From Candidatus Omnitrophota bacterium (GTDB lineage: Bacteria > Omnitrophota > Gorgyraeia > 1-14-0-20-64-10): 64,000 nucleotides of DNA. Below, piece after piece: positions 1 through 64,000 of this stretch; the first letter of the stretch is position 1, and the number at the start of each line of letters is the position of its first letter. The position numbers were made by a program, and so were the translations under genes. The stretch covers positions 314,603-378,602 of the forward strand of contig JAHFFE010000001.1 in the NCBI GenBank assembly GCA_023248155.1. Direction: 5' to 3'. The notes under the pieces were generated by a model. That model ran no database searches. It was given only the letters and a program-made list of their open reading frames with translations, and was not told where the DNA came from.

Positions 1-3000
1 CCGCCCGCCGGACCTGACCAGCAGTTTGAGCGCAGTACGGTTGCCGCCGAATTAATACGGGTGTTGGGGCTTCCTAACGGAGAAGGGTATCCGCTGTTTA
101 TTGCCTTGATGCAGAAGATGGCGTTGCTTACTACGCCACAGTACGGGAACTTGACGCCGCTTTTGGGTACCCAAACGGAGTGGGGCAATGATATACCGCC
201 CAGCGTTGTCACGGCTGATCTTTCCCGCATCTTCAGCGATCTGGTCCGGTTTCGTTGGGATTTAAAACCTAAATTGTATGACTGGCTGGTCCGTCTCGCG
301 TTATCGAAAGAACTGGACTCGGCCGCCATTCAACTGGCCGTCGATATTTTGCGCAGTGCCGAAGTCGGTGAGATTGTTTTGGTCGGTTTGCAATCGGCCT
401 ATTCTTCCAATACCGGCGGCATGGGACCCTATACGCTGGAGTTAACCCGCGGCCTGGCGAAAATGGGCATTAATGTCACGGTGATCGTTCCGATGTTTCA
501 GGAAAATAAAACAAAAATTTTGGCCGGACGATATCCGCGAGATACGGGCCGGTCGGTGACGGTGCCGTTTGTGGGAGGCGAGCAGGCGGTACTGCGTCTT
601 TACGAAGCCCGCTCAGAAGAAGGCGTCCGCGTAATCTATTTCGAGAACGACCGCTACTTCCAGAAACTTGCCAAGCGGCCGAACGAACCGGAAGGCGCCG
701 GGGTGTATGGTTCATCGGGTCCGTTTCAATTGAGGGTGGCGCGCGTACTGTCGCTGGGCGCTTTGCTGGCCATCCGGGAACTGCGCATCCATCCGAGTGT
801 TATCCAAACGAACGACGATCACTCGGGTCTTTTGGCGATGTACCTGCGGCAGGGTGAACGGGATGATGCCCATCCCGATACGCGCGGTGACGATGTCGAT
901 ATCAATATCCGGTTTTCGAACGATCCGTCATTGAATCAGACCCGTGTTGTTCATGTGATTCACGCGCTGACTGATGGGTACAACCTCGAGGTGAATGTCC
1001 CCACAGCACAGTGGCAGGATATTGTTCTGCATGATTTGGGCCGCGACTGGCATTTGCGTGATCTCGACAGCTTGAACCATCCGGCCTGGTCCAGCGGAAC
1101 TGAAAAGACAATCAGCCCGCTGCACGCGGCTATTGTCCACGCCGACGAAGTCCTTACCGTCAGCGGCGGGTTTTATAAGGACAGTTTGACTCAGCCCGGC
1201 CGGTTCCATGGGTTTACCTCCGTGTTGCAGTGGAAAGCCGAGCAGGGCGCCTATCATTTTGTTCCGAACGGCTTTGACACGATCGGGCTGCAAAGGCATT
1301 ATTTCCCGGAATTGCCGCAAACATTTCTTGAAATGGGCGTTGAGGCCGGCCGGCGTTGGTGGGCATGGCACCGCCTTTTCTATAATTTTGACGGCCAGGG
1401 AATACCGGTGGTTAATCGAGGCCTCGGGCTTGTGTCTCTTCGAAAGCGAGCGTTGCAAGAAGCGTTTAATTTCCCGCAGGATGGTCCCGGTGTCGACGCG
1501 TTTCTTTATTCCACGCTGGCGCGCGTGGAAGAGGTGAAAGGTCACCATCTTTTGACGGCGCCAATCTGGTCTGTGAATCATCCTGAAGAGATCAGTTATT
1601 ATCAGGGCGATCATCACGGTTATAAAGAAAAACCGTTTATGTTTGAAGGCCATAAGAATGAGCCGGTCTCGGATGAAAATCAGAAAAAACTGACGGCCTA
1701 CGCTCGTCGCCGGGGACTGGAAAGCTTGAGCGCGCTGGAAGTGGCGTTGATTTTAATGCCGAATCTACAAGTGCTGATCGCCGGTCCGGCCGATCTTTCG
1801 GCGAACAATCTCAACGGAGAAATCGCGCGTGATCTGCAAGCGATTCAACAGCGGTTCGCCGCAGATGAGCCGAGCCGCAGGCATTTTGCTTTTTATCCGC
1901 GGGGCGTTTACAAGGGACGCGATGCCGCCTATAACCTGATCTATACCGGCTCCACTGTTTTTGGCATGCCGTCCAAATCAGAATCGTTCGGACTGGCGGC
2001 GCTCGAGGCGATGGCCGGCGGCGTGCCGACGCTGCAAAGCAATCGCGGCGGGCTTCGGGATATGGCGGTTCATTTGCAGAGGATACAATCCGATTTTGAG
2101 ACCTACCACCCCATCTCATGGCTGATGCATTTGAGCCATTATTACGATGCTTATTACGGTGACCGTGATTTGTGGGATGAGTTCCGCTATTGGTCGGTGG
2201 CCGAACGCGATTTTCGCGGCCAGCCGCGCGGGTACCGGAATGTTTACCGGACGATGTGGCAGAGAGTGCTTCATGGCGGAACGATTCCCGACGCGCATGG
2301 CGAGTGGGATGTGGAGCTTCCGGTTTTTGAAATGTCCGCGGCAATCAACCGCTCTATCTCTGCCAGAAAATCACACTCCGCGGATGAATTGAAAGCAGCC
2401 GGGTTTTCCGTTCAGGACGCGAATAACGCGTTGGTTGTGGCGATCCGTGATTCGGTCCGGCCGGATTTTCTACATACGGTGATTGATCGTTTCTTGCCGA
2501 CGCTGGCCCGTATTCCGGACCCGAAGCTTCAGAGCGATTTGCTGAATAGAATAAATACTGCGATTGACAGCGCGGATATCGCCGGAAATTCAGATGCTAA
2601 AGGAAGATTGATTTGGGCCAAAACCAACTATTGGAAAGCGGTTGGTCAAGCCGGTGCGGAAGAATCGATTGCCGAGGCGCCGAAACAGACGCGCGCGGTG
2701 CTGGCCGAGTTCTCACCCAGCGCTATCAGCCGCCGGCAGATCCACATTTTTGATCCGATCAATGCCGATCTGGGACTTTTGGTCAGCGCCATTCAGAAAG
2801 ATCCCGTCGTGATTATCGCCGAAAATGAAACCCAGGAGCGGGCGATTCATCAATCCGGCTTTTTGGGAATGACTGTCAACCAGGAGTTATATCCTGATTT
2901 GCCGGCGGCGCGGGAAGCAGCTCTTGTACTGGTCAGGGATAACCTGGAATTTTCCGGTTTCTCGCCGTTTTATTACACGGCCGAGCAGCGCGCTTCCTGG

Positions 3001-3105
3001 AAAATCTGGCTGGCCGGTATTTTGGAACATTACGAAATTACCGCGTTAAGCCTTGATCAAGCGGCCCAGATCGTCGAATCACTTGCCACTCTTCAGTCCG
3101 CCTAA
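1..3105 (+). CDS. 5'-truncated GxEE-family protein: glycogen/starch synthase-like glycosyltransferase (GT-B), then AGAEE, then a C-terminal domain ending LQSA
   Basis: Frame is open from base 1. GlgA-like motifs: NTGGMG (cf. KTGGLG), QTNDDHSG (cf. HCHDWH), LTVSGGFY, VPNGFD, ARVEEVKG, MPSKSESFGLAALEAM. GAEE codons at 2653-2664. Confidence 0.8.
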   Translation, partial: PPAGPDQQFERSTVAAELIRVLGLPNGEGYPLFIALMQKMALLTTPQYGNLTPLLGTQTEWGNDIPPSVVTADLSRIFSDLVRFRWDLKPKLYDWLVRLALSKELDSAAIQLAVDILRSAEVGEIVLVGLQSAYSSNTGGMGPYTLELTRGLAKMGINVTVIVPMFQENKTKILAGRYPRDTGRSVTVPFVGGEQAVLRLYEARSEEGVRVIYFENDRYFQKLAKRPNEPEGAGVYGSSGPFQLRVARVLSLGALLAIRELRIHPSVIQTNDDHSGLLAMYLRQGERDDAHPDTRGDDVDINIRFSNDPSLNQTRVVHVIHALTDGYNLEVNVPTAQWQDIVLHDLGRDWHLRDLDSLNHPAWSSGTEKTISPLHAAIVHADEVLTVSGGFYKDSLTQPGRFHGFTSVLQWKAEQGAYHFVPNGFDTIGLQRHYFPELPQTFLEMGVEAGRRWWAWHRLFYNFDGQGIPVVNRGLGLVSLRKRALQEAFNFPQDGPGVDAFLYSTLARVEEVKGHHLLTAPIWSVNHPEEISYYQGDHHGYKEKPFMFEGHKNEPVSDENQKKLTAYARRRGLESLSALEVALILMPNLQVLIAGPADLSANNLNGEIARDLQAIQQRFAADEPSRRHFAFYPRGVYKGRDAAYNLIYTGSTVFGMPSKSESFGLAALEAMAGGVPTLQSNRGGLRDMAVHLQRIQSDFETYHPISWLMHLSHYYDAYYGDRDLWDEFRYWSVAERDFRGQPRGYRNVYRTMWQRVLHGGTIPDAHGEWDVELPVFEMSAAINRSISARKSHSADELKAAGFSVQDANNALVVAIRDSVRPDFLHTVIDRFLPTLARIPDPKLQSDLLNRINTAIDSADIAGNSDAKGRLIWAKTNYWKAVGQAGAEESIAEAPKQTRAVLAEFSPSAISRRQIHIFDPINADLGLLVSAIQKDPVVIIAENETQERAIHQSGFLGMTVNQELYPDLPAAREAALVLVRDNLEFSGFSPFYYTAEQRASWKIWLAGILEHYEITALSLDQAAQIVESLATLQSA

Positions 3106-3151
3106 TTGTTCGAGCGCCGCACAGGGGTGTTGCTCCCGCACCGTTCGTCTC

Positions 3152-3312
3152 AGGCGTCTTCGGGTCCTGCCGCTCGGGGACACTCTCCGCCGTCCGTGCT
3201 CGCTTCGCTGCGCGCGTGGCGGCGAAGGCCTCTCCCGCCCGCGTCACCCGAAGACGCCTTAGCTATCAGTCGGAAGAGGCAGTTCGGGATATGGGGCAAG
3301 TGGACCTTGGCG
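3152..3312. repeat. Intergenic hairpin repeat (REP/MITE-like), copy 1
   Basis: 3158-3253 is identical to 57651-57746 (96 bp) and 3285-3312 to 57770-57797 (28 bp). Closed by inverted repeat aggcgtcttcgggt/acccgaagacgcct. Confidence 0.9.
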
Positions 3313-3348
3313 TAGACGGCAAACGCCCTCATTTGTTACAATAAAAGG

Positions 3349-4344
3349 ATGGATCGTTTGACGCGCCAACGGGTTAAGGAAATTTTACAGCGGATGAGCC
3401 GCGCCCGCCTGATGGTCATCGGAGATTTGATCCTCGACGAATTTATCTGGGGAAAAGTCGATCGGATCTCGCCCGAGGCGCCCGTTCCGGTGGTTCGCGT
3501 TGAGCGCGAATCGTTGATGCCCGGCGGCGCGGCCAATGTCGCCAGCAATGTGCAAACGCTCGGCGGCACCGCCTGCCTCATCGGCCTTGTCGGCCAGGAC
3601 GACGGCGGCCGGCGCTTGAAAACGGAACTGACCGCGCTGGGCATTCCCACCGATTCCATCGTCACCGATCCCGATCGTCCGACCATTTCCAAAACGCGCG
3701 TCGTGGCCCATCATCAGCAAGTAGTGCGCATTGACCGCGAACAAGATGAAAAAGTCTCCGGCGCTGCATTACAAGCCATCCTCGAACAGATCCGTGAGCG
3801 GATCATGCAGGTCGATGGAATCATTATTGAAGATTACGGCAAGGGACTCATTCATCCGCAGCTGCTCAAGCCGGTCGTCGCGTTGGCCAAAAAACACAAA
3901 AAAATCATCACCGTCGACCCGAAAGAAGAGCACATCGCCTATTACCGCGGCGTGACGGCGCTCACCCCGAACCGCAGCGAAGCGGCGGCGGCTTCCGGAT
4001 GTCCGATTACCGATGACGTCAGTTTGAATCGTGCGGCCGGCATTCTGCTGAAGAAACTCAAGCCGGAACTTTTATTGGTGACGCTCAGCGAAGACGGCAT
4101 GGCTCTCTTTTTTGGAAACGGCAAGAAACCGGTGAGAATCCCAACGGTGGCGCGCGAAGTATTTGATGTGTCGGGTGCCGGCGACACCGTGATTGCCGCG
4201 TTTACGCTGGCACGCGCGGCGGGCGCTTCATTTTTGGAAGCGGCGCAATTAGCCAACGCGGCGGCCGGCGTGGTGGTTGGAAAAGTGGGAACGGCGACCT
4301 GTTCGCCGAAAGAACTGGAAGCGCGGATTTTTGGGAAAAGATAG
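3349..4344 (+). CDS. rfaE1: D-glycero-beta-D-manno-heptose-7-phosphate kinase (HldA/RfaE domain I)
   Basis: GDLILDEFIWGKVDRISPEAPVPVV, GGAANVA, DYGKG, VFDVSGAGDTV, GKVGTA. Confidence 0.95.
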   Translation: MDRLTRQRVKEILQRMSRARLMVIGDLILDEFIWGKVDRISPEAPVPVVRVERESLMPGGAANVASNVQTLGGTACLIGLVGQDDGGRRLKTELTALGIPTDSIVTDPDRPTISKTRVVAHHQQVVRIDREQDEKVSGAALQAILEQIRERIMQVDGIIIEDYGKGLIHPQLLKPVVALAKKHKKIITVDPKEEHIAYYRGVTALTPNRSEAAAASGCPITDDVSLNRAAGILLKKLKPELLLVTLSEDGMALFFGNGKKPVRIPTVAREVFDVSGAGDTVIAAFTLARAAGASFLEAAQLANAAAGVVVGKVGTATCSPKELEARIFGKR

Positions 4345-4367
4345 AACCATCATTACAAAACTGAGTG

Positions 4368-4433
4368 GTCATCCTGAGAGGGTAGTTGCTCAGGATCCTG
4401 AAAGATTCCGAGCAGGTGCGATCTCGGAATGAC
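4368..4433. repeat. REP-like GTCATCCTGAG...GAATGAC palindromic element
   Basis: atcctgag/ctcaggat and attccgag/ctcggaat hairpins. Same family recurs at 22638-22724. Confidence 0.75.
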
Positions 4434-4444
4434 AGTCGGAGCGT

Positions 4445-7646
<3,202 letters not shown>

Positions 7647-7729
7647 CCGAAGAACAGAAACTTGCTGTGATTACCCCAATCCGGATAGTGTGCTCGCTGA
7701 GGACAATCGCTGAAATGAAAGGACGAGAT

Positions 7730-7763
7730 TTTGTTAGACATTATGTCTAACAAATGTTATACT
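7730..7763 (+). promoter_or_regulatory. Sigma70 promoter with palindromic operator of the TA operon
   Basis: Perfect 12-bp arms tttgttagacat-t-atgtctaacaaa (7730-7754) overlap -35 TAGACA (7735). 17-bp spacer, then TG-n-TATACT (7758). RBS GGAGGT follows. Confidence 0.85.
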
Positions 7764-7781
7764 TCTTTCGGAGGTGATTAA

Positions 7782-8012
7782 ATGAAAGCCGTGAATATCC
7801 GAGAACTCACGCACCACTTTTCCAGCTATCTTAGGGTTGTAAAGCGGGGTGGACGGATCGTAGTGATGGATCGAAGTTCGCCGGTGGCGGATATCGTTCC
7901 GCATAATGAAAATGTCCAAAAACCGGCATGGAAACGGCCCATTCAGAAAATCCGCGTAAAAGGGGAAACGCTTTCTCAAACAACCGTGCGACTCAGGGCT
8001 GAAGAAAGGTGA
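7782..8012 (+). CDS. Phd/YefM-family antitoxin
   Basis: MKAVNIRELTHHFSSYLRVVKRGGRIVVMDRSSPVADIVP is the typical Phd N-terminus. Overlaps a PIN toxin gene. Confidence 0.88.
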   Translation: MKAVNIRELTHHFSSYLRVVKRGGRIVVMDRSSPVADIVPHNENVQKPAWKRPIQKIRVKGETLSQTTVRLRAEER

Positions 8013-8425
8013 GGGCGTTTATTGATACTTCATCGCTTTTCAAAAAATATGTAGAGGAAAGCGGATCGGAAGAGATGGATAAAATGCTGGATAAAATTTC
8101 CGAAATCACGGTTTCGCCGACTGCTTGGGTTGAATTTAATTCGGTGGCTTCCCGATCCCTGCGCGAAAAAAGAATGACATCGCAAAATTTTTCGCAGTTG
8201 TTATCAGAGGCGAAAAGGGATTTTCAATCTTATTCCAAGGTGATTTGGAGCGAGACGTTGGAAACCATCGCAGCCGAGTTGACTCATCGTTGTTCTCTTT
8301 CCACGCTGGATGCGATTCAACTTGCGTCAGGGCTTCTTTCGAAGTCGGATCTTTTTGTGACATCAGATCAAAGATTGTTTAGCGAGGCGCGAAAAACCAT
8401 TAAAGCAGTGCGTTTTATCGGATGA
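8009..8425 (+). CDS. vapC: VapC PIN-domain toxin
   Basis: FIDTSSLFKKY, TLDAIQLAS, FVTSDQRL. Confidence 0.9.
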   Translation: MRAFIDTSSLFKKYVEESGSEEMDKMLDKISEITVSPTAWVEFNSVASRSLREKRMTSQNFSQLLSEAKRDFQSYSKVIWSETLETIAAELTHRCSLSTLDAIQLASGLLSKSDLFVTSDQRLFSEARKTIKAVRFIG

Positions 8426-9396
8426 AAAAAACCGTCTCTGCGCTGAACGAAGGCAAGCGCGTTTTGCGCGTCGAAGAAAAAGCAGTCGGCCTGCTGGCCC
8501 GCCGGCTGGATCGTTCGTTCGAGAAAGCGGTCGATCTGATGAGCCGTTGTTCCGGCCGGATCGTGCTGACCGGCATGGGCAAGCCCGGCTTCATCGGCCA
8601 GAAAATCTCGGCCACATTGTCATCGCTTGGAATTCCGTCGATCTGGCTGCACCCGGCCGAGGCCGCGCACGGCGATCTGGGCCGTGTGACGCCGCAGGAT
8701 GCTGTGGTAGCACTCTCGCATTCCGGCGAGACCGCCGAAATCATTCATTTACTTCCGGTCATCAAGCGTCTGGGCGCCAAAATTATCGCGATCACGGCCA
8801 ACCCGCGCTCGAAAATGGCGCAGCAGTCGGATGTGGTGCTCAACACGCACGCTACGAAAGAAGCGGTGTCGTGGGGACTGGTGCCGACGGCTTCCACAAC
8901 GGCGATGCTGGCGCTCGGTGACGCGCTGGCCGTTGTGCTGGCCGGCAAGCGCGGGTTCACGCAAAAAGATTTCGCGGTGCTGCATCCGGGCGGATCGCTG
9001 GGCAGAAAATTGACGTTGCGCGTCGAGGATTTGATGCGGCAGGGCAATAATAATCCGGTGGTCAAATCATCGGACCCGGTCAAAAAAGTTTTGCTGCGGA
9101 TTACGCGCGCGCGGGCCGGGTCGGCCAGCGTGGTCGATGCGCGCGGCCGGCTGCTCGGCATTTTTACCGACGGCGATTTGCGGCGCCACCTGAAAAACGA
9201 TTCGCAGATTTTAAGCCGCCGGGTTGCATCGGTGATGACGCGTAATCCGAAGTCGCTGCCGGTGGGGCATATGGCGGCCGAGGCGCTTAAATTATTACAG
9301 CAGTATCATATCGACGAAATTCCAATCGTGGATAAGAAGAAAAAACCGGTCGGCCTGCTGGATATCCAGGATCTCCTGAAGGCCGGCCTTGTTTAG
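8422..9396 (+). CDS. kdsD: Arabinose-5-phosphate isomerase (KpsF/GutQ, SIS plus CBS domains)
   Basis: TGMGK, LHPAEAAHGDLG, SGET, PTASTTAMLALGDALA, HPGGSLG, GIFTDGDLRR. Confidence 0.96.
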   Translation: MKKTVSALNEGKRVLRVEEKAVGLLARRLDRSFEKAVDLMSRCSGRIVLTGMGKPGFIGQKISATLSSLGIPSIWLHPAEAAHGDLGRVTPQDAVVALSHSGETAEIIHLLPVIKRLGAKIIAITANPRSKMAQQSDVVLNTHATKEAVSWGLVPTASTTAMLALGDALAVVLAGKRGFTQKDFAVLHPGGSLGRKLTLRVEDLMRQGNNNPVVKSSDPVKKVLLRITRARAGSASVVDARGRLLGIFTDGDLRRHLKNDSQILSRRVASVMTRNPKSLPVGHMAAEALKLLQQYHIDEIPIVDKKKKPVGLLDIQDLLKAGLV

Positions 9397-9406
9397 GAGC
9401 GTGACG

Positions 9407-9583
9407 ATGATGGTGCGCAAGTTAAAACCAAAAACGAAAGTTGCCGAAAAATCTGTTCCGCATGAATTGATCGCGCAGCGTGCCTATGAAAAATTCGTTC
9501 GCCGCGGCGGGCAGCATGGCCGGCACGCGCAGGACTGGCTGGAGGCCGAACGCGAACTGAAGTCCGAATGGTCCGAAGAATAA
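9407..9583 (+). CDS. DUF2934-like small protein
   Basis: IAQRAYE...RRGG..G....DWLEAEREL signature. AGGAG upstream; start uncertain. Confidence 0.75.
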   Translation: MMVRKLKPKTKVAEKSVPHELIAQRAYEKFVRRGGQHGRHAQDWLEAERELKSEWSEE

Positions 9584-10122
9584 AAAAAGAAACCGCCTCC
9601 GGCATTACGCGCCGCGCGCGGCGGATCCGTCTGCTGATTGTAGACGTTGACGGCGTGATGACCGACGGCAGGATGATCGTCGATTCCAACGGCACCGAAA
9701 TCAAACTGTTTGATGTCAAAGACGGGCTGGGGCTGGTTTTTGCCCGTCAGGCCGGTTTGAAAACCGCGATTATTACGGCGGAACGGACGCCGGTGGTTTC
9801 GAATCGGGCGCGCCGCCTTAAAATCGGATGGGTGGCCCAGGGCGCCAAAGATAAATCGGAGGCGCTGGACCGCTGCCTGAAATTTTTCCGGATGACCGAA
9901 GCGGAGACCGCTTACATCGGAGACGATCTTCTCGACGGGCCGGTGCTGGTTCGCGTCGGGCTTTCGGCGGCCGTGGCCGATGCGCGGCCTGAAATCAAAA
10001 ACTGCGTTCATTGGGTCGCGCGCGCGCGCGGCGGCCGCGGGGCTGTGCGCGAATTTACGGAATTGATCCTGCGCGCGCAGGGGAAATGGACGCCGATCGT
10101 GAAAAGGTATCTGCGGTCCTGA
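9568..10122 (+). CDS. kdsC: KDO 8-phosphate phosphatase (HAD)
   Basis: DVDGVMTDG, FDVKDGLG, YIGDDLLD, GGRGAVRE. Confidence 0.95.
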   Translation: MVRRIKKETASGITRRARRIRLLIVDVDGVMTDGRMIVDSNGTEIKLFDVKDGLGLVFARQAGLKTAIITAERTPVVSNRARRLKIGWVAQGAKDKSEALDRCLKFFRMTEAETAYIGDDLLDGPVLVRVGLSAAVADARPEIKNCVHWVARARGGRGAVREFTELILRAQGKWTPIVKRYLRS

Positions 10123-10619
10123 TGAGCAACGGCATCGCCGGAAAACATCGCCGCAACGGCGGATGGCTGCTGGCCATTTTGCTGCTGGCCTATTTTTTGC
10201 TGAAACTTCAGGCGTGGAACTATTCGCGCGGCGCGCAAGAGCTGGAGCGGGAACTGAACAGTCTGCGTCCCGCGCTTTCTTCGGTCGCGTTGCAGGAACA
10301 TTTGCAGAGTGACAAGCAGGAATATCTGCGCCTGTTTGAGCAAGTCCGCCGCAAGCGGGTTCCCGCCGAATCGATGTTCCGGCATTTTTCGCATACGCTT
10401 CCTCCGTCGATCGCGCTGCGCCAGTGCGTGCTGTTTTCCCCGTCGGAATTTTCCATTTCCGGCGATTTTTATCCGGGCATTCGTGAACCGGAAGAAGCGC
10501 TGATCACCTGGCTTTCGCCGTTTCAATCCGATGACATGCAAATCCGGATCCGGTCAATCGGTCCGTTGGCGGATGGTTCCAGCCGGTGGCGTTTTGAGCT
10601 CGAGGTGAAAAATGCTTGA
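10122..10619 (+). CDS. PilN-like membrane-anchored protein
   Basis: N-terminal TM, coiled coil, then LPPSIAL..., ISG and terminal FELEV strand. TGATG overlap with kdsC. Confidence 0.5.
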   Translation: MSNGIAGKHRRNGGWLLAILLLAYFLLKLQAWNYSRGAQELERELNSLRPALSSVALQEHLQSDKQEYLRLFEQVRRKRVPAESMFRHFSHTLPPSIALRQCVLFSPSEFSISGDFYPGIREPEEALITWLSPFQSDDMQIRIRSIGPLADGSSRWRFELEVKNA

Positions 10620-11523
10620 GCTGGGCCATCGCGAAAAACATCTTTTGGGCGCGGTCTGGCTTCAGGTGGCGTTGATCGGATTGATTGTTTTTGCTTATAC
10701 GCAGGCGGTCCGCCAGCTCAATTACCAAAAAGAACGGCAAATCCGTTTGCAGGAACAGCTGGTGATGGCGCGCGAACAGGTTTCCAAGCAGGCTGCTGCG
10801 CCACAGAATCTGGAAGCGCTTCAGGATGAAGTTTCCGATTTGCGCAGCCAGATGAGTCTGCTCGAAGAATTGCCGGAGATTGGCCGGCGCGTGAAAGAGT
10901 TGGGTGAGAAAAAATACGGGCTTTCGATGTTGCGCATGAAAGAAGGCGACAGCCCCGTCGGGACGCTCGATTTTCCGCTGCAGGACCGGCAGAACCAGCG
11001 TATTGATCTCTATCTGCTTGATTGCTGGGGCAAGGGAAGCAGCCGGCAGATTGCCCGGTTCCTGGCGCATCTGAATCATGTGAAGTTCCGTCCGTTAATG
11101 GCGCTGGTTTCGTTGAATTGCAGCGGCTCCGAGGAGAAATCGGAACCGCTCGTCGAATTTACGGCGCAATGGGTCGTTCCGATCTCGTCCGATGCCTCTG
11201 AACGAAAACCACAAACCCCTTTTGAGGACGAAATTTCACTGGAATGGTTTGACCGGCTGGAACCGTTTCGTTCTCCTTTTCAGGATCCTTCGGCTTTTGC
11301 TCAGGATTTGGCCGGTTTTCCGCGCTGGACCGGTCTTCAGCTGCAGGGCGAAATTCCGCTGGCCGAATTGAACAGCCGCTGGGTCAAGCCGGGGGACCGG
11401 CTGGAGGACTGGCGTATCCTCTATATAGGGAAGGAAGGAATATTATTTCAAACTTCGGAAGGCAAAGAACGGTTTCTTCCGGCTTCTGCAATGGCTGTCC
11501 CCGCTTCATCTCAAATTAGTTAG
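10612..11523 (+). CDS. PilO/GspM-like protein with PilP/GspB-like C-terminal beta region
   Basis: N-terminal TM, coiled coil, QIARFLAHL, PFRSP, and LNSRWVKPGD..W.ILYI at the C-terminus. Confidence 0.45.
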   Translation: MLELGHREKHLLGAVWLQVALIGLIVFAYTQAVRQLNYQKERQIRLQEQLVMAREQVSKQAAAPQNLEALQDEVSDLRSQMSLLEELPEIGRRVKELGEKKYGLSMLRMKEGDSPVGTLDFPLQDRQNQRIDLYLLDCWGKGSSRQIARFLAHLNHVKFRPLMALVSLNCSGSEEKSEPLVEFTAQWVVPISSDASERKPQTPFEDEISLEWFDRLEPFRSPFQDPSAFAQDLAGFPRWTGLQLQGEIPLAELNSRWVKPGDRLEDWRILYIGKEGILFQTSEGKERFLPASAMAVPASSQIS

Positions 11524-11553
11524 TCGAGACACAATCCTATAGTCCTCTTTTCG

Positions 11554-11581
11554 TTGACATTTAAGGCAGGTCTGTTAGAGT
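11554..11581 (+). promoter_or_regulatory. Putative sigma70 promoter for the lpt genes
   Basis: TTGACA (11554), 16 bp, TAGAGT. Confidence 0.45.
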
Positions 11582-11593
11582 GAGCTTTCCCTT

Positions 11594-12451
11594 ATGAGCG
11601 TCCTTTCGGGTCAAAAAAAGATTTGGATCACCGGTACGGTGATCTTAATCGGAGCGGGGATCGGCTGGGGATGGAACCGGAAATCTTCGACGGAGAAACC
11701 GGTCATTTCGGCTCCTGATACCCAGGCACCCGGCGGCGATCAAGTTTCTATTTTTACGCTGGTCGGACATACCGAAACCGGACGCCGGAAATGGGAAGTG
11801 CAGGGCGAAACGGCCGATTTGGCGGGGCAGATGGTTCAGCTTTCCCCGGTCAAGGCGATCAGTTACGGCAAGGTTGATATTCAGATCACGGCCAACCGCG
11901 GCCGGTTCCACAAAAAAAGCAAAAATGTTCATTTGCGCGGGAACGTCGTGGCGGTTACTTCCGATGATTCCCGGCTCGAAACCGAAGTTCTCGACTGGAA
12001 CCAGCTCCGTGAATCGGCCACCACGAAGCGGCATGTCAAAGTGCTGCGCGTCGGCATGACGGCCAACGGCACCGGTGCCGTGGCGTACCCCAAACGCAAA
12101 TGGGTGAAGCTCTTTGAGAAGGTGACGGTGACGCTGCGTGATCCAAAAGGCAGCAACACAGTGGTCACCTGCGATGGGTCGATGGAAGTCGACTACGCGC
12201 GCAACAAAGCCCGTTTCTGGAAAAATGTCAAAGTGGCCGACGCTCGGGGAATAATCACTTCCGACCGGCTTGATTTGAATTTGAACCCGAAAACGCACCA
12301 GATGGACCGCGCGATTTTTTCCGGCCGCGTCCGGATTGATCACGGAAACGAAGTGGCGTACGCCAATCAGGTCAATTACTGGCAGCCGCAGGGATATGTT
12401 CGTCTGATCGGGCATCCAAAAATGGTGTTGACCCCGGAGCAGGAACCATGA
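11594..12451 (+). CDS. lptC: LPS export protein LptC, probably fused to an LptA/OstA-like domain
   Basis: N-terminal TM and beta-jellyroll repeats (VHLRGNVV, LETEVLDW, ARFWKNVKV, FSGRVRI, LIGHP). Directly upstream of lptB. Confidence 0.8.
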   Translation: MSVLSGQKKIWITGTVILIGAGIGWGWNRKSSTEKPVISAPDTQAPGGDQVSIFTLVGHTETGRRKWEVQGETADLAGQMVQLSPVKAISYGKVDIQITANRGRFHKKSKNVHLRGNVVAVTSDDSRLETEVLDWNQLRESATTKRHVKVLRVGMTANGTGAVAYPKRKWVKLFEKVTVTLRDPKGSNTVVTCDGSMEVDYARNKARFWKNVKVADARGIITSDRLDLNLNPKTHQMDRAIFSGRVRIDHGNEVAYANQVNYWQPQGYVRLIGHPKMVLTPEQEP

Positions 12452-13185
12452 GCGACGCTCAGTCCGCATTGCTGGAAGCGGCCGATTTACAGAAGAGTTA
12501 CGGCCCCCGGCGCGTGGTCGACGGCGTAACGCTGACCGTCGGGCGCGGCGAGATTGTAGGGCTGTTGGGCCCCAACGGCGCGGGGAAAACAACCACTTTT
12601 TACATGGTAGTAGGATTGATCGCCCCCGAGCGGGGCGTGATCCGGTTTGACGGCGGTGATATTACGCCGCTGCCGATGCATTTGCGCGCGCGTTCCGGCA
12701 TCGGGTATCTGGCGCAGGAGCCGTCGGTTTTCCGCCGGCTGACCGTGCGCGAGAATATTCTGGCGATTTTGGAAACGCTGCCGATCTCCGGCGCGGAGCG
12801 CAAGAAGCGGTTGGCCGAACTGCTGAACGAGCTGGGGCTGACGCAGTTGGCCGGCGCGCGGGCCGATACGCTTTCAGGCGGAGAACGGCGGCGATTGGAA
12901 ATTACGCGGGCGCTGGTGACGCGGCCCAAACTATTGTTGCTTGATGAGCCGTTCAGCGGCATCGATCCGATCGCGGTGGCGGAGTGTCAGGAAATTATCC
13001 GAACGCTGCGCGACCGCGGCATGGCGATTTTACTGACCGATCATAATGTGCGGGAAACGCTGGCCGTGACCGACCGCGCCTATTTGATGGCGGAAGGGCG
13101 CGTGCTGATTGCGGGCACCGCCCAGGATTTAATCAACGACCCGAAAGCGCGTGAGATTTATCTGGGCCCGCGCTTTTCAATGTAG
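12448..13185 (+). CDS. lptB: LPS export ABC transporter ATPase
   Basis: GLLGPNGAGKTTTFY, LSGGERRRLEI, LLDEPFSGIDP, TDHNVRETL, YLG. Confidence 0.97.
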   Translation: MSDAQSALLEAADLQKSYGPRRVVDGVTLTVGRGEIVGLLGPNGAGKTTTFYMVVGLIAPERGVIRFDGGDITPLPMHLRARSGIGYLAQEPSVFRRLTVRENILAILETLPISGAERKKRLAELLNELGLTQLAGARADTLSGGERRRLEITRALVTRPKLLLLDEPFSGIDPIAVAECQEIIRTLRDRGMAILLTDHNVRETLAVTDRAYLMAEGRVLIAGTAQDLINDPKAREIYLGPRFSM

Positions 13186-13200
13186 CCGAAGGAGTTTTCG

Positions 13201-13512
13201 ATGCGAATTGAAGTGACCGCCCGACATTTGGTGCTTCCGGAAACGGTGCAGGAGATGCTGCACGCCAAGCTTGAGAAATTGAGCCGGTTGGATGAAAAAA
13301 TTTTGTCGGTGCACGCGATTTTCGGAAAACAAAAATATCTGTTTACGGTGGAATTGACGCTGGCCGGACGAGGGCTTCGCCTGGTTGCCAAAGGCAGCCA
13401 TGCCAAGGATTTATTGACGGCGATGGAGCAGGCGCTCGCCAAAATTGAACGGCAACTGAAAAAAGAGGAAAAGAAGCGGACGGAGTCGCGCCGGCGCACG
13501 GCACACCGCTAA
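13201..13512 (+). CDS. hpf: Ribosome hibernation factor (short HPF/RaiA)
   Basis: MRIEVTARH..., KLEKL, DLLTAMEQALAKIERQLKK. Confidence 0.85.
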   Translation: MRIEVTARHLVLPETVQEMLHAKLEKLSRLDEKILSVHAIFGKQKYLFTVELTLAGRGLRLVAKGSHAKDLLTAMEQALAKIERQLKKEEKKRTESRRRTAHR

Positions 13513-13530
13513 ATCGAAAAGAAAGCAGAT

Positions 13531-14799
13531 ATGGAAACATCACTGGCATTAAAATCCACATTGAAAGAGATCGGCCCCTGCGAGAAAGAACTGCGCGTCG
13601 AGGTTCCGGCCGAAACGGTTTCGTCGGAGTTCGACGAAGTTTACCGCCAGTTCAAAAAATTCGCGGCGGTTCCGGGGTTCCGCGTCGGGTTCGCTCCGCG
13701 CGATCTGCTGGAGCGGTATCACGGCGTGAAGGTTCAGGAAGAAGTGGTCCGCCGGCTCGTCGGCCGTTCACTCGATGAGGCGCTGGAATCCCAGAAAAAT
13801 CTGGATGTCGTCGGTCGGCCGCATGTCTCCGATCTGACGATCGAAAATAACAAGCCGCTTTCGTATGTCGCGCACCTGGAGATTTCTCCCGAGGTGCCGG
13901 TCGGTCCCTATAAGAAATTGAAATTAACGCGCGCCAAGACCGACCTGTCGGACACAGCCATCAACGATGTGCTGACCCGCATTCAGGAACAGCAGGCGCA
14001 GCTGGTGCCGGTGACGGAAGATCGTGCCGCGCAAGAGGGCGATTTTTTGATGGTCGATCTGACCGAGAGCCAGCCAAAGAAATCGCCGCGCCAGCAAAAA
14101 GATCTGACGATTCAACTCAATACCGGGAAGGACCCCGAAGGCGTTCTCAAAGGGCTGCTCGGCATTCGTCCGTCGGAGACGCGCAGCTTTAAATTAAAAA
14201 ACGATGTTTCATTGACGGTCCAGCTGAAGGCAATTAAAACCAAACTGATGCCGGCAATCAACGATGATTTCGCCAAAACGGCCGGCGCCTATGAAAACCT
14301 GGATGCGCTGAAAGAGGCGATCCGAAAAAATATGCAGGTGGAGTCGGACGCCGCGCAGCGCCGCGGACTGGAAGACCAGATCGTGCGCCATTTGACCGAC
14401 GAGTGGAATTTTGAAGTGCCGCCCTCGCTGGTGGCGTCCCAGGCGCGGCGCAACCTGAAAGAGCGGGCCATGGAACTGCTGCAGCAGGGCGTGGTGCCCG
14501 ATCAGGTGCAGCAGCAGGCCGGCGCGCTGACCGACATGGCGAAGCTCGAGGCGCTCAAGCAGGTGAAGCTCTTCTTCTCGCTTCGCAAGATCGCGCTGGT
14601 CGAGAAGATGGAAGCGTCCGAAGCCGAAATTCAGGAAAAATTGCAGTCGCTGGCGGTCCGGTTTAACAGCACGCCGGAAGCGGTCCAGCAGGATCTGGAA
14701 CAGCGTGATCTGATGGAAGAATTAATCTGGAATATTCTGCGTGCCAAAGTGTTTGATCTGCTGGTCAAAGAAGCCGAGATTACGGAGGAAAAGAAATGA
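13531..14799 (+). CDS. tig: Trigger factor
   Basis: [10 protein letters not shown] ribosome-binding loop, NDDFAK, upstream of clpP. Confidence 0.93.
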
Positions 14800-15395
14800 A
14801 CGAGCGCGGACAATTAATCCCATTCGTTATCGAGCAGACCGGCCGCGGTGAGCGGTCGTACGACATCTATTCGCGGCTTCTCAAGGACAGGATCATTTTC
14901 ATTGGCTCGCCGATCGATGACATTGTCGCCAATGTGGTGATCGCCCAGCTGCTCTTTTTGCAGATGGAAGACGCGAAAAAAGACATCAACATCTACATCC
15001 ATTCGCCGGGCGGATCGGTCACGGCCGGTCTGGCGATCTACGATACGATGCAGTTCGTAAAGCCCGACGTCGCCACCTTCTGCCTGGGTCAGGCCGCGTC
15101 GATGGGCGCCGTGTTATTGGCCGGCGGCACCGAGGGCAAGCGCTACAGCCTGCCCGAAGCGCGCATCATGATTCATCAGCCCTGGGGCGGCGCGCAGGGA
15201 ACGGCCTCGGACATTTCAATTCAGGCCAAGGAAATTTTGCGGCTTAAAGAACGGTTGAATCAAATATTGGCGTTGCATACCAAGCAGCCGCTGGACAGAA
15301 TTCACAAGGATACGGACCGCGACTTTTTCATGTCCGCCGACGAAGCGAAAGCCTACGGGCTGGTGGACGAGGTAATCAAAGGAAAACAGAAATGA
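14796..15395 (+). CDS. clpP: Clp protease proteolytic subunit
   Basis: [40 protein letters not shown]. Confidence 0.98.
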
Positions 15396-16504
15396 GCCAA
15401 GAACCGATTTTGCTGACACCGGGCCCCAGCATTGTTCCATTGCCCGTTCGCGAAGCGTTGGGCCGCCCGATCATTCACCACCGCACCAAAGAGTTTCAGG
15501 CGATCCTGAAAGAAGCCGAAGCCGGTCTGCGCGTTTTATTCGGCACCTCCCAGGAGGTATTGATTCTCACTTCGTCCGGAACCGGCGCGATGGAAGCGTC
15601 TGTAATCAATTTGCTTTCAGCCGGTGATGAGGCGATCGTAATTCGCGGTGGAAAGTTCGGCGAGCGGTGGGGCGAAATCTGCGAAGCGTTCGGAATTAAA
15701 GTGATCAATGTCGATCCGGTCTGGGGCAAGCCGCTCGACCTGGCCAAATTTCAGCAGACGCTCCAGCAAAATCCGAATGTGAAGGCTGTTTTTTCGACGC
15801 TGTGCGAAACCTCGACCGGTGTCCGGTTCGATATCGCCGGCATCAAGAAGGCGATCACGCAGGCCGGTTCCAAGGCGCTGCTGGCCGTCGACGCGATCAG
15901 CGGTCTCGGGTCCGATCCGTTCTCGATGGATGCGTTCGGCGTCGATGCGGCCGTCTCCGGTTCGCAGAAAGGGTTGATGCTTCCGCCCGGCTTGGCGTTT
16001 ATTGCGTTGAGCGCGCGTGCCTGGGAAGCCGTGAAAGCATCGAAGACCCCCAAATATTATTACGATCTGAATTTGGCCAAAAAAGCGTGGGAAAGCACCG
16101 ACACGCCGTTTACACCGGCCGTCGGCCTCGTGATCGGCCTGGTTGAAAGTTTGCGGATTATTTTGAAAGACAGCGCCGAGAAATTCGCGGCCCATCATGG
16201 CGCTAACGCGCAGTATGTGCGTGACGCCGTCAAGGCGATGGGGCTGGAACTCTACGCCGATCCTTCCTGCGCCAGCAACGCCGTTACGATGATCAATGTG
16301 CCGGCCGGCGTGGATGGAAAAGAATTAATCAAACAGATTCAGTCCAAGCACGGCGTGATTGTGGCCGGCGGACAGGGTAAAGAACTGGTGGGCAAGGTAA
16401 TTCGGATCGCCACGATGGGAGCCGTCGGGCGGACCGAGTTGGACGCAGGACTTAAAGCGCTTGAAAGCGTATTGAAGGAGATGGGTGCAGCAGCCCAGAA
16501 ATAA
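15392..16504 (+). CDS. Class V aminotransferase (serine-pyruvate/alanine-glyoxylate family; likely serine pathway)
   Basis: [41 protein letters not shown]. Adjacent to serA. Confidence 0.9.
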
Positions 16505-16505
16505 G

Positions 16506-18101
16506 ATGGCCAATCCAGTTAAAATATTAGTTTCCGACCCGTTGTCCGAAGAAGGCATTGAAATGCTCAAGTCGATCGACGGGGTCCAGGTCGACACGAA
16601 ATCCAAATTAAAACCGGAAGAACTTCTGGCCATCATCGGCGAGTACGAAGGTCTGGTGATCCGCTCCGGCACGCAGGTAACCAAAGAGGTTCTCGCGAAA
16701 GCCAAGAAACTCAAGGTGATCGGCCGCGCCGGCGCGGGCCTCGACAATGTGGATGTGGAGACCGCGTCCAAGATGGGCGTTGTCGTGATGAACGCTGCCG
16801 GCGGCAACACCGTTTCCACGGCCGAGCATACGATGTCGATGCTGCTGAGCATGACGCGTAAAATTCCGCAGGCCTGCGCGTCGCTGAAAGCCGGCAAGTG
16901 GGAGCGGACCTCATTCATGGGCGGCGAGCTGTACGGAAAATATCTTGGCATCGTCGGCATGGGCAAGGTCGGCACCGAAGTGGCCCGCCGCGCGCATGCA
17001 TTCGGCATGCGGCTCGTGGTGTTTGATCCGTACCTGTCGCTCGAGCGCGTGCAGGAACTGGAAGCCGAGCCGGTCAAGGAATTGAACGAACTATTCAAGA
17101 AATCCGATTACATCACCATTCATACGCCGCTCAACACCGAGACCAAAGCGTTGATCGGCGCTGAAGAACTGGCGATGATGAAAAAGGGCGTGCGCATCGT
17201 CAACTGCGCGCGCGGCGGAATCATCGACGAGAAAGCGTTAACGGCCGCGATCCAGTCCGGGCATGTGGCCGGCGCCGCGATCGATGTGTTCGAGCAGGAG
17301 CCGCCCGTTTATACCGATATTATCCAGCTGCCGCAGGTGGTGGTTACGCCGCATCTGGCCGCTTCCACCGAAGAAGCGCAGAAAAATGTGGCGCGCGAAA
17401 TCGCGCTGAGCGTGCGTGATTTCCTGCAGGGCAAAGGAATCCGCAACGCGGTGAATGTTCCGTCGGTCGACGCTGAAACGCTGAAACTGATTGATCCGTA
17501 CCTCAAACTAATCGAGCGGCTCGGCATGATGCAGGGCCAGTTGATCGACGGCGCGATTAAAGAAGTTCACCTGAAATTCGTCGGTGAACTGACGCGCTGG
17601 AGTTTGGCGCCGCTGACGGTCGCGTTCATGAAGGGATTGCTCTCGTCCGTCATGTCGGAATCGGTCAACTATGTCAACGCGTCCATGATCGCCAAAGACC
17701 GCGGCATCAAAGTGATCGAGACCAAGGCGACCGACGGTGAAGATTTTGCCAACTTAATCGCCACGACCGTGATTACCGACAAGAAAACTTCGCAGATTGA
17801 CGGCACGCTGTTTACCCGTTCCGATCCGCGCATCGTGCGCGTCGACGAATTTTATGTCGATGCGGTTCCGGCGGGCGCCATGTTGATCGTGCGCAATCAG
17901 GACAAGCCGGGCATGGTCGGCCGCGTCGGTACCATTCTGGGATCGCACAACATCAACATCGGCTGGATGTCTCTGGGACGGCGCACGCAGGGCGGCGACG
18001 CGTTGATCGTCTTGAACCTCGATCAGCCGTTGTCCGATGAACTGTTCGCCGAGATCAAAAAAGAACCGCTCGTCATCGATGTAAAGCGGGTTCAGCTGTA
18101 A
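16506..18101 (+). CDS. serA: D-3-phosphoglycerate dehydrogenase (long form with ASB/ACT)
   Basis: GRAGAGLDNVD, TAEHT, NCARGG, PHLAASTEEAQ, DKPGMVG. Confidence 0.97.
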   Translation: MANPVKILVSDPLSEEGIEMLKSIDGVQVDTKSKLKPEELLAIIGEYEGLVIRSGTQVTKEVLAKAKKLKVIGRAGAGLDNVDVETASKMGVVVMNAAGGNTVSTAEHTMSMLLSMTRKIPQACASLKAGKWERTSFMGGELYGKYLGIVGMGKVGTEVARRAHAFGMRLVVFDPYLSLERVQELEAEPVKELNELFKKSDYITIHTPLNTETKALIGAEELAMMKKGVRIVNCARGGIIDEKALTAAIQSGHVAGAAIDVFEQEPPVYTDIIQLPQVVVTPHLAASTEEAQKNVAREIALSVRDFLQGKGIRNAVNVPSVDAETLKLIDPYLKLIERLGMMQGQLIDGAIKEVHLKFVGELTRWSLAPLTVAFMKGLLSSVMSESVNYVNASMIAKDRGIKVIETKATDGEDFANLIATTVITDKKTSQIDGTLFTRSDPRIVRVDEFYVDAVPAGAMLIVRNQDKPGMVGRVGTILGSHNINIGWMSLGRRTQGGDALIVLNLDQPLSDELFAEIKKEPLVIDVKRVQL

Positions 18102-21607
<3,506 letters not shown>

Positions 21608-21615
<8 letters not shown>

Positions 21616-22459
21616 AAAAACGTTTTATCTGAGCGTTTTCTTTTGCGTTCTGGCGCTGGCTTCAACGGCCGGCGCTGAACAGGCGAGTTCTTCGAAGAGT
21701 AATTTTTCATTCGGAAAGAAAAAACCAGCGGTTGAGCAGTCGACTTCTGCCGCAAAGCCGCTTAAGCCAAAAGCAGTCTCCGAAACGATCACGCATACCC
21801 CAACGGAAGAAACAAATAACGAAACAGTCATTCCACCCGTTGCCACCCAGCCGCTTCAACCCAGGGCTGTTTCAGAGACCATCACCCATACTCCGATGGA
21901 AGAAACCGCCCCCGCTCCAGACGAAGCAATCTTGCTGCCCTCGTATTGGCTTGATGGCGCGCTGCCGTCTGAAGACGATATTGAGGATGGAACCTGGATC
22001 TGGGAACCGGACTATTTTCCGGAAGGAATTATACGCGTTCACTCGCACCCGTCCGGCAAAGGCGTTCACTTTCACGGCTTCCGCAACAGCCCGATCCATA
22101 TGGTGGGGCATCCGATGATTACGCAGGAGGTCTGGCTCGATCCGGCTGATCCGCCGCGCGGCATCATGGTGAAATTTGTCTTAACTTCGGGTGATGAGAT
22201 TGGCGTTTATTGGGAAGGGGAAGAAGAGGTTTTCTTTCCGCTGATCGAAAAAGAAGGCCCGATGGAAATCTGGTATTACGGAATGCTGCCGGAGCTGGGC
22301 AAATGGACGCCGCTGACGATTCTGGCCGAAGACCTGGCGTTGGAAGACCAGGATGTTGTCGGCTTGAAATTCGTCACCTATGACGGCCGCGCATTGTGGG
22401 GCCGCACCAGTGTTTCCGAAGCGCCCGCCCCAGAAGAAAACAATACACCTGTCTCGTAA
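21608..22459 (+). CDS. Putative secreted protein with a duplicated low-complexity linker
   Basis: The frame of ORF 21896-22459 is open to 21608 (ATA), giving INRKTFYLSVFFCVLALASTAGA (signal-like) and two PL.P.AVSETITHTP.EET repeats. Confidence 0.6.
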
Positions 22460-22637
22460 AGAGCAACAAGTCTCAGAAAAAAATAATTTTTATCTATTGA
22501 CAAAAAGACGATTATCAGCGATAGTTCATTTCAAGAGGACTACAACTAGAAAACCAAATCCCTTTCAGGGATTTTATTTTCCAGCGATTCTTTAGCGTTC
22601 AATAAAAGATAAACATATGTCATTGCGAAAGCAGGCT

Positions 22638-22724
22638 GTCATCCTGAGATAACAACGGCATGTCATCCTGAGAGTGTACTTGCTCAGGATCTAAAGATGC
22701 TGAACAGAAAATTTTCAGCATGAC
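22638..22724. repeat. REP-like GTCATCCTGAG element(s)
   Basis: Two gtcatcctgaga starts, a tgctcaggatc arm and an atgctgaa/ttcagcat hairpin. Related to 4368-4433. Confidence 0.75.
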
Positions 22725-22737
22725 AAAAAATAAATCT

Positions 22738-25700
22738 ATGAGAATAAAAAAATACAATCAAGTTTCCATCGCAACCTTTCTGCTAATCAGCCTGGTCGGG
22801 ACATCCTCCGTTCCGGCCGTCTCTCTTCCTATATATACGTTGCGCCCGCTTGCTTCCGCGCAAAATAAATCCGGTGCCGAAGAACTAACCAATGCCCTTA
22901 AGCGTCAAAATGATTCTAATGCCAATCAACCGCTTACCAACCAGGCCGTTTTAGACAAAGCGCAAGCTGGCCCATTGCTCAGCGAAACCAAAGAGTTGGC
23001 TGACGCCGCTGCGCGTGCCGCACTTGGCATTACTGCTGGCCAGGAGGAGAAGATTGAGCAATTTACTCGCGACAGAATTTTGTTGCGCTTGAACACCGGA
23101 AGGGAAATACCAACAGTTCCATACAAAACCGGGTTTTTGGCCGGTTTAGCCCAGGCCATTGCCGACCCAGGGCTTTCCGGTACCGCTGAGAGTTATTTAG
23201 TTCAGGAACTTCCACCAGGCCTTCGCGATGTGGTTCAGACAACGGCTGATCTAATTGGCAGAAATCGATTTACAAAGATGGACATGAAAGTGGCTCAAAC
23301 CGACACAGGGTCTCCGTTGACTGGTATTGCCGGCGAGACGATCATGGAAATTCTTTACAATGCGTTTTCACGGGGTTTTGGGGTAGGCCTCCCTCTGAGT
23401 GATAAAGGATATACGGCAATAGTCGTCAGCGGTACTCCCGGTTCTGATCTTTCGGTAGTATCCATTCCTGAGATTGGTCCCGATTTTCAAGACAGCCAGT
23501 TTGCCCGTTCATTAGCCAATCATGTTGTTGATCAACAGCCTACCGTTTTGGGAGTTGACCGGAGAGCAAAATACACTCTTTATGAAATAGGAACCGGCAA
23601 CACGGACTATGCGCTTCCAAAATATCTAGCGGGTGAGCAAGGTAGGAGAGGCTCATACCTTTTGCTTCAAATCGATCTGCCCATAAGTTTCGCCGGCGCG
23701 GAAGAGCGTGGGTGGTTTTCTCGCAATAAAGGTTTTTTTGGCATGGTTGCTTTGTCAGTGGCAGTCCTTGGATTTGCTGCTTACCAAATTGCCGGAGACC
23801 AGATTGCGGAACAATATTATCTTTATCGCCATCCTCCTACAGTAAAACAAGCGGCTGTTATGCCGTCCGGGTTGCATGTTCAGCTGCCTCCTGAAATGGC
23901 GGGTAAATATGCGGTGGCTTATCTGGAAACCGACCGTTTTTATCCGCAGGTCATAACACAGGTATCTGCTGACGGGACCGCTGCGTTTCATGTGGAAGTC
24001 CGGCCCCCTAACCGGCCCGGATGGATTGCCGCTCGCGGACGAGTGGTTGCGGTGGTTAATTCCAAGCAAGCGGCGAATGTAGCTTTCAGGGAAATAAAAG
24101 ACCCGTCTGCTTTGAATCGATTAAATCCGGCCGCTGTTTTAACAATTGATTCCGACGGGAAGGTGACTTCTGATAAGGATCCGTTGGGTAATCAAAACGC
24201 CGGGCAGGAAGAATCTGTTGCAACGGCCATTGATCAGCTTGTTTCGAACAGTTTTGGAGCAACCAATGTAATAACTACAGAAATGCTTTTCAATAATTCA
24301 AACGGAATGGTGACTTTCCAGAATTCAAGTTATTACGGGGATCAGACCTATGAATTAACGCTCCGTCCGTGGGTGAGTCTTTTAAGTGATCATCCAGAAG
24401 AGAACGTTGATTTCAGAGTTCGTGTCAGTCTGCAGAGAAAAGATTTCGCAGTTTTATCAGCTGCGGAACGAAAAGCCATGGCCAGCTACGAATTCAGAGT
24501 CAAAGGGTTTCCTTCTGCGGAGTTTCAATCCGGGTGGACAGCGCTTTCGCCTAATCCGCAACCCAAGAACTACTATGATCCTGGCGCGGGTCCTAACACC
24601 CCTCCAGGGTTTGTCATTCCTGCGGGTGCTGATATGGAAACGTGGATACCCATTCCGATAGTCTCGGACGCTTTCAGAGGAGAAAAGCTTGCCGAGTTGC
24701 AGCGACGCGACCCGGCTCAGAGAAGCATAACCATCCAGGTTAGGAAAGCCGGACAGGAAGAGACGGTTGTCGTTGGGCGGATACTTACTTTGCAGGCCGC
24801 GATGGAAAAACTGCGTACATTGTTAGCCGGTTCCAACCATAAACAAATCGTTTTTAATCCAGAGCAAAACGAAAGCTTAATAGAACGTACTGAAACCGCA
24901 TCAGTAAAAGATGTTTCGGATTTAACCGGGCCTGTTCGCCTCATTGGTCAATACTCGCCCAACTTTGATAATGGTCAGGGGGAAGGGCTGGTCGATATCC
25001 GTACCCGAAACGGCATCATTTATGTGAATCCTTTTCCATACAAAGCGGAAGAACTTTCTCTGAAAGTTACGCAGCTGTTTCGAAGAGGCGATATTTTGGT
25101 GGACCAAACTACGGGTGTCCGTCATTTTGAAGTTGCTGACAATCAAGGAAACGCTGTTGATGCTGTTCCTCTGGTTTCAATTATCAACGGATACACAGCT
25201 GATTCTAAGGTGACGCGTGTTCCTGCCGCGGATCTTCGGCTTCGCTACCGCGTGATTCGTGCCGTTGCCGCCGGGGCGGAAGAAAATGTTGAGGAATTGG
25301 CCGCTCGGTTAGGGGATGAGCCAATTAAGGTCGTGGAAACACTTCCTTCCTCTGCTCTTTTGACTGCCGATGCGAAAGCAGATGTGGTCCGTTACTTGCG
25401 GGGAGAGATTGAAGAGGCTGAGCTTCTTGGCATCTTGGACCGCTTAGGAATAGTGGAGATTCAGTCAGGCGGCAATTTCATGAACCAGGCGGAGCTCATT
25501 CGCGCCGCGGCGAAAGAGCGGGCCTTGGTGGAGAGAGCGATTGCGGAAGACCGTTTGGGAGAGTTTATTCCTATTGCCGATGGGAAATCCGCGGCTGTGG
25601 TGGAAGTGGATGTCGTCTCGAGTCTGCCAAAGGTTTATCTGCAGAATGGTTTGTCTTCGCCGGTTGCCGCGCCCGATGACATAGCGATCATTCCTTTAAG

Positions 25701-26025
25701 CGGCGATATTGCGGAAGTTTCTGATCAGTGGTTGAATGGGGCAGGTTCTGAGTCCGATCTGGTTATTTTGAATAACCAGCTGGATGGCGTGGCCGCTATG
25801 CCAGGTTCCTGGCTTCCGGCGGTAGCTCCAAGGCCAGCCGCGGTCCGCATGAGCCCGGTAACCTCGACGGAGCTTTTTTCAGGCGACGCCATTCAGGTGG
25901 GCCGCAACTTGCGCGCTATGGCGGCGCTCTCTCTGGCAGTGCACGGAGTACCGGATATGGATATAAACGGAATTACCTTTGTTGATCTGGCCGGAAAAAC
26001 CTATGCGGTTATTACCTCTGCCTAA
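22738..26025 (+). CDS. GxEE-family modular exported protein 1 (6 motifs)
   Basis: Signal peptide, YTLRP, motifs near 22873, 23038, 23695, 24202, 24751, 25273. C-terminal VYLQNGL..DLVILNN..WLP..TYAVITSA. Confidence 0.85.
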   Translation: MRIKKYNQVSIATFLLISLVGTSSVPAVSLPIYTLRPLASAQNKSGAEELTNALKRQNDSNANQPLTNQAVLDKAQAGPLLSETKELADAAARAALGITAGQEEKIEQFTRDRILLRLNTGREIPTVPYKTGFLAGLAQAIADPGLSGTAESYLVQELPPGLRDVVQTTADLIGRNRFTKMDMKVAQTDTGSPLTGIAGETIMEILYNAFSRGFGVGLPLSDKGYTAIVVSGTPGSDLSVVSIPEIGPDFQDSQFARSLANHVVDQQPTVLGVDRRAKYTLYEIGTGNTDYALPKYLAGEQGRRGSYLLLQIDLPISFAGAEERGWFSRNKGFFGMVALSVAVLGFAAYQIAGDQIAEQYYLYRHPPTVKQAAVMPSGLHVQLPPEMAGKYAVAYLETDRFYPQVITQVSADGTAAFHVEVRPPNRPGWIAARGRVVAVVNSKQAANVAFREIKDPSALNRLNPAAVLTIDSDGKVTSDKDPLGNQNAGQEESVATAIDQLVSNSFGATNVITTEMLFNNSNGMVTFQNSSYYGDQTYELTLRPWVSLLSDHPEENVDFRVRVSLQRKDFAVLSAAERKAMASYEFRVKGFPSAEFQSGWTALSPNPQPKNYYDPGAGPNTPPGFVIPAGADMETWIPIPIVSDAFRGEKLAELQRRDPAQRSITIQVRKAGQEETVVVGRILTLQAAMEKLRTLLAGSNHKQIVFNPEQNESLIERTETASVKDVSDLTGPVRLIGQYSPNFDNGQGEGLVDIRTRNGIIYVNPFPYKAEELSLKVTQLFRRGDILVDQTTGVRHFEVADNQGNAVDAVPLVSIINGYTADSKVTRVPAADLRLRYRVIRAVAAGAEENVEELAARLGDEPIKVVETLPSSALLTADAKADVVRYLRGEIEEAELLGILDRLGIVEIQSGGNFMNQAELIRAAAKERALVERAIAEDRLGEFIPIADGKSAAVVEVDVVSSLPKVYLQNGLSSPVAAPDDIAIIPLSGDIAEVSDQWLNGAGSESDLVILNNQLDGVAAMPGSWLPAVAPRPAAVRMSPVTSTELFSGDAIQVGRNLRAMAALSLAVHGVPDMDINGITFVDLAGKTYAVITSA

Positions 26026-26033
26026 AATCAATC

Positions 26034-26096
26034 GTTAGTAGTAGAAAACTTCGCCGTTATTTTTATTGACAAAAATAACAACCCCAGCGCTATAAT
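26034..26096 (+). promoter_or_regulatory. Sigma70-like promoter with conserved upstream box
   Basis: gttagtagtagaaa (26034), TTGACA (26066), TATAAT (26091). The 19-bp spacer is long. Confidence 0.65.
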
Positions 26097-26215
26097 GGCA
26101 AATAACCTTGAATTTCGCAGCGGTCTTTTTTTGTCCGTCATTTTTTACAGATTTAGATAAGATCTGAGACAGCTTTTATGAACCCATATAAAAACTCGGC
26201 CAGATAAAGGAAAAA

Positions 26216-29200
26216 GTGATGCGGACAAATTTAAACCAGTTCCTGGCCGCCCTGCTTCTCGTTGGTCTCTCTTTCGCGAATATTTCTCCCGTCCCTCAGC
26301 TGTTCATGGTGAGTTTATCGAACCATACTCTGCGTGCCGTTGGTTTAGAGGAAGGCACCCAAAAGAATTCTTTATCTGACGCTTTAAAAAATAATGCCTC
26401 CGGATTAGAGGAAGCGGTTGTTTTGGACGCGTCGGTTCCTTATCAATATCCCTGGCGGACTGCCGAATTCGACGAGCTTTGGCCAAATGCCGATGATCGT
26501 GATCCCAAGCTGGAACGCTTTCAAAGATTGTTCAACCAGGATTTGGACGGCCATCCGGAAGGGGAGATTCAGCTCACATCGCCCAACGGAAACCCCGATG
26601 AGTTGGCCCGCTGGATTGCTGAAAACAATATGACTCCGCAGCGGGTTGCCGAAAGCATTGAATGGATCCATAAGATGCACCCCTACGATAAGGAACGGTT
26701 TATCTCTCTTCAGCAGTTGCCCAGCATTCAGGCGTTTCTTGCCGCTCATCCGGAAGCCCGTTTCAATTTAATCGGCGTCCGCGAAGATGAGAGCAAGGTC
26801 GGTTCCTTCAAAATCGGCCAGTATATGGATGAATATCTGCAGAAGATCCTCAAAGCCGGCCATCGAGGAGATGTAAATTTCCCGGGCGCCGTGATGTACT
26901 CCTCGGGAAACGCCATTCAGGGAGATGTCGAGACATTGGCCTGGCTCAAAGAGCAGGGGTTGGTTCCGCAAGATTTCAAGATCACAATGGTGGCAATGGC
27001 TTACCTGAAACCCAAAAAGCGGAAAATGATCGAGGATTTTAAAAAGCGGGGATTGGTTGACCGAATTGTTACCCCCGAAGAAATTGCCGCCGAGTATCTT
27101 GCCGATTCAGAGGGGGGCAGCGTACCGGTTCAGCATCAGGACTTGGCGGTTGATCCCGTGGCGTTGGATGACATCAATCAGGTTTTGAAACTTTTGGATT
27201 GGTGGTCGGAGAAACAGGGCCGGGCCCATATTTACGCTTCCAACAGCTTAAGCGCCGTCGTGGGCGGGGCCAGAATCTACTACGATATTAATCGGGCATT
27301 TACGCAGGATCGTGAATACCTGCAAGCGTTGTTGGGGGATGCCGCCGAAACTTTGCCGGCTCAGCCCGATGGTATTGTCATGCCTGCCGCGGGCGGCGGA
27401 CCGTTCGGGGGAATACCGTTTTGGGCGCGCCAGCTTGGGCATGCCACCAAAACCATCGGACCGATCCCCACCATCCGGACCGGCAGCATCGCGGAAGGTC
27501 TGGGCATTCAGATGATTCAGGAACTCGCGCGCAATCTGGCCCGTTTATTGGGAGTAAATCAGATGCAGCTTACCGAGGTATCTGAGCGGGCTATTCTAAA
27601 AGCGTTTGTGGAACTGCATGACGCCGGAATTGAAGTGGAGCCCAGCTCTGCCATCGCCTACGCGCAGGTGCTGTACCTGATGGAAAACAAACCTGAATTT
27701 TTCTCTCAATTTTTGGCTGAGAACGGCCGGCCGATGACGCTGGTGGCCATATTAACCGGGCGCAATTTTGAACCATCGGATGCCGCCTGGGCTTGGGCGA
27801 AGGTTCAAGAGCTTCGCCTGAAGGAGCCCCATGCCCTCAGAGCCGATCCAACCCAAAGGCAGGCGGCCGTTCCTCCGGCGAATGGGCTGCAGCAGGTTGT
27901 CGTTTTGAGTTCAGGCACCGAGCAGGCAATGGGCAGAGCGCTGCGCCAGGCGGTAATCGATTGGCGCGCGTCCCAGCCGGCAAATCTGAAACCAACCGTA
28001 ACGGCTGTCTACAATCCTCCCAAAGATCTGGATTGGCTTAAAAAGATAAAACCGGATGTCATTCTTGTGGCGGCTACTGCCGAAGAAGCCCAGCAGGATG
28101 GTTTACTAAGGAATGCCATCACAGTTCTTGGCGATGCCGGCGTTCTCATTCGTTATGTTCCTTTCCCCAGCAAGGTAGCAAGATCTTTGAATCCGCTGGC
28201 AAAATCTCTGCCAGGGAAGCTTCTAAAAATCGGCGAGCTGTTTCAGGGAGGGGATATTTTGGTGGATTCGACAACCTCCAAGCCCCGTTTTCGGGTAGTT
28301 GCCGACCAAGCAAACACCATCAGCGCTGTTTCTCTCCAACCAATTGATGAGCAGGGCAATTCCGCGGGGCCGGAAACCGCTGTCCCCGTCGCGGATCTAC
28401 GCCTGCGTTTTCAAGTGGTTCGCGCCGGCTTAGAGGAGCAATTGCTCACCGTTACGGTTCCTCCAAGCCAGCCGGTTTGGCTCACGGCGGCAGATGGAAT
28501 CCAATTGCTGGAACGGTTGCTGCAAGAAGGGGAGTCCCGCTCGATTTACTCTGTTAAGCACGGGGCTGATTTTCTTGTGCCTCGTTACAGAGCGGTAGTT
28601 TCAAAAGAGGGAGGTGTCATTAAAGTCCGAACAGTCGGTAAATTTTCGATGTCACTTGAGTTCGTCATGACGCGCGTCGAGGGTTATTTTATCGTGAAGC
28701 CGGATGGAAACATCTTCGTTATTGATGCCGAAGATGGAAACCAGAGAGCGAATATTTATTTGCGCAAGAATTTTTCGACTATTTCCGTTGATTCTCTCGC
28801 GCCTGCCGCTGTCGAGGGCTGGGTTCAGCGACCTTCCGCGGAAGAAGCGGCGGCCTATATCCGGGAGCTTGTTCCACAAGGCGTTTCTGCTGTTCAAATG
28901 GGAGACGCTGAACATTCTCCGGAATCTGACCGTTTGGTTGATGATCTCACTCAGTTTCAGGGGGGAGCTGGCAGCGGCCGGATTTTCTATTTGAGAAGGT
29001 CCAACCAAAATGTAGAGGTGTTGGCGATCACTGCGATGGATTTTGACGCCAGATCCATTGGGGAGTTCCATCAATTGCCGATGGGTGAGTTGTTGAAGAA
29101 GATCGCTCAGCTGGGAGCGAACTGGTTCGTCCAGGTCGGTTTTTCGAATTCGGCAGCGCGGGTATATGCGACAGACACCTCTGGTTTGCAGAGACTTTTG

Positions 29201-31267
29201 CGTGGATATCCCAATACGACGGGTTTCTACGCCCTGTCCCTTCGCGCAAATCAGACTGCTTTCGTGAGCAACAGCTCGAATCCCAATTCTTCCGGATTGG
29301 AGGAAGATTTTCGAGATGCTTTCTCGGATGGGATGGCCGCTCAGCATTATTTGGACCAATTGGCGGGTTTTGCCGATATTGTTTTATTGAATCAAACCCA
29401 AGAGGCTTTGGGTAGAGTCGACGCCCATTCAAGGGATTATCTGGATCCGAAGGGAATTTATCCTTCCACCAGAGAAATTATTCCCAAGTACGCTCAAGCC
29501 AATCCTGTCGAATTAGACAGTGCTCATCGCGAACGGTTGAAAGAATTTCTTTTTTCGGTTTGGGAGAACGAGCGCCGTATGCGGAACGAACCGCAAGGTT
29601 CTGCTCGAACAGGCAGGCCAGTGGTTGATGTGGAGTCAGCCATGCTTCCTGAACTCATAGAGCAGGGACGTGCTGCTCAGCGGCTGGCGTTGTCTGGCGG
29701 GCTGGAAGAGCGGGTGAATCTTTTGGTTATTCGGGATTCTAATGACGCGGCAACCAAACAAGCGCTGCTAGGTATCGTTCCTGGCTGGGCTAAAACAAAA
29801 GCTTCGCAGGAAATCGATGTGGTTTCTTACGGCACCCTGGATAAGGGGCTTGCCGCCTCGCCTAAGAAAGGCCGATGGAGCGGGATCCTGATGTTGCGGC
29901 ATGTTGCGACTGAAGCCGATGTCGATGAGATTGAGCGCCAGATTACCGGCCTTAAGCCCGTTTCGGATTCTGCGGCGATACCGGTTGCGCTGATCGTCTA
30001 CGCGTCGGACCAAAAAGTATACGAAAAACGGTTGCTGGGTTCGCTGCAACTCCTCAAAGGAAGCCAGGGTATCGTCACATTTTTTGTTCATCGTTTATGG
30101 CAAGACAAACCTGCTTCTCAGCCCGCCGTCGCGGATTCACCGGAACCCACAGCGAAACCGGCAGTGCCGCCGGCAGGAGTCTTCACGGGAGTTCTGGATC
30201 AATTGCTGGACTCCGCGGCTAAGTACGCTGTGGCTGTCGGTCTGGAAGAGCGGGGAGCGCTGCTTCCCGATGTTTTCTTTCGGCGTCCAGGGTTCCAGTT
30301 CCTTATGGAAATGGGAAGAGCAAAAATCCTGCCGGCGGATTTCGATGTCCGGGATAAATCTCTTCAGGTTCGAATCGGCCGGATCGTAGGCCGCTGGGGG
30401 TTCAGCCGTTGGCTGGAAGAACTCCCGCTGGCAAAGGTTCTTGAGAATAGCCCCAATGGGCACAATGACCTGGCCGCGGTGGAAGCGTTTATTGCAAGGG
30501 CACAAAATATTCCGCCGGATTATTTTGGGATAGCGGCAGGAACCACCCAGTGGTCGCCCAAGAAGACGCCTTCTTGGCCGGCGGTTCAGCCATTAGTGAT
30601 CGAGGCGGTAGCGGGTGCTCGTCAAAATAAAAATTTCGAATTACAGTACACCCCTGCTGCGGTAAGCGAATCGGATGTGACTGATCAAAGCGACGGTAAA
30701 ACCTACCATCATGTTGAAATAGTTTCGCCTCCGAAAATTCAGCTTCTTCCTGCCGCCGGGCTGGAGGAATGGACCGTTTCCGATCTGTTCTTGCGCGAAG
30801 TGGTTACCACGCACAATTTTTACACGCGATTTGCGCAAGAAGACGGTTCCCAGCTGATTGTGGTGCCGATGGGACAGAATAAAGTTAAGCCGGCGAATCT
30901 TTATTTGCAGGAGGGGCTTGAGAATCCCATTTCGCGCCTGGTTCCAAACCCTGTTCGTCTGGGAAGAGAAAAGGAGGACGTTCGGGGGCTCTTCCGCCAA
31001 AACCCCGCGGGTCCCAACGATGTCATTGTTCTCAACTCCGATATAGTGAGGGGTGATCCGTTGTCCTGGTTTTCAGCGGGCGGCGCGAATACTCAATATA
31101 AGGTGCGTATTTCACCGGCGTTAGCCATGAAATTCAACAATGATCTGGATACCCGATTCATGGAAGTGGTCGCGTTGGCCGCGCGGGTGGGTAATGGAAT
31201 GTTATTGCTGGACTACACGTATCAGGCGGTGGATGACCAGGTGTACTTGATCCTGCGCTCCGCGTAA
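26216..31267 (+). CDS. GxEE-family modular exported protein 2 (7 GLEE motifs) with a PLP threonine-dehydratase-like module
   Basis: Signal peptide, HTLRAVGLEE. GSFK, SSGN, MPAAGGG, SIAEGL, VEPSSA, ILTGRN. Ends VYLILRSA. Confidence 0.88.
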   Translation: MMRTNLNQFLAALLLVGLSFANISPVPQLFMVSLSNHTLRAVGLEEGTQKNSLSDALKNNASGLEEAVVLDASVPYQYPWRTAEFDELWPNADDRDPKLERFQRLFNQDLDGHPEGEIQLTSPNGNPDELARWIAENNMTPQRVAESIEWIHKMHPYDKERFISLQQLPSIQAFLAAHPEARFNLIGVREDESKVGSFKIGQYMDEYLQKILKAGHRGDVNFPGAVMYSSGNAIQGDVETLAWLKEQGLVPQDFKITMVAMAYLKPKKRKMIEDFKKRGLVDRIVTPEEIAAEYLADSEGGSVPVQHQDLAVDPVALDDINQVLKLLDWWSEKQGRAHIYASNSLSAVVGGARIYYDINRAFTQDREYLQALLGDAAETLPAQPDGIVMPAAGGGPFGGIPFWARQLGHATKTIGPIPTIRTGSIAEGLGIQMIQELARNLARLLGVNQMQLTEVSERAILKAFVELHDAGIEVEPSSAIAYAQVLYLMENKPEFFSQFLAENGRPMTLVAILTGRNFEPSDAAWAWAKVQELRLKEPHALRADPTQRQAAVPPANGLQQVVVLSSGTEQAMGRALRQAVIDWRASQPANLKPTVTAVYNPPKDLDWLKKIKPDVILVAATAEEAQQDGLLRNAITVLGDAGVLIRYVPFPSKVARSLNPLAKSLPGKLLKIGELFQGGDILVDSTTSKPRFRVVADQANTISAVSLQPIDEQGNSAGPETAVPVADLRLRFQVVRAGLEEQLLTVTVPPSQPVWLTAADGIQLLERLLQEGESRSIYSVKHGADFLVPRYRAVVSKEGGVIKVRTVGKFSMSLEFVMTRVEGYFIVKPDGNIFVIDAEDGNQRANIYLRKNFSTISVDSLAPAAVEGWVQRPSAEEAAAYIRELVPQGVSAVQMGDAEHSPESDRLVDDLTQFQGGAGSGRIFYLRRSNQNVEVLAITAMDFDARSIGEFHQLPMGELLKKIAQLGANWFVQVGFSNSAARVYATDTSGLQRLLRGYPNTTGFYALSLRANQTAFVSNSSNPNSSGLEEDFRDAFSDGMAAQHYLDQLAGFADIVLLNQTQEALGRVDAHSRDYLDPKGIYPSTREIIPKYAQANPVELDSAHRERLKEFLFSVWENERRMRNEPQGSARTGRPVVDVESAMLPELIEQGRAAQRLALSGGLEERVNLLVIRDSNDAATKQALLGIVPGWAKTKASQEIDVVSYGTLDKGLAASPKKGRWSGILMLRHVATEADVDEIERQITGLKPVSDSAAIPVALIVYASDQKVYEKRLLGSLQLLKGSQGIVTFFVHRLWQDKPASQPAVADSPEPTAKPAVPPAGVFTGVLDQLLDSAAKYAVAVGLEERGALLPDVFFRRPGFQFLMEMGRAKILPADFDVRDKSLQVRIGRIVGRWGFSRWLEELPLAKVLENSPNGHNDLAAVEAFIARAQNIPPDYFGIAAGTTQWSPKKTPSWPAVQPLVIEAVAGARQNKNFELQYTPAAVSESDVTDQSDGKTYHHVEIVSPPKIQLLPAAGLEEWTVSDLFLREVVTTHNFYTRFAQEDGSQLIVVPMGQNKVKPANLYLQEGLENPISRLVPNPVRLGREKEDVRGLFRQNPAGPNDVIVLNSDIVRGDPLSWFSAGGANTQYKVRISPALAMKFNNDLDTRFMEVVALAARVGNGMLLLDYTYQAVDDQVYLILRSA

Positions 31268-31282
31268 AGGCCCATTGAAAAT

Positions 31283-31343
31283 GTTAGTCGTAGAAAGTTT
31301 CATGATTTAAATGTTGACATTTTTGCACTTTCTCAGGTATAAT
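31283..31343 (+). promoter_or_regulatory. Sigma70 promoter with conserved upstream box
   Basis: gttagtcgtagaaa (31283), TTGACA (31314), 18 bp, TATAAT (31338). Confidence 0.75.
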
Positions 31344-31353
31344 TTTCACAATA

Positions 31354-31389
31354 CGCTGGTTTTGTCTTCCAAGCCAGCGGCTCTTTTTT
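31354..31389 (+). terminator. Terminator-like hairpin in the 5' leader
   Basis: cgctggtt...agccagcg stem followed by gctcttttt, between promoter and start codon. Confidence 0.45.
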
Positions 31390-31453
31390 ACCCTGCATTT
31401 TTACTTATTTTGGATAACTTAAACAAAGCAAACATTCGGGAGGAATACAAGTA

Positions 31454-34400
31454 ATGCGATTTGATTTCCTGCGCTCAATCTCGGTGGTAGTCCTGTCTGT
31501 TTTTTCTCTGTCGTCTGTTTCTCCTGCATTTGCTCTGCGTGCCGCCGGCTTAGAGGAAAACGCGGAAAAGGGTACGGTCACCAGGAGGCTTCTTGAGGGC
31601 AACCGCGGAAATTTTTCGGGCGGTCTGCAGAAAAACTCCACCTCCGGTCTGGAAGAGATCCGGATCCTGCTGGTGGCGGTTTCTGACGAAGCTCTCGCTA
31701 AAAAAATGGGAGAGATGGCACAGGCCTGGCGTTCGGAGTTGGACGTAAGAATTGTTCACACTGCAGACGAGGCTCAGGTTTATCTGAAAGCGCAGCAAAA
31801 TCCAAGGCCGGATGCGGTCATCTGGGAATTATCCACAATGGGAACCGAGACGCTCATAGATCCAAGCCAGCTTTCTTTCAATGTACCCGTGGCTCTGGTA
31901 GGCGAGGGGGCGATGGGCGTGGTTGGAGAATGGATCGCATTGTTCAACAACCGTCCCGTTCCTGCCCCTTTTCAGGAGACTCTTCAACAAAAAGCCAAGA
32001 AGGATGGGTTTTCGAGAACTGCTCGCTTGTTATTTGGTGATGATCTAGTAAACAGGCGGCCCCTGCGGCTCCTGAGGGGAACTGAAAATTATGAGTTATC
32101 TGCTTTCACGCATAATCTGGACATACTGAATAGGGATTTCAGGAGCCGTTCCGCTGGGCTGGAGGAGGCGTGGGATCGCGACACCGCGGACAGTTGGACG
32201 ATTTTAAGTGGTACAGTTTCCACCCAACTTATCCAGCAGTTGCTTCAACAAACTCCCGCGCCGGCAATCACCGATCTGGGCAATTTTTACTGGACCAAGG
32301 GAACGCTTTCACAATTGACTCCCGGCATGGTGAATAACATTTTGAATGTTGCACCGTCGCGTCACCTATTGGCAATCTCGAATGGACAGGTTGCCTTGAT
32401 TCGTCAGGGAGAATTGGAATCGGCCGACCAGGACGGTGCGAAAGATGCAACCAATTGGTATGGGAAATTGGCGACACGCGCCGAGACAGTGCTGACTCCT
32501 CAGCATTTACAATCCGCCGGCTTGGAGGAAACGCCCGCGCAAGTCATCGCCAAGCAAAAAGCGATGGCAGTCATTGCAGTTCCCAGTGTTCAAGTTGCTG
32601 CCGGTATCGGTGCAGTGGTTGCGTACAAGGGAATAATTCCCGAAATTACATTTCGGGGGAATGAAGCCGATGTTTTGCAGGCGATCAATGCACTTTTCGG
32701 TCTGTCGTCGAGCAAGCGAATGCCGGTAGCGGCCGGATCTGTATTGACGGCCGATCAGGTGGAGAAAGCTGTACGGGCGGGTGCTAAGATTATCGTCAGC
32801 CCCGGCTTGATTGATGAAGTTATTCTCAAGGCCCAGGAATTGGGAGTTTTGGTAATCCCAGGCGTGGCATCGATGTCTGAGGCAAAAACAGCGGTCGAGG
32901 TTTACGGCCTTTCACTGTTGAAATTTTTCCCATTCTCTTTTGTCGATCAGGCTGATTTTATCAAATCAATCAAAGCGCCATTGCCGCCAAATCTTCAGGC
33001 CGTGGTGGACGCTAAGGTAACATGGGGAGATTCCGGAGAAGTCGCCACATTTACAAAAATTCTTGAATTTGTCCTGAGTAATCCGACAGCATCAAAGCAA
33101 TTCCAGCTTCCCAAGAAAAAAGGATTGGAAGCGCTTCATCAATTGGGCGTGAATCCGGCAGTTGCCAATGCGCAGTTTATTCCAACCGGTGGTATTACGC
33201 CGGAGATGATCCCGCAGTTGATAGGGAAGGAAAAGATCGTCGCGGTAGGTTTATCCATCGGCGGAGATAATCCGGCGGTTCTTGCGAAAGCCGATGCTAT
33301 TGCGAAAGCGGTTGCGCAGATTGCTGGTGCCGAGGAGGGAGTGGTTGCCGTTGTTGCATCGGAAGATAATTTTCAGGCAGTCGCTGGTTATGTGCGTAAG
33401 TATGCGATTGGGCAGGGCAGAAAAGCCCCTCAAATGGTTCACCAGCATTTTGATGATGCTCGGCAGAATGCCAGTCGCGGTTTTGTGACTGCCATCGTGG
33501 CGATTTTTCCAAGCGCGGATGCTGATCAAATTGCGTGGATCGAAAGAACCAAAGAACTTGCTCCTAACGTTCCAATCGCCGTGATTTATTCCGGCAATGG
33601 AAACGAGGTTCGCCGCGTCTCAACTAAAGCACTGAGCAGTAGAGAGTTGAGCCAAGATGCGGTTGGTGAAATGGTTTTCTCCCTGCTTCCCACCGCTGGT
33701 GCGGAAGAATCAACCGTGCTTCTTCCAACCCCGCAAAACTCGTTTCCTGCAAGTCGAGGAGCTGTCTCTCCGGACGGGGATTCACTATTAGCGTTGAAAG
33801 AGACACCGGAGGTTCGCTGGGCAACGATGGTGGGCCGTACGGAAGGGTTTTCTTCGGGGCGATCTTCCGACGGTTTGGTTCACGCGCAGGGATTGGTGGA
33901 TCGTCTGGAGATCAAAGCCGGATTTACAACTGGCATTGAAAATGAACTGAATATTGTCGAATCGTATCGAGCTGGGCAATATACGCTGGCGATTCTCGGA
34001 GCACCCGTTGCTACAAGCGCTAGGCCGATTATCCAAGGTTTTAAGTATGAGGTTACAGGTGCTCCTGGGGTTAATCGCGTACTGACACTTTCCGTTGATC
34101 AAAACGCTGTTTCCCCTAAGGTAATAAATAATCTTGTCGCTCAAAATTTACCATCAGGCAGCCCAAAACCGTTGACGGTTGTTATCGAAGCCGCCGCTGG
34201 TCTCGAAGAGACGGTTTACACGGGCATTGACCAGGTTGTAGCGGCGATTACTCAACCTGAAGGCGAAGACAGCATCCGGGCTCTTGTCTACTCTCTTCCG
34301 GATGGAACAGAACAACGCGCGGTTCTTGCCCCAGGTGAATGGACTCCTGCGCAGGCGGTTCCCGGTGCTTTTCAAGCAATGGAACTCCGTCCTGTTTCCG

Positions 34401-37225
34401 GCAGGGTAACAATTACTATTAGTGGAAGCGATGTTGTTCTCCGCAAAGCGCCTGAGGAGCCAGTAATTGTTGCTCCGGTTAAGACTGCTGTGAAACTTCC
34501 GTTGACGGCGCGGCTGGCCAATATGTTTGGCGTATTCCGTTTCTCGGTGGACGCCACGGACAACATCAGCAATGAATTTGTTGATTATGTCGGTTCTGTG
34601 GGTGGTGATAAAGGGACGCTGAACCCATCCTCTGTCGGGAAATCCGCGGAGACCGGGCAGATGAATTCGTTGGTTCGTGAATTTGTTTCTTCTACGGTAA
34701 GAGGCGCGAATCTGCTCTGGCAATTGGTCAAGCGGCATGTCAGCGCGGTTTTCCTTCCCCGCGTGGAGACCAGTGTTGAATTGGATCCAACCGTTCCCTC
34801 GGTTTACGCGTTGACATTGGATGGTAAAAATCCTGTGGTTGTCAAAAAGAGCGAGGAAATCGTTGTTGACGAGATCGCTGTTGTTGTTGACAAGATCGTT
34901 GTTAAGGAAGAGTTCCAGGCCATTGTCGGCAAGAAGACCTTGAAGCCGGGCGAAAAACTGACGCCCGCGCAGGCGCGTCAGGTCCATAGCTTAATGGTTC
35001 GGCAATGGGTGGCGCAGGCGCTCGAAATCCATCGGCTGGGTGACAAAGCGACGGTAAAAATCGGCCACACGAAGTCGTTGACGCCCATCATGGGCGATTG
35101 GGGCGTGCGCGTTGGGCTGGATGTGCTGCATATTTTGTCGGTGCTGGGCATTCACCGCAACTTCACGCTGGGTTTTACCGAAGAAGATGCCAATCTGGCA
35201 TTGCAGGCCGACCGCGTCGTGCAGGCGGAGCTGGACGCGGTGAAAACATTGGATCTTCAGACAGTTTCTGCGGACCAGGTCATTTCCGCGCTGGACGCGC
35301 TCTATACGCCGGAGATTCGAGGGGATTTCAAGAATGACCCTTTGCCGCTGGGTCTCTTAGACAAAACTTCTCCGGTCATTCTTCCGGGCCAGCGCGCGGC
35401 CAAGGGCTACCGTCCGGCCGGGCGTTCTTATTTCAGTTTGTTCGCAAGCCGGGTCGATGCCAAGGTGAACAGCGCTGAATGGAAGGGAGAGTTTACCGAC
35501 GATCAGCAGAAATATTTTGGCATCGTGAACTTGCTGTATGTCATGGTGACGCATTACAACGATCAGGTTCCCTGGAATAAAGCCCATGGTCAGGTCGTGA
35601 TTCCGGCCAGTTTGGAGCCGAAAGTGGCCGGTCAGCCGGGTGATTTCTACTTTACTCCGCTGGTGGGTTGGGGGTATCAGGTTGTGCCGACCGCCTCTAA
35701 AAAAGTGATCGACGCGTTTAATGCTCGGACAGTGACCGATGAAATTACCGGTCAAGAGCGAGAGCTCAGTGAGGCGGAGCTATATGAAATCGCAATGCGG
35801 ACCCAGAGAATGAAGCAGGACTACGCGGATAAATTGGCCGCGCAAGGGCCGTTGTCTCCGGTCATTGATCAGGCCGCGGCGATCGATGTAATTGCCAAGC
35901 GTTTCGTGCAGGAAGGGTTTTACGCTGATTTTGACACGGCCCGCGCTGTGGTTGAGAGCATCGTTACGTACAGGCAGAATAATCCGCAGGGCTACGACAA
36001 AATGATGAACCAGTTGTATCCCGAGGGGGATGATAAATTTACCGGCCCGCATCTGCTCGGTGTTCAGAGCGTGAACCAGAAAATTGAGGTGGTGGCTGCC
36101 AACCGGCAGAGCGCGCAATTGGTTGGTACGCTTCGGGAAATCAACTATGTTCCCACGAGAATCCTCAATGAAACAGGCAGCCAAACGGTGCTTGATAACT
36201 TAACGGATGTCGCTAATTTGTTGGAAAGCGACGATTCCGCTGTTGTAGCGTTGAGTCTGGCTGAAAATTTGTTGATTGTTCGTACCGGCAAAGTGGAAAG
36301 CATCGCTCTTGCGCAGGCCGATCTGTCGGCTTTGTTGTCTCTTGCGGGACCATTGGCTCCGCTGAAAGTTGCTGCACAACAAAGAGCGGAAGCAGAAGCC
36401 AAAACCGCTCTGCAGAACGCGTTTGGAACTTTACCGTTGGATACCGCCGGCACGCGTGTTTATTCCGGCCCGGCCGCTCTGCGCCAGTTGTCGGAACTGT
36501 TTTCCGGAGATGTGGCGGTGATTGGGGCCAGATACGAAGAAGGGAACCCGGCGTCGGTTATTACTACCCCGCGGAACACGGCCCGTCTTTCTGTGAGCGC
36601 TAATCCGAACAACTATCTGGTGATTCAAGCTCCTTCCGGCCAGTTAGCGCTTGTGCGCAAAGAGGAATTGGAATCCAAGGATAGGAGAGCTACAGCTGAG
36701 GCGGCTGCTAGAGCTAAAACCGCTGTTCCGGGTACCGGTGGCGAGGTTATCGCCCCGGTTGCGCCGACATTGCTGGAGCGGATCGTTGCCAAAGTGGGTG
36801 TTCCGATCACTGCAACGGTTGTCAAACTCGATGAAAAGCAACTGGATCTTCCGTCCAGGCTATGGCTGCACAATGGTTTGTTGCAGCCGAGCTTCATTGC
36901 TAGGGAACAGATTACCGATCTCCCGGCTGACAAAGCGGGTGTTGTGGCTGTCTGGTCTGGCAAGCAGGCCCAGATTCAATCCACCGACCTGGTTCTACTC
37001 AACGCCAACACGGTTCCTTCGGCGGAAGTAGATCAGTGGCTGGTAGGATTGCCCGCGGATCGCAAACCGGTTGTTTTACGGCTTTCAAACAATGACATTA
37101 ATATCGCCAGGAATCAGAATATTTTGGCTGCGTTAATCGAGATTGCCCGGCAACAGGGCGGGTATCTGGATGTCATCGGTATGACCTACGATCCGGCTAC
37201 GCAGGTGTTGTCGGTCCAGGCTTAA
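31454..37225 (+). CDS. GxEE-family modular exported protein 3 (7 motifs) with KDPG-aldolase and transaldolase modules
   Basis: SPAFA-LRAAGLEE. Eda motifs PEITFR, IIVSPG, LKFFP, PTGGI. Tal motifs VDA, TLNPS, SVELDP, TVKI, NFTLGF, SLFASRVD. RBS GGAGG. Confidence 0.9.
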   Translation: MRFDFLRSISVVVLSVFSLSSVSPAFALRAAGLEENAEKGTVTRRLLEGNRGNFSGGLQKNSTSGLEEIRILLVAVSDEALAKKMGEMAQAWRSELDVRIVHTADEAQVYLKAQQNPRPDAVIWELSTMGTETLIDPSQLSFNVPVALVGEGAMGVVGEWIALFNNRPVPAPFQETLQQKAKKDGFSRTARLLFGDDLVNRRPLRLLRGTENYELSAFTHNLDILNRDFRSRSAGLEEAWDRDTADSWTILSGTVSTQLIQQLLQQTPAPAITDLGNFYWTKGTLSQLTPGMVNNILNVAPSRHLLAISNGQVALIRQGELESADQDGAKDATNWYGKLATRAETVLTPQHLQSAGLEETPAQVIAKQKAMAVIAVPSVQVAAGIGAVVAYKGIIPEITFRGNEADVLQAINALFGLSSSKRMPVAAGSVLTADQVEKAVRAGAKIIVSPGLIDEVILKAQELGVLVIPGVASMSEAKTAVEVYGLSLLKFFPFSFVDQADFIKSIKAPLPPNLQAVVDAKVTWGDSGEVATFTKILEFVLSNPTASKQFQLPKKKGLEALHQLGVNPAVANAQFIPTGGITPEMIPQLIGKEKIVAVGLSIGGDNPAVLAKADAIAKAVAQIAGAEEGVVAVVASEDNFQAVAGYVRKYAIGQGRKAPQMVHQHFDDARQNASRGFVTAIVAIFPSADADQIAWIERTKELAPNVPIAVIYSGNGNEVRRVSTKALSSRELSQDAVGEMVFSLLPTAGAEESTVLLPTPQNSFPASRGAVSPDGDSLLALKETPEVRWATMVGRTEGFSSGRSSDGLVHAQGLVDRLEIKAGFTTGIENELNIVESYRAGQYTLAILGAPVATSARPIIQGFKYEVTGAPGVNRVLTLSVDQNAVSPKVINNLVAQNLPSGSPKPLTVVIEAAAGLEETVYTGIDQVVAAITQPEGEDSIRALVYSLPDGTEQRAVLAPGEWTPAQAVPGAFQAMELRPVSGRVTITISGSDVVLRKAPEEPVIVAPVKTAVKLPLTARLANMFGVFRFSVDATDNISNEFVDYVGSVGGDKGTLNPSSVGKSAETGQMNSLVREFVSSTVRGANLLWQLVKRHVSAVFLPRVETSVELDPTVPSVYALTLDGKNPVVVKKSEEIVVDEIAVVVDKIVVKEEFQAIVGKKTLKPGEKLTPAQARQVHSLMVRQWVAQALEIHRLGDKATVKIGHTKSLTPIMGDWGVRVGLDVLHILSVLGIHRNFTLGFTEEDANLALQADRVVQAELDAVKTLDLQTVSADQVISALDALYTPEIRGDFKNDPLPLGLLDKTSPVILPGQRAAKGYRPAGRSYFSLFASRVDAKVNSAEWKGEFTDDQQKYFGIVNLLYVMVTHYNDQVPWNKAHGQVVIPASLEPKVAGQPGDFYFTPLVGWGYQVVPTASKKVIDAFNARTVTDEITGQERELSEAELYEIAMRTQRMKQDYADKLAAQGPLSPVIDQAAAIDVIAKRFVQEGFYADFDTARAVVESIVTYRQNNPQGYDKMMNQLYPEGDDKFTGPHLLGVQSVNQKIEVVAANRQSAQLVGTLREINYVPTRILNETGSQTVLDNLTDVANLLESDDSAVVALSLAENLLIVRTGKVESIALAQADLSALLSLAGPLAPLKVAAQQRAEAEAKTALQNAFGTLPLDTAGTRVYSGPAALRQLSELFSGDVAVIGARYEEGNPASVITTPRNTARLSVSANPNNYLVIQAPSGQLALVRKEELESKDRRATAEAAARAKTAVPGTGGEVIAPVAPTLLERIVAKVGVPITATVVKLDEKQLDLPSRLWLHNGLLQPSFIAREQITDLPADKAGVVAVWSGKQAQIQSTDLVLLNANTVPSAEVDQWLVGLPADRKPVVLRLSNNDINIARNQNILAALIEIARQQGGYLDVIGMTYDPATQVLSVQA

Positions 37226-37241
37226 CAGAACGGAGAGAAAA

Positions 37242-40200
37242 ATGCGGTTTAATTATCTGCGAACAATTTCGGCAATCGTTCTGACTGCTTTTTCTCTGTC
37301 AGCGGCTACGCCTATGCCTGCGTGGGCTTTGCGCGCCACTGGCGCCGAGGAAAGCGCCACCCAGCCTATTTTGGCTCGCGCGCTTCAATCCGGCAATAAA
37401 GGTAATTTTGTCCGCGGAGTTGATTCCCGCTTAGTTGCCGCTGGTCAGGAAGAGAATGTTCATGTGCTGGGTATTGAGGGCAAGCCGACCAATTCCCGCG
37501 AGGGTCTGACCGCTTATGACAACCAGCCCGATTTGCAAACGGCGGTCCGTGCTTACGTGCAGGCCTCGTCCGTTCTGGTGACGATTACGTCCATTCAGCA
37601 GAGAGATGGAACAACGGATGAGTTTCTTGGAAAACCGTTTGTTTTTGAAACCTATCGTTTTGCGCCAGGAAAAGATCCTCTCGACCCTAAAGATGGCAAT
37701 TGGGGCGGCATGACCTGGCAACTGCGCCGTTTTTCTATTCGATTAAACGGACTTAGTCGGGTGGGCAGCCCTCTTCCGAATATGTCACACACGCTGAATC
37801 GGTTTCGCTTAATTGAAACATCGCCGGGACAACTTGTCATCGAACCAGTTTTTGACGCGGCGCTTGCGCCGCGATTGAAGACCCTTTTGCCCGATGTGGC
37901 TTTAGAGACGATTCAGGGTTGGTTATCAAAGGGCCAATACGCGCAGATCCTTTCTTTAGCTGAGAGTGGTGCTAACGAGAGAACAGATACTCGGAATCTG
38001 ACGCAAATCCGGAATATGCTCAATGCCATGCTGGATGTTTCTTCCGCCGCTGGGGCCGAAGAGAGATTTGAGGTTTCTGTCCGCAGTACGAGTGATGGCA
38101 CTGAAAACTTCGATCGAATCGAGCTTATGTCCAGGAGCGAAGAAACAGATCGGTTAGCGAATGCACTGGGCTTGATTAAAGGGCGTTCCTTGCTTTTGAT
38201 ACGCCAAAAGGCGCCGACTACCGCCACGGAGGCATTTCCCTTTTTTGCCGTGTCCGATGGGGCAAAGGTGATTCTTTTGTCCGGGGCTGGATCCGATGGC
38301 GCGCAGCTTTGGCGTTCCTATGCGGAAGAAAAAATAAAACGAAGCATAGTTTTTTCATCTATGCGGTCATTTCGTACTTTAGAAAGCCCCGTTAATGTTC
38401 AAATTAGTTCTCCCCTGAGTATTCCTCAATATGATCTATTGCAGGTAACGATCTCTGCTGGGCAGGAAGAAAAGTGGTCGAATCCGTTTATGGGTCCAAA
38501 CCGCGTCAATTTAATGTCTGGCGATTACGCGGCAAAATGGATTTCGCAAGGCGTCTTGGCTGCGAAAATTGCTTCTGTCGCGGTTCATCCGAAAGAGGGT
38601 TCTCCCGTTACGCTTTCGCTGAATCAAGTCAACACAGCTCGAAAATTGCTTCGCCAATTTAAACGCGACGATTGGGTTAATGTGTCCTGGGCAGAAAACG
38701 GTTCCGCTCGGGGAGAAATTCGTGTTGATGTCCGGCCCGTTGATGTTTTGTCCGATGGGATGCCTGTTCCGCCCGTTGGCGAATTTACCAGCGTAATCGG
38801 TTATCTGACCATTACGACGACCCCTTACACCGCGGCCAGGGCCATAGCAGCATCCGCGGCAGAGATTGCTTCCGTTGAAACTCTAATTTCTTTTACGAGT
38901 GACCCCGGCTATTGGAGCGGTTATGGCCACGCAAGCACCGATTGGAACGCCGTGGCTGAACAGCATGCCAAGGTCTATGTGGCTGCCGGCCTGGCTTCAA
39001 TAAATCCGGCTATTTTATCGGCCAAAGTTCAGTTTCTGGCGAATCTCGAACCGCTATTTCTCGCTGGGCAGGAGGAAACTTATTTCTATTCTCCTGCTGG
39101 GGCTACGCTCAAGTCCAACGATCAGACGCAGCCCGATCTTCCTATCGCTGTTGGGGATGTCTTCCGAATTTATCTGGCTCAGAAGCGAGTCAAACCCGAT
39201 GATCGCAGCGACGAGACTTATCTGCTTCGGCTCATGGAGAACGGGCAGCTTGCTCTAATGGAACGGCCGCCAGCCGGCAGAACATTCAGTGAAATGACCG
39301 AAAACGAAGACCAATTTGTTCAGTTGGCCATCGGCTGGGATCAGGCACATCAGCGGGGTGAGCGGGTGACCATAAATACCCTGTATGGACCCGTGAGCAT
39401 TTCACTGAACGCGGGAAAAACCCAACTTGCCTTCGAGCATGCTTTCCGAGAGGAAAATATAGAGGAACGCATTGGCTCTAAAGTAAATATTTATCCTAGC
39501 TCTCTCTACGACCTCGGCTTCAATCGCCTTATTCCAGCTGTTGGGTTGCCCGCCGTCAGGGATTTTAAAGCCGCTTATCGCCGTTTCTATAAGAATCAGC
39601 AAAACGGAGACGCCGCCGCGCGGTTAGAAGCGGCCCGCGTAGCTTTAGTGGTGCTGGCCAATACGGAAGATCAGACACGGTTTCGTGCGGCCTATGCCTC
39701 TTTTGAAAAGGCTCTTTTGAATGAGCTGCAAACGGCTCCTTACACTCTTGTCAAGGGCGTTCCGGGTTTCGATAAACCGATTTTTGCAATAGATTATGTG
39801 AGTCACACCCAGCGTCAGCTCGTCGATGAACTCACCGCGATTCGATCCCTTTCAAATGCCGCCGGGGCGGAGGAAACTTACCGCAACTACGATTCCAGCG
39901 GTTGGCATGTCACATTACCCGCAGGGCAAGCCGTCGCGCAGCCGGTTACGGTGGCTACTAATCCGGGAGATATTCTGCTTCTGCAGTGGGCGCCCCAAAT
40001 TCCGAATCAGGAAAATAGGCTGTTCGCGCTGGTTCGGGTTTCTGATGATGGAAAAGAAATTTCCGTCTTGGATCAGCTCGATTCGCAATTCAGATTGAGT
40101 AGTTTTTATCGGGCGGGTGTTCAGGGTATGACTGGAGCAGAAGTGCCTGGCGATGTTATCCGGAGCGTGGAGTGGGGACCGGCCGCTTCGGAGGCGAGAA

Positions 40201-42056
40201 TTTCTGAGGCTGGAATTTCTTTTCAGAGCAATCCCAATAATTCGTTGAGTGTTACCCTGTCGTCGAATAATTATTTAGTTGTTTCCCGTCTCCAGCCGGC
40301 CGCCGGCGCTGAGGAGAAACTGATACTTTCCCGTTCCGAACTGCTGGATCGTGTGGAGGCTTTAGCTCAGATACAACATACGGGAGGCGGGTATGCCATC
40401 GGCCGGGTGGGGTATCTTCGTGCTGGAGAGGTAGTGCCGATCGAGGTATCCCGGGCAGGCATAGACCAAGGGGAAATTCCGGGAATTATTCCTGCAATGA
40501 CGAATCGATTAATTGCTCGGATCGAATCGCTGCGAGATGGCCGACACGCTTTGCAAATTCAGAGTTCATCAAATGGCGGCCAATTTGCAGTAACTCCGCA
40601 CGGGCTTCAGGTTCAGAAATTTTGGGAGTTACAGCAGATTCACGCCGGATACCCGTTGGAATATTTATCAGATCCTTCCATATTACAGGGTAACAACAAG
40701 GTTGCCGTCACGCGCAATGGCCGCCCGGTTAATTTTGCCGATTATGAGCGGCTTCAGGATCAATTGGTGGGGGCGCCGGGACAAGCATTGCCAATGACCC
40801 TGCTGATCACCGCCCAAGGGGTTGAATTGGTTCCCGCTTATCTTGTTTCGAGTGGCCAGCCGGCAAAGGTTCAAGGTCTTTTTGAACTTGAGGTGGCCCC
40901 GGAATTTACAGCGCCTCCTTCAGGACAATTTCCCCTTATTAATGAAACCGTTTTTGTAGAGCGTTTAGCAGAGGTTCCGAATAATCCTTTTGATTTGGCG
41001 CTTGGGTTCGCTCCGGAAGCCCCCGTTCGTTTATTCCGCCTGCTGGATTCGCCGTTCTCTGTGGCAACGGATGGCAATCGTGTTGTTTATTTCTCCCCGG
41101 ATGCCGAGCCATTGGCGAGGGCCGTGGCGAAGGCGGGAAATATCTCGACAGTTCTCTCCGCGTCGAAAGATCTTAAATTGCGAATCAGAATTGAAACGCC
41201 TGATCAAACCCAATCGGGTGATAAGTTACTGGTATCGGTTCAAGAAGCTCGTGCCGGTGCGGAGGAAAACTGGAATAATCTGGCGCCGAATGAAAAACAT
41301 CCGGTTTTTGTCGGCCAGGCCGTGCAATGGATTTCCGCGGCGGGTGAGTCAGGGAAAGTGGCCGGCATCCGCGTGGGCAATGACCCAAGCCAGGAAGCCG
41401 TTCTGTTGGCGAATCAATTTTCTAACCCGATTGCGCTGGAGCGTCAGTTTAATTCGGTCGCGATGCAGGGGAGCGTTGGCTTGTTGTGGCGCCCTGCGGC
41501 GGGAACCGCTGTCGGCTCTGGAATGATCGCGCTGGAAATTTCTTCTCCGGAAGCCGGCGCCGAGGAAGGCGTCACGCGCCTTTCTGCGGAGGAATTGGTT
41601 GGCCGGGCAATGCTTTCGGATGAAGAGGGTGTCGTCCAGTTCTCTTCCGGAGACTTGGTTATTCCGATCAGCACTAATTTGCCGACTACCGGAACGCTGT
41701 ATCATCAGCCGGGGCTGGCACTGCCGAATATCGACGGATTGAATCAGGTTGTTATTGCCGGCAGCGCGGTCGATGTTCAGAAAATCTGGGATCAAACGCC
41801 TCCGATACCGGGTGATTTGGTCATGCTCAACAACGATACCGTTGGCGACGGGTACAAAGACTTTCTGCCGACTGTGTTGGTAGAGGGCGCTCTCTTTTTG
41901 CGTGTTAGTGCCGCAGCGTCGGCCAAGCTGACACCGGAACTGCTGGCCGGTATCCTTGCGGTTTCTCAGCAGCTAGTAGGGCAGGTACTGTTGATTAATG
42001 ATCTGGAATATGTCACCGTAGAAAATCAGACCTACGCGGTTCTGCGCTCGGCCTAA
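37242..42056 (+). CDS. GxEE-family modular exported protein 4 (9 motifs, modules unassigned)
   Basis: PAWA-LRATGAEE. Motifs near 37341, 37443, 38052, 38460, 39066, 39864, 40305, 41256, 41556. Ends TYAVLRSA. Confidence 0.88.
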   Translation: MRFNYLRTISAIVLTAFSLSAATPMPAWALRATGAEESATQPILARALQSGNKGNFVRGVDSRLVAAGQEENVHVLGIEGKPTNSREGLTAYDNQPDLQTAVRAYVQASSVLVTITSIQQRDGTTDEFLGKPFVFETYRFAPGKDPLDPKDGNWGGMTWQLRRFSIRLNGLSRVGSPLPNMSHTLNRFRLIETSPGQLVIEPVFDAALAPRLKTLLPDVALETIQGWLSKGQYAQILSLAESGANERTDTRNLTQIRNMLNAMLDVSSAAGAEERFEVSVRSTSDGTENFDRIELMSRSEETDRLANALGLIKGRSLLLIRQKAPTTATEAFPFFAVSDGAKVILLSGAGSDGAQLWRSYAEEKIKRSIVFSSMRSFRTLESPVNVQISSPLSIPQYDLLQVTISAGQEEKWSNPFMGPNRVNLMSGDYAAKWISQGVLAAKIASVAVHPKEGSPVTLSLNQVNTARKLLRQFKRDDWVNVSWAENGSARGEIRVDVRPVDVLSDGMPVPPVGEFTSVIGYLTITTTPYTAARAIAASAAEIASVETLISFTSDPGYWSGYGHASTDWNAVAEQHAKVYVAAGLASINPAILSAKVQFLANLEPLFLAGQEETYFYSPAGATLKSNDQTQPDLPIAVGDVFRIYLAQKRVKPDDRSDETYLLRLMENGQLALMERPPAGRTFSEMTENEDQFVQLAIGWDQAHQRGERVTINTLYGPVSISLNAGKTQLAFEHAFREENIEERIGSKVNIYPSSLYDLGFNRLIPAVGLPAVRDFKAAYRRFYKNQQNGDAAARLEAARVALVVLANTEDQTRFRAAYASFEKALLNELQTAPYTLVKGVPGFDKPIFAIDYVSHTQRQLVDELTAIRSLSNAAGAEETYRNYDSSGWHVTLPAGQAVAQPVTVATNPGDILLLQWAPQIPNQENRLFALVRVSDDGKEISVLDQLDSQFRLSSFYRAGVQGMTGAEVPGDVIRSVEWGPAASEARISEAGISFQSNPNNSLSVTLSSNNYLVVSRLQPAAGAEEKLILSRSELLDRVEALAQIQHTGGGYAIGRVGYLRAGEVVPIEVSRAGIDQGEIPGIIPAMTNRLIARIESLRDGRHALQIQSSSNGGQFAVTPHGLQVQKFWELQQIHAGYPLEYLSDPSILQGNNKVAVTRNGRPVNFADYERLQDQLVGAPGQALPMTLLITAQGVELVPAYLVSSGQPAKVQGLFELEVAPEFTAPPSGQFPLINETVFVERLAEVPNNPFDLALGFAPEAPVRLFRLLDSPFSVATDGNRVVYFSPDAEPLARAVAKAGNISTVLSASKDLKLRIRIETPDQTQSGDKLLVSVQEARAGAEENWNNLAPNEKHPVFVGQAVQWISAAGESGKVAGIRVGNDPSQEAVLLANQFSNPIALERQFNSVAMQGSVGLLWRPAAGTAVGSGMIALEISSPEAGAEEGVTRLSAEELVGRAMLSDEEGVVQFSSGDLVIPISTNLPTTGTLYHQPGLALPNIDGLNQVVIAGSAVDVQKIWDQTPPIPGDLVMLNNDTVGDGYKDFLPTVLVEGALFLRVSAAASAKLTPELLAGILAVSQQLVGQVLLINDLEYVTVENQTYAVLRSA

Positions 42057-42060
42057 AACT

Positions 42061-45000
42061 ATGAAAAAAACAGACTGGTTTAAAATAAGCGGTTTTCTGG
42101 GGCTGGCGCTGCTGCTGGCTGTTCCCGCGCCCGTATACGCTCTGCGCGGGGCGGGTGCCGAAGAAAGCTTGGAAAAAACGGATTTAACGCGGGCACTCTC
42201 CCGAGCGGGCAACCGCGGTTACTTGAAGCGTGCCGCCGGATTGGAGGAAACACCCTGGACAATCATCGGCCGGGGAGAGGGCACGCCGGTGGCGATGGCG
42301 CTGGATGATTCCGGTGACGCGCTGGTTCTGTCCCGGATCGCGGCCGGCGAACTGCGGCTTCAAAGAATAAGCCCGGCTGGAAAAGCAGAACCCATAACGC
42401 CGGTTCCGTCTTTGGCGGTTCCAATGCCGCCGGGTTCCGGCGGAGATCCGGCCAATCCGTCCGCTGCTTCTGTTTTCGCCATTCTTCCGTTCCGCGATCA
42501 GGTTCTTGTTACCGATGGCGGCCAGCAATTTTATCCGATAGAGATTTCATCCTTAGGGCAAACGGTTCCCGACCTCCAATCGGCGGCTAAGCCGGTTCCG
42601 CTGGCTAACGTAAGCCGGATCGATCAAATGATTGTCCGGCCTTCCGACGGAATGCTGATTATCGTGGATAAGCAGGGAGACGATGCCGCTTCAAAATCCA
42701 ATTCCATTGTTCGGTTATTTGATGTAAAGCAAATGCCGCCTGTTGTTAGAGAAGCCGTTGGGGTGGGAGAACCCGTCGTGACTGCACCGGCAGTAGCCAG
42801 AAACCGTCTTTACCTGGCCCAATCATTCCCGTTGAGCCCCGCTGCGGCAGTGCCGGCGGGTACCGGGACGCAGACTCAGCGAGAAATTCGCATCCGCGGG
42901 TTTAACATCTCTAACGGCGGGGATGGGAGCGTCGAAACGCTGAGAATTCAGGGACCCAAAACCTTCGTTCGGTCGGATGTGGCCGGTTTGGCGGCTGGCT
43001 TAGTGGATGGAAAACCATTTTTGTTTTCGCTGGAGAGCCGCCAACGCAAGGGTCCAGGAGTTGAAGCCGCCCAGCCGCTTCGTCTGGCGGTTTATTCTCT
43101 CGAGAATCAGGCGCAGGTTGGTTTCTTTGATCTGCCGGCCAATGTTCGGCAGATTACTTACGATTCAAAGAACAGCCAGGTACTGTTGGCCGCGGGCGGC
43201 GCGCCCGAATCCAATTCTTATCAAATCACCGCGGCGCCCGTCGCACAACTCATCCCGGCCGTTCAGCAACGGCCTGTTTCTGGATCTGGTTTAGAGGAAG
43301 CCCCTCAGCCTCCACCCGCCCAGCGCACGCAAGGGATTCATTCTCGGCTTGCCCGGATCTTCATCGAAGGAGTGCTTGCCCGTTATACGCCTTCAGGCAA
43401 TGAGAATTCTGATTTCACCGTCAAATATTTCGGAGAAACAGAAGATGAATCCTTGCTGTTTAATCCGGAGCTTTTCCTTGGGGTTGTAAGAAAATCCCAG
43501 GTTTCGCACCATGTTTGGGTCAATGTAAATCCAGCCACAAAAATCATCGAGGTTCATCCCGTTCAAATCCGCGAAGAATTGAAAAAACCGGTGATTCTTC
43601 TGGATTCTCAAAATACAGTGAACTTTATTCTCAACGCGGCTCTTCCAGAGCCGGTTCTTGGGGTCGCCTATCGGGAAGCAGGGCATCTTCAGGTTTTATC
43701 GGGGGCCTTGTTGGGCAACGCGAGTTTGCTCCCCCGGATTCTTCAGATGGTTAACATCAGTCAAACTATTCTCTTTTTGAAGGAACCCTTTGAAATTCCT
43801 GCGAATTCAGACGCAGAACAGTCTGCCCAAAAAGGATTCTTGCTGCGGCTGGCTTATGTGCCATCTCAAAGGTCTTTGCGTGCGGTCGCGTGGAGAACCA
43901 TTGATCAGTTTGTGCAGGAGTTTTCCGGTTTTGCAAAGGCAGGCCAGGCATCGGTTCTTTATTATCATACGCCTGCCGGGGTTTATCTTCTGGAAGGACC
44001 GGAGAATCTGCAGAATGCCGACTTTCTTCGTGCCGCGGCCGAACAGGTGGCCAGCGGTTCCTACGTGCTTGCCTCAAAGGAGGGCGCTGACGGAAAAGAA
44101 TTTCATTTGTACGCGCCTGAGTTTGCAGGTTTGGAGGAAACGGCCGTAGCAGAAAACGCATTGCCCTCAATATCCAGCCGTCCGGTTATTTCCTCGCCAT
44201 CCGGATTCTCGACGACAGTAGCTGGGCCTGTTTTTCCCGCTTATTCGGCGGTGATCTCCGCGGCAGGCAATGGTCCTTCCGCGTCAGCGAATTCCGTTTC
44301 TTCTTTGGCGGTTTCCGTGAGCAGTCCTCTGAATGCTCCGGCGGTTATTGAGCCGGTTACCGGCGAGCGGGCACCGGAACCGGTGGTTTTCTCGACGGTG
44401 GAAGAGGTGATTGCTTATTTGAACGCTTTGCCGGATGATCAGCCGGTTATTGTGGGCGGTGTCGAGATTCCTTCGCTAAGAGACACTCTTTTTCCGGTGA
44501 AATTAGACGAACTGGCCCGCAACAATCCGGGCCAGAATTTCTTAATCCGGCCCGCCGGCCCCGGCGCCGTTTTGCGCGTTGACCTGCAGGCGCCGGTCCG
44601 CACGCTCAGCGCGACGGAATTGTTTGGTGATACTACCGCAGTTTCGGTCCGATTTGACCTGGCCGAAGCTTCCGATGCCATGATTGCCGCGCAAATCGCC
44701 CAGGCCAATAAGCTGGGCCAGCCGGTACAGATTTCCCGTTCCGGCGAGTTTGCGGCTGTCTTTGAAAAAACTCCAACACTTTCGCCATCGGTCCTTTACA
44801 TACAAGATGATTTGGATCTGCCGCAAGATATGTCGGAATCCGATGGAACGGTTGATGTTCGCCGGATTCCGGCCGATCCCGAGCTGGCCCAGGAATTCTG
44901 GGAGCTGCAGCAGACCCTCTTACCCGGCTCCGTCGTGATTTTAAACAGCAACCTGCTGGCCAATCAGCGGCTCGATCCGCGCCAGTGGCTGCCCGCGAAT

Positions 45001-45177
45001 CTCGATCCGCAGATTCCGGTTTTAATCATGGGAGAAATGGCCGCGCAAAACTGGAATAAAGATTCGCTCGCTTACCTGGTGACGCTGGCTGCTCATTCCC
45101 GCGGAATTTTGTTTATCCGCCAGATTACTTATCCGACGGTAAACGAACGGGAGTTTGTCGCTATCCGGTTCGTCTAA
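42061..45177 (+). CDS. GxEE-family modular exported protein 5 (4 motifs) with a probable beta-propeller module
   Basis: PVYA-LRGAGAEE. Beta-rich blade-like segments at 42250-43290. C-terminal LYIQDDL..VVILNS..WLP..FVAIRFV. Confidence 0.85.
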   Translation: MKKTDWFKISGFLGLALLLAVPAPVYALRGAGAEESLEKTDLTRALSRAGNRGYLKRAAGLEETPWTIIGRGEGTPVAMALDDSGDALVLSRIAAGELRLQRISPAGKAEPITPVPSLAVPMPPGSGGDPANPSAASVFAILPFRDQVLVTDGGQQFYPIEISSLGQTVPDLQSAAKPVPLANVSRIDQMIVRPSDGMLIIVDKQGDDAASKSNSIVRLFDVKQMPPVVREAVGVGEPVVTAPAVARNRLYLAQSFPLSPAAAVPAGTGTQTQREIRIRGFNISNGGDGSVETLRIQGPKTFVRSDVAGLAAGLVDGKPFLFSLESRQRKGPGVEAAQPLRLAVYSLENQAQVGFFDLPANVRQITYDSKNSQVLLAAGGAPESNSYQITAAPVAQLIPAVQQRPVSGSGLEEAPQPPPAQRTQGIHSRLARIFIEGVLARYTPSGNENSDFTVKYFGETEDESLLFNPELFLGVVRKSQVSHHVWVNVNPATKIIEVHPVQIREELKKPVILLDSQNTVNFILNAALPEPVLGVAYREAGHLQVLSGALLGNASLLPRILQMVNISQTILFLKEPFEIPANSDAEQSAQKGFLLRLAYVPSQRSLRAVAWRTIDQFVQEFSGFAKAGQASVLYYHTPAGVYLLEGPENLQNADFLRAAAEQVASGSYVLASKEGADGKEFHLYAPEFAGLEETAVAENALPSISSRPVISSPSGFSTTVAGPVFPAYSAVISAAGNGPSASANSVSSLAVSVSSPLNAPAVIEPVTGERAPEPVVFSTVEEVIAYLNALPDDQPVIVGGVEIPSLRDTLFPVKLDELARNNPGQNFLIRPAGPGAVLRVDLQAPVRTLSATELFGDTTAVSVRFDLAEASDAMIAAQIAQANKLGQPVQISRSGEFAAVFEKTPTLSPSVLYIQDDLDLPQDMSESDGTVDVRRIPADPELAQEFWELQQTLLPGSVVILNSNLLANQRLDPRQWLPANLDPQIPVLIMGEMAAQNWNKDSLAYLVTLAAHSRGILFIRQITYPTVNEREFVAIRFV

Positions 45178-45274
45178 TCATCCTCGCAGTGGTTAATCAA
45201 AATATAGTCTTTGATATTCTGTATTGATTTTTAATAAGCTCATTGGGTATAGTTCGTATATAGACACAAAAACA

Positions 45275-47677
45275 ATGAAAATCCAGGTTCGTAAGATAAT
45301 TCTTTCAGTGATGGCGATGGCGCTTTTAGTCTCTCAGGCGTCACCGGCCATGGCGTTGCGTGCCGCGCAGCCTGCCAATGCAAATGAGAAAGCCGCGCTG
45401 GGTACTGCGTTAACCGAAGGGGCCGGCGCCGAAGAAAAAATGAACGCTGTGGTTTGGATCGGCCCGGACGGTATTAGCACCGGTTTGTTCAGCCGTAGAG
45501 ACGGCATTTTTGGCGATGATAGAAATCAGCCGGCATCGATGGGTTTGGAAGAGATCCCGGTACTGATTCCGGGGGTCGGTTTAACCCCCGCACAGCGGTT
45601 TTGGCAGGCCGCTCGGTCGCAGGTGATAAACGCGGTTGATTATTTTGGGTTGAGACCAAGTCAGGTCGATCGGGTGATTATCGCGCGGCCCGAAGCGCTG
45701 CCCGCCGGGTTTGAGGAAATGGGAGATCTGCAGTTGGGAATGGAGTTGGAATTGAGATTTTATTTCGGACGCCCGATTTCGGTTCAGATTATGGGCCAGC
45801 CGCCCACAGTTTCAGCGTCGGCCCCTGTCATACAGCGGTTCGCCGCGGTTGTGGCGTTGGCCGGCCAGGAAGAAAAACCCGCCTACCGGATTCCAAAAGA
45901 CAGACAGGGCAGCGGCCCGGTGGCCATTGTGGCGAAAGTGGGCGGCACAAAATTTCATGCGACGTTGGCCGATGCCAAAGGGTTATGGGAAGAAACCGAT
46001 GTTGTTGCCGCGGCTGTTCCTTTTGACGGAGCTAATCAAGACCAGATTTTTAATCATTGGGCAGACCAAATTGTTCAGACAGCCCGCCGCGCGAATGTTT
46101 CTGCAGACCGAGTTATTCAAATCCATATATCGTGGCCCGGTTATTTTGATGAAGAAGGAAATTTGACCCAGCCTCAGGAAAATATTCGCGGTATTCCGGC
46201 CGGTGTAAATATGGCGAAGCAACTTCAGGCACGCGTCAACCAACTTTTGTCGAGGCATCCCAGTCTCGGTGAAATTCAGGTGATCGGCGTGCACGACGGC
46301 ACCGGCCATGCCCTGGGTGAGCTCAGTCCGTTCGGGGCTTTCCCCGGTGAGAAATCATTGCATTTGGTTGGTCCGGGCACCGGTATTGCCAATCGCACTA
46401 TGGTTCGCAGGAACCCGTTCTTGGGTGGTCCTGAAGTTGATCTTGTAGCGAATGAAGCTCCGAATATGTTGGCCTGGGATATTGACAGGAAAGATTATCA
46501 ATTGGTGATTTTTGATACACGCGGGTATCCTCTGTCGCGGGCAACTTTAGCAAATGGCGATCCGAATCCCTATTATGGGCGGCAGAGTATGGAAGACCGG
46601 ACGGCCGGTCCCGGCATCGCTCGATATGTGGTGGAGTTGTTGCGCGCCAATTTGACTGCGCCTGCCGCAATCGATTTTTTGGATGCTCTGTCAATTGAAT
46701 TGGCGGATAAAATTCGAACGAATACGGAATTAAAGAGAAACGATCTCGATCAGGTCATGCACACTACTGGAATTTTAGCGACAAGAGTGAACCCGAATCT
46801 CATAGCACTGACGGCTGTGGCCGAGCGAGCCTATGAGCTGGGTGTTGGAACGGCGGTAACGATCGTGGAATATCATCGCCACTATGGAGAAGATCAGTAC
46901 CCTTATCCGAAGCATATTGTGCTTGCCGGCGGCGTCAGTACAATTGGTGAATTGTACGCGACCAATTTTAAGGCCGGTTTGCGGGCAAGAATTGAGCGGT
47001 ACCGGACGGAAGCGAATGCTCCTGCTGATATGCCGGATCCGCAAGAATTTGTTAACCGTGTTGGAACCTCCACGATTCTGGATGGCGACCGGGAACTGCT
47101 GGCCGGGTTGCTGACGGCAGACCAGATTGCCGCACATCAGAAGTTGCTGGAGAGCGTTACTCCTGTTGCTTCCTTAAATTGGTTGAGTCAGTTGACCGAG
47201 CACTGGAATGCCGGCACTCCGTCCCAGGCACAGTCCGATCGGCGCGGATTGATTTTGGATGCTTCAAAAAATCCGAAGGTGGCGCGCATTGCGCAAGCGA
47301 TGGCAATTTTAATGCGGCAGGAAAACAATCCATTTGGAGTGGAATTTCGATTAGTGATTTTCGAGGATCAGCGTCAGCCTCTGTTGGATGAGTTGCGACA
47401 GATTAATTCCGAAGCCGCGTCCATTTTGGAAAGCCGGATTATTTCTTATGCCGAAACCAATGATTATGATGAAGCTCGTCTTTTGGCACGGCAGCAATTA
47501 GCCACCCTTTTTGGGTACTCTAATCCCGACGAGATGCCGAATACTGTTTATGGTGTCATCACCGATGTAACGCCACGGATGGCGCAGGAATTAAACGCTT
47601 TCTTCGTGGCCGGCGGTTTGCAATTCCTCACTTCCGACGCAATCACTCGCCTCGAAGCTCTCTTCACCTCCGCATAA
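45275..47677 (+). CDS. GxEE-family modular exported protein 6 with a ROK-family sugar-kinase-like module
   Basis: SPAMA-LR, GAEE/GLEE/GQEE plus a GFEE variant. VGGTK, ISWPG, HDGTGHALGE, GTGIA, VLAGGVS. Ends LFTSA. Confidence 0.85.
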   Translation: MKIQVRKIILSVMAMALLVSQASPAMALRAAQPANANEKAALGTALTEGAGAEEKMNAVVWIGPDGISTGLFSRRDGIFGDDRNQPASMGLEEIPVLIPGVGLTPAQRFWQAARSQVINAVDYFGLRPSQVDRVIIARPEALPAGFEEMGDLQLGMELELRFYFGRPISVQIMGQPPTVSASAPVIQRFAAVVALAGQEEKPAYRIPKDRQGSGPVAIVAKVGGTKFHATLADAKGLWEETDVVAAAVPFDGANQDQIFNHWADQIVQTARRANVSADRVIQIHISWPGYFDEEGNLTQPQENIRGIPAGVNMAKQLQARVNQLLSRHPSLGEIQVIGVHDGTGHALGELSPFGAFPGEKSLHLVGPGTGIANRTMVRRNPFLGGPEVDLVANEAPNMLAWDIDRKDYQLVIFDTRGYPLSRATLANGDPNPYYGRQSMEDRTAGPGIARYVVELLRANLTAPAAIDFLDALSIELADKIRTNTELKRNDLDQVMHTTGILATRVNPNLIALTAVAERAYELGVGTAVTIVEYHRHYGEDQYPYPKHIVLAGGVSTIGELYATNFKAGLRARIERYRTEANAPADMPDPQEFVNRVGTSTILDGDRELLAGLLTADQIAAHQKLLESVTPVASLNWLSQLTEHWNAGTPSQAQSDRRGLILDASKNPKVARIAQAMAILMRQENNPFGVEFRLVIFEDQRQPLLDELRQINSEAASILESRIISYAETNDYDEARLLARQQLATLFGYSNPDEMPNTVYGVITDVTPRMAQELNAFFVAGGLQFLTSDAITRLEALFTSA

Positions 47678-47684
47678 TTTTTTA

Positions 47685-48085
47685 AAGAGCCGGCCCGGGC
47701 ATTCAACTTGGTTCGAGAGCCGCAACCTCTGCGTTCCCGCTTCCGTCAGGCAAGGCGTTCGCAGGCCGTTTGTCAGCCCCTGCGAGTCTGACTGCACTAC
47801 GGTCAACCCTTCGCTCTCTCCGCCATTGGCGGAGAACCATGCCCGCTCAGGGTTTCCAGTGCCTGCTCAGCCTTATCCTGCACGGAATCGCTCACGCAAG
47901 CATTGGTAAGAGGCGGTTCGGGAGATGGGTCAAGTGAACCCTGTTGAGGCCGTTTCAGCAGGGTTTTAGGTAAGGCCGAAACCGGAGCGAGAAATCGGTA
48001 GTCGATTTCGAGCGCGTTCACGGACCCGCTCCCGGACTGACTCGAAAATAATGTCTTGCTTGGTTGAGTGCCCGGGCCGGCTCTT
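47685..48085 (+). ncRNA. Unidentified ~400-nt structured RNA or non-autonomous element
   Basis: 23-bp closing stem (47685-47707 with 48063-48085, one G-U) and several nested helices. No credible ORF. Confidence 0.55.
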
Positions 48086-48106
48086 CCATGATAAACTAGG
48101 GGAACG

Positions 48107-49273
48107 ATGAGTGAGAAAATCAATATTGGTCTAAGTATCGGCGGAACAAAAATCGCCGCCGGCGTTTTAAATGCGTCCGGTTTGGTCGGGACGCCCGACG
48201 ATCAGCCGGAACCGGTGACCTGGCAGCAGCTCGAACAAGCGCACCCGAACCTTCCTCCGTTTGACCGCGCGTTAACCGGCATCGTCGAGGAAATCGACAC
48301 GGCGCTGAAAAAATTCAAAATTAAATCCGATGCGTTATCCGGCGTTGGGATCTCCTGGGCCGGGCCGGGTGATTACGCGGCCGGCAAAATCAAGAACGAT
48401 AAAATTCCCGGGTTCCAGACGATGGTTGATTTAAAAACGCCGCTGCAAAATCTAATTTCCAAAAAATTTGGCAGAGCAGTTCCCATCGAGATTATGCATG
48501 ACGGGGCGGCCGGCGCCGTCGGAGAACACCGTTTGCCCAACGGCGCTTTGCACGGCCAGCCGCACGGAATCGCCGTGATTGTCGGCACTGGTGTCGGCGC
48601 CGGATTTATCGAGAATGGGCACCCCGTCTATGGCGTATGCGGCAAAGCCGAGGCATTCATCGGCGAGATCGGGTTCCATCTGATTCGTTCGTCCGACGGC
48701 AGTTATCGTTATCGCGGCAACGGCGCCAATTGGGATCATCCGGTTCCGTATGATCCGGACCCGGCCAAAGGCGAGGTCCGCCTTGAACAGCGCGTGGCCG
48801 GTCCCTGGGTGGCGGCACGGTTCGTTGAGTTTTTGCGGGCCGCGGGGGAACCGGACCAAAAACGTTTCGGCGTAGAAATTCCATTGGGACCCGATGCGCT
48901 GCCCTCGGTACAGCGGCCGATTGTGACCGATGCCGCGTTGCAGGCGGAACTGCTGGCCTCGATCACGCAGTGGGCGATCGATATGAAACATGCCGGGCAT
49001 GTCGCCGCGCGCACATTTATTCAAGAAGTCGGGCTGGAGCTGGGCCGTGCTCTGGCGGTATTCCGGGCCGAGTATGCCGACCGTCCGTTTGTTAAGGAAG
49101 GGCGGATTGTTTTAATCAGCACGATGGGCGAAAAATTCGGGGAAGGGGTTTTGGATTCGCATGGCCAGGACCTTTTTCTGAAGGCGGTTCGCCGCGGGGC
49201 GGGGTTTGAAAATATCGTCCGTTCCCGGATCGGCGTTGAGCGCGAATTCGCGTTCGCAATGCCTCCCGTTTGA
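48107..49273 (+). CDS. ROK-family protein (atypical)
   Basis: SIGGTK, GISWAGP, HDGAAGAVGE, VGTGVGAG, GEIG. Confidence 0.85.
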   Translation: MSEKINIGLSIGGTKIAAGVLNASGLVGTPDDQPEPVTWQQLEQAHPNLPPFDRALTGIVEEIDTALKKFKIKSDALSGVGISWAGPGDYAAGKIKNDKIPGFQTMVDLKTPLQNLISKKFGRAVPIEIMHDGAAGAVGEHRLPNGALHGQPHGIAVIVGTGVGAGFIENGHPVYGVCGKAEAFIGEIGFHLIRSSDGSYRYRGNGANWDHPVPYDPDPAKGEVRLEQRVAGPWVAARFVEFLRAAGEPDQKRFGVEIPLGPDALPSVQRPIVTDAALQAELLASITQWAIDMKHAGHVAARTFIQEVGLELGRALAVFRAEYADRPFVKEGRIVLISTMGEKFGEGVLDSHGQDLFLKAVRRGAGFENIVRSRIGVEREFAFAMPPV

Positions 49274-49286
49274 CTTCCGGTTCCGG

Positions 49287-49316
49287 TTGACACCTCTTTT
49301 TTTGCGGTGCTACAAT
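49287..49316 (+). promoter_or_regulatory. Sigma70 promoter
   Basis: TTGACA, 18 bp, TG-n-TACAAT. Confidence 0.7.
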
Positions 49317-49385
49317 AAAAGGATAATCCCTCTAGCAGGGCAACTCAATCACTCAAACTCAAACTTTTTTTAGGAGAATACGTTC

Positions 49386-49904
49386 ATGGCGCAAGGAAAA
49401 GCAGGCTGGTTGATCGCGGGGCTGTGCGCGGCGATTGTTTTCACATCGGTCGGGTACGGCATGGGCCGCAAGGCGGCTTTGAAATCGATTCAGGATTCTG
49501 TCGGGCCGACACCGGCCGGTTCTCCGCTGCCGACGATTCAAATTGAACCGGTCCAGCCGCAGGAAGAGCTGGCCGCTATTTCGTCGCCGTCTTCTTCGGT
49601 GCCTGTTTCCACCACGGCGCAAACGTTTTCCGCCGCGATTACCCCGGCAGGACAAGAACCAGCCGCGGCTGCCGGAGCCGGTTCCTCCAAAGATGTTCAG
49701 CTGGCGTTGAAGGCGGCCGGATTTGATCCGGGTTCCACGGACGGGAAAATGGGGCCGCGCACCAAGGCGGCCATTCGTGATTTTCAATTGGCCAACGGCC
49801 TGCAGGCCGACGGCAAGGTAGGTCCGCGGACATGGGCGAAACTGCAAACCTATTTGAAGAGCGGGACCGTTGCATCGGCCCCCGCGCAAAAACTAGGCGA
49901 CTAA
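49386..49904 (+). CDS. Membrane-anchored peptidoglycan-binding domain protein
   Basis: N-terminal TM. VQLALKAAGFDPGSTDGKMGPRTKAAIRDFQ..GLQADGKVGPRTW. Confidence 0.9.
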   Translation: MAQGKAGWLIAGLCAAIVFTSVGYGMGRKAALKSIQDSVGPTPAGSPLPTIQIEPVQPQEELAAISSPSSSVPVSTTAQTFSAAITPAGQEPAAAAGAGSSKDVQLALKAAGFDPGSTDGKMGPRTKAAIRDFQLANGLQADGKVGPRTWAKLQTYLKSGTVASAPAQKLGD

Positions 49905-49935
49905 TTCTACTTATTGTTTGAGAGAGGAGATATTC

Positions 49936-50646
49936 ATGATGCGTGGGATGAAGAGTTTGGTGGTGGCGGTCGCGGCAGCGCTGGCGTTGACCGGCTGCGG
50001 ATTGAATTTTTATGCGGGGCGTCCGACGGATGTTCGCCGGATTCACGAATTGTCCGAGGAGCTCGAACGGCTGCGCCGCCAGAAACAGCAGGAATCCGAC
50101 CAGTTGTCGCAGGCCAAGTCGATGCTGGAACGGCAGCTGCAGGATGAAATCGCCGATAAGCAGGTCAAGCTGGATATGGCTGACCGCGGGTTGGTGATCA
50201 CGTTTGTCGCTGAAGTGCTGTTTGATTCCGGAAAGGCCGAATTGAAATCGACGGCTATTGAAGCGTTGGATAAGGTAGGCTCGGTCATTAAGCAGAAGGT
50301 CGCCGATCGCGACATCGGCATCGAGGGGCATACCGACAACCAGCCGATCCGCGTATCGGGATGGAAGTCCAACTGGGAACTTTCCACGGCGCGCGCGATC
50401 AGCGTGCTGCATTCGCTGGAAAATGCCGGCGTTAAGCCCAACCGGATGGTGGCTTCCGGCTATGGCGAATACCGTCCCGTGGTTTCCAATGATGATGCGT
50501 CCGGCCGTTCGAAGAACCGGCGCGTGGAAATCGTGATTCTGCCCAAGAAGCTGACCAAGCGCCAGCAGGAAATCGTGCGCGAGGCCGCTGCTTCCGGCGA
50601 ACCGGACATGGTTGCGCAGGCAAAGGAATTCGAGTCGTACAAGTAA
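49936..50646 (+). CDS. OmpA/MotB-family lipoprotein
   Basis: Lipobox LTGC, coiled coil, LFDSGKAEL, EGHTDN, NWELSTARA, NRRVEI. Confidence 0.92.
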   Translation: MMRGMKSLVVAVAAALALTGCGLNFYAGRPTDVRRIHELSEELERLRRQKQQESDQLSQAKSMLERQLQDEIADKQVKLDMADRGLVITFVAEVLFDSGKAELKSTAIEALDKVGSVIKQKVADRDIGIEGHTDNQPIRVSGWKSNWELSTARAISVLHSLENAGVKPNRMVASGYGEYRPVVSNDDASGRSKNRRVEIVILPKKLTKRQQEIVREAAASGEPDMVAQAKEFESYK

Positions 50647-50653
50647 TTATTTC

Positions 50654-50726
50654 GGTGCCAGGTTTAAACCCGGCACCCTTCCTTAGCGGGGTCAGACCTC
50701 TTGAATGAGCGGGGTCTGACCCTTGC
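50654..50726. repeat. Two intergenic hairpins, including a GGGGTCAGACC/GGTCTGACCC palindrome
   Basis: ggtgcc...ggcacc and gggtcagacc...ggtctgaccc inverted repeats. Confidence 0.6.
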
Positions 50727-50750
50727 TCTTTATGGGGAAATCTAAAGAGA

Positions 50751-51476
50751 ATGAGCGCGCCGGCCATTGATCTTGCACGGATTCCTCGGCATGTCGCCGT
50801 TATCATGGACGGCAATGGCCGCTGGGCGAAAGCGCGCGGTCTGCCCCGGATTTTAGGGCACCAGGCCGGCGTCAAAACTGTTAGGACCGTCTGCGAGACG
50901 GCGCGTGAGCTGGGCGTCGGCGTACTGACGCTGTACGCGTTCTCCGTTGAGAACTGGAAACGCCCCGAAGAAGAAACCTCGGCGCTGATGGGGCTGCTGA
51001 ATGAATATTTGCGCCGCGAATTATTAACGATGATGAAGAATGAAATTCGTCTTGGCGTGGTGGGGGATCTGGCCGGTCTCCCGGAAGATGTCCAGAAACA
51101 GTTGAACTCGGTTATTGAAGAAACCCGCGGCAACAATAAAATGCTGCTGAACCTGGCGCTCAACTACGGCGGCCGCGCCGAGATCGTGCAGGCGGTACAG
51201 AAAATCGCGCGCGAGGTCAAAGCCGGCCGGCTGAACCCGGAGCAGATCGATGAAGAGACGATCAACCATTCGTTGTATACCGCCGGCCAGCCCGATCCGG
51301 ATTTATTGATCCGTACCAGCGGCGAGATGCGCGTTTCCAATTTTTTACTGTGGCAGATTTCGTACGCGGAAATTTATATCACCCAAAAACTGTGGCCGGA
51401 TTTTACGCGGGATGACCTTATCAAGGCGATCGCCGAATATCAAAAGCGCGACCGCCGGTTTGGAGCCTCGGAATGA
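50751..51476 (+). CDS. uppS: Undecaprenyl diphosphate synthase
   Basis: HVAVIMDGNGRWA, FSVENWKRP, NYGGR, IRTSGEMRVSNFLLWQ. Confidence 0.98.
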   Translation: MSAPAIDLARIPRHVAVIMDGNGRWAKARGLPRILGHQAGVKTVRTVCETARELGVGVLTLYAFSVENWKRPEEETSALMGLLNEYLRRELLTMMKNEIRLGVVGDLAGLPEDVQKQLNSVIEETRGNNKMLLNLALNYGGRAEIVQAVQKIAREVKAGRLNPEQIDEETINHSLYTAGQPDPDLLIRTSGEMRVSNFLLWQISYAEIYITQKLWPDFTRDDLIKAIAEYQKRDRRFGASE

Positions 51477-52312
51477 AAAACGGATCGCAATTAACCAAGC
51501 GGCTGTTGACCGGAACGGCGCTGATTTTGTTTATCGCGTTGGTGCTGTTTCGCGCACCGCTGTGGGTGTTCGTGCTGGTGCCGACGTTATTGATCGGGCT
51601 TGGGTTAAACGAATTTTTTACGCTGGTCGATCGAAAAGGGATCCACATCGAGCGCTGGATCGGTCTGGGCGTTGGATTAATGATCCCGCTTTCCATTTAT
51701 AACGGTTTCGAGCCCACGAAAGGGTGGGACCTCTTTTTTATGGTAATGGCGCTGTTGACGCTGTTTATTATCCAGCTGCGCCGCAGGGACAGTTCACACG
51801 CGATTATCGGTATTTCCACGGCGTTCTTCGGCATCTTTTACATTTCCTGGTGTTTTAGTTATTTGATCAAGCTCCGTTTTCTGGAAGGGGGTCCGATTCC
51901 CGACGGACGCTGGCTGATTGTTCTGCTGCTGGTGGTGACCAAGGGCGGTGATATCGGCGCTTATTTTGTCGGGTCGTGGATCGGGAAACACCCATTGATC
52001 CAGCGCGTCAGTCCGGCCAAAACATGGGAAGGTTTCTTTGGCGGTCTGTTGTTTAGCGTTGCGGCCGCGCTGGCGCTCCACCCGGTTTTTCCGCAGGTTG
52101 CCTGGATCCATTTCTGGGTGCTGGGCTTAATGTTGGGCGTTCTGGGCCAGCTGGGTGATTTGTCGGAATCAATGATCAAGCGCGACTGCCATGTGAAAGA
52201 TTCCGGCGATTTGCTGCCGGGCATGGGCGGCGTTCTTGATGTGATCGACAGCCTTTTGTTTACCGCGCCCATCTGTTATTTTTATGTGCGCAAGTTTCTG
52301 ATCGGAGTGTAA
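51473..52312 (+). CDS. cdsA: Phosphatidate cytidylyltransferase
   Basis: SPAKTWEG, GDLSESMIKR, KDSGDLLPGMGGVLD. Confidence 0.96.
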   Translation: MKNGSQLTKRLLTGTALILFIALVLFRAPLWVFVLVPTLLIGLGLNEFFTLVDRKGIHIERWIGLGVGLMIPLSIYNGFEPTKGWDLFFMVMALLTLFIIQLRRRDSSHAIIGISTAFFGIFYISWCFSYLIKLRFLEGGPIPDGRWLIVLLLVVTKGGDIGAYFVGSWIGKHPLIQRVSPAKTWEGFFGGLLFSVAAALALHPVFPQVAWIHFWVLGLMLGVLGQLGDLSESMIKRDCHVKDSGDLLPGMGGVLDVIDSLLFTAPICYFYVRKFLIGV

Positions 52313-52320
52313 GAATCGCA

Positions 52321-53484
52321 ATGAAGAAAGTCGTGGTGCTGGGATCAACCGGTTCGATCGGCGTGAACACGCTGAATGTCGTGCGTGAGCATCCGTCGGA
52401 ATTTGAGGTCGTCGGGTTGGCGGCCGGCCGCCAGATTGAACCGTTTGCCGCGCAGATCCGCGAGTTCAAACCAAAGCTCGTCGCGATCCAAGATGCTTCG
52501 CTTACCGATGCGCTTCGAAAATTAATCGGTCCTTCCTGCCCGGAAATTTTAACCGGTGAAGAGGGCGTTTCAAAACTGGCTGCCATGGATGGCGCTGATA
52601 TGGTGGTGGTGGCGATTACCGGCGCTGCGGCGCTCAAGCCGACGCTGGCCGCGATCGCGAAAAAACGGATGATCGGTTTGGCCAACAAAGAAAATCTCGT
52701 GATGGCCGGAGAACTGGTAATGAGCTCCGCGAAAGCCAACGGCGTCGAGGTATTGCCGATCGACAGCGAACATTCGGCGATTTTTCAATGCATGAAAGGC
52801 CAGAAGCGTTCCGAAGTCCGCAAATTGCTGCTGACTACGTCGGGCGGTCCGCTGCGCATAATCCCTTTGGAGAAATTCGGACAGCTGACAAAAGCTGAAA
52901 TCATGAATCATCCGCGCTGGAAAATGGGCCCAAAAATTACCGTCGATTCGGCCACCATGATGAATAAGGCGCTGGAAGTGATTGAGGCGCGCTGGCTGTT
53001 TGACCTGCCGGCCGACCAGGTTGAGGTGATTGTTCATCCGGAAGCGATTGTCCATTCGATGGTCGATTTTATCGACGGATCGGTGCTGGCCCAGCTGGGC
53101 ATTACTGATATGCGTTTGCCGATCCAGTACGCGATGACTTATCCGGACCGGCTGGGCTGTTCGCTGCCGCCGCTTGATCTGGTGGCGCTGAAGCAGTTGA
53201 ATTTCGAAGCGCCCCAGCGTGAAAAATTTCCGTGCCTCGGATTTGGCTACGAAGCGGCCCGTGTCGGCGGAACACTGCCCGCTGTTTTGAATGCCGCCAA
53301 TGAAACCTGCGTCGAAAACTTTCTGGCCGACCGCCTGCCGTTTACGCAAATCGCGCCGACAATCCGCCGCGTGATGGACGCGCATGCCTGCGTTGAACAT
53401 CCCGGGTTGGATCAGATTTTGCGGGCCGATGCCTGGGCGCGCGAACAGGTTCGGCAGCAAATGCTTTTGGGTGTCAGCAAATGA
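52321..53484 (+). CDS. dxr: DXP reductoisomerase
   Basis: LGSTGSIG, LANKE, PIDSEH, MGPKITVDSATMMNK. Confidence 0.98.
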   Translation: MKKVVVLGSTGSIGVNTLNVVREHPSEFEVVGLAAGRQIEPFAAQIREFKPKLVAIQDASLTDALRKLIGPSCPEILTGEEGVSKLAAMDGADMVVVAITGAAALKPTLAAIAKKRMIGLANKENLVMAGELVMSSAKANGVEVLPIDSEHSAIFQCMKGQKRSEVRKLLLTTSGGPLRIIPLEKFGQLTKAEIMNHPRWKMGPKITVDSATMMNKALEVIEARWLFDLPADQVEVIVHPEAIVHSMVDFIDGSVLAQLGITDMRLPIQYAMTYPDRLGCSLPPLDLVALKQLNFEAPQREKFPCLGFGYEAARVGGTLPAVLNAANETCVENFLADRLPFTQIAPTIRRVMDAHACVEHPGLDQILRADAWAREQVRQQMLLGVSK

Positions 53485-54569
53485 TTTCCTGGCTTGCGTT
53501 TATTTTCACGCTCGGAGCGATTGTGATGATCCACGAATGGGGGCATTTTATTGTGGCCCGTTTCGTCGGCGTGAAAGTAGAACGGTTCTCATTTGGATTT
53601 GGCCCCGTGCTTTGGAAAAAACAGGGAGCCCAGACGGAGTATGTGCTGAGCCTTTTGCCGCTGGGCGGCTATGTGAAGCTGGCCGGCGAAACCGATAATG
53701 AAAAACGGGGACCCGCCAAGCCGTGGGAGTACCGCGGCCGGCCGATCGGCGACAAGGCCGCCATTATCCTGGCCGGACCGCTGATTAATTACCTGCTTGG
53801 GTTTACGCTCTTTTTCACCGTTTTTGTTCTGGGCACCGGCACGCTGACGCCGCGCGTCGGCCGGCTGATGAAAGACTATCCGGCGGCGGCCGCCGGTTTG
53901 CGGGTGGGCGATCTGATTACGGCGGTTAACGGCCGGCCGGTCCAGACATGGGAAGAGATGACGCATGCTGTTCAGAATTCTCCCGACGGGGTTACGCTGG
54001 CCGTCGACCGTGACGGCACTCATTTTGACAAAATAATTCAGCCGAAAATTTCGGAACAGCCGCCGTTGTTCGGAAAAGCAAAACGGATTGGGATGATCGG
54101 CGTGGCTCCGTCGGGTGAAGTGGTCGTTCGCCGCTATTCAGTTCCGCGTGCTTTTGTCAAAGCGGGCCAGCAGGTCTGGCTGCTGACGACTTCCACGATT
54201 TTTGCACTCTGGAGTATGGCAACCGGCGCGATGCCGCTGAAGGAATCGTTCACAGGCCCGATCGGTATTTTTCAGATTACCGCGTCGGTGGCGCAGAAGG
54301 GGATTATTCCGCTGCTGCAGCTGATCGCTATTTTAAGCACCAGTATCGGATTTTTTAACCTGCTGCCGGTGCCGGTACTCGACGGCGGGCACCTGCTTTT
54401 TCTGGTTCTTGAAAAATGGCGCGGCAAACCGGTCAGCGAGCGGGCGCAGGAAAACTGCGTAAAAGTGGGTATGGGTCTTTTGCTGGCGCTGCTGGCGGTG
54501 GTGACCTACAACGATCTGGTCCGCATGGGCGTTTTTGCGCGTCTCACCCAGTGGTTCAGCCGCGGTTAG
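53481..54569 (+). CDS. rseP: RIP metalloprotease
   Basis: HEWGH, AGP..N, PDZ domain, NLLPVPVLDGG. Confidence 0.96.
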   Translation: MISWLAFIFTLGAIVMIHEWGHFIVARFVGVKVERFSFGFGPVLWKKQGAQTEYVLSLLPLGGYVKLAGETDNEKRGPAKPWEYRGRPIGDKAAIILAGPLINYLLGFTLFFTVFVLGTGTLTPRVGRLMKDYPAAAAGLRVGDLITAVNGRPVQTWEEMTHAVQNSPDGVTLAVDRDGTHFDKIIQPKISEQPPLFGKAKRIGMIGVAPSGEVVVRRYSVPRAFVKAGQQVWLLTTSTIFALWSMATGAMPLKESFTGPIGIFQITASVAQKGIIPLLQLIAILSTSIGFFNLLPVPVLDGGHLLFLVLEKWRGKPVSERAQENCVKVGMGLLLALLAVVTYNDLVRMGVFARLTQWFSRG

Positions 54570-54602
54570 TACCCCGAGAGTGACAGGATCCGAAGTGATA
54601 TA

Positions 54603-56306
54603 ATGGAAAAAATGAAAACCCAAGAACACGAAAATAAAACCGCTGCAATTCGGCGGAAAAGCTGGCCGGTTCAAGTCGGCTCCGTTCAGATCGGCGGCGA
54701 TGCCCCTCTGCGCGTGCAGTCGATGACGACCACCACGACGCAGGATATCGATGCCACCGTTGATCAGACGGCCGCGCTGGTGAAAGCCGGCTGCGACCTG
54801 GTCCGCATTACGGCGCAGACTTCCGTCGAGGCCAAGGCGTTGGCTCAAATCAAGCAAAAACTGGCGCAGCGCGGCATCACCACGCCGCTGGTGGCCGACA
54901 TCCATTTCAATCCGAAATCAGCGCTCGATTCAGCCGACCATGTTGAAAAAATCCGGATTAATCCCGGCAACTTTGCCGATTCCAAACAGTTTGCGCAGCG
55001 CGAGTATACGCAGGACCAGTACAAGGATGAGCTGTCGCGCATTTCCGAAAAATTCAGTCCGCTCGTCGAGAAATGCAAGCAGCTCAAGCGCGCGATGCGC
55101 ATCGGCACGAATCACGGTTCGCTCTCCGACCGGATCATGAACCAGTTTGGCGATACGCCGGCCGGCATGGTTGAGTCGGCGCTGGAATATTTGCGCGTGG
55201 CTGAATCACTTGGTTTTGGGGACATTGTTTTTTCGATGAAGGCGTCGAACCCCGTTGTGATGGCGCATGCCAACCGATTGTTGGTCGACGCGCTGGAAAA
55301 GCACGGCACCCGCCGCTATCCGTTGCATTTGGGCGTGACCGAGGCCGGTGAAGGGGAAGACGCGCGAATTAAATCAGCGTTGGGCATCGGCGTTCTATTG
55401 GCTGAAGGGATCGGCGACACGATCCGTGTTTCGCTGACGGAAGATCCGGTGGAGGAAGTTCCGGTTGCCGCGGCGATGGCGCGTTGGGCCGAGGCGCGTT
55501 GGGCCGCCGGCAAGCAGGTGGCTCCTCCGATCCGTCCGTTTGAATGGTCCCGCCATCCGACGAATGCCGCGCTCCATGAAACCATTGTTATCGGCGGTGA
55601 AGATCTGGTGAAGGTCGGTTTGTTCCAGGGTGATTATCCCCATCCGCGGCAGGCCGGCACTAAAGATACGCCGTGCGAATTTTTAATCGGTGATGATGCG
55701 GCGCTGCTCGGGAAGTTCCACATCGTGCAGGCCGAGGAACTGCTTAATGAAGGCCGTTTGCTGGCGCGCAAACTGGAAGCGGCCGGCGACAAACGTCCGA
55801 TCATTCTGGTTTGGGACGCGCGCCGTTTTGAAAAAGACAATCTTGAATTTTTGATTGAAGCGGGCGTGCAGGTCGGCGGGTTGCTGATGGACGGCATCGG
55901 CGATGCCGTCGTGATCCGCTCGAAACTGCCGGCGTCCCGCATACTCACATTAACTTACAATATTTTGCAGGCGGCGCGGGTCCGGTCGGTCAAGACAGAA
56001 TACATCGCTTGTCCCGGCTGCGGCCGCACATTGTTCGACCTGCAGTCGACCACGCAGCTGATCAAATCGCGCACCGGGCATCTCAAAGGCGTCAAGATCG
56101 CCGTGATGGGCTGTGTTGTGAACGGTCCCGGCGAAATGGCCGACGCTGATTTCGGTTATGTCGGCGGATCTCCGGGCACCGTCAATCTGTATGTCGGCAA
56201 AGAAGTGGTTCAGCGCGCCGTTCCGACGGCGCAGGCCTGCGACAAGCTGGTTGAATTGATCAAACAGCACGGCAAGTGGGTCGATCCTGTCGAAGAATCG
56301 GTCTAA
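54603..56306 (+). CDS. ispG: HMBPP synthase (long form with internal insertion)
   Basis: VQSMT, ADIHF, RINPGN, HLGVTEAG, CPGCGR, MGCVVNGPGE. Confidence 0.97.
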   Translation: MEKMKTQEHENKTAAIRRKSWPVQVGSVQIGGDAPLRVQSMTTTTTQDIDATVDQTAALVKAGCDLVRITAQTSVEAKALAQIKQKLAQRGITTPLVADIHFNPKSALDSADHVEKIRINPGNFADSKQFAQREYTQDQYKDELSRISEKFSPLVEKCKQLKRAMRIGTNHGSLSDRIMNQFGDTPAGMVESALEYLRVAESLGFGDIVFSMKASNPVVMAHANRLLVDALEKHGTRRYPLHLGVTEAGEGEDARIKSALGIGVLLAEGIGDTIRVSLTEDPVEEVPVAAAMARWAEARWAAGKQVAPPIRPFEWSRHPTNAALHETIVIGGEDLVKVGLFQGDYPHPRQAGTKDTPCEFLIGDDAALLGKFHIVQAEELLNEGRLLARKLEAAGDKRPIILVWDARRFEKDNLEFLIEAGVQVGGLLMDGIGDAVVIRSKLPASRILTLTYNILQAARVRSVKTEYIACPGCGRTLFDLQSTTQLIKSRTGHLKGVKIAVMGCVVNGPGEMADADFGYVGGSPGTVNLYVGKEVVQRAVPTAQACDKLVELIKQHGKWVDPVEESV

Positions 56307-57598
56307 TGCGCGCGACCGAGTCGTATTTTCCCACCTTAAGAGAAGTTCCCGCGGAAGCGGAAGTCATCAGCCACCGGCTGATGCTGCGCGCCGGGCTGGT
56401 GCGCAAATTGTCGGCAGGAACTTACTCGTATCTTCCGATGGGTATGCGTGTGCTGCTGAAAGTCACGCAAATTATTCGCGAAGAAATGGCCAACGCCGGC
56501 GCGTTGGAAGTTTTAATGCCGGCGCTTCAGCCGGCCGATGTCTGGAAAAAATCGGGCCGCTACGACAAGATGGGCCCGGAGATGATCCGGTTCCGCGACC
56601 GGCACGGCAAGGAAACAGTGTTGGGCCCCACACACGAAGAAATTATTACCACGCTGATTTCCGGCGAGCTGCGTTCCTACCGTGATCTGCCCAAAACCTT
56701 TTTCCAGATTCAGACCAAATTCCGTGATGAAGCGCGGCCGCGGTTCGGTGTGATCCGTTCCAGCGAATTCATCATGAAAGACGCCTACAGTTTTCACCGC
56801 GACGAGAAAAGCCTCGATGAAATGTACAAAAAAATGTACGCGGCTTATACGCGCATCTTTCAGCGCTGCGGCATGAACGCGATTCCCGTCGAGGCCGATA
56901 CCGGCGTCATGGGCGGCGACAATTCGCACGAGTTCATGATTCCGGCTTCCTGCGGCGAAGATTTCGTGGTTCGCTGCAAGGCCTGTTCATACGCCGCTTC
57001 CATGGATAAAGCTGCCAAGAAAATGACACCGGCCGGAGCCGCTGAGCCGGTTGTTCCGAAGAATGGCGACGCCTGTCCGCAATGCGCGCAGCCGCTTGAA
57101 ATCCTGCCGGGCATCGAGGTGGGCCATATTTTCAAGCTGGGCACCAAATATTCCACATCGCTCGAAGCGATGTACCTCAACGAGGACGGCAAACAAAAAG
57201 TCTTTATCATGGGCTGCTACGGCATTGGCGTCACGCGGATTATTCCGTCGATCATCGAGGCCAATAACGATGAGGCCGGCATCCGCTGGCCGGTTTCGGT
57301 GGCTCCGTATACCGTGGTGGTGATCCCGGTCAATCCGGATGACGCTGTCAAACAGGCGGCCGAGTCGTTGTATCACGATTTGCAAAAAGCTGGCATTGAA
57401 GTGCTGCTGGATGACCGAGACCTGTCGGGCGGCGTCAAAATGAAAGATGCCGATTTGATCGGGTTCCCGCTGCGCGTGGTGGTCAGCAATAAAACACTGC
57501 AACAGTCGGCCGTTGAGCTGAAAGTCCGCACCGAACCGCAGTTCTCTCTGGTCCCGCTTTCCGAAATCGTTTCCCGCCTCAAATCCATCCAAAACTAA
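56306..57598 (+). CDS. proS: Proline-tRNA ligase (short form without full editing domain)
   Basis: LGPTHEE, KFRDEARPRFG, EFIMKDAYSF, GIEVGHIFKLG, MGCYGIG. Confidence 0.97.
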   Translation: MRATESYFPTLREVPAEAEVISHRLMLRAGLVRKLSAGTYSYLPMGMRVLLKVTQIIREEMANAGALEVLMPALQPADVWKKSGRYDKMGPEMIRFRDRHGKETVLGPTHEEIITTLISGELRSYRDLPKTFFQIQTKFRDEARPRFGVIRSSEFIMKDAYSFHRDEKSLDEMYKKMYAAYTRIFQRCGMNAIPVEADTGVMGGDNSHEFMIPASCGEDFVVRCKACSYAASMDKAAKKMTPAGAAEPVVPKNGDACPQCAQPLEILPGIEVGHIFKLGTKYSTSLEAMYLNEDGKQKVFIMGCYGIGVTRIIPSIIEANNDEAGIRWPVSVAPYTVVVIPVNPDDAVKQAAESLYHDLQKAGIEVLLDDRDLSGGVKMKDADLIGFPLRVVVSNKTLQQSAVELKVRTEPQFSLVPLSEIVSRLKSIQN

Positions 57599-57648
57599 AT
57601 CAGCCCTAGGAGTTTTTCGAGTCAGCCCGGGATACCCTAAATCGTCTT

Positions 57649-57797
57649 CGCTTCGGGTCCTGCCGCTCGGGGACACTCTCCGCCGTCCGTGCTCGCTTCG
57701 CTGCGCGCGTGGCGGCGAAGGCCTCTCCCGCCCGCGTCACCCGAAGCGCCTGCGTGGGTAGAGGCGGAACGGGATATGGGGCAAGTGGACCTTGGCG
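57649..57797. repeat. Intergenic hairpin repeat, copy 2
   Basis: Matches 3158-3253 and 3285-3312. Closed by cgcttcgggt/acccgaagcg. Confidence 0.9.
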
Positions 57798-57892
57798 GAG
57801 GCCGACGCGCCGCTTGACAGCGGCAGTCGCTCCGACGGATAATAATAGGGTAATGCCGTAATAGGTTCTTCCCCGGAGTCCTCAGGGGATGC

Positions 57893-57925
57893 GAGTGGGA
57901 TACCAACGATTGGTCCCACTTTTTT
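57893..57925 (+). promoter_or_regulatory. rimP-leader terminator-like hairpin
   Basis: gagtggga-taccaacgattgg-tcccac-tttttt upstream of rimP-nusA-infB, resembling the widespread GAGTGGG..CCCACT leader. Confidence 0.75.
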
Positions 57926-57958
57926 GTTCTCTAAAAGCTGAAAAAAGGGATTTTTTCG

Positions 57959-58435
57959 ATGGCGTCGATGCACCAGGAGCAGTTGCTGCAGAAGATCCGG
58001 GAATTGATTGAACCGGTCCTGCGCGCCCGACAAATAGATTTGGTCGATATTGCCTGCCATTTTGGCAGTGGGCGCACGATTATCCGCTGTTTGGTCGATA
58101 CGGCGCGCGGAATCAAGCTGGATGAACTCAGTTCGGCCAACCGCGTGATCGGCGTTTTGCTCGACGAGCATGACCTGATTCCGGAGCGGTATTTGCTGGA
58201 AGTCAGTTCGCCGGGCCTGGACCGTCCGCTGAAAAAGACCGCCGATTTTGAGCGCGTCATCGGCCGCCGGATTCGCGTCGTGACATCGGTTCCGATCGAT
58301 GGCCGGCAGGAACATGTGGGTGAATTGCTGGGCGCCAATGAGGAGGCAATCGTCCTGAAACTCGATTCGGGCGATAAACTGCAGATTTTGCTTCCACAGA
58401 TTGCGCATGCGGTACAGGAGATTGAATTAAAATGA
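57959..58435 (+). CDS. rimP: Ribosome maturation factor
   Basis: YLLEVSSPGLDRPL. Precedes nusA. Confidence 0.95.
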   Translation: MASMHQEQLLQKIRELIEPVLRARQIDLVDIACHFGSGRTIIRCLVDTARGIKLDELSSANRVIGVLLDEHDLIPERYLLEVSSPGLDRPLKKTADFERVIGRRIRVVTSVPIDGRQEHVGELLGANEEAIVLKLDSGDKLQILLPQIAHAVQEIELK

Positions 58436-58520
58436 CCCCACCACCTTTTGGAATGAAACAGATGTTTCATGAATTTGCTTCAGCAAATTCAAAACCGTTG
58501 GTTTTACAAGAGGTGGTGGG

Positions 58521-59756
58521 GTGAACAGCGAACTGTTGTCGGTACTCGATAATTTAAGCCGCGAAAAAGGGATCGACCGCGAGGTCATCCTCGAGGCGAT
58601 CGAGTCCGCTTTGGTCAGCGCCGCGCGCAAGTCGCTGGGATCATTGACGGCCGATGTGACCGCGACGATTGACCGTGCGACCGGCACGATCCTCGTGATC
58701 GCCGAGGGGAAAGAACTGGCCAACGCCGAATTTGGCCGCATCGCCGCGCAAACGGCCAAGCAGGTTATTTTCCACAAAATTCGCGAAGCGGAACGCAGTG
58801 TGATTTTTACTGAATTTTCGCCGCGCGCCGGCACCATGCTGACCGGCACCATGCAGCGGTTTGACCGCGGCGCGATCGTGGTCGATATCGGGAAAACCGA
58901 AGCGGTTCTGCCGAAGCGCGAACAGTCGCCCAAGGAAACTTTTCGTCCCGGCGATCGTGTCAGCGCCTATTGCATCGAAGTGAACAAGACGGCCAAGGGT
59001 CCGCAGATTATTCTGTCTCGGTCGCACCCGAGTTTTGTTTTGGAACTGTTCAAGATGGAAGTTCCAGAGATCGGGCAGGGCATCGTCGAGATCAAATCGG
59101 TTTCGCGCGAGGCCGGCGACCGCGCGAAGGTGGCCGTCTACACCAAGGACGAAAAGATCGACTGCGTCGGCGCTTGCGTCGGAATGCGCGGCACGCGCGT
59201 CAAGGATATCGTGCGCGAACTGCACGGAGAAAAAATCGACATCATCCGCTGGAGCCCGAAGCTGGAAGAATATGTGGCCGCGGCGCTTTCTCCGGCGAAG
59301 GTCGTTGAAATCCAAATGTCACCCGATCGCCGGCAGGTGCAGGTCATTGTGGATGAAGATCAATTGTCGCTGGCCATCGGCAAGCGCGGCCAGAATGTGC
59401 GCCTGGCGGCGAAGCTCGTCGGCGTTGATATTGATGTCCGGACCCGCGTGCAGCTCGAGAAATTGGCGCAGTGGTCCGTCGGGGAGGTGGCTGGTATCGG
59501 GCCGAAGATGCGCGAAGCGCTGGAAGAAGCCGGGTTCAATAAAGTGGACCGGCTTGCGCGCTCATCGGTGGAAGATCTCACCCGGGTAAAGGGAATTGGA
59601 GAGAAAATCGCGGAGCGGTTGATTGAAGAAGCTAAAAAATTTATGACGCAGCTGGAGGCGGAAGTTCCGCCGCCGGCCGAAGAAATTGCACCGGCCGCTC
59701 CAGCGTCGCCATCGGAGGATTCGAATGCCAACCCCGCGCAAGAGCAGCAGCCCTAA
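58521..59756 (+). CDS. nusA: Transcription factor NusA with C-terminal HhH repeats
   Basis: FGRIAAQTAKQVI, REAGDRAK, GACVGMRG, LSLAIGKRGQNVRLA. Confidence 0.98.
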   Translation: MNSELLSVLDNLSREKGIDREVILEAIESALVSAARKSLGSLTADVTATIDRATGTILVIAEGKELANAEFGRIAAQTAKQVIFHKIREAERSVIFTEFSPRAGTMLTGTMQRFDRGAIVVDIGKTEAVLPKREQSPKETFRPGDRVSAYCIEVNKTAKGPQIILSRSHPSFVLELFKMEVPEIGQGIVEIKSVSREAGDRAKVAVYTKDEKIDCVGACVGMRGTRVKDIVRELHGEKIDIIRWSPKLEEYVAAALSPAKVVEIQMSPDRRQVQVIVDEDQLSLAIGKRGQNVRLAAKLVGVDIDVRTRVQLEKLAQWSVGEVAGIGPKMREALEEAGFNKVDRLARSSVEDLTRVKGIGEKIAERLIEEAKKFMTQLEAEVPPPAEEIAPAAPASPSEDSNANPAQEQQP

Positions 59757-61968
59757 GTCAAAAACCGTAAAAACGGTGAAGCCGAAAGCCGCCGTCAAAG
59801 CGGCCAAGCCGGTGAAGGCCGTTAAGCCGCCGGCCAAGCCCGTCAAGCCGGCAAAACCGGTTGTTTCGGTTGCCAAGAAAAGAAAAGTTGCGCCCGTTAC
59901 CATCAAGCCGATTCCCGGCATGGAGCGGACCGTTGCTCCGGAGATCAAGAAACCGGCGGCAGTCGTTCCTCCACCGGTTTCAGTTGCGCCTGTCGCAGCG
60001 CCGCGCGTAGTGGCGCCGCCCCCTCCGGTTTCCAAACCGGCCCCGGTACGACCGTCCGTCGTTGTTGCGCCTCCGCCTCCATTTTCCCCGCCGCCGGCCG
60101 CTCCCGTGGCTGCCACGCCGGTGATTCCGAGCGTGCCTGCGCCTGTGGTACGGCCGCCCGCGCCGCCGCCTGTTCCGGTCGCGGCCAAGCCGGAAGTTCC
60201 TGCGGCCCCGAAGAAAATTCTGAAATTAACGATCCCTTTGACAGTCAAAGAACTGGCCGACAAATTATCGATTTCACCGGGAGAATTAATCAAGCATTTG
60301 ATCGGAATGAAGGTCATGGCGACGATCAACCAAATGCTGACCGAAGAACCGGTTGAGAAATTAGTGACGCTCTACGGGTACCAGTACGAACGGCTTCCGA
60401 CGCTGGAAGAAAAAATGGAAGCGGTTCACGAACAAAAAGATGATCCGCTCAAGCGAATGTCTCGGCCTCCGGTCGTGACGTTCATGGGCCATGTCGACCA
60501 CGGTAAAACATCTTTGCTCGACGCGATCCGCGAATCACGCGTCGTTGAAGGCGAAGCCGGCGGCATCACGCAGCATATCGGCGCCTACCGCGTCACGATG
60601 GCGCGCGGCACGATTACCTTTTTGGATACGCCCGGCCATGAAGCGTTTACGGCCATGCGCGCGCGCGGCGCGAATGTGACCGACATCGTGGTTCTGGTCG
60701 TCGCTGCCGATGACGGCATCATGCCGCAAACAAAAGAAGCGGCCGATCACGCGCATGCGGCCGGCGCGACGATCGTCGTGGCGATGAACAAAATCGACAA
60801 GCCGACCGCCAACGCCGAGCGCGTCAAAAAACAGTTGTCCGAAATCAATCTGCTGCCCGAAGACTGGGGCGGCAAAACAATTGTGGTGCCGGTTTCCGCG
60901 AAAACCGGAGAGGGCATTGATCAATTGCTCGAAGCGATTTTGCTGGAAGCCGAAGTGCTGGAATTGAAAGCCGATCCGACCCGTTCGGCGCGCGGCGCGG
61001 TTCTCGAAGGCAAGCTGACCAAGGGCGGCGGTCCCGTCGGTCATTTGCTGGTGCAGAACGGAACGCTGCGCGTGGGCGATGTGCTGGTGAGCGGAACGAT
61101 CGTCGGCAAGGTTCGCGCGCTGATGGACGTGCGCGGCCACCGGCTCGTGGAGGTGGGACCGTCTTCTCCGGTTGAAGTGCTCGGCTTAAGCGGCGTGCCG
61201 CGGGCCGGCGATGTGTTCATGGTGGTTCCCGATGAGAAACAGGCGCGCGAAATTGTTTCCAAGCGCGTGGAAGAGCAAAGAATGGCAGCGGCCGCTCCGA
61301 TCCGCCGCGCGGTTTCGCTTGAGGAGTTCCATCTTCAGCTGACGGCCGGAAAAATAAAGGGATTGAACCTCATCCTGAAATCCGATGTGCAGGGTTCTCT
61401 CGAGGCGATTCAGGACGCGATTTCAAAACTGTCGACCGAGCAGACCAATCTGAAATTTTTGCATATCGGCGTGGGTGATATTACCGAGCCGGATATTTTG
61501 CTGGCCGAGGCGTCGAACGCCGTGGTGATCGGGTTCAATGTAAAGACCACGCCGGAAGCCGAAGTGCTGGCCAAGGAAGAGCAGGTCGATGTCCGCGTTT
61601 ATAAGATCATCTACGAGGCCGTCGCCGATGTGAAAGCCGCGCTGGAAGGCCTCCTCGAGCCGAAGCTGGTCGAACAGTTTGTCGGCCGCGTTAAAGTGCT
61701 GCAGGCGTTCAAGGTTTCCAAGGTCGGCACCATCGCCGGTTCCCAGGTCATCAAGGGCAAGGCACAGCGCGGCGTCATGGGCCGGGTTATGCGCGGCAAA
61801 GAAAAAATATTCGAAGGCAAAGTCGATTCGCTCAAGCGCTTCAAAGAAGATGTGAAAGAAGTGGCTGAGGGCGTGCAGTGCGGAATCGGGCTGGCCGGGT
61901 TCGGCGGTTATGAGCCGGAAGATCTGATCGAACTGTTCACTGTTGAAAAGGTGGCGCAGCGGTTATGA
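59725..61968 (+). CDS. infB: Translation initiation factor IF-2
   Basis: [24 protein letters not shown], Lys/Pro-rich N-terminus. GGAGG before ATG 59725. Confidence 0.98.
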
Positions 61969-62951
61969 CGACCCCGCGTCCGCGGATCTTAAGCGGTATG
62001 CGGCCGACCGGCCCTCTGCATTTGGGGCATCTGGTGGGCGCTCTGAGCAACTGGGTTGAGCTTCAACAGCAGTACGACTGTTTCTTTATGGTCGCCGACT
62101 GGCACGCGCTGATGAGCGAGTACGAACGCCCCGGTGAAATGGCGCAGCGCGTCGAGCAGATGGTCAGCGACTGGATTGCCGGCGGTGTCGATCCTAAACG
62201 TTCGGTAATTTTCCGGCAGTCGGATGTTCCGGAACATCTGGAATTATACATGGTGCTCTCGATCCTGACGCCGTTGGGTTGGGTGGAGCGCGTTCCAACC
62301 TACAAAGAACAGCTGCGCGAAGTGACCGGGCGCGATCTGGCGACCTACGGATTTTTGGGATACCCGGTTCTGCAGGCGGCCGATATTCTGCTCTATAAAG
62401 CCAATGCGGTTCCGGTCGGCGAAGACCAGATTCCGCACCTGGAATTGACGCGCGAGATTGTGCGCCGGTTCAAATTTTTGTACAACACCGATATTTTTCC
62501 GGAACCCAAACCGCTGTTAACCGAAGAGGCGCGTCTGCTGGGTCTGGATGGGCGCAAGATGTCGAAGTCGTACGACAATTACATCGGCCTATCCGAAGAT
62601 CCGGAATCACTTCGCAAGAAGGCGCAGAAAATGTTCACCGATCCCAAGCGGATCAAGATGACCGATGCGGGCCATCCGGAAGAATGCAATGTCTGCCATT
62701 ACTGGCAGGTGTTCGCGCCGAACGAGGCGCCCGCTGTCTGGGAAGAGTGCCGCACCTCGAAGCGCGGATGCACGAAGAACAAACAGGAATTGGCCGAGCG
62801 GCTGGTGACGCTGACCGAACCGTTCCGCAAGAACCGCAGCCAGATTCAGTCGGGCGCTGTGCGAAAAATTTTGGATGAAGGCGCCGAGCGCGCCCGCGCG
62901 ATTGCGCGCGAGACGATCCGTGAAGTCCGTCAGGCCGTGGGGATGTCGTGA
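61965..62951 (+). CDS. trpS: Tryptophan-tRNA ligase
   Basis: SGMRPTG.LHLGH, YPVLQAADIL, VPVGEDQ, KMSKS. Confidence 0.98.
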   Translation: MTTPRPRILSGMRPTGPLHLGHLVGALSNWVELQQQYDCFFMVADWHALMSEYERPGEMAQRVEQMVSDWIAGGVDPKRSVIFRQSDVPEHLELYMVLSILTPLGWVERVPTYKEQLREVTGRDLATYGFLGYPVLQAADILLYKANAVPVGEDQIPHLELTREIVRRFKFLYNTDIFPEPKPLLTEEARLLGLDGRKMSKSYDNYIGLSEDPESLRKKAQKMFTDPKRIKMTDAGHPEECNVCHYWQVFAPNEAPAVWEECRTSKRGCTKNKQELAERLVTLTEPFRKNRSQIQSGAVRKILDEGAERARAIARETIREVRQAVGMS

Positions 62952-63664
62952 GCTATAAAATCTCGCTCGAAATTTTTGAAGGACCGCTCGACCTGCTGTT
63001 GCACCTGGTCAAGCAGAACCATTTGGAAATCGAGACGATTCCGATCGCCAGCATCACCGACCAGTACCTGCGCTATCTGGAAATGATGGAAGCGCTTGAT
63101 CTGGAAGTGGCCGGCGAATTTCTGGTGGTGGCTGCAACGCTGATGCAGATTAAATCGCGCGCGCTGCTTCCGCCCGAGACGCTGCCTCCGGCCGATGCCG
63201 AAGAGCCGGACCCGGCACAGGAACTGATCGCGCGGCTGAAAGAATATCAGAAATTTAAGCAGGCGGCCGAACAGCTGGCCGGCAGGGAGAAGGAACGGAT
63301 GGTTCAATATGTCCGTCCGGTCGCCCGCGAGGATGTTCCGTCGGAGACGGAAGAGTTTATTGATGCCAGTTTGTTTGATCTGCTGACGGCATTCTCGCAG
63401 TTCATGTCCGCGGATATGGCGAAGGCCGCGCATGAAGTTTTGCAGGAACAGTTTACTGTAGAAGATAAAGTCGCGTATCTGCGGCAGATTGTGTCTGAAA
63501 AGAAGCGTTTGAGTTTTACGGATTTGTTCCGCCGCTCGCGCAGTAAACCGGAAGCGATTGCGACCTTTTTGGCATTGTTGGAGTTGATCCGCATGAAAGA
63601 GTTCGGCATCGTGCAAAGCCAATTATTCGGCGACATTGAAATTGTTTTACGGGAGGCGGCATGA
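62948..63664 (+). CDS. scpA: Segregation and condensation protein A
   Basis: FEGPLDLLLHL, KSRALLP, FLALLEL. Confidence 0.96.
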   Translation: MSYKISLEIFEGPLDLLLHLVKQNHLEIETIPIASITDQYLRYLEMMEALDLEVAGEFLVVAATLMQIKSRALLPPETLPPADAEEPDPAQELIARLKEYQKFKQAAEQLAGREKERMVQYVRPVAREDVPSETEEFIDASLFDLLTAFSQFMSADMAKAAHEVLQEQFTVEDKVAYLRQIVSEKKRLSFTDLFRRSRSKPEAIATFLALLELIRMKEFGIVQSQLFGDIEIVLREAA

Positions 63665-64000
63665 TCGATAGCGAAATCAAAAAAATTCTGGAAGCGCTGC
63701 TATTCGTTTCCGATAAACCGTTGATGGTGGCGCAGGTGCGCGAGGTGTTCGGGCCCGAAATTTCTTCGGCCGACCTGGAACGGCTTTTCGCGGAACTGCG
63801 CGCCGATTATGAACAGAACGACCGCGCGCTGCGCATTGTCGAAGTGGCCGACGGATTCCAGATGGTGACGAATCCGGCGCTGGTTGACTATGTTGCCAAA
63901 TTAAACCGCAAAGTGCGCCGGATCCGTCTGACGAAACCGTCATTGGAAACATTGGCGATCATCGCGTACCGCCAGCCGCTCACGAAAGTGGAGATGGAAC
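63661..64000 (+). CDS. scpB: Segregation and condensation protein B (3'-truncated by window)
   Basis: MIDSEIKKILEALLFVSDKPL..., EVADGFQM, SLETLAIIAYRQP, translated by hand. Confidence 0.93.
   Translation, partial: MIDSEIKKILEALLFVSDKPLMVAQVREVFGPEISSADLERLFAELRADYEQNDRALRIVEVADGFQMVTNPALVDYVAKLNRKVRRIRLTKPSLETLAIIAYRQPLTKVEME

Follow-up and report, generated by a model that had tools for sequence, protein, structure and literature searches.

What the long proteins of the Omnitrophota do is an open question, and the window analysed here, a stretch of 64,000 nucleotides from a tiny groundwater bacterium of this phylum, raises it in a particular form: why do six neighbouring genes with largely unrelated bodies carry copies of one short motif, and what is the motif for? 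ORF calling recovered six consecutive ORFs on the + strand with lengths of 817-1923 aa, as the earlier note had described (about 800-1900 aa), except that the first gene starts at 22720; the start given before, 22738, is the second methionine of the ORF. A recount of G[LAQ]EE gave the same 6, 7, 7, 9, 4, and 3 copies, and the total of 37 was reproduced as 36 in the six genes and one in an ORF at the window start. In all six proteins a hydrophobic stretch at the N-terminus leads into LR and a leader that holds one motif or two, and none of them contains a cysteine. The six-gene array with its motif-delimited layout is confirmed.

Polyprotein 1 (22720..26025, + strand, 1101 aa) contains a signal peptide, the LR leader, six motifs with first bases at 22870, 23035, 23692, 24199, 24748, and 25270, and a beta-type C-terminal domain; searched whole and module by module, it matched no Pfam family. 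Polyprotein 2 (26216..31267, +, 1683 aa), with seven motifs (26339, 26399, 28424, 29291, 29696, 30236, and 30755) and a beta-type tail, includes a PLP-dependent (PALP) enzyme module at 26402..28426 (+; PF00291, E 1e-8), and BLAST finds this domain again in the paralogue C15:1465 and in a different polyprotein of genome G011. Seven motifs (31544, 31643, 32153, 32516, 33323, 33695, and 34196) and a beta-type tail are also present in Polyprotein 3 (31454..37225, +, 1923 aa). The Pfam match to its KDPG/KHG aldolase module (32519..33325, +; PF01081, E 8e-24) begins nine residues past the motif glycine, and a transaldolase-like domain (34997..35824, +; PF00923, E 1e-7) is located within its last segment of 1008 aa. 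Modules of Polyprotein 4 (37242..42056, +, 1604 aa; nine motifs at 37338, 37440, 38049, 38457, 39063, 39861, 40302, 41253, and 41553) match separately, from motif to motif: residues 269-410 in G010, and 1020-1343 and 85-274 in G009. Polyprotein 5 (42061..45177, +, 1038 aa) has four motifs (42151, 42235, 43285, and 44125) and a beta-type tail. Polyprotein 6 (45224..47677, +, 817 aa) has motifs at 45422, 45539, and 45860 and an additional fourth variant, AGFEE, at 45704, and its tail is of another type, in common with proteins of G002 and G014. The seventh member proposed at the window start does bear the motif (at 2650) and a tail, but the window holds only the 3' part (1..3105, +) of a gene of 2436 aa that begins before it (C20:310397-317707); a GT5 glycogen-synthase-like module lies inside the window and a GH77 module upstream of it.

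The conserved C-terminal domain ascribed to the whole array is common to genes 1-5 only; neither gene 6 nor the seventh member could be grouped with it. This beta-type domain is about 165 aa long (for example 30770..31264, +; also at 25528, 36728, 41559, and 44680), and, when grouped, 140 complete C-termini gave at least three families, not one. The beta-type tail matched no Pfam family and gave only sub-threshold matches in an Atlas search. No residue is invariant among 19 aligned members, and the tail is therefore not obviously catalytic; its candidacy as the protease was rejected on this ground.

The array is a small part of a family of 41 genes dispersed in this genome, which comprise about 12% of its ORF residues, or about an eighth of the coding capacity. 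The genes are placed among housekeeping genes at dispersed chromosomal sites, and their products, about 490-9740 aa long (the largest, of 9740 aa, is open at a contig end), have the layout of signal peptide (judged from the sequence, without a predictor), LR leader, modules, and C-terminal domain, mostly without membrane segments. Whole-protein searches returned no full-length relatives. Pfam searches of 148 segments identified GT5, GH77, ROK, HATPase, GNAT, PP2C, and WD40 domains behind signal peptides, and among the matches listed in a search for the GT5 family in 150 genomes there were stand-alone enzymes only. Some intermotif segments exceed 1000 residues and contain several domains. A scan of the proteome and related genomes found an excess of the motif throughout this order, and 44 genomes from other orders had it at background frequency. 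Genome G007 has a relaxed version of the motif. The C39-bearing giants examined at 20 loci from other families have neither GxEE enrichment nor a comparable junction motif and were set apart as a different class.

In the six array proteins, the 36 copies of G[LAQ]EE compare with 0.59 expected from composition and a maximum of 4 in 1000 shuffles. Over 1511 non-family ORFs, 36 copies were seen and 34.4 expected; the claim that housekeeping proteins lack the motif holds in the sense of a background level, but not literally, since GAEE occurs at residue 225 of the SerA-like ORF 16485. In 133 proteins picked by the motif there are 649 sites against 8.7 expected, and in these motif-picked proteins single substitutions at the glycine and the two glutamates are at background, except for the change of the last glutamate to aspartate (15 vs 6.1). 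The extended form of the motif is (A/S/T)-G-(L/Q/A/M/V)-E-E. At orthologous junctions, the glycine and both glutamates are identical in 17-18 of 17-18 pairs, and their codons are no more conserved than background. Among 162 proteins, 112 of 421 internal alignment ends have a motif no more than 10 residues away in each of the two partners (control, 0.29%). Alignment ends and Pfam borders were the only criteria by which a location of the motif in flexible linkers was assessed. Because homology between members starts and stops at the motif, modules are exchanged between family genes as cassettes. Motifs inside alignments were without a counterpart in the partner in 7 of 32 cases. GLEE is also found inside the C-terminal domain of one type, at turns between strand and helix that carry no motif in homologues, and extra copies pile up in leaders and inside a C-terminal domain, with up to four per about 130 residues. 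The motif is thus supported as a recognition site, in the form of a protein-level site at module borders, and the proteins look like the exported precursors of separable modules that the earlier note had envisaged, with modules that are also shuffled as motif-bounded cassettes.

Within genomes the junction DNA is over-similar, which points to copying by recombination. All genomes tested show a bias at synonymous positions near the motif, as in G000 at codons -3 to -1 (z 6.9, 5.3, and 7.4) and in G011 with a chi-square above 100 at two codons. A single 15-base spelling accounts for 31 of 192 sites in G011 and another for 28 of 125 in G002. Internal junctions are nearer the DNA consensus than leader and tail copies in three of four genomes (p 3e-7, 2e-5, 1e-3, and 0.12), and the purine run at the junction resembles a Shine-Dalgarno sequence. 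Codon identity at orthologous junctions shows no excess (0.39-0.76 vs 0.68, about 18 pairs). An RNA hairpin or palindrome was rejected, as base pairs do not covary (best z 2.6 over many pairs), and the folding gain is slight (mean z -0.38). An internal translation start behind the Shine-Dalgarno-like run was rejected as well, there being no ATG/GTG excess at +4 to +11. In contigs of four sequencing runs from one study, apparently of the same strain, no joint was found at a motif.

Of 15 internal twin-arginine signals, 10 begin no more than 25 residues downstream of a motif, against 1.1 expected (binomial p 1e-8), as if new N-termini would arise there; the signals could also have been left behind when whole genes were captured. 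For generic hydrophobic segments, no enrichment downstream of motifs was seen (4/24, p 0.46). TatA and TatC are encoded by the cell itself, and likewise in 18 of 22 genomes of the order, and the signals therefore do not prove delivery into a host. A GlmS-type module needs an N-terminal cysteine, and in G000, G001, and G017 this cysteine comes after a glycine behind a peptidase-like domain, which suggests that the chains need processing somewhere. The Gly-Cys site of the GlmS-like module in the paralogue belongs to a motif other than GxEE, and the one chemically forced cut therefore uses another signal. The genome also carries 4 secretins and 7 T2SSE-type ATPases over the cut-off.

No dedicated protease had been evident in the cluster; a candidate was found outside the window, at C23:7819-9597. 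This single-copy gene encodes an exported protein of predicted TIKI fold with intact catalytic residues and is placed directly upstream of three family genes. The TIKI-fold gene was recovered in 19 of the 22 genomes of the order and in 8 of the 8 best assemblies. No copy was found in G019 (80% complete) or G020 (87%), the two genomes of the sister family, or in G014 (80%), and each of these three bears the motif. Within the order the proteins are 62-75% identical and always stand-alone, and in 9 of 17 loci (strict pattern) a family gene follows immediately downstream. Named homologues at 65-73% identity belong to Ca. Omnitrophota/Omnitrophica, and so do the Atlas clusters.

The catalytic residues are kept in nearly all of 107 homologues: D112 in 105, H114 in 104, E142 in 107, R481 in 106, and H509 in 106. 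According to the available text of PMC6254334, those of the TIKI protease RRSP are E3900, H3902, E3930, R4001, and H4030, and TIKI folds take in esterases and inactive members. The C23 protein has the same catalytic order with like spacing, as matched by motif order and spacing, not by superposition. Two of its arginines, Arg146 and Arg479, are lineage-specific. The Atlas model of the homologue P0209 gave TM-scores of 0.40-0.60 depending on the target, and its non-Omnitrophota structural neighbours are TraB, ChaN, or DUF5694 clusters in 7 of 7 cases. Pfam ChaN matches occur in 8 of 62 C23 homologues, all below the cut-off (E 4e-4 to 0.04), and across 60 genomes four of the five ChaN matches fall on proteins of the C23 type; the search of the C23 sequence against solved structures found nothing. 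The profile matched only calmodulin-like structures, in its helical insert, and these matches were taken as composition artefacts. In the phylum, 112 of 150 genomes encode this putative TIKI-fold domain, for the most part as numerous copies within long ORFs. In other Omnitrophota it is fused to long proteins jointed by other motifs (RSExR, GARLA), and in P0019, P0026, and P0036 the first such motif stands directly behind the fused head. A repeated junction motif was seen in only about six of 20 fused-head loci from other families.

We propose that the family consists of exported polyproteins that would be cut at the motif, with the C23 protein as the leading candidate cutter, and we judge the prospects of this explanation to be about even. 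As can be read directly in the sequences, each chain has a Sec-type signal peptide, a conserved LR leader, modules unrelated to one another, and a C-terminal domain of one of several types, and modules are gained, lost, and swapped between genes as motif-bounded units. The motif peptide is very probably read by a protein partner. A cut at or beside it, by which enzymes would be freed and internal signal peptides exposed, seems somewhat probable. Given such a cut, the C23 protein is a likely agent, and it would act in trans and serve all 41 genes, with the corresponding protein carried in cis by other Omnitrophota, where it heads long chains. Most of the modules are enzymes and regulators of cytoplasmic type, and the modules may act in the cytoplasm of a host or prey after passing a secretin-containing machine, although we place this slightly below an even chance. 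Recombination would, with fair probability, create new junctions by copying existing junction DNA, so that a newly captured module brings its own site.

The same strict residue conservation fits binding as well as cutting. In a rather unlikely alternative, the motif would be a docking or threading tag that is bound and left uncut, and the full-length protein would function as a row of tethered domains; a chaperone or export machine would grip each junction in transit, with the TIKI-fold protein possibly as receptor. The extra copies in leaders and in a C-terminal domain, where cutting would yield only short peptides, and the multidomain segments of more than 1000 residues agree with such a tag, which leaves unexplained the twin-arginine signals just past motifs and the full catalytic set of the TIKI-fold partner.

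Cutting by another enzyme, such as a host or cell protease, or in the bacterium's own cytoplasm or periplasm for its own use, appears less likely still. The TIKI-fold protein would then do something else, for example esterase work or cutting of a host target. The three motif-bearing draft genomes in which the gene was not found, the many fused heads that lead proteins without a detectable junction motif, and the cell's own Tat system speak for this; the single-copy stand-alone gene exactly where polyproteins lack the head, its position next to family genes, and the junction motif that comes immediately after fused heads speak against it. The least probable alternative is a DNA or RNA signal, such as an in-frame cassette recombination site, a hairpin, or a captured ribosome-binding site, with the peptide as a by-product. 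It would account for the synonymous bias, the dominant spellings, the consensus-like internal junctions, and the purine run, but variation at the glycine and glutamates is confined to synonymous positions, orthologous junctions show no excess codon identity, and covariation, a downstream start-codon excess, and more than a slight folding gain are absent. As the sole explanation it is largely refuted.

Cutting at the motif by a TIKI-fold protease can also be placed in a wider and rather doubtful picture, in which polyprotein delivery would extend across the Omnitrophota and each lineage would have a junction code of its own: GxEE in this order, and RSExR, GARLA, or other motifs in the rest of the phylum. 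Such a junction would serve twice. As DNA it would seed the recombination by which new gene cassettes are inserted in frame, and as a peptide it would be cut by a TIKI-fold protease that evolves together with it, fused in cis in most lineages but present here as a single trans-acting gene. The site of action of the released enzymes, regulators, and Tat-addressed proteins would be the interior of the host cell. For annotation and folding, the motif supplies module borders that are usable at once, together with predicted cut sites, and this order offers the simplest test in the phylum, because the candidate protease is a single, conserved, stand-alone protein and the substrate has five residues. 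If the explanation is true, a bacterium would apply viral-style polyprotein processing to about 12% of its coding capacity, a cassette mechanism would renew the cargo, and a sequence-specific protease of a little-studied fold would become available.

The earlier note knew of no matching named family; the proteins do have a known context, as short members of the long multi-enzyme proteins of the Omnitrophota (West-Roberts et al. 2023, 10.1101/2023.11.21.568195; Nielsen and Lui 2026, 10.64898/2026.06.07.730766; Seymour et al. 2023, PMC10066038), with which they share the phylum, a signal peptide with cytoplasm-type domains, and sequence-unique bodies. They differ in size from the cited giant proteins (at least 10,000 aa), the largest family member having 9740 aa and those in the window 817-1923 aa. 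The available text of West-Roberts et al. proposes cleavage by C39 or S8 domains and states that the cleavage points are unknown and that their absence blocked analysis. The terms motif, cleav, linker, polyprotein, and proteoly are absent from the main text of Nielsen and Lui, neither the junction motif nor the TIKI head was found in the accessible parts of the cited work, and no paper linking Omnitrophota to a junction motif or TIKI domain was found in the literature, supplements and subscription papers aside. The C23 protein resembles the TIKI superfamily (RRSP, Tiki, TraB/GumN, ChaN, Ere) in its predicted fold neighbours and its set of acid-x-His, Glu, Arg, and His, and it differs in that Asp replaces the first Glu, in a helical insert of about 300 residues, and in having no Pfam match over the cut-off.

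Polyvalent proteins of phages and conjugative elements (Iyer et al. 2017, PMC5512222) likewise unite disparate enzymatic domains in one chain, and host injection and release by a protease have been proposed for them in the text available. The genes studied here, in contrast, are chromosomal genes of a cellular organism with metabolic cargo and signal peptides, a term absent from that text, and MPTase, ArdC/ArdC-N, and MuF were not among the Pfam matches, which include one weak M48 peptidase match in 1 of 148 segments. MARTX toxins, as described in the accessible part of PMC6315884, share several exchangeable effector modules, released by cuts between them, and conserved ends around a variable middle. 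Unlike MARTX, the polyproteins have no RTX repeats or cysteine protease domain (Pfam; the six proteins lack Cys), a signal peptide instead of type I export, a candidate protease in trans with another fold, a fixed five-residue tag, and 41 paralogues. MARTX is an analogue of these polyproteins, not a homologue. In CdiA (VENN) and Rhs (DPxG) proteins, a short peptide marks both the border of an exchangeable module and the place of processing, with one C-terminal toxin per protein, whereas the polyproteins described here have up to about ten internal modules per chain.

The six open reading frames of the array were recovered where the earlier note had placed them, with G[LAQ]EE counts of 6, 7, 7, 9, 4 and 3, and the frame at the start of the window adds one more, as it had stated. 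The chance expectation for the six proteins (8166 aa) is 0.59 copies, and the maximum in 1000 shuffles was four. Among all 1552 open reading frames called mechanically in the genome (G000), the motif was seen 203 times versus 41 expected, and a small residue precedes it in 181 cases versus 15 expected. The GxEE family, defined by motif content, contains 41 genes that account for 76,328 of the 619,993 ORF residues, and the motif is at background in the other 1511 frames (36 versus 34.4 expected). The cysteine content is 0.04% in the family versus 1.0% in the rest of the genome. The GxEE system is real and large.

The enrichment for which the earlier note proposed a scan was found in the family and in the order. 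Matches to a DNA pattern encoding (A/S)G(L/Q)EE numbered 7-133 per genome in 22 genomes of the order, versus 0-11 for the reversed control, and 0-8 (control 0-7) in 44 genomes from other orders of the class. The margin over the control is small in G006, G170 and G007; their relatives or their own genes use Met or Val, or have a relaxed final residue. The preference at the fifth position is genome-specific, with Gln or Leu in G011, Leu in G002, Met in G018, and Val in G009 and G010. In G007 (locus L045), the motif is loosened to (A/S)GLE followed by a small or acidic residue. The named homologues of a gene linked to the family are from Ca. Omnitrophota. The GH77 and GT5 modules of the seventh family member recur together in a GxEE polyprotein at L011:6359-12709, encoded in a record titled Planctomycetia MAG, and this bin is possibly mislabelled. 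In G000 itself, one contig (C9:2-135112) is spanned from end to end by an open frame that is at least 45,037 residues long and has only three G[LAQ]EE, and contig C25 begins with an open 9740-aa frame whose end has motif-bounded modules.

In 133 proteins, which had been chosen by the motif, 649 sites were found versus 8.7 expected, and no substitution at the glycine or at either glutamic acid was above background, the greatest excess being aspartic acid in place of the last glutamic acid (15 versus 6.1 expected). From codon -3 to codon +4, synonymous positions show a bias in each genome that has enough sites. The junction DNA showed no base-pair covariation and no start codons downstream, and codon conservation at about 18 pairs of orthologous junctions was not above background. 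In three of four genomes, the DNA consensus is matched more closely by internal junctions than by the leader and tail copies. We infer that selection acts on the peptide, and that the insertion of a module copies the DNA of an existing junction into a new one, which then drifts. Recognition of the motif at the protein level is strongly implied.

The modules were compared all-against-all in 162 proteins, 41 from G000 and 121 taken from one named record and from regions sampled in 14 other genomes. Within this set, a motif is at most 10 residues away, in both partners, from 112 of the 421 internal alignment ends, compared to 0.29% for random positions. Modules of the fourth protein in the window recur singly in unrelated polyproteins, such as residues 269-410, which recur motif-to-motif in G010. 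The seventh family member (C20:310397-317707) contains a 144-residue segment flanked by two motifs, and three of four homologues lack the segment and have a single motif. A Pfam scan of 148 segments identified PALP, KDPG aldolase, transaldolase, GT5, GH77, ROK, SIS, GHMP kinase, HATPase, GNAT, PP2C, FHA, WD40 and cupin domains inside them, while most segments had no match. However, seven of 32 motifs within alignments have no counterpart in the partner, certain inter-motif segments exceed 1000 residues, and GLEE copies occur in one helical tail, all of which is contrary to clean cassettes. Sequence comparison shows that the proteins are of modular design and exchange cassettes. The final segment of gene 6 (45863-47674) had no Pfam match; by eye, it contains what we take to be ROK-type sugar kinase-like motifs. 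The gene after the array (48107-49273) encodes a ROK family protein, an acidic 187-aa frame without a Pfam match lies directly upstream of the array (21896-22459), and a PIN-domain gene is located among Kdo/LPS genes (8009-8425).

The single conserved C-terminal domain described earlier was not borne out, as 140 complete C-termini split into several types. A beta-type tail is present in 20, including window genes 1-5, two helical types in 35 and 25, with two proteins in both, and 62 were given no type. One of the helical domains is the one with extra GLEE copies. The last residue is alanine in 91 of the 140 proteins and valine or leucine in most others, suggesting a possible C-terminal signal; the final residue is mostly alanine also in polyproteins with other motifs. 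The leaders of genes 3, 4 and 5 (31535-31669, 37329-37466 and 42142-42261) each have, between their two motifs, a short insert of the form GN(R/K)G(N/Y) that is also found in G003, which suggests local duplication of the leaders.

Of 15 internal twin-arginine-type signals, found with a pattern built on the consensus and a hydrophobicity filter, 10 start 5-20 residues past a motif, versus 1.1 expected, and generic hydrophobic segments showed no enrichment after motifs. To function, twin-arginine signals must be close to an N-terminus and in a cytoplasm, which suggests that the modules become free chains; alternatively, the signals may be relics of whole-gene capture. Further indications of processing come from the paralogue C23:9627-18782, in which a peptidase-like domain (residues about 110-310) is followed by Gly-Cys-Cys-Gly opening a GlmS-like region, an arrangement kept in G001 and G017; the C39 and GlmS identities are based on motifs, Pfam giving SIS alone. 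Since a GlmS-type enzyme requires a free N-terminal cysteine, chains of the family would be processed, and we infer a second processing signal in this member, at the Gly-Cys site and distinct from GxEE. On balance, the chains are probably cut at the GxEE motif.

The GT5 module was searched against 1.84 billion representatives, and the output included long, cysteine-poor proteins with other joint motifs, namely RSE(L/M)R (P0019, P0036, P0037), GARLA (P0026, P0027), DxAML (P0025) and DGG (P0111). De novo counts also found the motifs (SELR, 11 versus 0.2; GARL, 10 versus 0.37). The starting domain, or head, of four such proteins exists in G000 as a single-copy, stand-alone gene, C23:7819-9597 (L026:2820-4598). 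It encodes a predicted TIKI-fold protein with a signal peptide, and three GxEE genes follow 30 bases downstream. Homologues with 62-75% identity, always stand-alone and usually single, were found in 19 of the 22 genomes searched in the order. Among the 17 loci that have room for it, a strict pattern places a family gene directly after the homologue at nine; three further loci have the same sort of N-terminus downstream, as judged by eye. The gene was not found in the motif-bearing G019, G020 and G014 (80-87% complete). A divergent second copy in G017 (C109; L174, L175) is apparently broken by an internal stop. Across the phylum, 112 of 150 genomes contain the domain, mostly in multiple copies inside frames of thousands of residues. 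In most lineages there is one head per long protein, and in the lineage whose polyproteins lack the head there is one free copy, as would be expected if a processing enzyme had switched from acting in cis to acting in trans.

D112, H114, E142, R481 and H509 are conserved in 104-107 of 107 sequences and are ordered and spaced like the catalytic residues of RRSP, a TIKI-family endopeptidase, as given in the available part of its description (PMC6254334). Two arginines close to the catalytic motifs, Arg146 and Arg479, are retained by the close homologues, and most distant ones have other residues there. The only neighbours outside Omnitrophota of an Atlas model of a homologue were TraB, ChaN and DUF5694. 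In 60 genomes ChaN was matched five times, four times by members of the TIKI-fold family. However, every family match is below the cut-off, a repeated motif was seen at no more than about six of the 20 loci with a fused head, and TIKI folds also comprise esterases and inactive members (PMC6254334, same part). The TIKI-fold protein is a candidate for the enzyme that would cut at GxEE, with a chance somewhat below even overall.

In the mechanism that we propose, the cysteine-free chain would be exported by Sec, the signal peptide taken off ahead of LR, every junction recognised and the chain cut into its modules, with the TIKI-fold protein as the most likely enzyme. The cargo requires ATP, PLP, NAD or sugar phosphates, which points to a cytoplasm as its site of action. 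Omnitrophota cells are small and show traits of host dependence, according to the part of PMC10066038 available, and G000 has four secretins and seven T2SSE-type ATPases. For these reasons, delivery of the modules into a host is the preferred destination, with a chance falling just short of even, and the site of processing is the least certain part. Since the cell has its own Tat system, the twin-arginine signals are no simple proof of host delivery. G011 (93% complete) has Tat-type modules yet no TatC match, which is no more than a hint.

The available parts of the literature on long proteins in Omnitrophota give no description of a GxEE polyprotein system. As far as their accessible text goes, West-Roberts et al. 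2023 (10.1101/2023.11.21.568195) proposed that C39 or S8 domains cleave the Omnitrophota giants and stated that the positions of cleavage are unknown, and Nielsen and Lui 2026 (10.64898/2026.06.07.730766) catalogued the same domain content, with neither motif nor cleavage. Judged by the accessible parts of their descriptions, the GxEE polyproteins fall outside both the MARTX toxins (PMC6315884) and the polyvalent proteins (PMC5512222), but they would work like them.

Follow-up and report, generated by a model that had tools for sequence, protein, structure and literature searches.

A C-terminal tail domain on multi-module, signal-peptide-bearing proteins of an Omnitrophota bacterium and its possible role in a second export step

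Background

Proteins of the PEP-CTERM, GlyGly-CTERM and LPXTG types carry a motif, a TM helix and a basic tail at the C-terminus, while effectors bearing the XVIPCD, a domain with a Gln-rich tail that is read by VirD4, are without signal peptides. Docking domains may also stand away from the ends of a protein and often occur in several copies, and the T2SS normally exports folded cargo. The CTDs of T9SS cargo are described, in those parts of PMC11285876 that are drawn upon here, as Ig-like beta-sandwiches of seven strands and about 67-108 aa, which tolerate a C-terminal extension and are recognised by fold more than by sequence. The XVIPCD, according to the portion of PMC8740702 used here, is a receptor-read C-terminal domain of ~120 residues that occurs on diverse T4SS effectors of the Xanthomonadales and serves delivery into another bacterium. 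For the Omnitrophota themselves, the accessible portions of three reports (West-Roberts 2023, Nielsen and Lui 2026, Seymour 2023; 10.1101/2023.11.21.568195, 10.64898/2026.06.07.730766, PMC10066038) present giant signal-peptide-bearing proteins with glycolytic, glycogen, GNAT, GGDEF and HEAT modules, along with T2SS/T4P-like loci, in organisms proposed to be predators or parasites; no C-terminal domain, leader or junction common to such proteins is mentioned in those portions.

The proteins considered here resemble these giants in being long, signal-peptide-bearing and furnished with similar enzyme modules, whereas the giants, as far as the same portions describe them, reach about 7-10 kaa and more and are mostly multi-TM. 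The original prediction had likened the tails to T9SS cargo (Por_Secre_tail, TIGR04183), and the likeness in logic stands, since a Sec signal peptide is combined with a terminal domain that is interchangeable, weakly conserved and attached to unrelated cargo. The likeness does not extend to the fold: the Omnitrophota tail is predicted to be alpha/beta rather than an Ig-like sandwich, measures 135-200 aa and has a biased last residue. None of 22 tails matches the T9SS CTD models of Pfam and NCBIfam at E<=1; PorP/SprF and TIGR04183 gave no match in the genome, with controls equally silent. No published description of the tail domain was found in literature searches and term look-ups in three Omnitrophota papers.

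The array and its shared terminal domain

The window, by which we mean the whole stretch of 64,000 nucleotides that was analysed, is supported by assembled contigs of four groundwater runs that belong to a single study, and one of these runs may be its source; no substitutions against these contigs and no RNA datasets carrying the sequence are listed. It opens with the 3' part of the gene for a 2436-aa protein and contains an array of six related genes (Table 1). The tail motifs reported earlier were located, at the places named, in five consecutive plus-strand ORFs (A-E), and the conserved C-terminal domain claimed for these proteins is borne out by leave-one-out profiles (E 1e-8 to 1e-10): when built from four tails and run against 3816 genome ORFs, they recover the omitted one at E 1.4e-8, 5e-9, 4.7e-8, 9.5e-11 and 2.4e-9, the best reversed-sequence decoys lying at E 0.48-1.5. 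The tails of A, B, C and E are 24-29% identical to that of D. The shared domain is longer than the ~120 aa first proposed, consisting of a ~135-aa core inside a terminal module of 165-200 aa, and the last GxEE junction marks the start of this module, 160-210 aa before the C-terminus, in 73/114 library proteins. All five ORFs are Cys-free throughout, and the cargo of A, D and E has no Pfam match.

Table 1. Features of the array and of a related gene in the window
Feature	Position (strand)	Extent	Content
ORF A	22720..26025 (+)	1101 aa	signal peptide and leader, 6 GxEE junctions, class I tail
ORF A class I terminal module	25495..26022 (+)	aa 926-1101	shared tail region begins at residue 926; core from ~25618; C-terminus ..VITSA
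ORF B	26216..31267 (+)	1683 aa	leader, PALP (PLP-enzyme) module aa 377-485, junctions, class I tail
ORF B class I terminal module	30755..31264 (+)	aa 1514-1683	from last AGLEE junction; core from ~30851; C-terminus ..ILRSA
ORF C	31454..37225 (+)	1923 aa	leader, KDPG-aldolase module aa 364-510, transaldolase-like module aa 1182-1457, class I tail
ORF C class I tail core	36809..37222 (+)	aa 1786-1923	C-terminus ..LSVQA
ORF D	37242..42056 (+)	1604 aa	leader, 8 junctions, class I tail
ORF D class I terminal module	41553..42053 (+)	aa 1438-1604	from last AGAEE junction; core from ~41649; C-terminus ..VLRSA
ORF E	42061..45177 (+)	1038 aa	leader, 4 junctions, class I tail
ORF E class I tail core	44746..45174 (+)	aa 896-1038	C-terminus ..AIRFV
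ORF F, sixth array gene	45224..47677 (+)	817 aa	leader and junctions as in A-E, C-terminal Ala
Shared N-terminus, example in ORF C	31454..31669 (+)		hydrophobic signal peptide, AxA-LR, then GxEE
Shared N-terminus, equivalents	22720-22887, 26219-26416, 37242-37460, 42061-42252, 45275-45439		
Class II (helix-ending) tail	2668..3102 (+)		of 2436-aa same-leader family member; C-terminus ..LQSA

The tail could not be regarded as the one tag of the system, because at least three tail classes stand on proteins with the same leader. The tail of ORF F matches none of the three class profiles. Common ancestry of the classes was considered and rejected: HMM-HMM comparison gives a weak relation between II and III (E 0.001, probability 16-21%) and none detectable between I and either of them (probability 0.5-1.6%). 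Class I was found only in one Omnitrophota order, and the tail classes, which co-occur with the leader, turned up hardly anywhere outside this family or order. In all, ~79,000 residues in 43 proteins of the 1.9-Mb genome belong to this architecture of signal peptide, leader and tail (HemB, a false positive of the motif filter, is excluded from the family counts of 42 and 43), and 400 kb from two other families, a sample too small to be telling, contained no comparable Ala-ending exported giants.

Signal peptide, leader and junctions

Intact tail carriers have a Sec-type signal peptide followed by an LR..GxEE leader. Of the relatives' ORFs, 38 have an uncut start; the leader profile recognises 32 of them at E<0.01, one has a divergent leader and five are broken genes; the profile was trained on 14 of the 32, and 18 of the other 24 ORFs match it. 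No intact leaderless carrier was found among the 38, in keeping with the earlier expectation that tails be paired with signal peptides. In library proteins of >=300 aa the leader is matched in 75/109, as against 0/109 reversed sequences, and many of the 34 without a match look like fragments or mis-called starts.

A DNA-level recombination site at the junctions was considered and rejected, as the codons vary and the GCC-GG / CAG-GA bias equals the codon-pair bias of the genome. Twin-arginine-like signals lie <=35 aa behind a junction in five of six cases, where 8% would be expected, although two of the five seem to be closely related; these internal signals may be vestiges of captured genes.

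Position lock and the last residue

The tail ends <=20 aa from the C-terminus in 149/150 best library hits and <=5 aa from it in 126/150, as the original prediction of strictly C-terminal hits had it, and these hits contain no significant internal copy, the single second match being partial (E 0.007). At the loci of relatives all 48 tail matches fall within 12 aa of the ORF end, with one cut by a contig end. The exceptions are P0060 and P0072, which extend shortly beyond the terminal hairpin, and L108, a relative's gene that ends in a replaced tail; the idea that P0060 and P0072 represent a conserved ancestral gene was rejected, since their matches elsewhere are confined to their tails.

The last residue of the best 150 library hits is Ala in 97, Tyr in 19, Leu in 12, Val in 11, Thr in 6 and something else in 5, and never Lys, Arg or Glu; in all 43 family proteins of the genome it is Ala (32), Val (6) or Ser (5), and 35/154 (23%) of the other signal-like proteins end in one of these three. 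Unlike PEP-CTERM, GlyGly-CTERM and LPXTG proteins, the Omnitrophota tails end in a predicted hairpin, with K/R last in 0/150. Such a constraint would be understandable if a PDZ protein, either a tail-specific protease or an adaptor, bound the free non-polar C-terminus and trimmed, activated or turned over the precursor, the folded domain merely presenting its end. Terminal Ala, Val or Ser suits the small hydrophobic C-terminal pocket of Prc, as far as the part of PMC5686067 drawn upon describes it, and the genome has one S41 protease as well as an exported TPR protein with two PDZ domains ~6 kb behind another array. We nevertheless regard a processing or quality-control tag as decidedly unlikely, for both candidates range far more widely than the tail (S41 family in 10/14 control genomes; the TPR-PDZ protein matched in 49/121 class genomes), and the last strand is hairpin-paired to the final one or two residues in the model.

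Predicted fold

The tail is predicted to fold on its own. AlphaFold gave two tail models (pLDDT 91 and 90; the ORF D module was folded) with alternating strands and four or five helices, forming a receiver-like alpha/beta core and a terminal hairpin; the model contains no beta-barrel such as autotransporters have at the C-terminus. A hydrophobicity scan flagged a single weak stretch, which is the amphipathic helix in the ORF D tail. In structural comparison receiver domains come closest (Z 6.0-7.2, rmsd 2.8 Å, 87-95 residues aligned), the top superposition (Z 7.2, 95 aligned) being below the Z of 8 under which a match may reflect a mere common arrangement, so that the expectation of no confident match to a catalytic fold is upheld. 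Other searches were blank, which is no proof of a new fold: Foldseek gave no match at E<=0.001 to PDB and viral models, the ESM Atlas no usable named match (top score 0.79), the PDB sequence search nothing better than E 0.15, and Pfam with NCBIfam on 22 tails scattered single matches only (best E 0.004).

It is extremely unlikely, in our estimation, that the tail is a working signalling receiver or small enzyme that stands last by chance. The core of parallel strands and helices superposes on that of CheY-like receivers and of pseudo-receiver domains, and the DxxLL strand is similar to receiver beta-3, but the tail's N-terminal subdomain and terminal hairpin fall outside the aligned range, and the phospho-acceptor Asp and the Lys are not conserved when the columns are matched by way of the DxxLL motif, a correspondence that is itself presumed. 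At the position following the DxxLL strand there is Asn in 39%, Pro in 23% and Asp in 19%, with Asn in all five window tails. HMM-HMM comparison with ten of the genome's own receivers gave no sequence support for kinship (probability 0.5-0.6%), and the tail alignment has no invariant column, whether Lys, Ser, Cys, His or any other residue, which makes catalysis unlikely.

Cargo and its reshuffling

The cargo is diverse, with carriers of formate-THF ligase, transketolase, FBPase, malate synthase, GGDEF, SAM methyltransferase, GNAT, HATPase and HTH types, a picture based on a minority because 35/52 scanned carriers are without a Pfam match. P0054 contains two modules of ORF B in swapped order, P0051 joins an ORF D module to a C-type tail, and the ORF A tail caps three library proteins with different cargo, whose tails are ~54% identical to it and whose cargo has no BLAST match to ORF A. 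Cargo is also common to different tail classes (BLAST). The enzyme-derived cargo has no Cys in 3259 residues as against 41 in 3126 in the genome's own homologues, and family proteins hold 0.27 Cys per 1000 residues compared with 4.8 in other signal-like proteins; the cargo is made of cytoplasm-type enzymes that have been purged of cysteine.

This reshuffling bears on a reading in which the tail, as a folding cap or an intramolecular chaperone, acts as a nucleus for folding or holds a long precursor in solution during export, without any external receptor. The terminal position, single copy, want of a catalytic residue and well-folded prediction would all agree with it, but a specific template is implausible for freely reshuffled cargo of unrelated folds and the terminal-residue bias would go unexplained, and we judge this reading to be highly improbable.

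An unlikely reading too, and one that we rate as less so than those above, is that the exported tail fastens its protein to a scaffold on the surface or in the periplasm, or else forms oligomers, in a dockerin-like manner or as a receiver-type dimer, and so builds a modular enzyme coat in which the tail classes are different docking specificities. The receiver-like core with conservation that is structural only, the single tail per protein and several classes per genome, a fragment of a >9700-aa giant protein with a C-terminal class III tail, and P0102, a 245-aa protein with little beyond leader and tail, are compatible with such assembly or anchoring, and extracellular sugar pre-processing is raised for similar enzyme domains in the consulted portion of West-Roberts et al. 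(10.1101/2023.11.21.568195). Against it stand a tail that is never internal, unlike docking domains, a last residue constrained across unrelated tail classes, and cofactor-dependent and DNA-binding cargo that would be hard to use on a cell surface.

A possible second export step

The reading that we tentatively prefer, giving it almost an even chance, is that the tail, locked in its terminal position, marks cargo for recognition in a second, post-Sec export step. The tail stands once, and last, on proteins that are reshuffled and otherwise unrelated but have their signal peptide and leader in common, and its final residue is small or hydrophobic, in most cases Ala. The signal peptide would deliver the chain into the periplasm. 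A receptor particular to the lineage would next bind the tail domain and its free carboxyl end and pass the chain, tail first and probably in an unfolded state, through a machine of the outer envelope. Threading in an unfolded state is suggested by the loss of cysteine. More speculatively, the destination may be the cytoplasm of a host cell, where modules dependent on ATP, SAM, folate and sugar phosphates would find their substrates, perhaps after cleavage at GxEE, an idea weakened by the presence of GxEE inside the tail itself in 49/150. The XVIPCD offers a parallel as a receptor-read C-terminal domain on diverse effectors, the receptor of the Omnitrophota tail being a proposal; its effectors differ from the Omnitrophota carriers, which have a signal peptide.

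As candidate machines, only four T2SS/type-IV-pilus loci that include a secretin were seen in the genome. Machines of the secretin type are frequent well beyond the order and so leave the narrow range of the tail unexplained, and the folded-cargo habit of the T2SS fits poorly with threading. Moreover, since class I has no detectable relation to II and III, a single receptor would need to recognise either different folds or the last residue only. The VirD4 family (PF02534) was not found in this 98.5%-complete genome, with 5/14 controls matched, nor was a T3SS/flagellar export gate, for which controls matched; only one Omp85 was found, and in a ShlB search for a TpsB partner the controls were silent.

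Implications

Members of the Omnitrophota occur widely, are uncultured and are believed to live on other cells. The tail touches the question of why they have cytoplasm-type enzymes behind signal peptides. The fullest answer, an undescribed two-step system of host-dependent Omnitrophota in which Sec export would be followed by tail-first, unfolded transfer of poly-enzymes into the cytoplasm of another cell, with interchangeable Ala-ending C-terminal address domains, release of modules at GxEE and re-export of some by the host's Tat, is improbable as a whole, somewhat more so than the enzyme coat. The tail is a practical handle, being small, soluble, well predicted and constrained in its last residue; it lends itself to production, crystallisation and use as bait for a receptor, and its profile lists the cargo repertoire for any genome of the order.

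A conserved terminal domain in the array proteins

The five array ORFs (A to E) and every tail motif quoted in the original prediction were confirmed in the window DNA, as was the claim that all five share a conserved C-terminal domain, although its core spans about 135 aa rather than the ~120 aa first proposed. Pairwise identity of the other four tails to that of ORF D is low (24-29%), and the five form a common family, each tail being matched at E values of 1e-8 to 1e-10 by a profile of the other four among 3816 genome ORFs (best E for reversed decoys, 0.48). The full terminal module starts at the last [AS]G[LAQ]EE junction, a recurring motif between modules; in 73 of 114 library proteins this junction precedes the C-terminus by 160-210 aa. 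Conservation is highest in a Gly (87%), an Asp (78%) and a Trp column (76%), none of them invariant, a pattern that, judged from the alignment, is structural and not catalytic.

Features of the array and of the source genome (G000; C, contigs)
Feature	Location	Observation
ORFs A-E	window 22720-45177, + strand	consecutive array genes with the tail (class I)
ORF A	window 22720-26025	aa ~325-360: basic stretch and hydrophobic segment right after AGAEE junction; resembles internal signal or anchor
ORF F	window 45224-47677	leader common with A-E, class I tail absent; ends in Ala; tail matches no profile of classes I-III; possible fourth class
187-aa ORF just upstream of array	window 21896-22459	no Pfam or NCBIfam match
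Exported protein (L310)	C25:64245-65108	small beta domain, TPR, two PDZ domains, no protease domain; next gene is usually a conserved one for a small membrane protein; matched in 49/121 genomes of the taxonomic class
Giant-protein fragment	C25:2-29224	>9700 aa, no Pfam match, only 3 Cys; three junctions, then a class III tail, at its end
Giant open frame	C9	contig is one open frame of 45,037 aa
Separate paralogous exported set	C13:11847; C20:245247-275988	~500-720 aa; A[ED]TxE[IL]VTYYP starts behind signal peptide; last residue not Ala

Position, leader and distribution

Searching 1.84 billion representatives with the tail gave 224 matches at E<=0.001. As predicted, matches are C-terminal and not at arbitrary positions: among the best 150 of the 224, 149 lie within 20 aa of the end and 126 alignments finish within 5 aa of it, with a second match in the same protein in a single case, weak and partial. 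Pairing with a signal peptide likewise held, in that a profile of the leader, the shared N-terminus with its Sec-type signal peptide, matches 32 of 38 relatives' ORFs with an uncut start (14 of these 32 were in its training set, outside which 18/24 match) and 75 of 109 library proteins of at least 300 aa, against 0 reversed sequences, the other 34 being possibly truncated. Of the six unmatched relatives, one has a visibly divergent leader and five are broken genes: two behind what resembles an ISL3 transposase end, two with in-frame stops and the leader upstream, and one surviving as a remnant behind a stretch that resembles a tRNA. In relatives, disrupted class I genes (L063, L097, L048, L094, L101 and L108, including one frameshifted tail) suggest fast repertoire turnover or assembly errors.

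The tail is present in 18/22 genomes of the order (8/8 of those at least 90% complete). Across the phylum, 7 of 400 genomes have it, all from the source family, with up to 10 candidates scored per genome. Ten library matches were looked up, and the four with a source name are all Omnitrophota. The CTP synthase encoded in the window likewise has its nearest relatives in two Omnitrophota records (69% and 67%) among the 80 loci compared. The leader gave 12-26 matches per genome in 9/9 family genomes and 1-3 weak matches in 5/191 outside the family.

In the source genome, 43 proteins totalling 79,372 aa carry leader and junctions, their genes being arrayed or single among housekeeping genes. Nine of them end in a class I tail, 11 in a class II and 12 in a class III tail, the latter two profiles having been trained on the tails counted; about 11 fall outside these classes, several ending in a similar hairpin. 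New class II and III matches in relatives are all terminal (18/18 and 22/22), and these tails occur in 11/12 and 12/12 family genomes and in 0/238 other genomes of the taxonomic class. Modules are shuffled at junctions while the tail remains last, and the last residue is small in every class (A32 V6 S5, n=43), A, V or S ending 23% of 154 other signal-like proteins.

Predicted fold

AlphaFold models of the tail are confident (140 aa, pLDDT 91.2; 168 aa, pLDDT 90.0) and show an N-terminal helix-strand subdomain, a core in which four strands alternate with helices, and a hairpin at the C-terminal end. No match at E<=0.001 came from Foldseek, and the top-ranked neighbours in VIA-align were receiver domains (Z 6.0 and 7.2; rmsd 2.8 A over 95 aligned residues), a likeness limited to the core, at a Z level that may reflect a common arrangement. 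A working receiver or enzyme is hardly credible, since sequence comparison gave no support for receiver ancestry, the column equivalent to the acceptor is mixed (Asn/Pro/Asp 39/23/19%) and no residue is invariant. That the terminal domain acts as a folding cap is very unlikely.

Cargo and candidate machinery

Pfam matches were found in 17 of the 52 carriers scanned first and in 5 of another 9, and most matched cargo is cytoplasm-type, comprising enzymes (formate-THF ligase, glucanotransferase, glycogen synthase, transketolase, transaldolase, FBPase, malate synthase) and HAD, GGDEF, SAM methyltransferase, GNAT, HATPase and HTH domains; WD40, HEAT and one S8 peptidase were also seen. In the window, ORF B carries a PALP module and ORF C KDPG-aldolase and transaldolase-like modules, with the presumably catalytic lysine motifs GSFK and LKFFP present. 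Cys is absent from all six window array proteins and from aligned cargo (0/3259 residues, vs 41/3126 in homologues from the same genome). Transfer of the proteins to the cytoplasm of a host, although the best account of these cargo types, is unlikely.

A twin-arginine-like signal and hydrophobic stretch lie within 35 aa behind the junction in 5/6 cases, against 8% expected. P0039, P0047, P0096, P0101 and P0144 have such a signal directly after the junction that follows the Sec leader, so that two export signals stand in series; the internal ones may be functional or vestigial.

The genome encodes four secretins, three within T2SS/type-IV-pilus loci and one cut by a contig end, and one Omp85. 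Searches for VirD4 and FlhA-type proteins, in which the controls gave matches, found none in the genome; T9SS and TpsB searches found none either, with their controls silent as well. An S41 protease and the exported TPR plus two-PDZ protein could be readers of a free non-polar C-terminus. Both are distributed far more widely than the tail, which argues against a PDZ processing or turnover tag, an improbable reading.

A putative sorting domain

The tail shares its cargo logic with the T9SS CTD and XVIPCD but is a member of neither family. In the parts consulted, it is described neither in PMC11285876, PMC8740702 and PMC5686067 (on Prc) nor in the Omnitrophota accounts of West-Roberts 2023, Nielsen and Lui 2026 and Seymour 2023.

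The data directly support the terminal placement of the tail, its co-occurrence with a Sec-type leader, the shuffling of modules, the biased last residue, the loss of Cys and the lack of a conserved active site. Surface or periplasmic docking by the tail is conceivable, if rather unlikely; our tentative preference, at somewhat below an even chance, is that the tail would be recognised for a second export step. The tail represents a real, undescribed family of C-terminal domains, restricted to one lineage, that has a sorting signal's anatomy and a putative role in sorting.

Follow-up and report, generated by a model that had tools for sequence, protein, structure and literature searches.

A predicted exported Omnitrophota protein with KDPG-aldolase-like and transaldolase-like modules set between G-x-E-E linkers

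The window, a 64,000-nucleotide stretch of a Candidatus Omnitrophota bacterium contig, carries a tandem array of six paralogous proteins. The fourth of these, P0001, contains a module resembling KDPG/KHG aldolase (Eda) and, further downstream, a module resembling transaldolase (TAL), within a chain of at least eight modules parted by exposed [AS]-G-x-E-E linkers (seven motifs). The features are listed below, with nucleotide coordinates of the window and residue numbers of P0001.

22720-47677, + strand: tandem array of six paralogous, Cys-free, G-x-E-E-punctuated proteins with predicted signal peptides; P0001 is the fourth
31438-31444, + strand: Shine-Dalgarno-like GGGAGGA, 9 nt upstream of the ATG, read from the sequence
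31454-37225, + strand: whole ORF P0001, 1,923 aa, a single open frame with 0 Cys
31454-31537, + strand: predicted Sec signal peptide, residues 1-28 (MRFDFLR, hydrophobic core, SPAFA), then LR; rule-based
31544-31657, + strand: head region with AGLEE (residues 31-35) and SGLEE (residues 64-68), sharing ~61% identity with the P0002 head
31658-32152, + strand: unannotated module, residues 69-233, with 36% identity to a P0002 module across 107 aa
32153-32515, + strand: motif SAGLEE and unannotated module, residues 239-354, 60% identical to the P0003 module directly before its TAL
32516-32530, + strand: linker AGLEE, residues 355-359, N-terminal border of Eda, coil in the AF2 model
32531-33322, + strand: KDPG/KHG-aldolase (Eda)-like TIM barrel, residues 360-623 (Pfam, phmmer against the PDB, AF2, Foldseek, residue columns)
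32981-33166, + strand: 62-aa alpha/beta insert, residues 510-571, between the Lys strand and the T-G-G loop, unaligned to solved Eda
33323-33337, + strand: linker AGAEE, residues 624-628, C-terminal border of Eda, read from the sequence
33338-34498, + strand: three unannotated modules, residues 629-747, 753-914 and 920-1015, with AGAEE (748) and AGLEE (915) between them
34499-36133, + strand: divergent transaldolase-like module, residues 1016-1560 (Pfam, profile search of the PDB, hhalign, Foldseek on a low-confidence model)
36134-37222, + strand: unannotated C-terminal region, residues 1561-1923, conserved together with the TAL module (P0002 80%, P0003 58%)

The N-terminus of P0001 is sound, since the open frame extends just 12 codons further (1,935 aa) and GGGAGGA lies upstream of the ATG. 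The chain begins MRFDFLR-SISVVVLSVFSLSSVSPAFA-LR, with a basic n-region (two Arg before the core), a short 11-residue core (KD11 2.66) and, ahead of acidic residues, an A-F-A site, a layout that predicts an N-in/C-out orientation and bears out the signal-peptide-type N-terminus proposed in the initial annotation. Signal peptides are called here by our own rules, and that of P0001 is a rule-based prediction; the rules give a negative call for four cytoplasmic controls (PurA, SerA, ClpP, Tig) and a positive one for the OmpA-like, PG-binding and LptC/A proteins. A hydropathy scan of the whole chain finds no TM segment beyond the signal, and the sole internal segment with KD19≥1.6 (residues 370-391) corresponds to the opening strand and helix of the Eda barrel. 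Past residue 28 the chain has a mass of 203 kDa and a pI of 5.4. The stretch, whole or in part, is present in four DNA runs from a single groundwater study, with no RNA run among the matches listed.

P0001 is one of ~40 paralogues that together make up ~11% of the proteome, a family recognized by near-zero Cys, by x-A-L-R at the end of the signal and by two kinds of motif, a G-[LAQM]-E-E that first appears within ~35 residues and [AS]-G-x-E-E at internal module borders; P0001 has AFA-LR-AAGLEE, seven motifs and 0 Cys. A basic n-region and hydrophobic core occur in 39 of the 40 members, and with the A-x-A rule added 38 of 40 are positive, compared with 392 of 1,568 other ORFs. P0001 and its five neighbors hold no Cys in a total of 8,166 aa; the family as a whole holds 31 in 68,209 aa (0.045%) compared with 0.91% in non-family ORFs, a depletion of ~20-fold, and the content is 0.73% in other ORFs positive by the signal heuristic and 1.19% in the remaining ORFs. 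The five neighboring paralogues give no match in NCBIfam, and the C-terminus of P0001 is unlinked to the C-terminal domain that the neighbors share when the final 160 aa of each of the 40 members are compared by jackhmmer and by all-against-all phmmer. For the seven other modules of P0001, Pfam at E≤1 returns sub-threshold noise only, Secretin_N scores 17.7 bits on P0001, under its cut-off, and the ESM Atlas gives no usable match for residues 1561-1923.

We find that Pfam Aldolase (PF01081) matches residues 364-510 at 77.2 bits, above its cut-off of 27.8, and that NCBIfam eda (TIGR01182) scores 92.8 bits, under its cut-off of 156.05, aligning just the first two thirds of the module because of the insert. 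A phmmer search of the PDB returns 45 distinct sequences at E≤0.001 (best 4e38, 4.6e-17), all of which are, by listed name, natural or engineered KDPG/KHG (or KDPGal) aldolases. The alignment to 4e38 falls into two stretches (module residues 14-155 and 218-254) and so gives an insert of ~62 aa, shorter than the 80 or so first estimated. The AF2 model is a confident (beta/alpha)8 barrel (pLDDT 89.5, pTM 0.90) that Foldseek matches to 4e38 at E 1.7e-14, with target-normalised TM of 0.77-0.83 to solved Eda. The conserved columns hold Glu397, Arg401, Lys490, Thr578-Gly579-Gly580 and Ser601; PEITFR (residues 396-401), LKFFP (489-493) and PTGGI (577-581) all lie where the initial annotation had placed them, and the AGLEE and AGAEE that it read as the module borders are present at nt 32516-32530 and 33323-33337. 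The roles of these residues (Schiff-base Lys, general-base Glu, G-G phosphate loop) we take to be those of the E. coli enzyme. Solved Eda (4e38, 2yw3, 1wa3, 1eua; PF01081) shares the fold, the Glu, the Schiff-base Lys of L-K-F-F-P and the P-T-G-G-I loop, whereas the P0001 module forms part of a 1,923-aa protein with a predicted signal peptide, has a folded insert of 62 aa and lacks Cys.

The insert is well folded in the AF2 model (block pLDDT 89-98), where it adjoins the active-site face, and it is common to the embedded Eda of G069, G211, G087 and P0007 and missing in 26 of 26 stand-alone Eda; homologue searches found no stand-alone Eda that carries it. Glu and Lys are retained in all five embedded modules (P0001, G069, G211, G087 and P0007) at 24-47% identity, and that of P0007 ends at the same place, with AAGLEE. 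Stand-alone Omnitrophota Eda contain 1.34% Cys, and the residue before the G-G loop is Cys in 16 of the 26 and Thr in all four embedded copies. The embedded modules sit on long branches (2.13 versus a median of 0.39), which, together with the score under the TIGR01182 cut-off, could reflect a changed function; the substrate may be phosphorylated or not.

The TAL module reaches ~530 aa through large inserts, which follow the Glu strand and separate the NFT strand from the SRVD strand. Pfam TAL_FSA (PF00923) matches residues 1182-1457 at a marginal 31.8 bits against a cut-off of 27, and a six-frame search of the genome gives 34.9 bits for the module; both of the profile searches that had been suggested as a check, PF01081 and TAL_FSA, are therefore over their cut-offs. 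Aligned by hhalign to seven Omnitrophota housekeeping TALs, our TAL profile (A1) gives a probability of 97.2% and E 4.3e-11 over 254 columns, with identity of ~22% over these columns; the seven-sequence template is needed, as A1 aligned to the genome's single housekeeping TAL gives just a local match of 62 columns (probability 61.5%). Against the PDB, A1 returns transaldolases in 14 of 14 matches (best 7.1e-5). A single-sequence phmmer search of the PDB with the TAL region yields only a chance match to chalcone isomerase (E 0.027) and no TAL.

Asn1057, Glu1109, Lys1202 (Schiff-base), Asn1236/Thr1238 and Ser1328/Arg1333 align to invariant TAL columns, and Asp1033, just outside the hhalign-aligned range, is invariant in six of six modules. 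The motifs that the initial annotation had listed for a TAL-like module, from VDA to PASL, are all present, at nt 34541-35614. Across the six modules (27-92% identity), Asp, Asn, Glu, Asn/Thr and Ser are found in 6/6 and the Schiff-base Lys in 5/6, the Lys being lost in P0005. Of the structure models proposed as a test, that of Eda is confident and that of TAL is not (pLDDT 57, pTM 0.59); Foldseek matches to this low-confidence TAL model are nearly all TALs at the top (best E 3.6e-5), with TM of only 0.38-0.44. Solved members of PF00923 (3r8r, 3clm, 3s0c) share T-x-N-P, S-V-E, V-K-I-x-x-T, N-x-T-L-x-F and S-x-F-x-S-R-V-D with the module, which differs from them in its low identity and its enlargement by inserts. 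A phmmer search with the TAL module finds six of 1.84 billion representatives, all of them proteins of 1,923-6,393 aa, and from such searches both the Eda and the TAL module appear to come from lineages that occur solely within large proteins bearing signal peptides. Decay to non-enzymes does happen in this class, judging from the loss of Lys in the relatives P0005 and P0008.

The 98.5%-complete genome has no free eda, P0001 being its sole PF01081 match, so it offers no housekeeping Eda for the phylogeny that the initial annotation proposed; no G6PD (zwf) was found in it, it has one ILVD_EDD match, and none of four family-level relatives has an Eda match. Since PF01081 and ILVD_EDD each occur once, G6PD is missing and the four relatives lack Eda, we judge from gene content that the Eda module is not part of the cell's own ED pathway. 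A normal, Cys-containing housekeeping TAL and a transketolase are encoded elsewhere. Four secretins and TolC-like proteins indicate a diderm envelope, and no delivery system or protease linked to the gene or the loci was seen. A search for the ATP/ADP translocase PF03219 is silent, as are its controls.

Enzymes of the Entner-Doudoroff and pentose-phosphate pathways are textbook cytoplasmic proteins. We tentatively favor, at somewhat short of an even chance, a reading in which P0001 is a modular multi-enzyme protein, predicted to be Sec-exported, with both class-I aldolase-type modules likely catalytic outside the producer cytoplasm. That export is intended is supported independently by the predicted lack of internal TM segments, by the 0 Cys of the chain and by the Cys depletion of the family. 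In this reading the signal would be removed after Ala28 by signal peptidase, leaving an acidic 203-kDa chain to fold in one of three places, the periplasm, the cell surface or the extracellular space; there Eda may split 2-keto-3-deoxy(-6-phospho) acids into pyruvate and glyceraldehyde-3-phosphate or glyoxylate and TAL may shuffle three-carbon units among sugar phosphates. Neither reaction requires ATP, metal or a free cofactor, and glyceraldehyde-3-phosphate is common to both. The likeliest substrates would be sugar phosphates of an attached or lysed host or prey, since this is a small-genome Omnitrophota without free eda and without zwf; the products would be small and importable. What makes the protein of interest is the retention of catalytic residues over deep divergence in a chain whose N-terminus, topology and Cys avoidance point to export, in an organism where such proteins take up roughly one tenth of the coding capacity. 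It is also a tractable test case, at ~2 kaa and with separately expressible modules of 275 and 545 aa.

The initial annotation had read export as directed to another cell's cytoplasm or lysate, in line with a parasitic or predatory lifestyle; its observation is confirmed, and this interpretation is in part supported. Such a destination fits the host-dependent or predatory lifestyle that the available text of two sources describes for Omnitrophota (PMC10066038; bioRxiv 10.1101/2023.11.21.568195) and the kinase domains of related giants, though the protein may instead sit in a surface coat or in the periplasm. Related signal-peptide giants carry Eda and TAL along with transketolase, PGI, hexokinase and PGM, their ATP-dependent kinase domains being hexokinase, PfkB and FGGY. 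Modules that need cytoplasmic cofactors, these kinases and the malate synthase of P0002, do not fit easily with a location that is simply periplasmic or extracellular.

Sugar-phosphate domains in exported Omnitrophota giants are, in the available text of the sources, already in print, and P0001 varies a described kind. The "Archaeovorins" of West-Roberts et al. 2023 carry TPI, PGI, FBPase, PGM and FBA domains predicted to be extracellular, together with predicted signal peptides and rapid evolution, and a role in predation has been proposed for them (bioRxiv 10.1101/2023.11.21.568195). P0001 shares with these giants, as described there, an Omnitrophota origin, a predicted signal peptide and cytoplasm-type sugar-phosphate domains on the predicted exported side. 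It differs in being 20-40 times smaller and in being one of a tandem set of paralogues whose heads read A-L-R...G-x-E-E and whose linkers read G-x-E-E, and the TM anchors and SecA-like, HEAT and glycosyltransferase domains of the Archaeovorins were not detected in P0001 by Pfam or hydropathy. "Transaldolase" does not occur in the text of that preprint as available, and its sole "aldolase" is fructose-bisphosphate aldolase. "A complete-genome view of phylum Omnitrophota" catalogues 916 long proteins, of which 94% have a signal peptide or TM helices (bioRxiv 10.64898/2026.06.07.730766) and 79 (9%) have a signal peptide only, the class that P0001 would join; the main text, so far as available, has 0 occurrences of "aldolase", "transaldolase", "linker", "motif" and "polyprotein". 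By title and abstract, no naturally exported KDPG aldolase is among the literature matches listed. The question left by the giant-protein work is whether exported Omnitrophota metabolic domains are active, and where; an Eda lineage with a conserved insert and a highly divergent TAL lineage also widen two well-studied enzyme families.

An alternative that we consider unlikely, with some real weight, is that P0001 is exported and that its barrels either belong to a surface coat, as scaffold or binding modules, or have as substrates keto-sugars without phosphate that are released from a target cell envelope. Surface-layer proteins are usually large, acidic and Cys-free, and this family resembles them. 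The long branches of the embedded Eda and its score under the TIGR01182 cut-off, the conserved insert adjoining the active-site face, the great divergence and large inserts of TAL, the loss of Lys in P0005 and P0008 and the lack of an enzyme signature in most other modules all point the same way. However, at 27-47% identity Eda still has its Glu/Lys and T-G-G loop and TAL its complete catalytic set, with the phosphate-contacting Ser and Arg of S-x-F-x-S-R-V-D among them, none of which a pure scaffold needs.

The linkers bear on a distinctly unlikely explanation, that P0001 is a secreted polyprotein in which [AS]-G-x-E-E marks cleavage or docking sites and free Eda and TAL are released or handed on after export; it is compatible with catalysis by an exported P0001, with processing as a further step. 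Free Eda and TAL usually work as oligomers, which favors release. The same is suggested by the 173 motif instances in the 40 proteins, with A/S at -1 in 91%, a small residue at -2 and variable flanks, by their position in coil at module borders, and by the insertion or swapping of whole modules exactly between motifs: Eda and two modules of P0001 are absent from P0003, and in P0002 malate synthase takes their place. The genome encodes C39 peptidase domains, but the loci have no protease linked to them. Cutting at the first motif would gain little, as it sits just 3-6 residues past the predicted signal cut, and the same observations are explained by a conserved linker that is flexible or by a joint that tolerates recombination. 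AGLEE, AGAEE, SGLEE, TGLEE or AGQEE as a protein motif is not among the literature matches listed, by title and abstract. In its boldest form, a long shot in our estimate, P0001 would be an exported polyprotein of working central-carbon enzymes, the joints serving as processing or docking sites and Eda and TAL re-routing the sugar phosphates of a captured host. If that were true, host sugar phosphates would yield pyruvate and triose phosphate for uptake, and part of a predator's central metabolism would run outside its own cytoplasm.

Sec-targeted metabolic compartments are known in Planctomycetota, and internal vesicles or an enlarged periplasm in some PVC-group bacteria. A producer compartment of this kind, membrane-bounded and holding sugar phosphates and cofactors, to which the signal peptide would direct P0001, would suit a family of ~11% of the proteome with cofactor-dependent modules in relatives, yet it is very improbable, as no such Omnitrophota compartment appears in the available text of 10.1101/2023.11.21.568195, 10.64898/2026.06.07.730766 or PMC10066038, the extreme Cys depletion is left unexplained and no result here points to it. 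Also improbable is that P0001 lies in, or faces, the producer cytoplasm, its N-terminal stretch being an anchor or other targeting signal and its modules doing housekeeping metabolism. The genome's only Eda domain sits in P0001, related giants contain ATP-, TPP- and CoA-dependent enzymes, and the available text of bioRxiv 10.64898/2026.06.07.730766 interprets many of the long Omnitrophota proteins as anchored in the membrane, with their bulk in the cytoplasm. Against this, the predicted orientation is N-in/C-out with no later TM segment to return the chain, cytoplasmic proteins hold 20 times as much Cys, no G6PD was found that would feed an ED pathway, Eda is found in 0/4 family-level relatives, and a normal Cys-containing TAL is already present.

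Returning to the locus, the ORF at 21896-22459 has no paralogue in the genome and is therefore not a recurrent accessory gene. The G+C content is 0.49-0.55 in the tandem array, compared with ~0.55-0.59 in its flanks.

We find that a KDPG/KHG aldolase (Eda) module and a transaldolase (TAL) module are carried by one signal-peptide-type protein, P0001, as the initial annotation had proposed, and that Pfam, phmmer against the PDB, hhalign, Foldseek and a rule-based reading of the signal all support this assignment. P0001 is the fourth gene of a tandem array:

22720-47677, + strand: tandem array of six large same-strand ORFs (ORF calls)
31454-37225, + strand: P0001, one uninterrupted ORF of 1,923 aa

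The frame remains open for only 12 more codons upstream of the P0001 ATG (1,935 aa), and GGGAGGA lies 9 nt 5′ of this ATG. The array is flanked by housekeeping genes, upstream KDO and Lpt genes, tig, clpP, serA, purA and an H+-pyrophosphatase, and downstream ROK, an OmpA-like gene, uppS, cdsA, dxr, rseP, ispG, proS, nusA and infB; its G+C is 0.49-0.55, vs ~0.55-0.59 in these flanks. The genome is 1.9 Mb and 98.5% complete. In the first of the 64 parts of the named-genome collection, to which the PurA scan extended, its three top-ranking relatives are Candidatus Omnitrophota MAGs (63, 61 and 60% identity).

The Eda module matches Pfam Aldolase (KDPG/KHG) at 77.2 bits over residues 364-510, and scores 92.8 bits with NCBIfam eda, under its cut-off of 156.05. 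A phmmer search of the PDB with residues 355-629 returns 45 distinct sequences with E≤0.001, whose listed names are those of KDPG/KHG (or KDPGal) aldolases, natural or engineered (top match 4e38, 4.6e-17); the alignment falls into two stretches with 62 unaligned residues between them, which corrects an earlier estimate of about 80 aa for the insert. An AlphaFold2 model built from a 30-sequence alignment (pLDDT 89.5, pTM 0.90) shows this insert as a small alpha/beta unit (block pLDDT 89-98), and Foldseek with the model recovers KHG/KDPG aldolases (4e38 at 1.7e-14; target-normalised TM 0.77-0.83). The conserved columns are filled by Glu397 (PEITFR), Lys490 (LKFFP) and Thr578-Gly579-Gly580.

The TAL module is far more divergent, scoring 31.8 bits with Pfam TAL_FSA (cut-off 27), and when 1.84 billion representatives are scanned in full with phmmer, six proteins are the only matches, all of 1,923-6,393 aa; its sole relative in named genomes sits in a Candidatus Omnitrophica MAG. 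The alignment of the six modules shows no variation in the first-strand Asp, T-x-N-P, V-E-x-x-P, N-F-T and S-x-F-x-S, and the Schiff-base Lys is kept in five of six. With this profile, all 14 PDB matches at E≤1 are transaldolases (top, 3r8r, 7.1e-5), with "natvkiGnt" paired with "NITVKIPMT", and hhalign against seven housekeeping Omnitrophota TALs gives 97.2% (E 4.3e-11, 254 columns), pairing Asn1057, Glu1109, Lys1202, Asn1236/Thr1238 and Ser1328/Arg1333 with invariant TAL residues. The AlphaFold2 model is weak (pLDDT 57), and the best Foldseek matches of this weak model are nearly all transaldolases (best E 3.6e-5, TM 0.38-0.44). Judged by their residues, both modules look catalytically intact; the activity, substrates and host-cell destination of P0001 are what we infer. 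PF00923 matches occur in 101 of 150 genomes of the phylum, eight match rows being in frames of 1,225-11,858 aa. Residues 1599-2084 of P0005, the one of the six proteins without the Lys, form a TAL-like module with Thr at the Schiff-base Lys and Pro at the Arg, which looks inactivated.

Eda matches are found in 124 of 300 genomes of the phylum, all in 201-308-aa frames except that of the window itself and four rows in three giant proteins:

G069: 3,255 aa
G211: 3,880 aa
G087 (C42:124125-159698, L054-L056): signal-peptide protein of 11,858 aa with two Eda copies and 6 Cys

The insert, including an "A-T-F-T..L" motif, is common to the embedded copies and absent from all 26 stand-alone Eda proteins in the alignment. 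In a tree, one branch (support 89/77) separates the four embedded copies from the others, a placement that is uncertain because the branches are long. P0007 (1,225 aa), another protein of the AGxEE family, has an Eda module 47% identical, with the insert and all catalytic motifs, that ends exactly at AAGLEE. A search among near-length proteins found ordinary 201-227-aa Eda only, plus one of 319 aa. An Eda-like module in P0008 (residues 306-503) has neither the Lys nor the Arg that follows Glu and looks inactivated.

Export of P0001 is predicted from its N-terminus, MRFDFLR followed by an 11-residue core (KD 2.66), SPAFA and LRAAGLEE, by a rule-based reading rather than a trained predictor; known cytoplasmic and envelope control proteins gave the correct outcome. 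The one other hydrophobic stretch, residues 370-391, corresponds to the strand and helix that open the Eda barrel. Forty ORFs of the genome (68,209 aa, 11% of the crude proteome) begin with an "x-A-L-R ... G-[LAQM]-E-E" head, of which 39 satisfy the simple signal rule and 38 the rule plus A-x-A, vs 392 of 1,568 other ORFs. P0001 and its five array neighbours contain no Cys in 8,166 aa, and the 40-ORF family contains 31 (0.045%), vs 0.91% elsewhere in the genome; as Cys reaches 0.73% in other signal-positive ORFs, such depletion is particular to the family. In Omnitrophota Eda that stand alone, Cys makes up 1.34% of residues, and the housekeeping TAL of the genome contains three Cys and lacks a signal. 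The genome codes for TolC-like proteins and four secretins, and therefore an outer membrane is present, with routes across it.

The family proteins appear to be assembled from exchangeable modules. Across the 40 proteins there are 173 copies of [AS]-G-[LQAM]-E-E, whose flanks vary; [AS]-G-x-E-E flanks the P0001 Eda module on both sides, as coil in the model, and such motifs bound the TAL module of P0004 at either end. In P0003 a homologue of P0001 residues 234-354 directly precedes the TAL module, so that P0001 has Eda and two further modules inserted between motifs. P0002 (2,214 aa, no Cys) is 80% identical to P0001 over residues 911-1923 and has the head, TAL module and tail in common; its N-terminal half differs, with a malate synthase module (PF01274, 134.8 bits, and PF20659) and no Eda match. 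Glyoxylate is handled both by malate synthase and, in its KHG aldolase role, by Eda; this may be coincidence. Four neighbours (ORFs 22720, 26216, 37242 and 42061) and a 547-aa C36 protein have a C-terminal domain in common that is undetected in P0001 (window 36734-37222; phmmer, E≤0.01). The family has at least six C-terminal classes, most ending in a small residue then Ala.

P0001 belongs with the exported multi-enzyme proteins of Omnitrophota, already known. West-Roberts et al. 2023 (bioRxiv 10.1101/2023.11.21.568195) describe TPI, PGI, FBPase, PGM/PMM and FBA domains in those parts of Omnitrophota "Archaeovorins" that are predicted to be extracellular, cautioning that localisation could be wrong; the available part of that text makes no mention of transaldolase. 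A 2026 preprint (bioRxiv 10.64898/2026.06.07.730766) gives topology statistics for 916 long proteins, the available part of its main text being without aldolase, transaldolase, linker, motif or polyprotein, and Seymour et al. 2023 (PMC10066038) give the context of a host-dependent lifestyle. Among such proteins P0001 is a mid-sized, soluble, Cys-free form with G-x-E-E joints; its Eda module belongs to a lineage with the insert, and its TAL module to a highly divergent one.

That the Eda module completes a resident ED pathway is unlikely, because none of four family-level relatives has an Eda match. The genome has one IlvD/Edd-family gene, a housekeeping TAL and transketolase; no second Eda, no G6PD and no malate synthase was found in it. 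Related signal-peptide, Cys-poor giants combine Eda with other carbon-metabolism enzymes: that of G087 has transketolase, PfkB, Glu/Leu dehydrogenase, PALP, hexokinase, PGM, CofD, UDPGP, two Eda, TAL and PGI, the last very well conserved (747 bits), and that of G069 an FGGY kinase and a xylose-isomerase-like barrel. In P0005, another signal-peptide, Cys-poor giant, a class V FBPase adjoins the TAL-like module, and family members in the genome carry PP2C, GNAT, alpha/beta-hydrolase, HATPase_c, ARMT1-like, NAGPA, SIS, ROK, GHMP-kinase, WD40 and FHA domains. The dependence of some modules on ATP, TPP and CoA is an argument for cytoplasmic cofactors being present wherever these proteins act; thus delivery to a host cytoplasm or lysate, as the initial annotation suggested, and the rival reading of a cytoplasmic location are both alive.

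The first ORF (window 1-3105), open at its 5′ end, corresponds to the C-terminal portion of a family member of 2,436 aa (C20:310397-317707; head "PAFALRPQ", 1 Cys). Its GT5 and GT1 domains are of the starch/glycogen-synthase type, which places a sugar-nucleotide-dependent enzyme within this predicted-exported family. The paralogue at 26216-31267 (1,683 aa) matches PALP, a fold-type II PLP enzyme, at 33.6 bits (residues 377-485), just under the 35-bit cut-off. The housekeeping TAL (G000:C24:211909-213489, L002) is an unusual long form of ~467 aa scoring 72.5 bits on PF00923, vs 200-280 for most Omnitrophota TALs; such forms also occur in G041, G107 and G118 and adjoining the G087 giant, which is followed by a 510-aa TAL-type frame. 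Outside the window, contig C9 (149-135115) holds one open frame of ~45,000 aa that matches C39 peptidase twice and contains just 37 Cys (0.08%), and a 9,723-aa ORF on C25 and other ORFs >2,000 aa are Cys-poor too.
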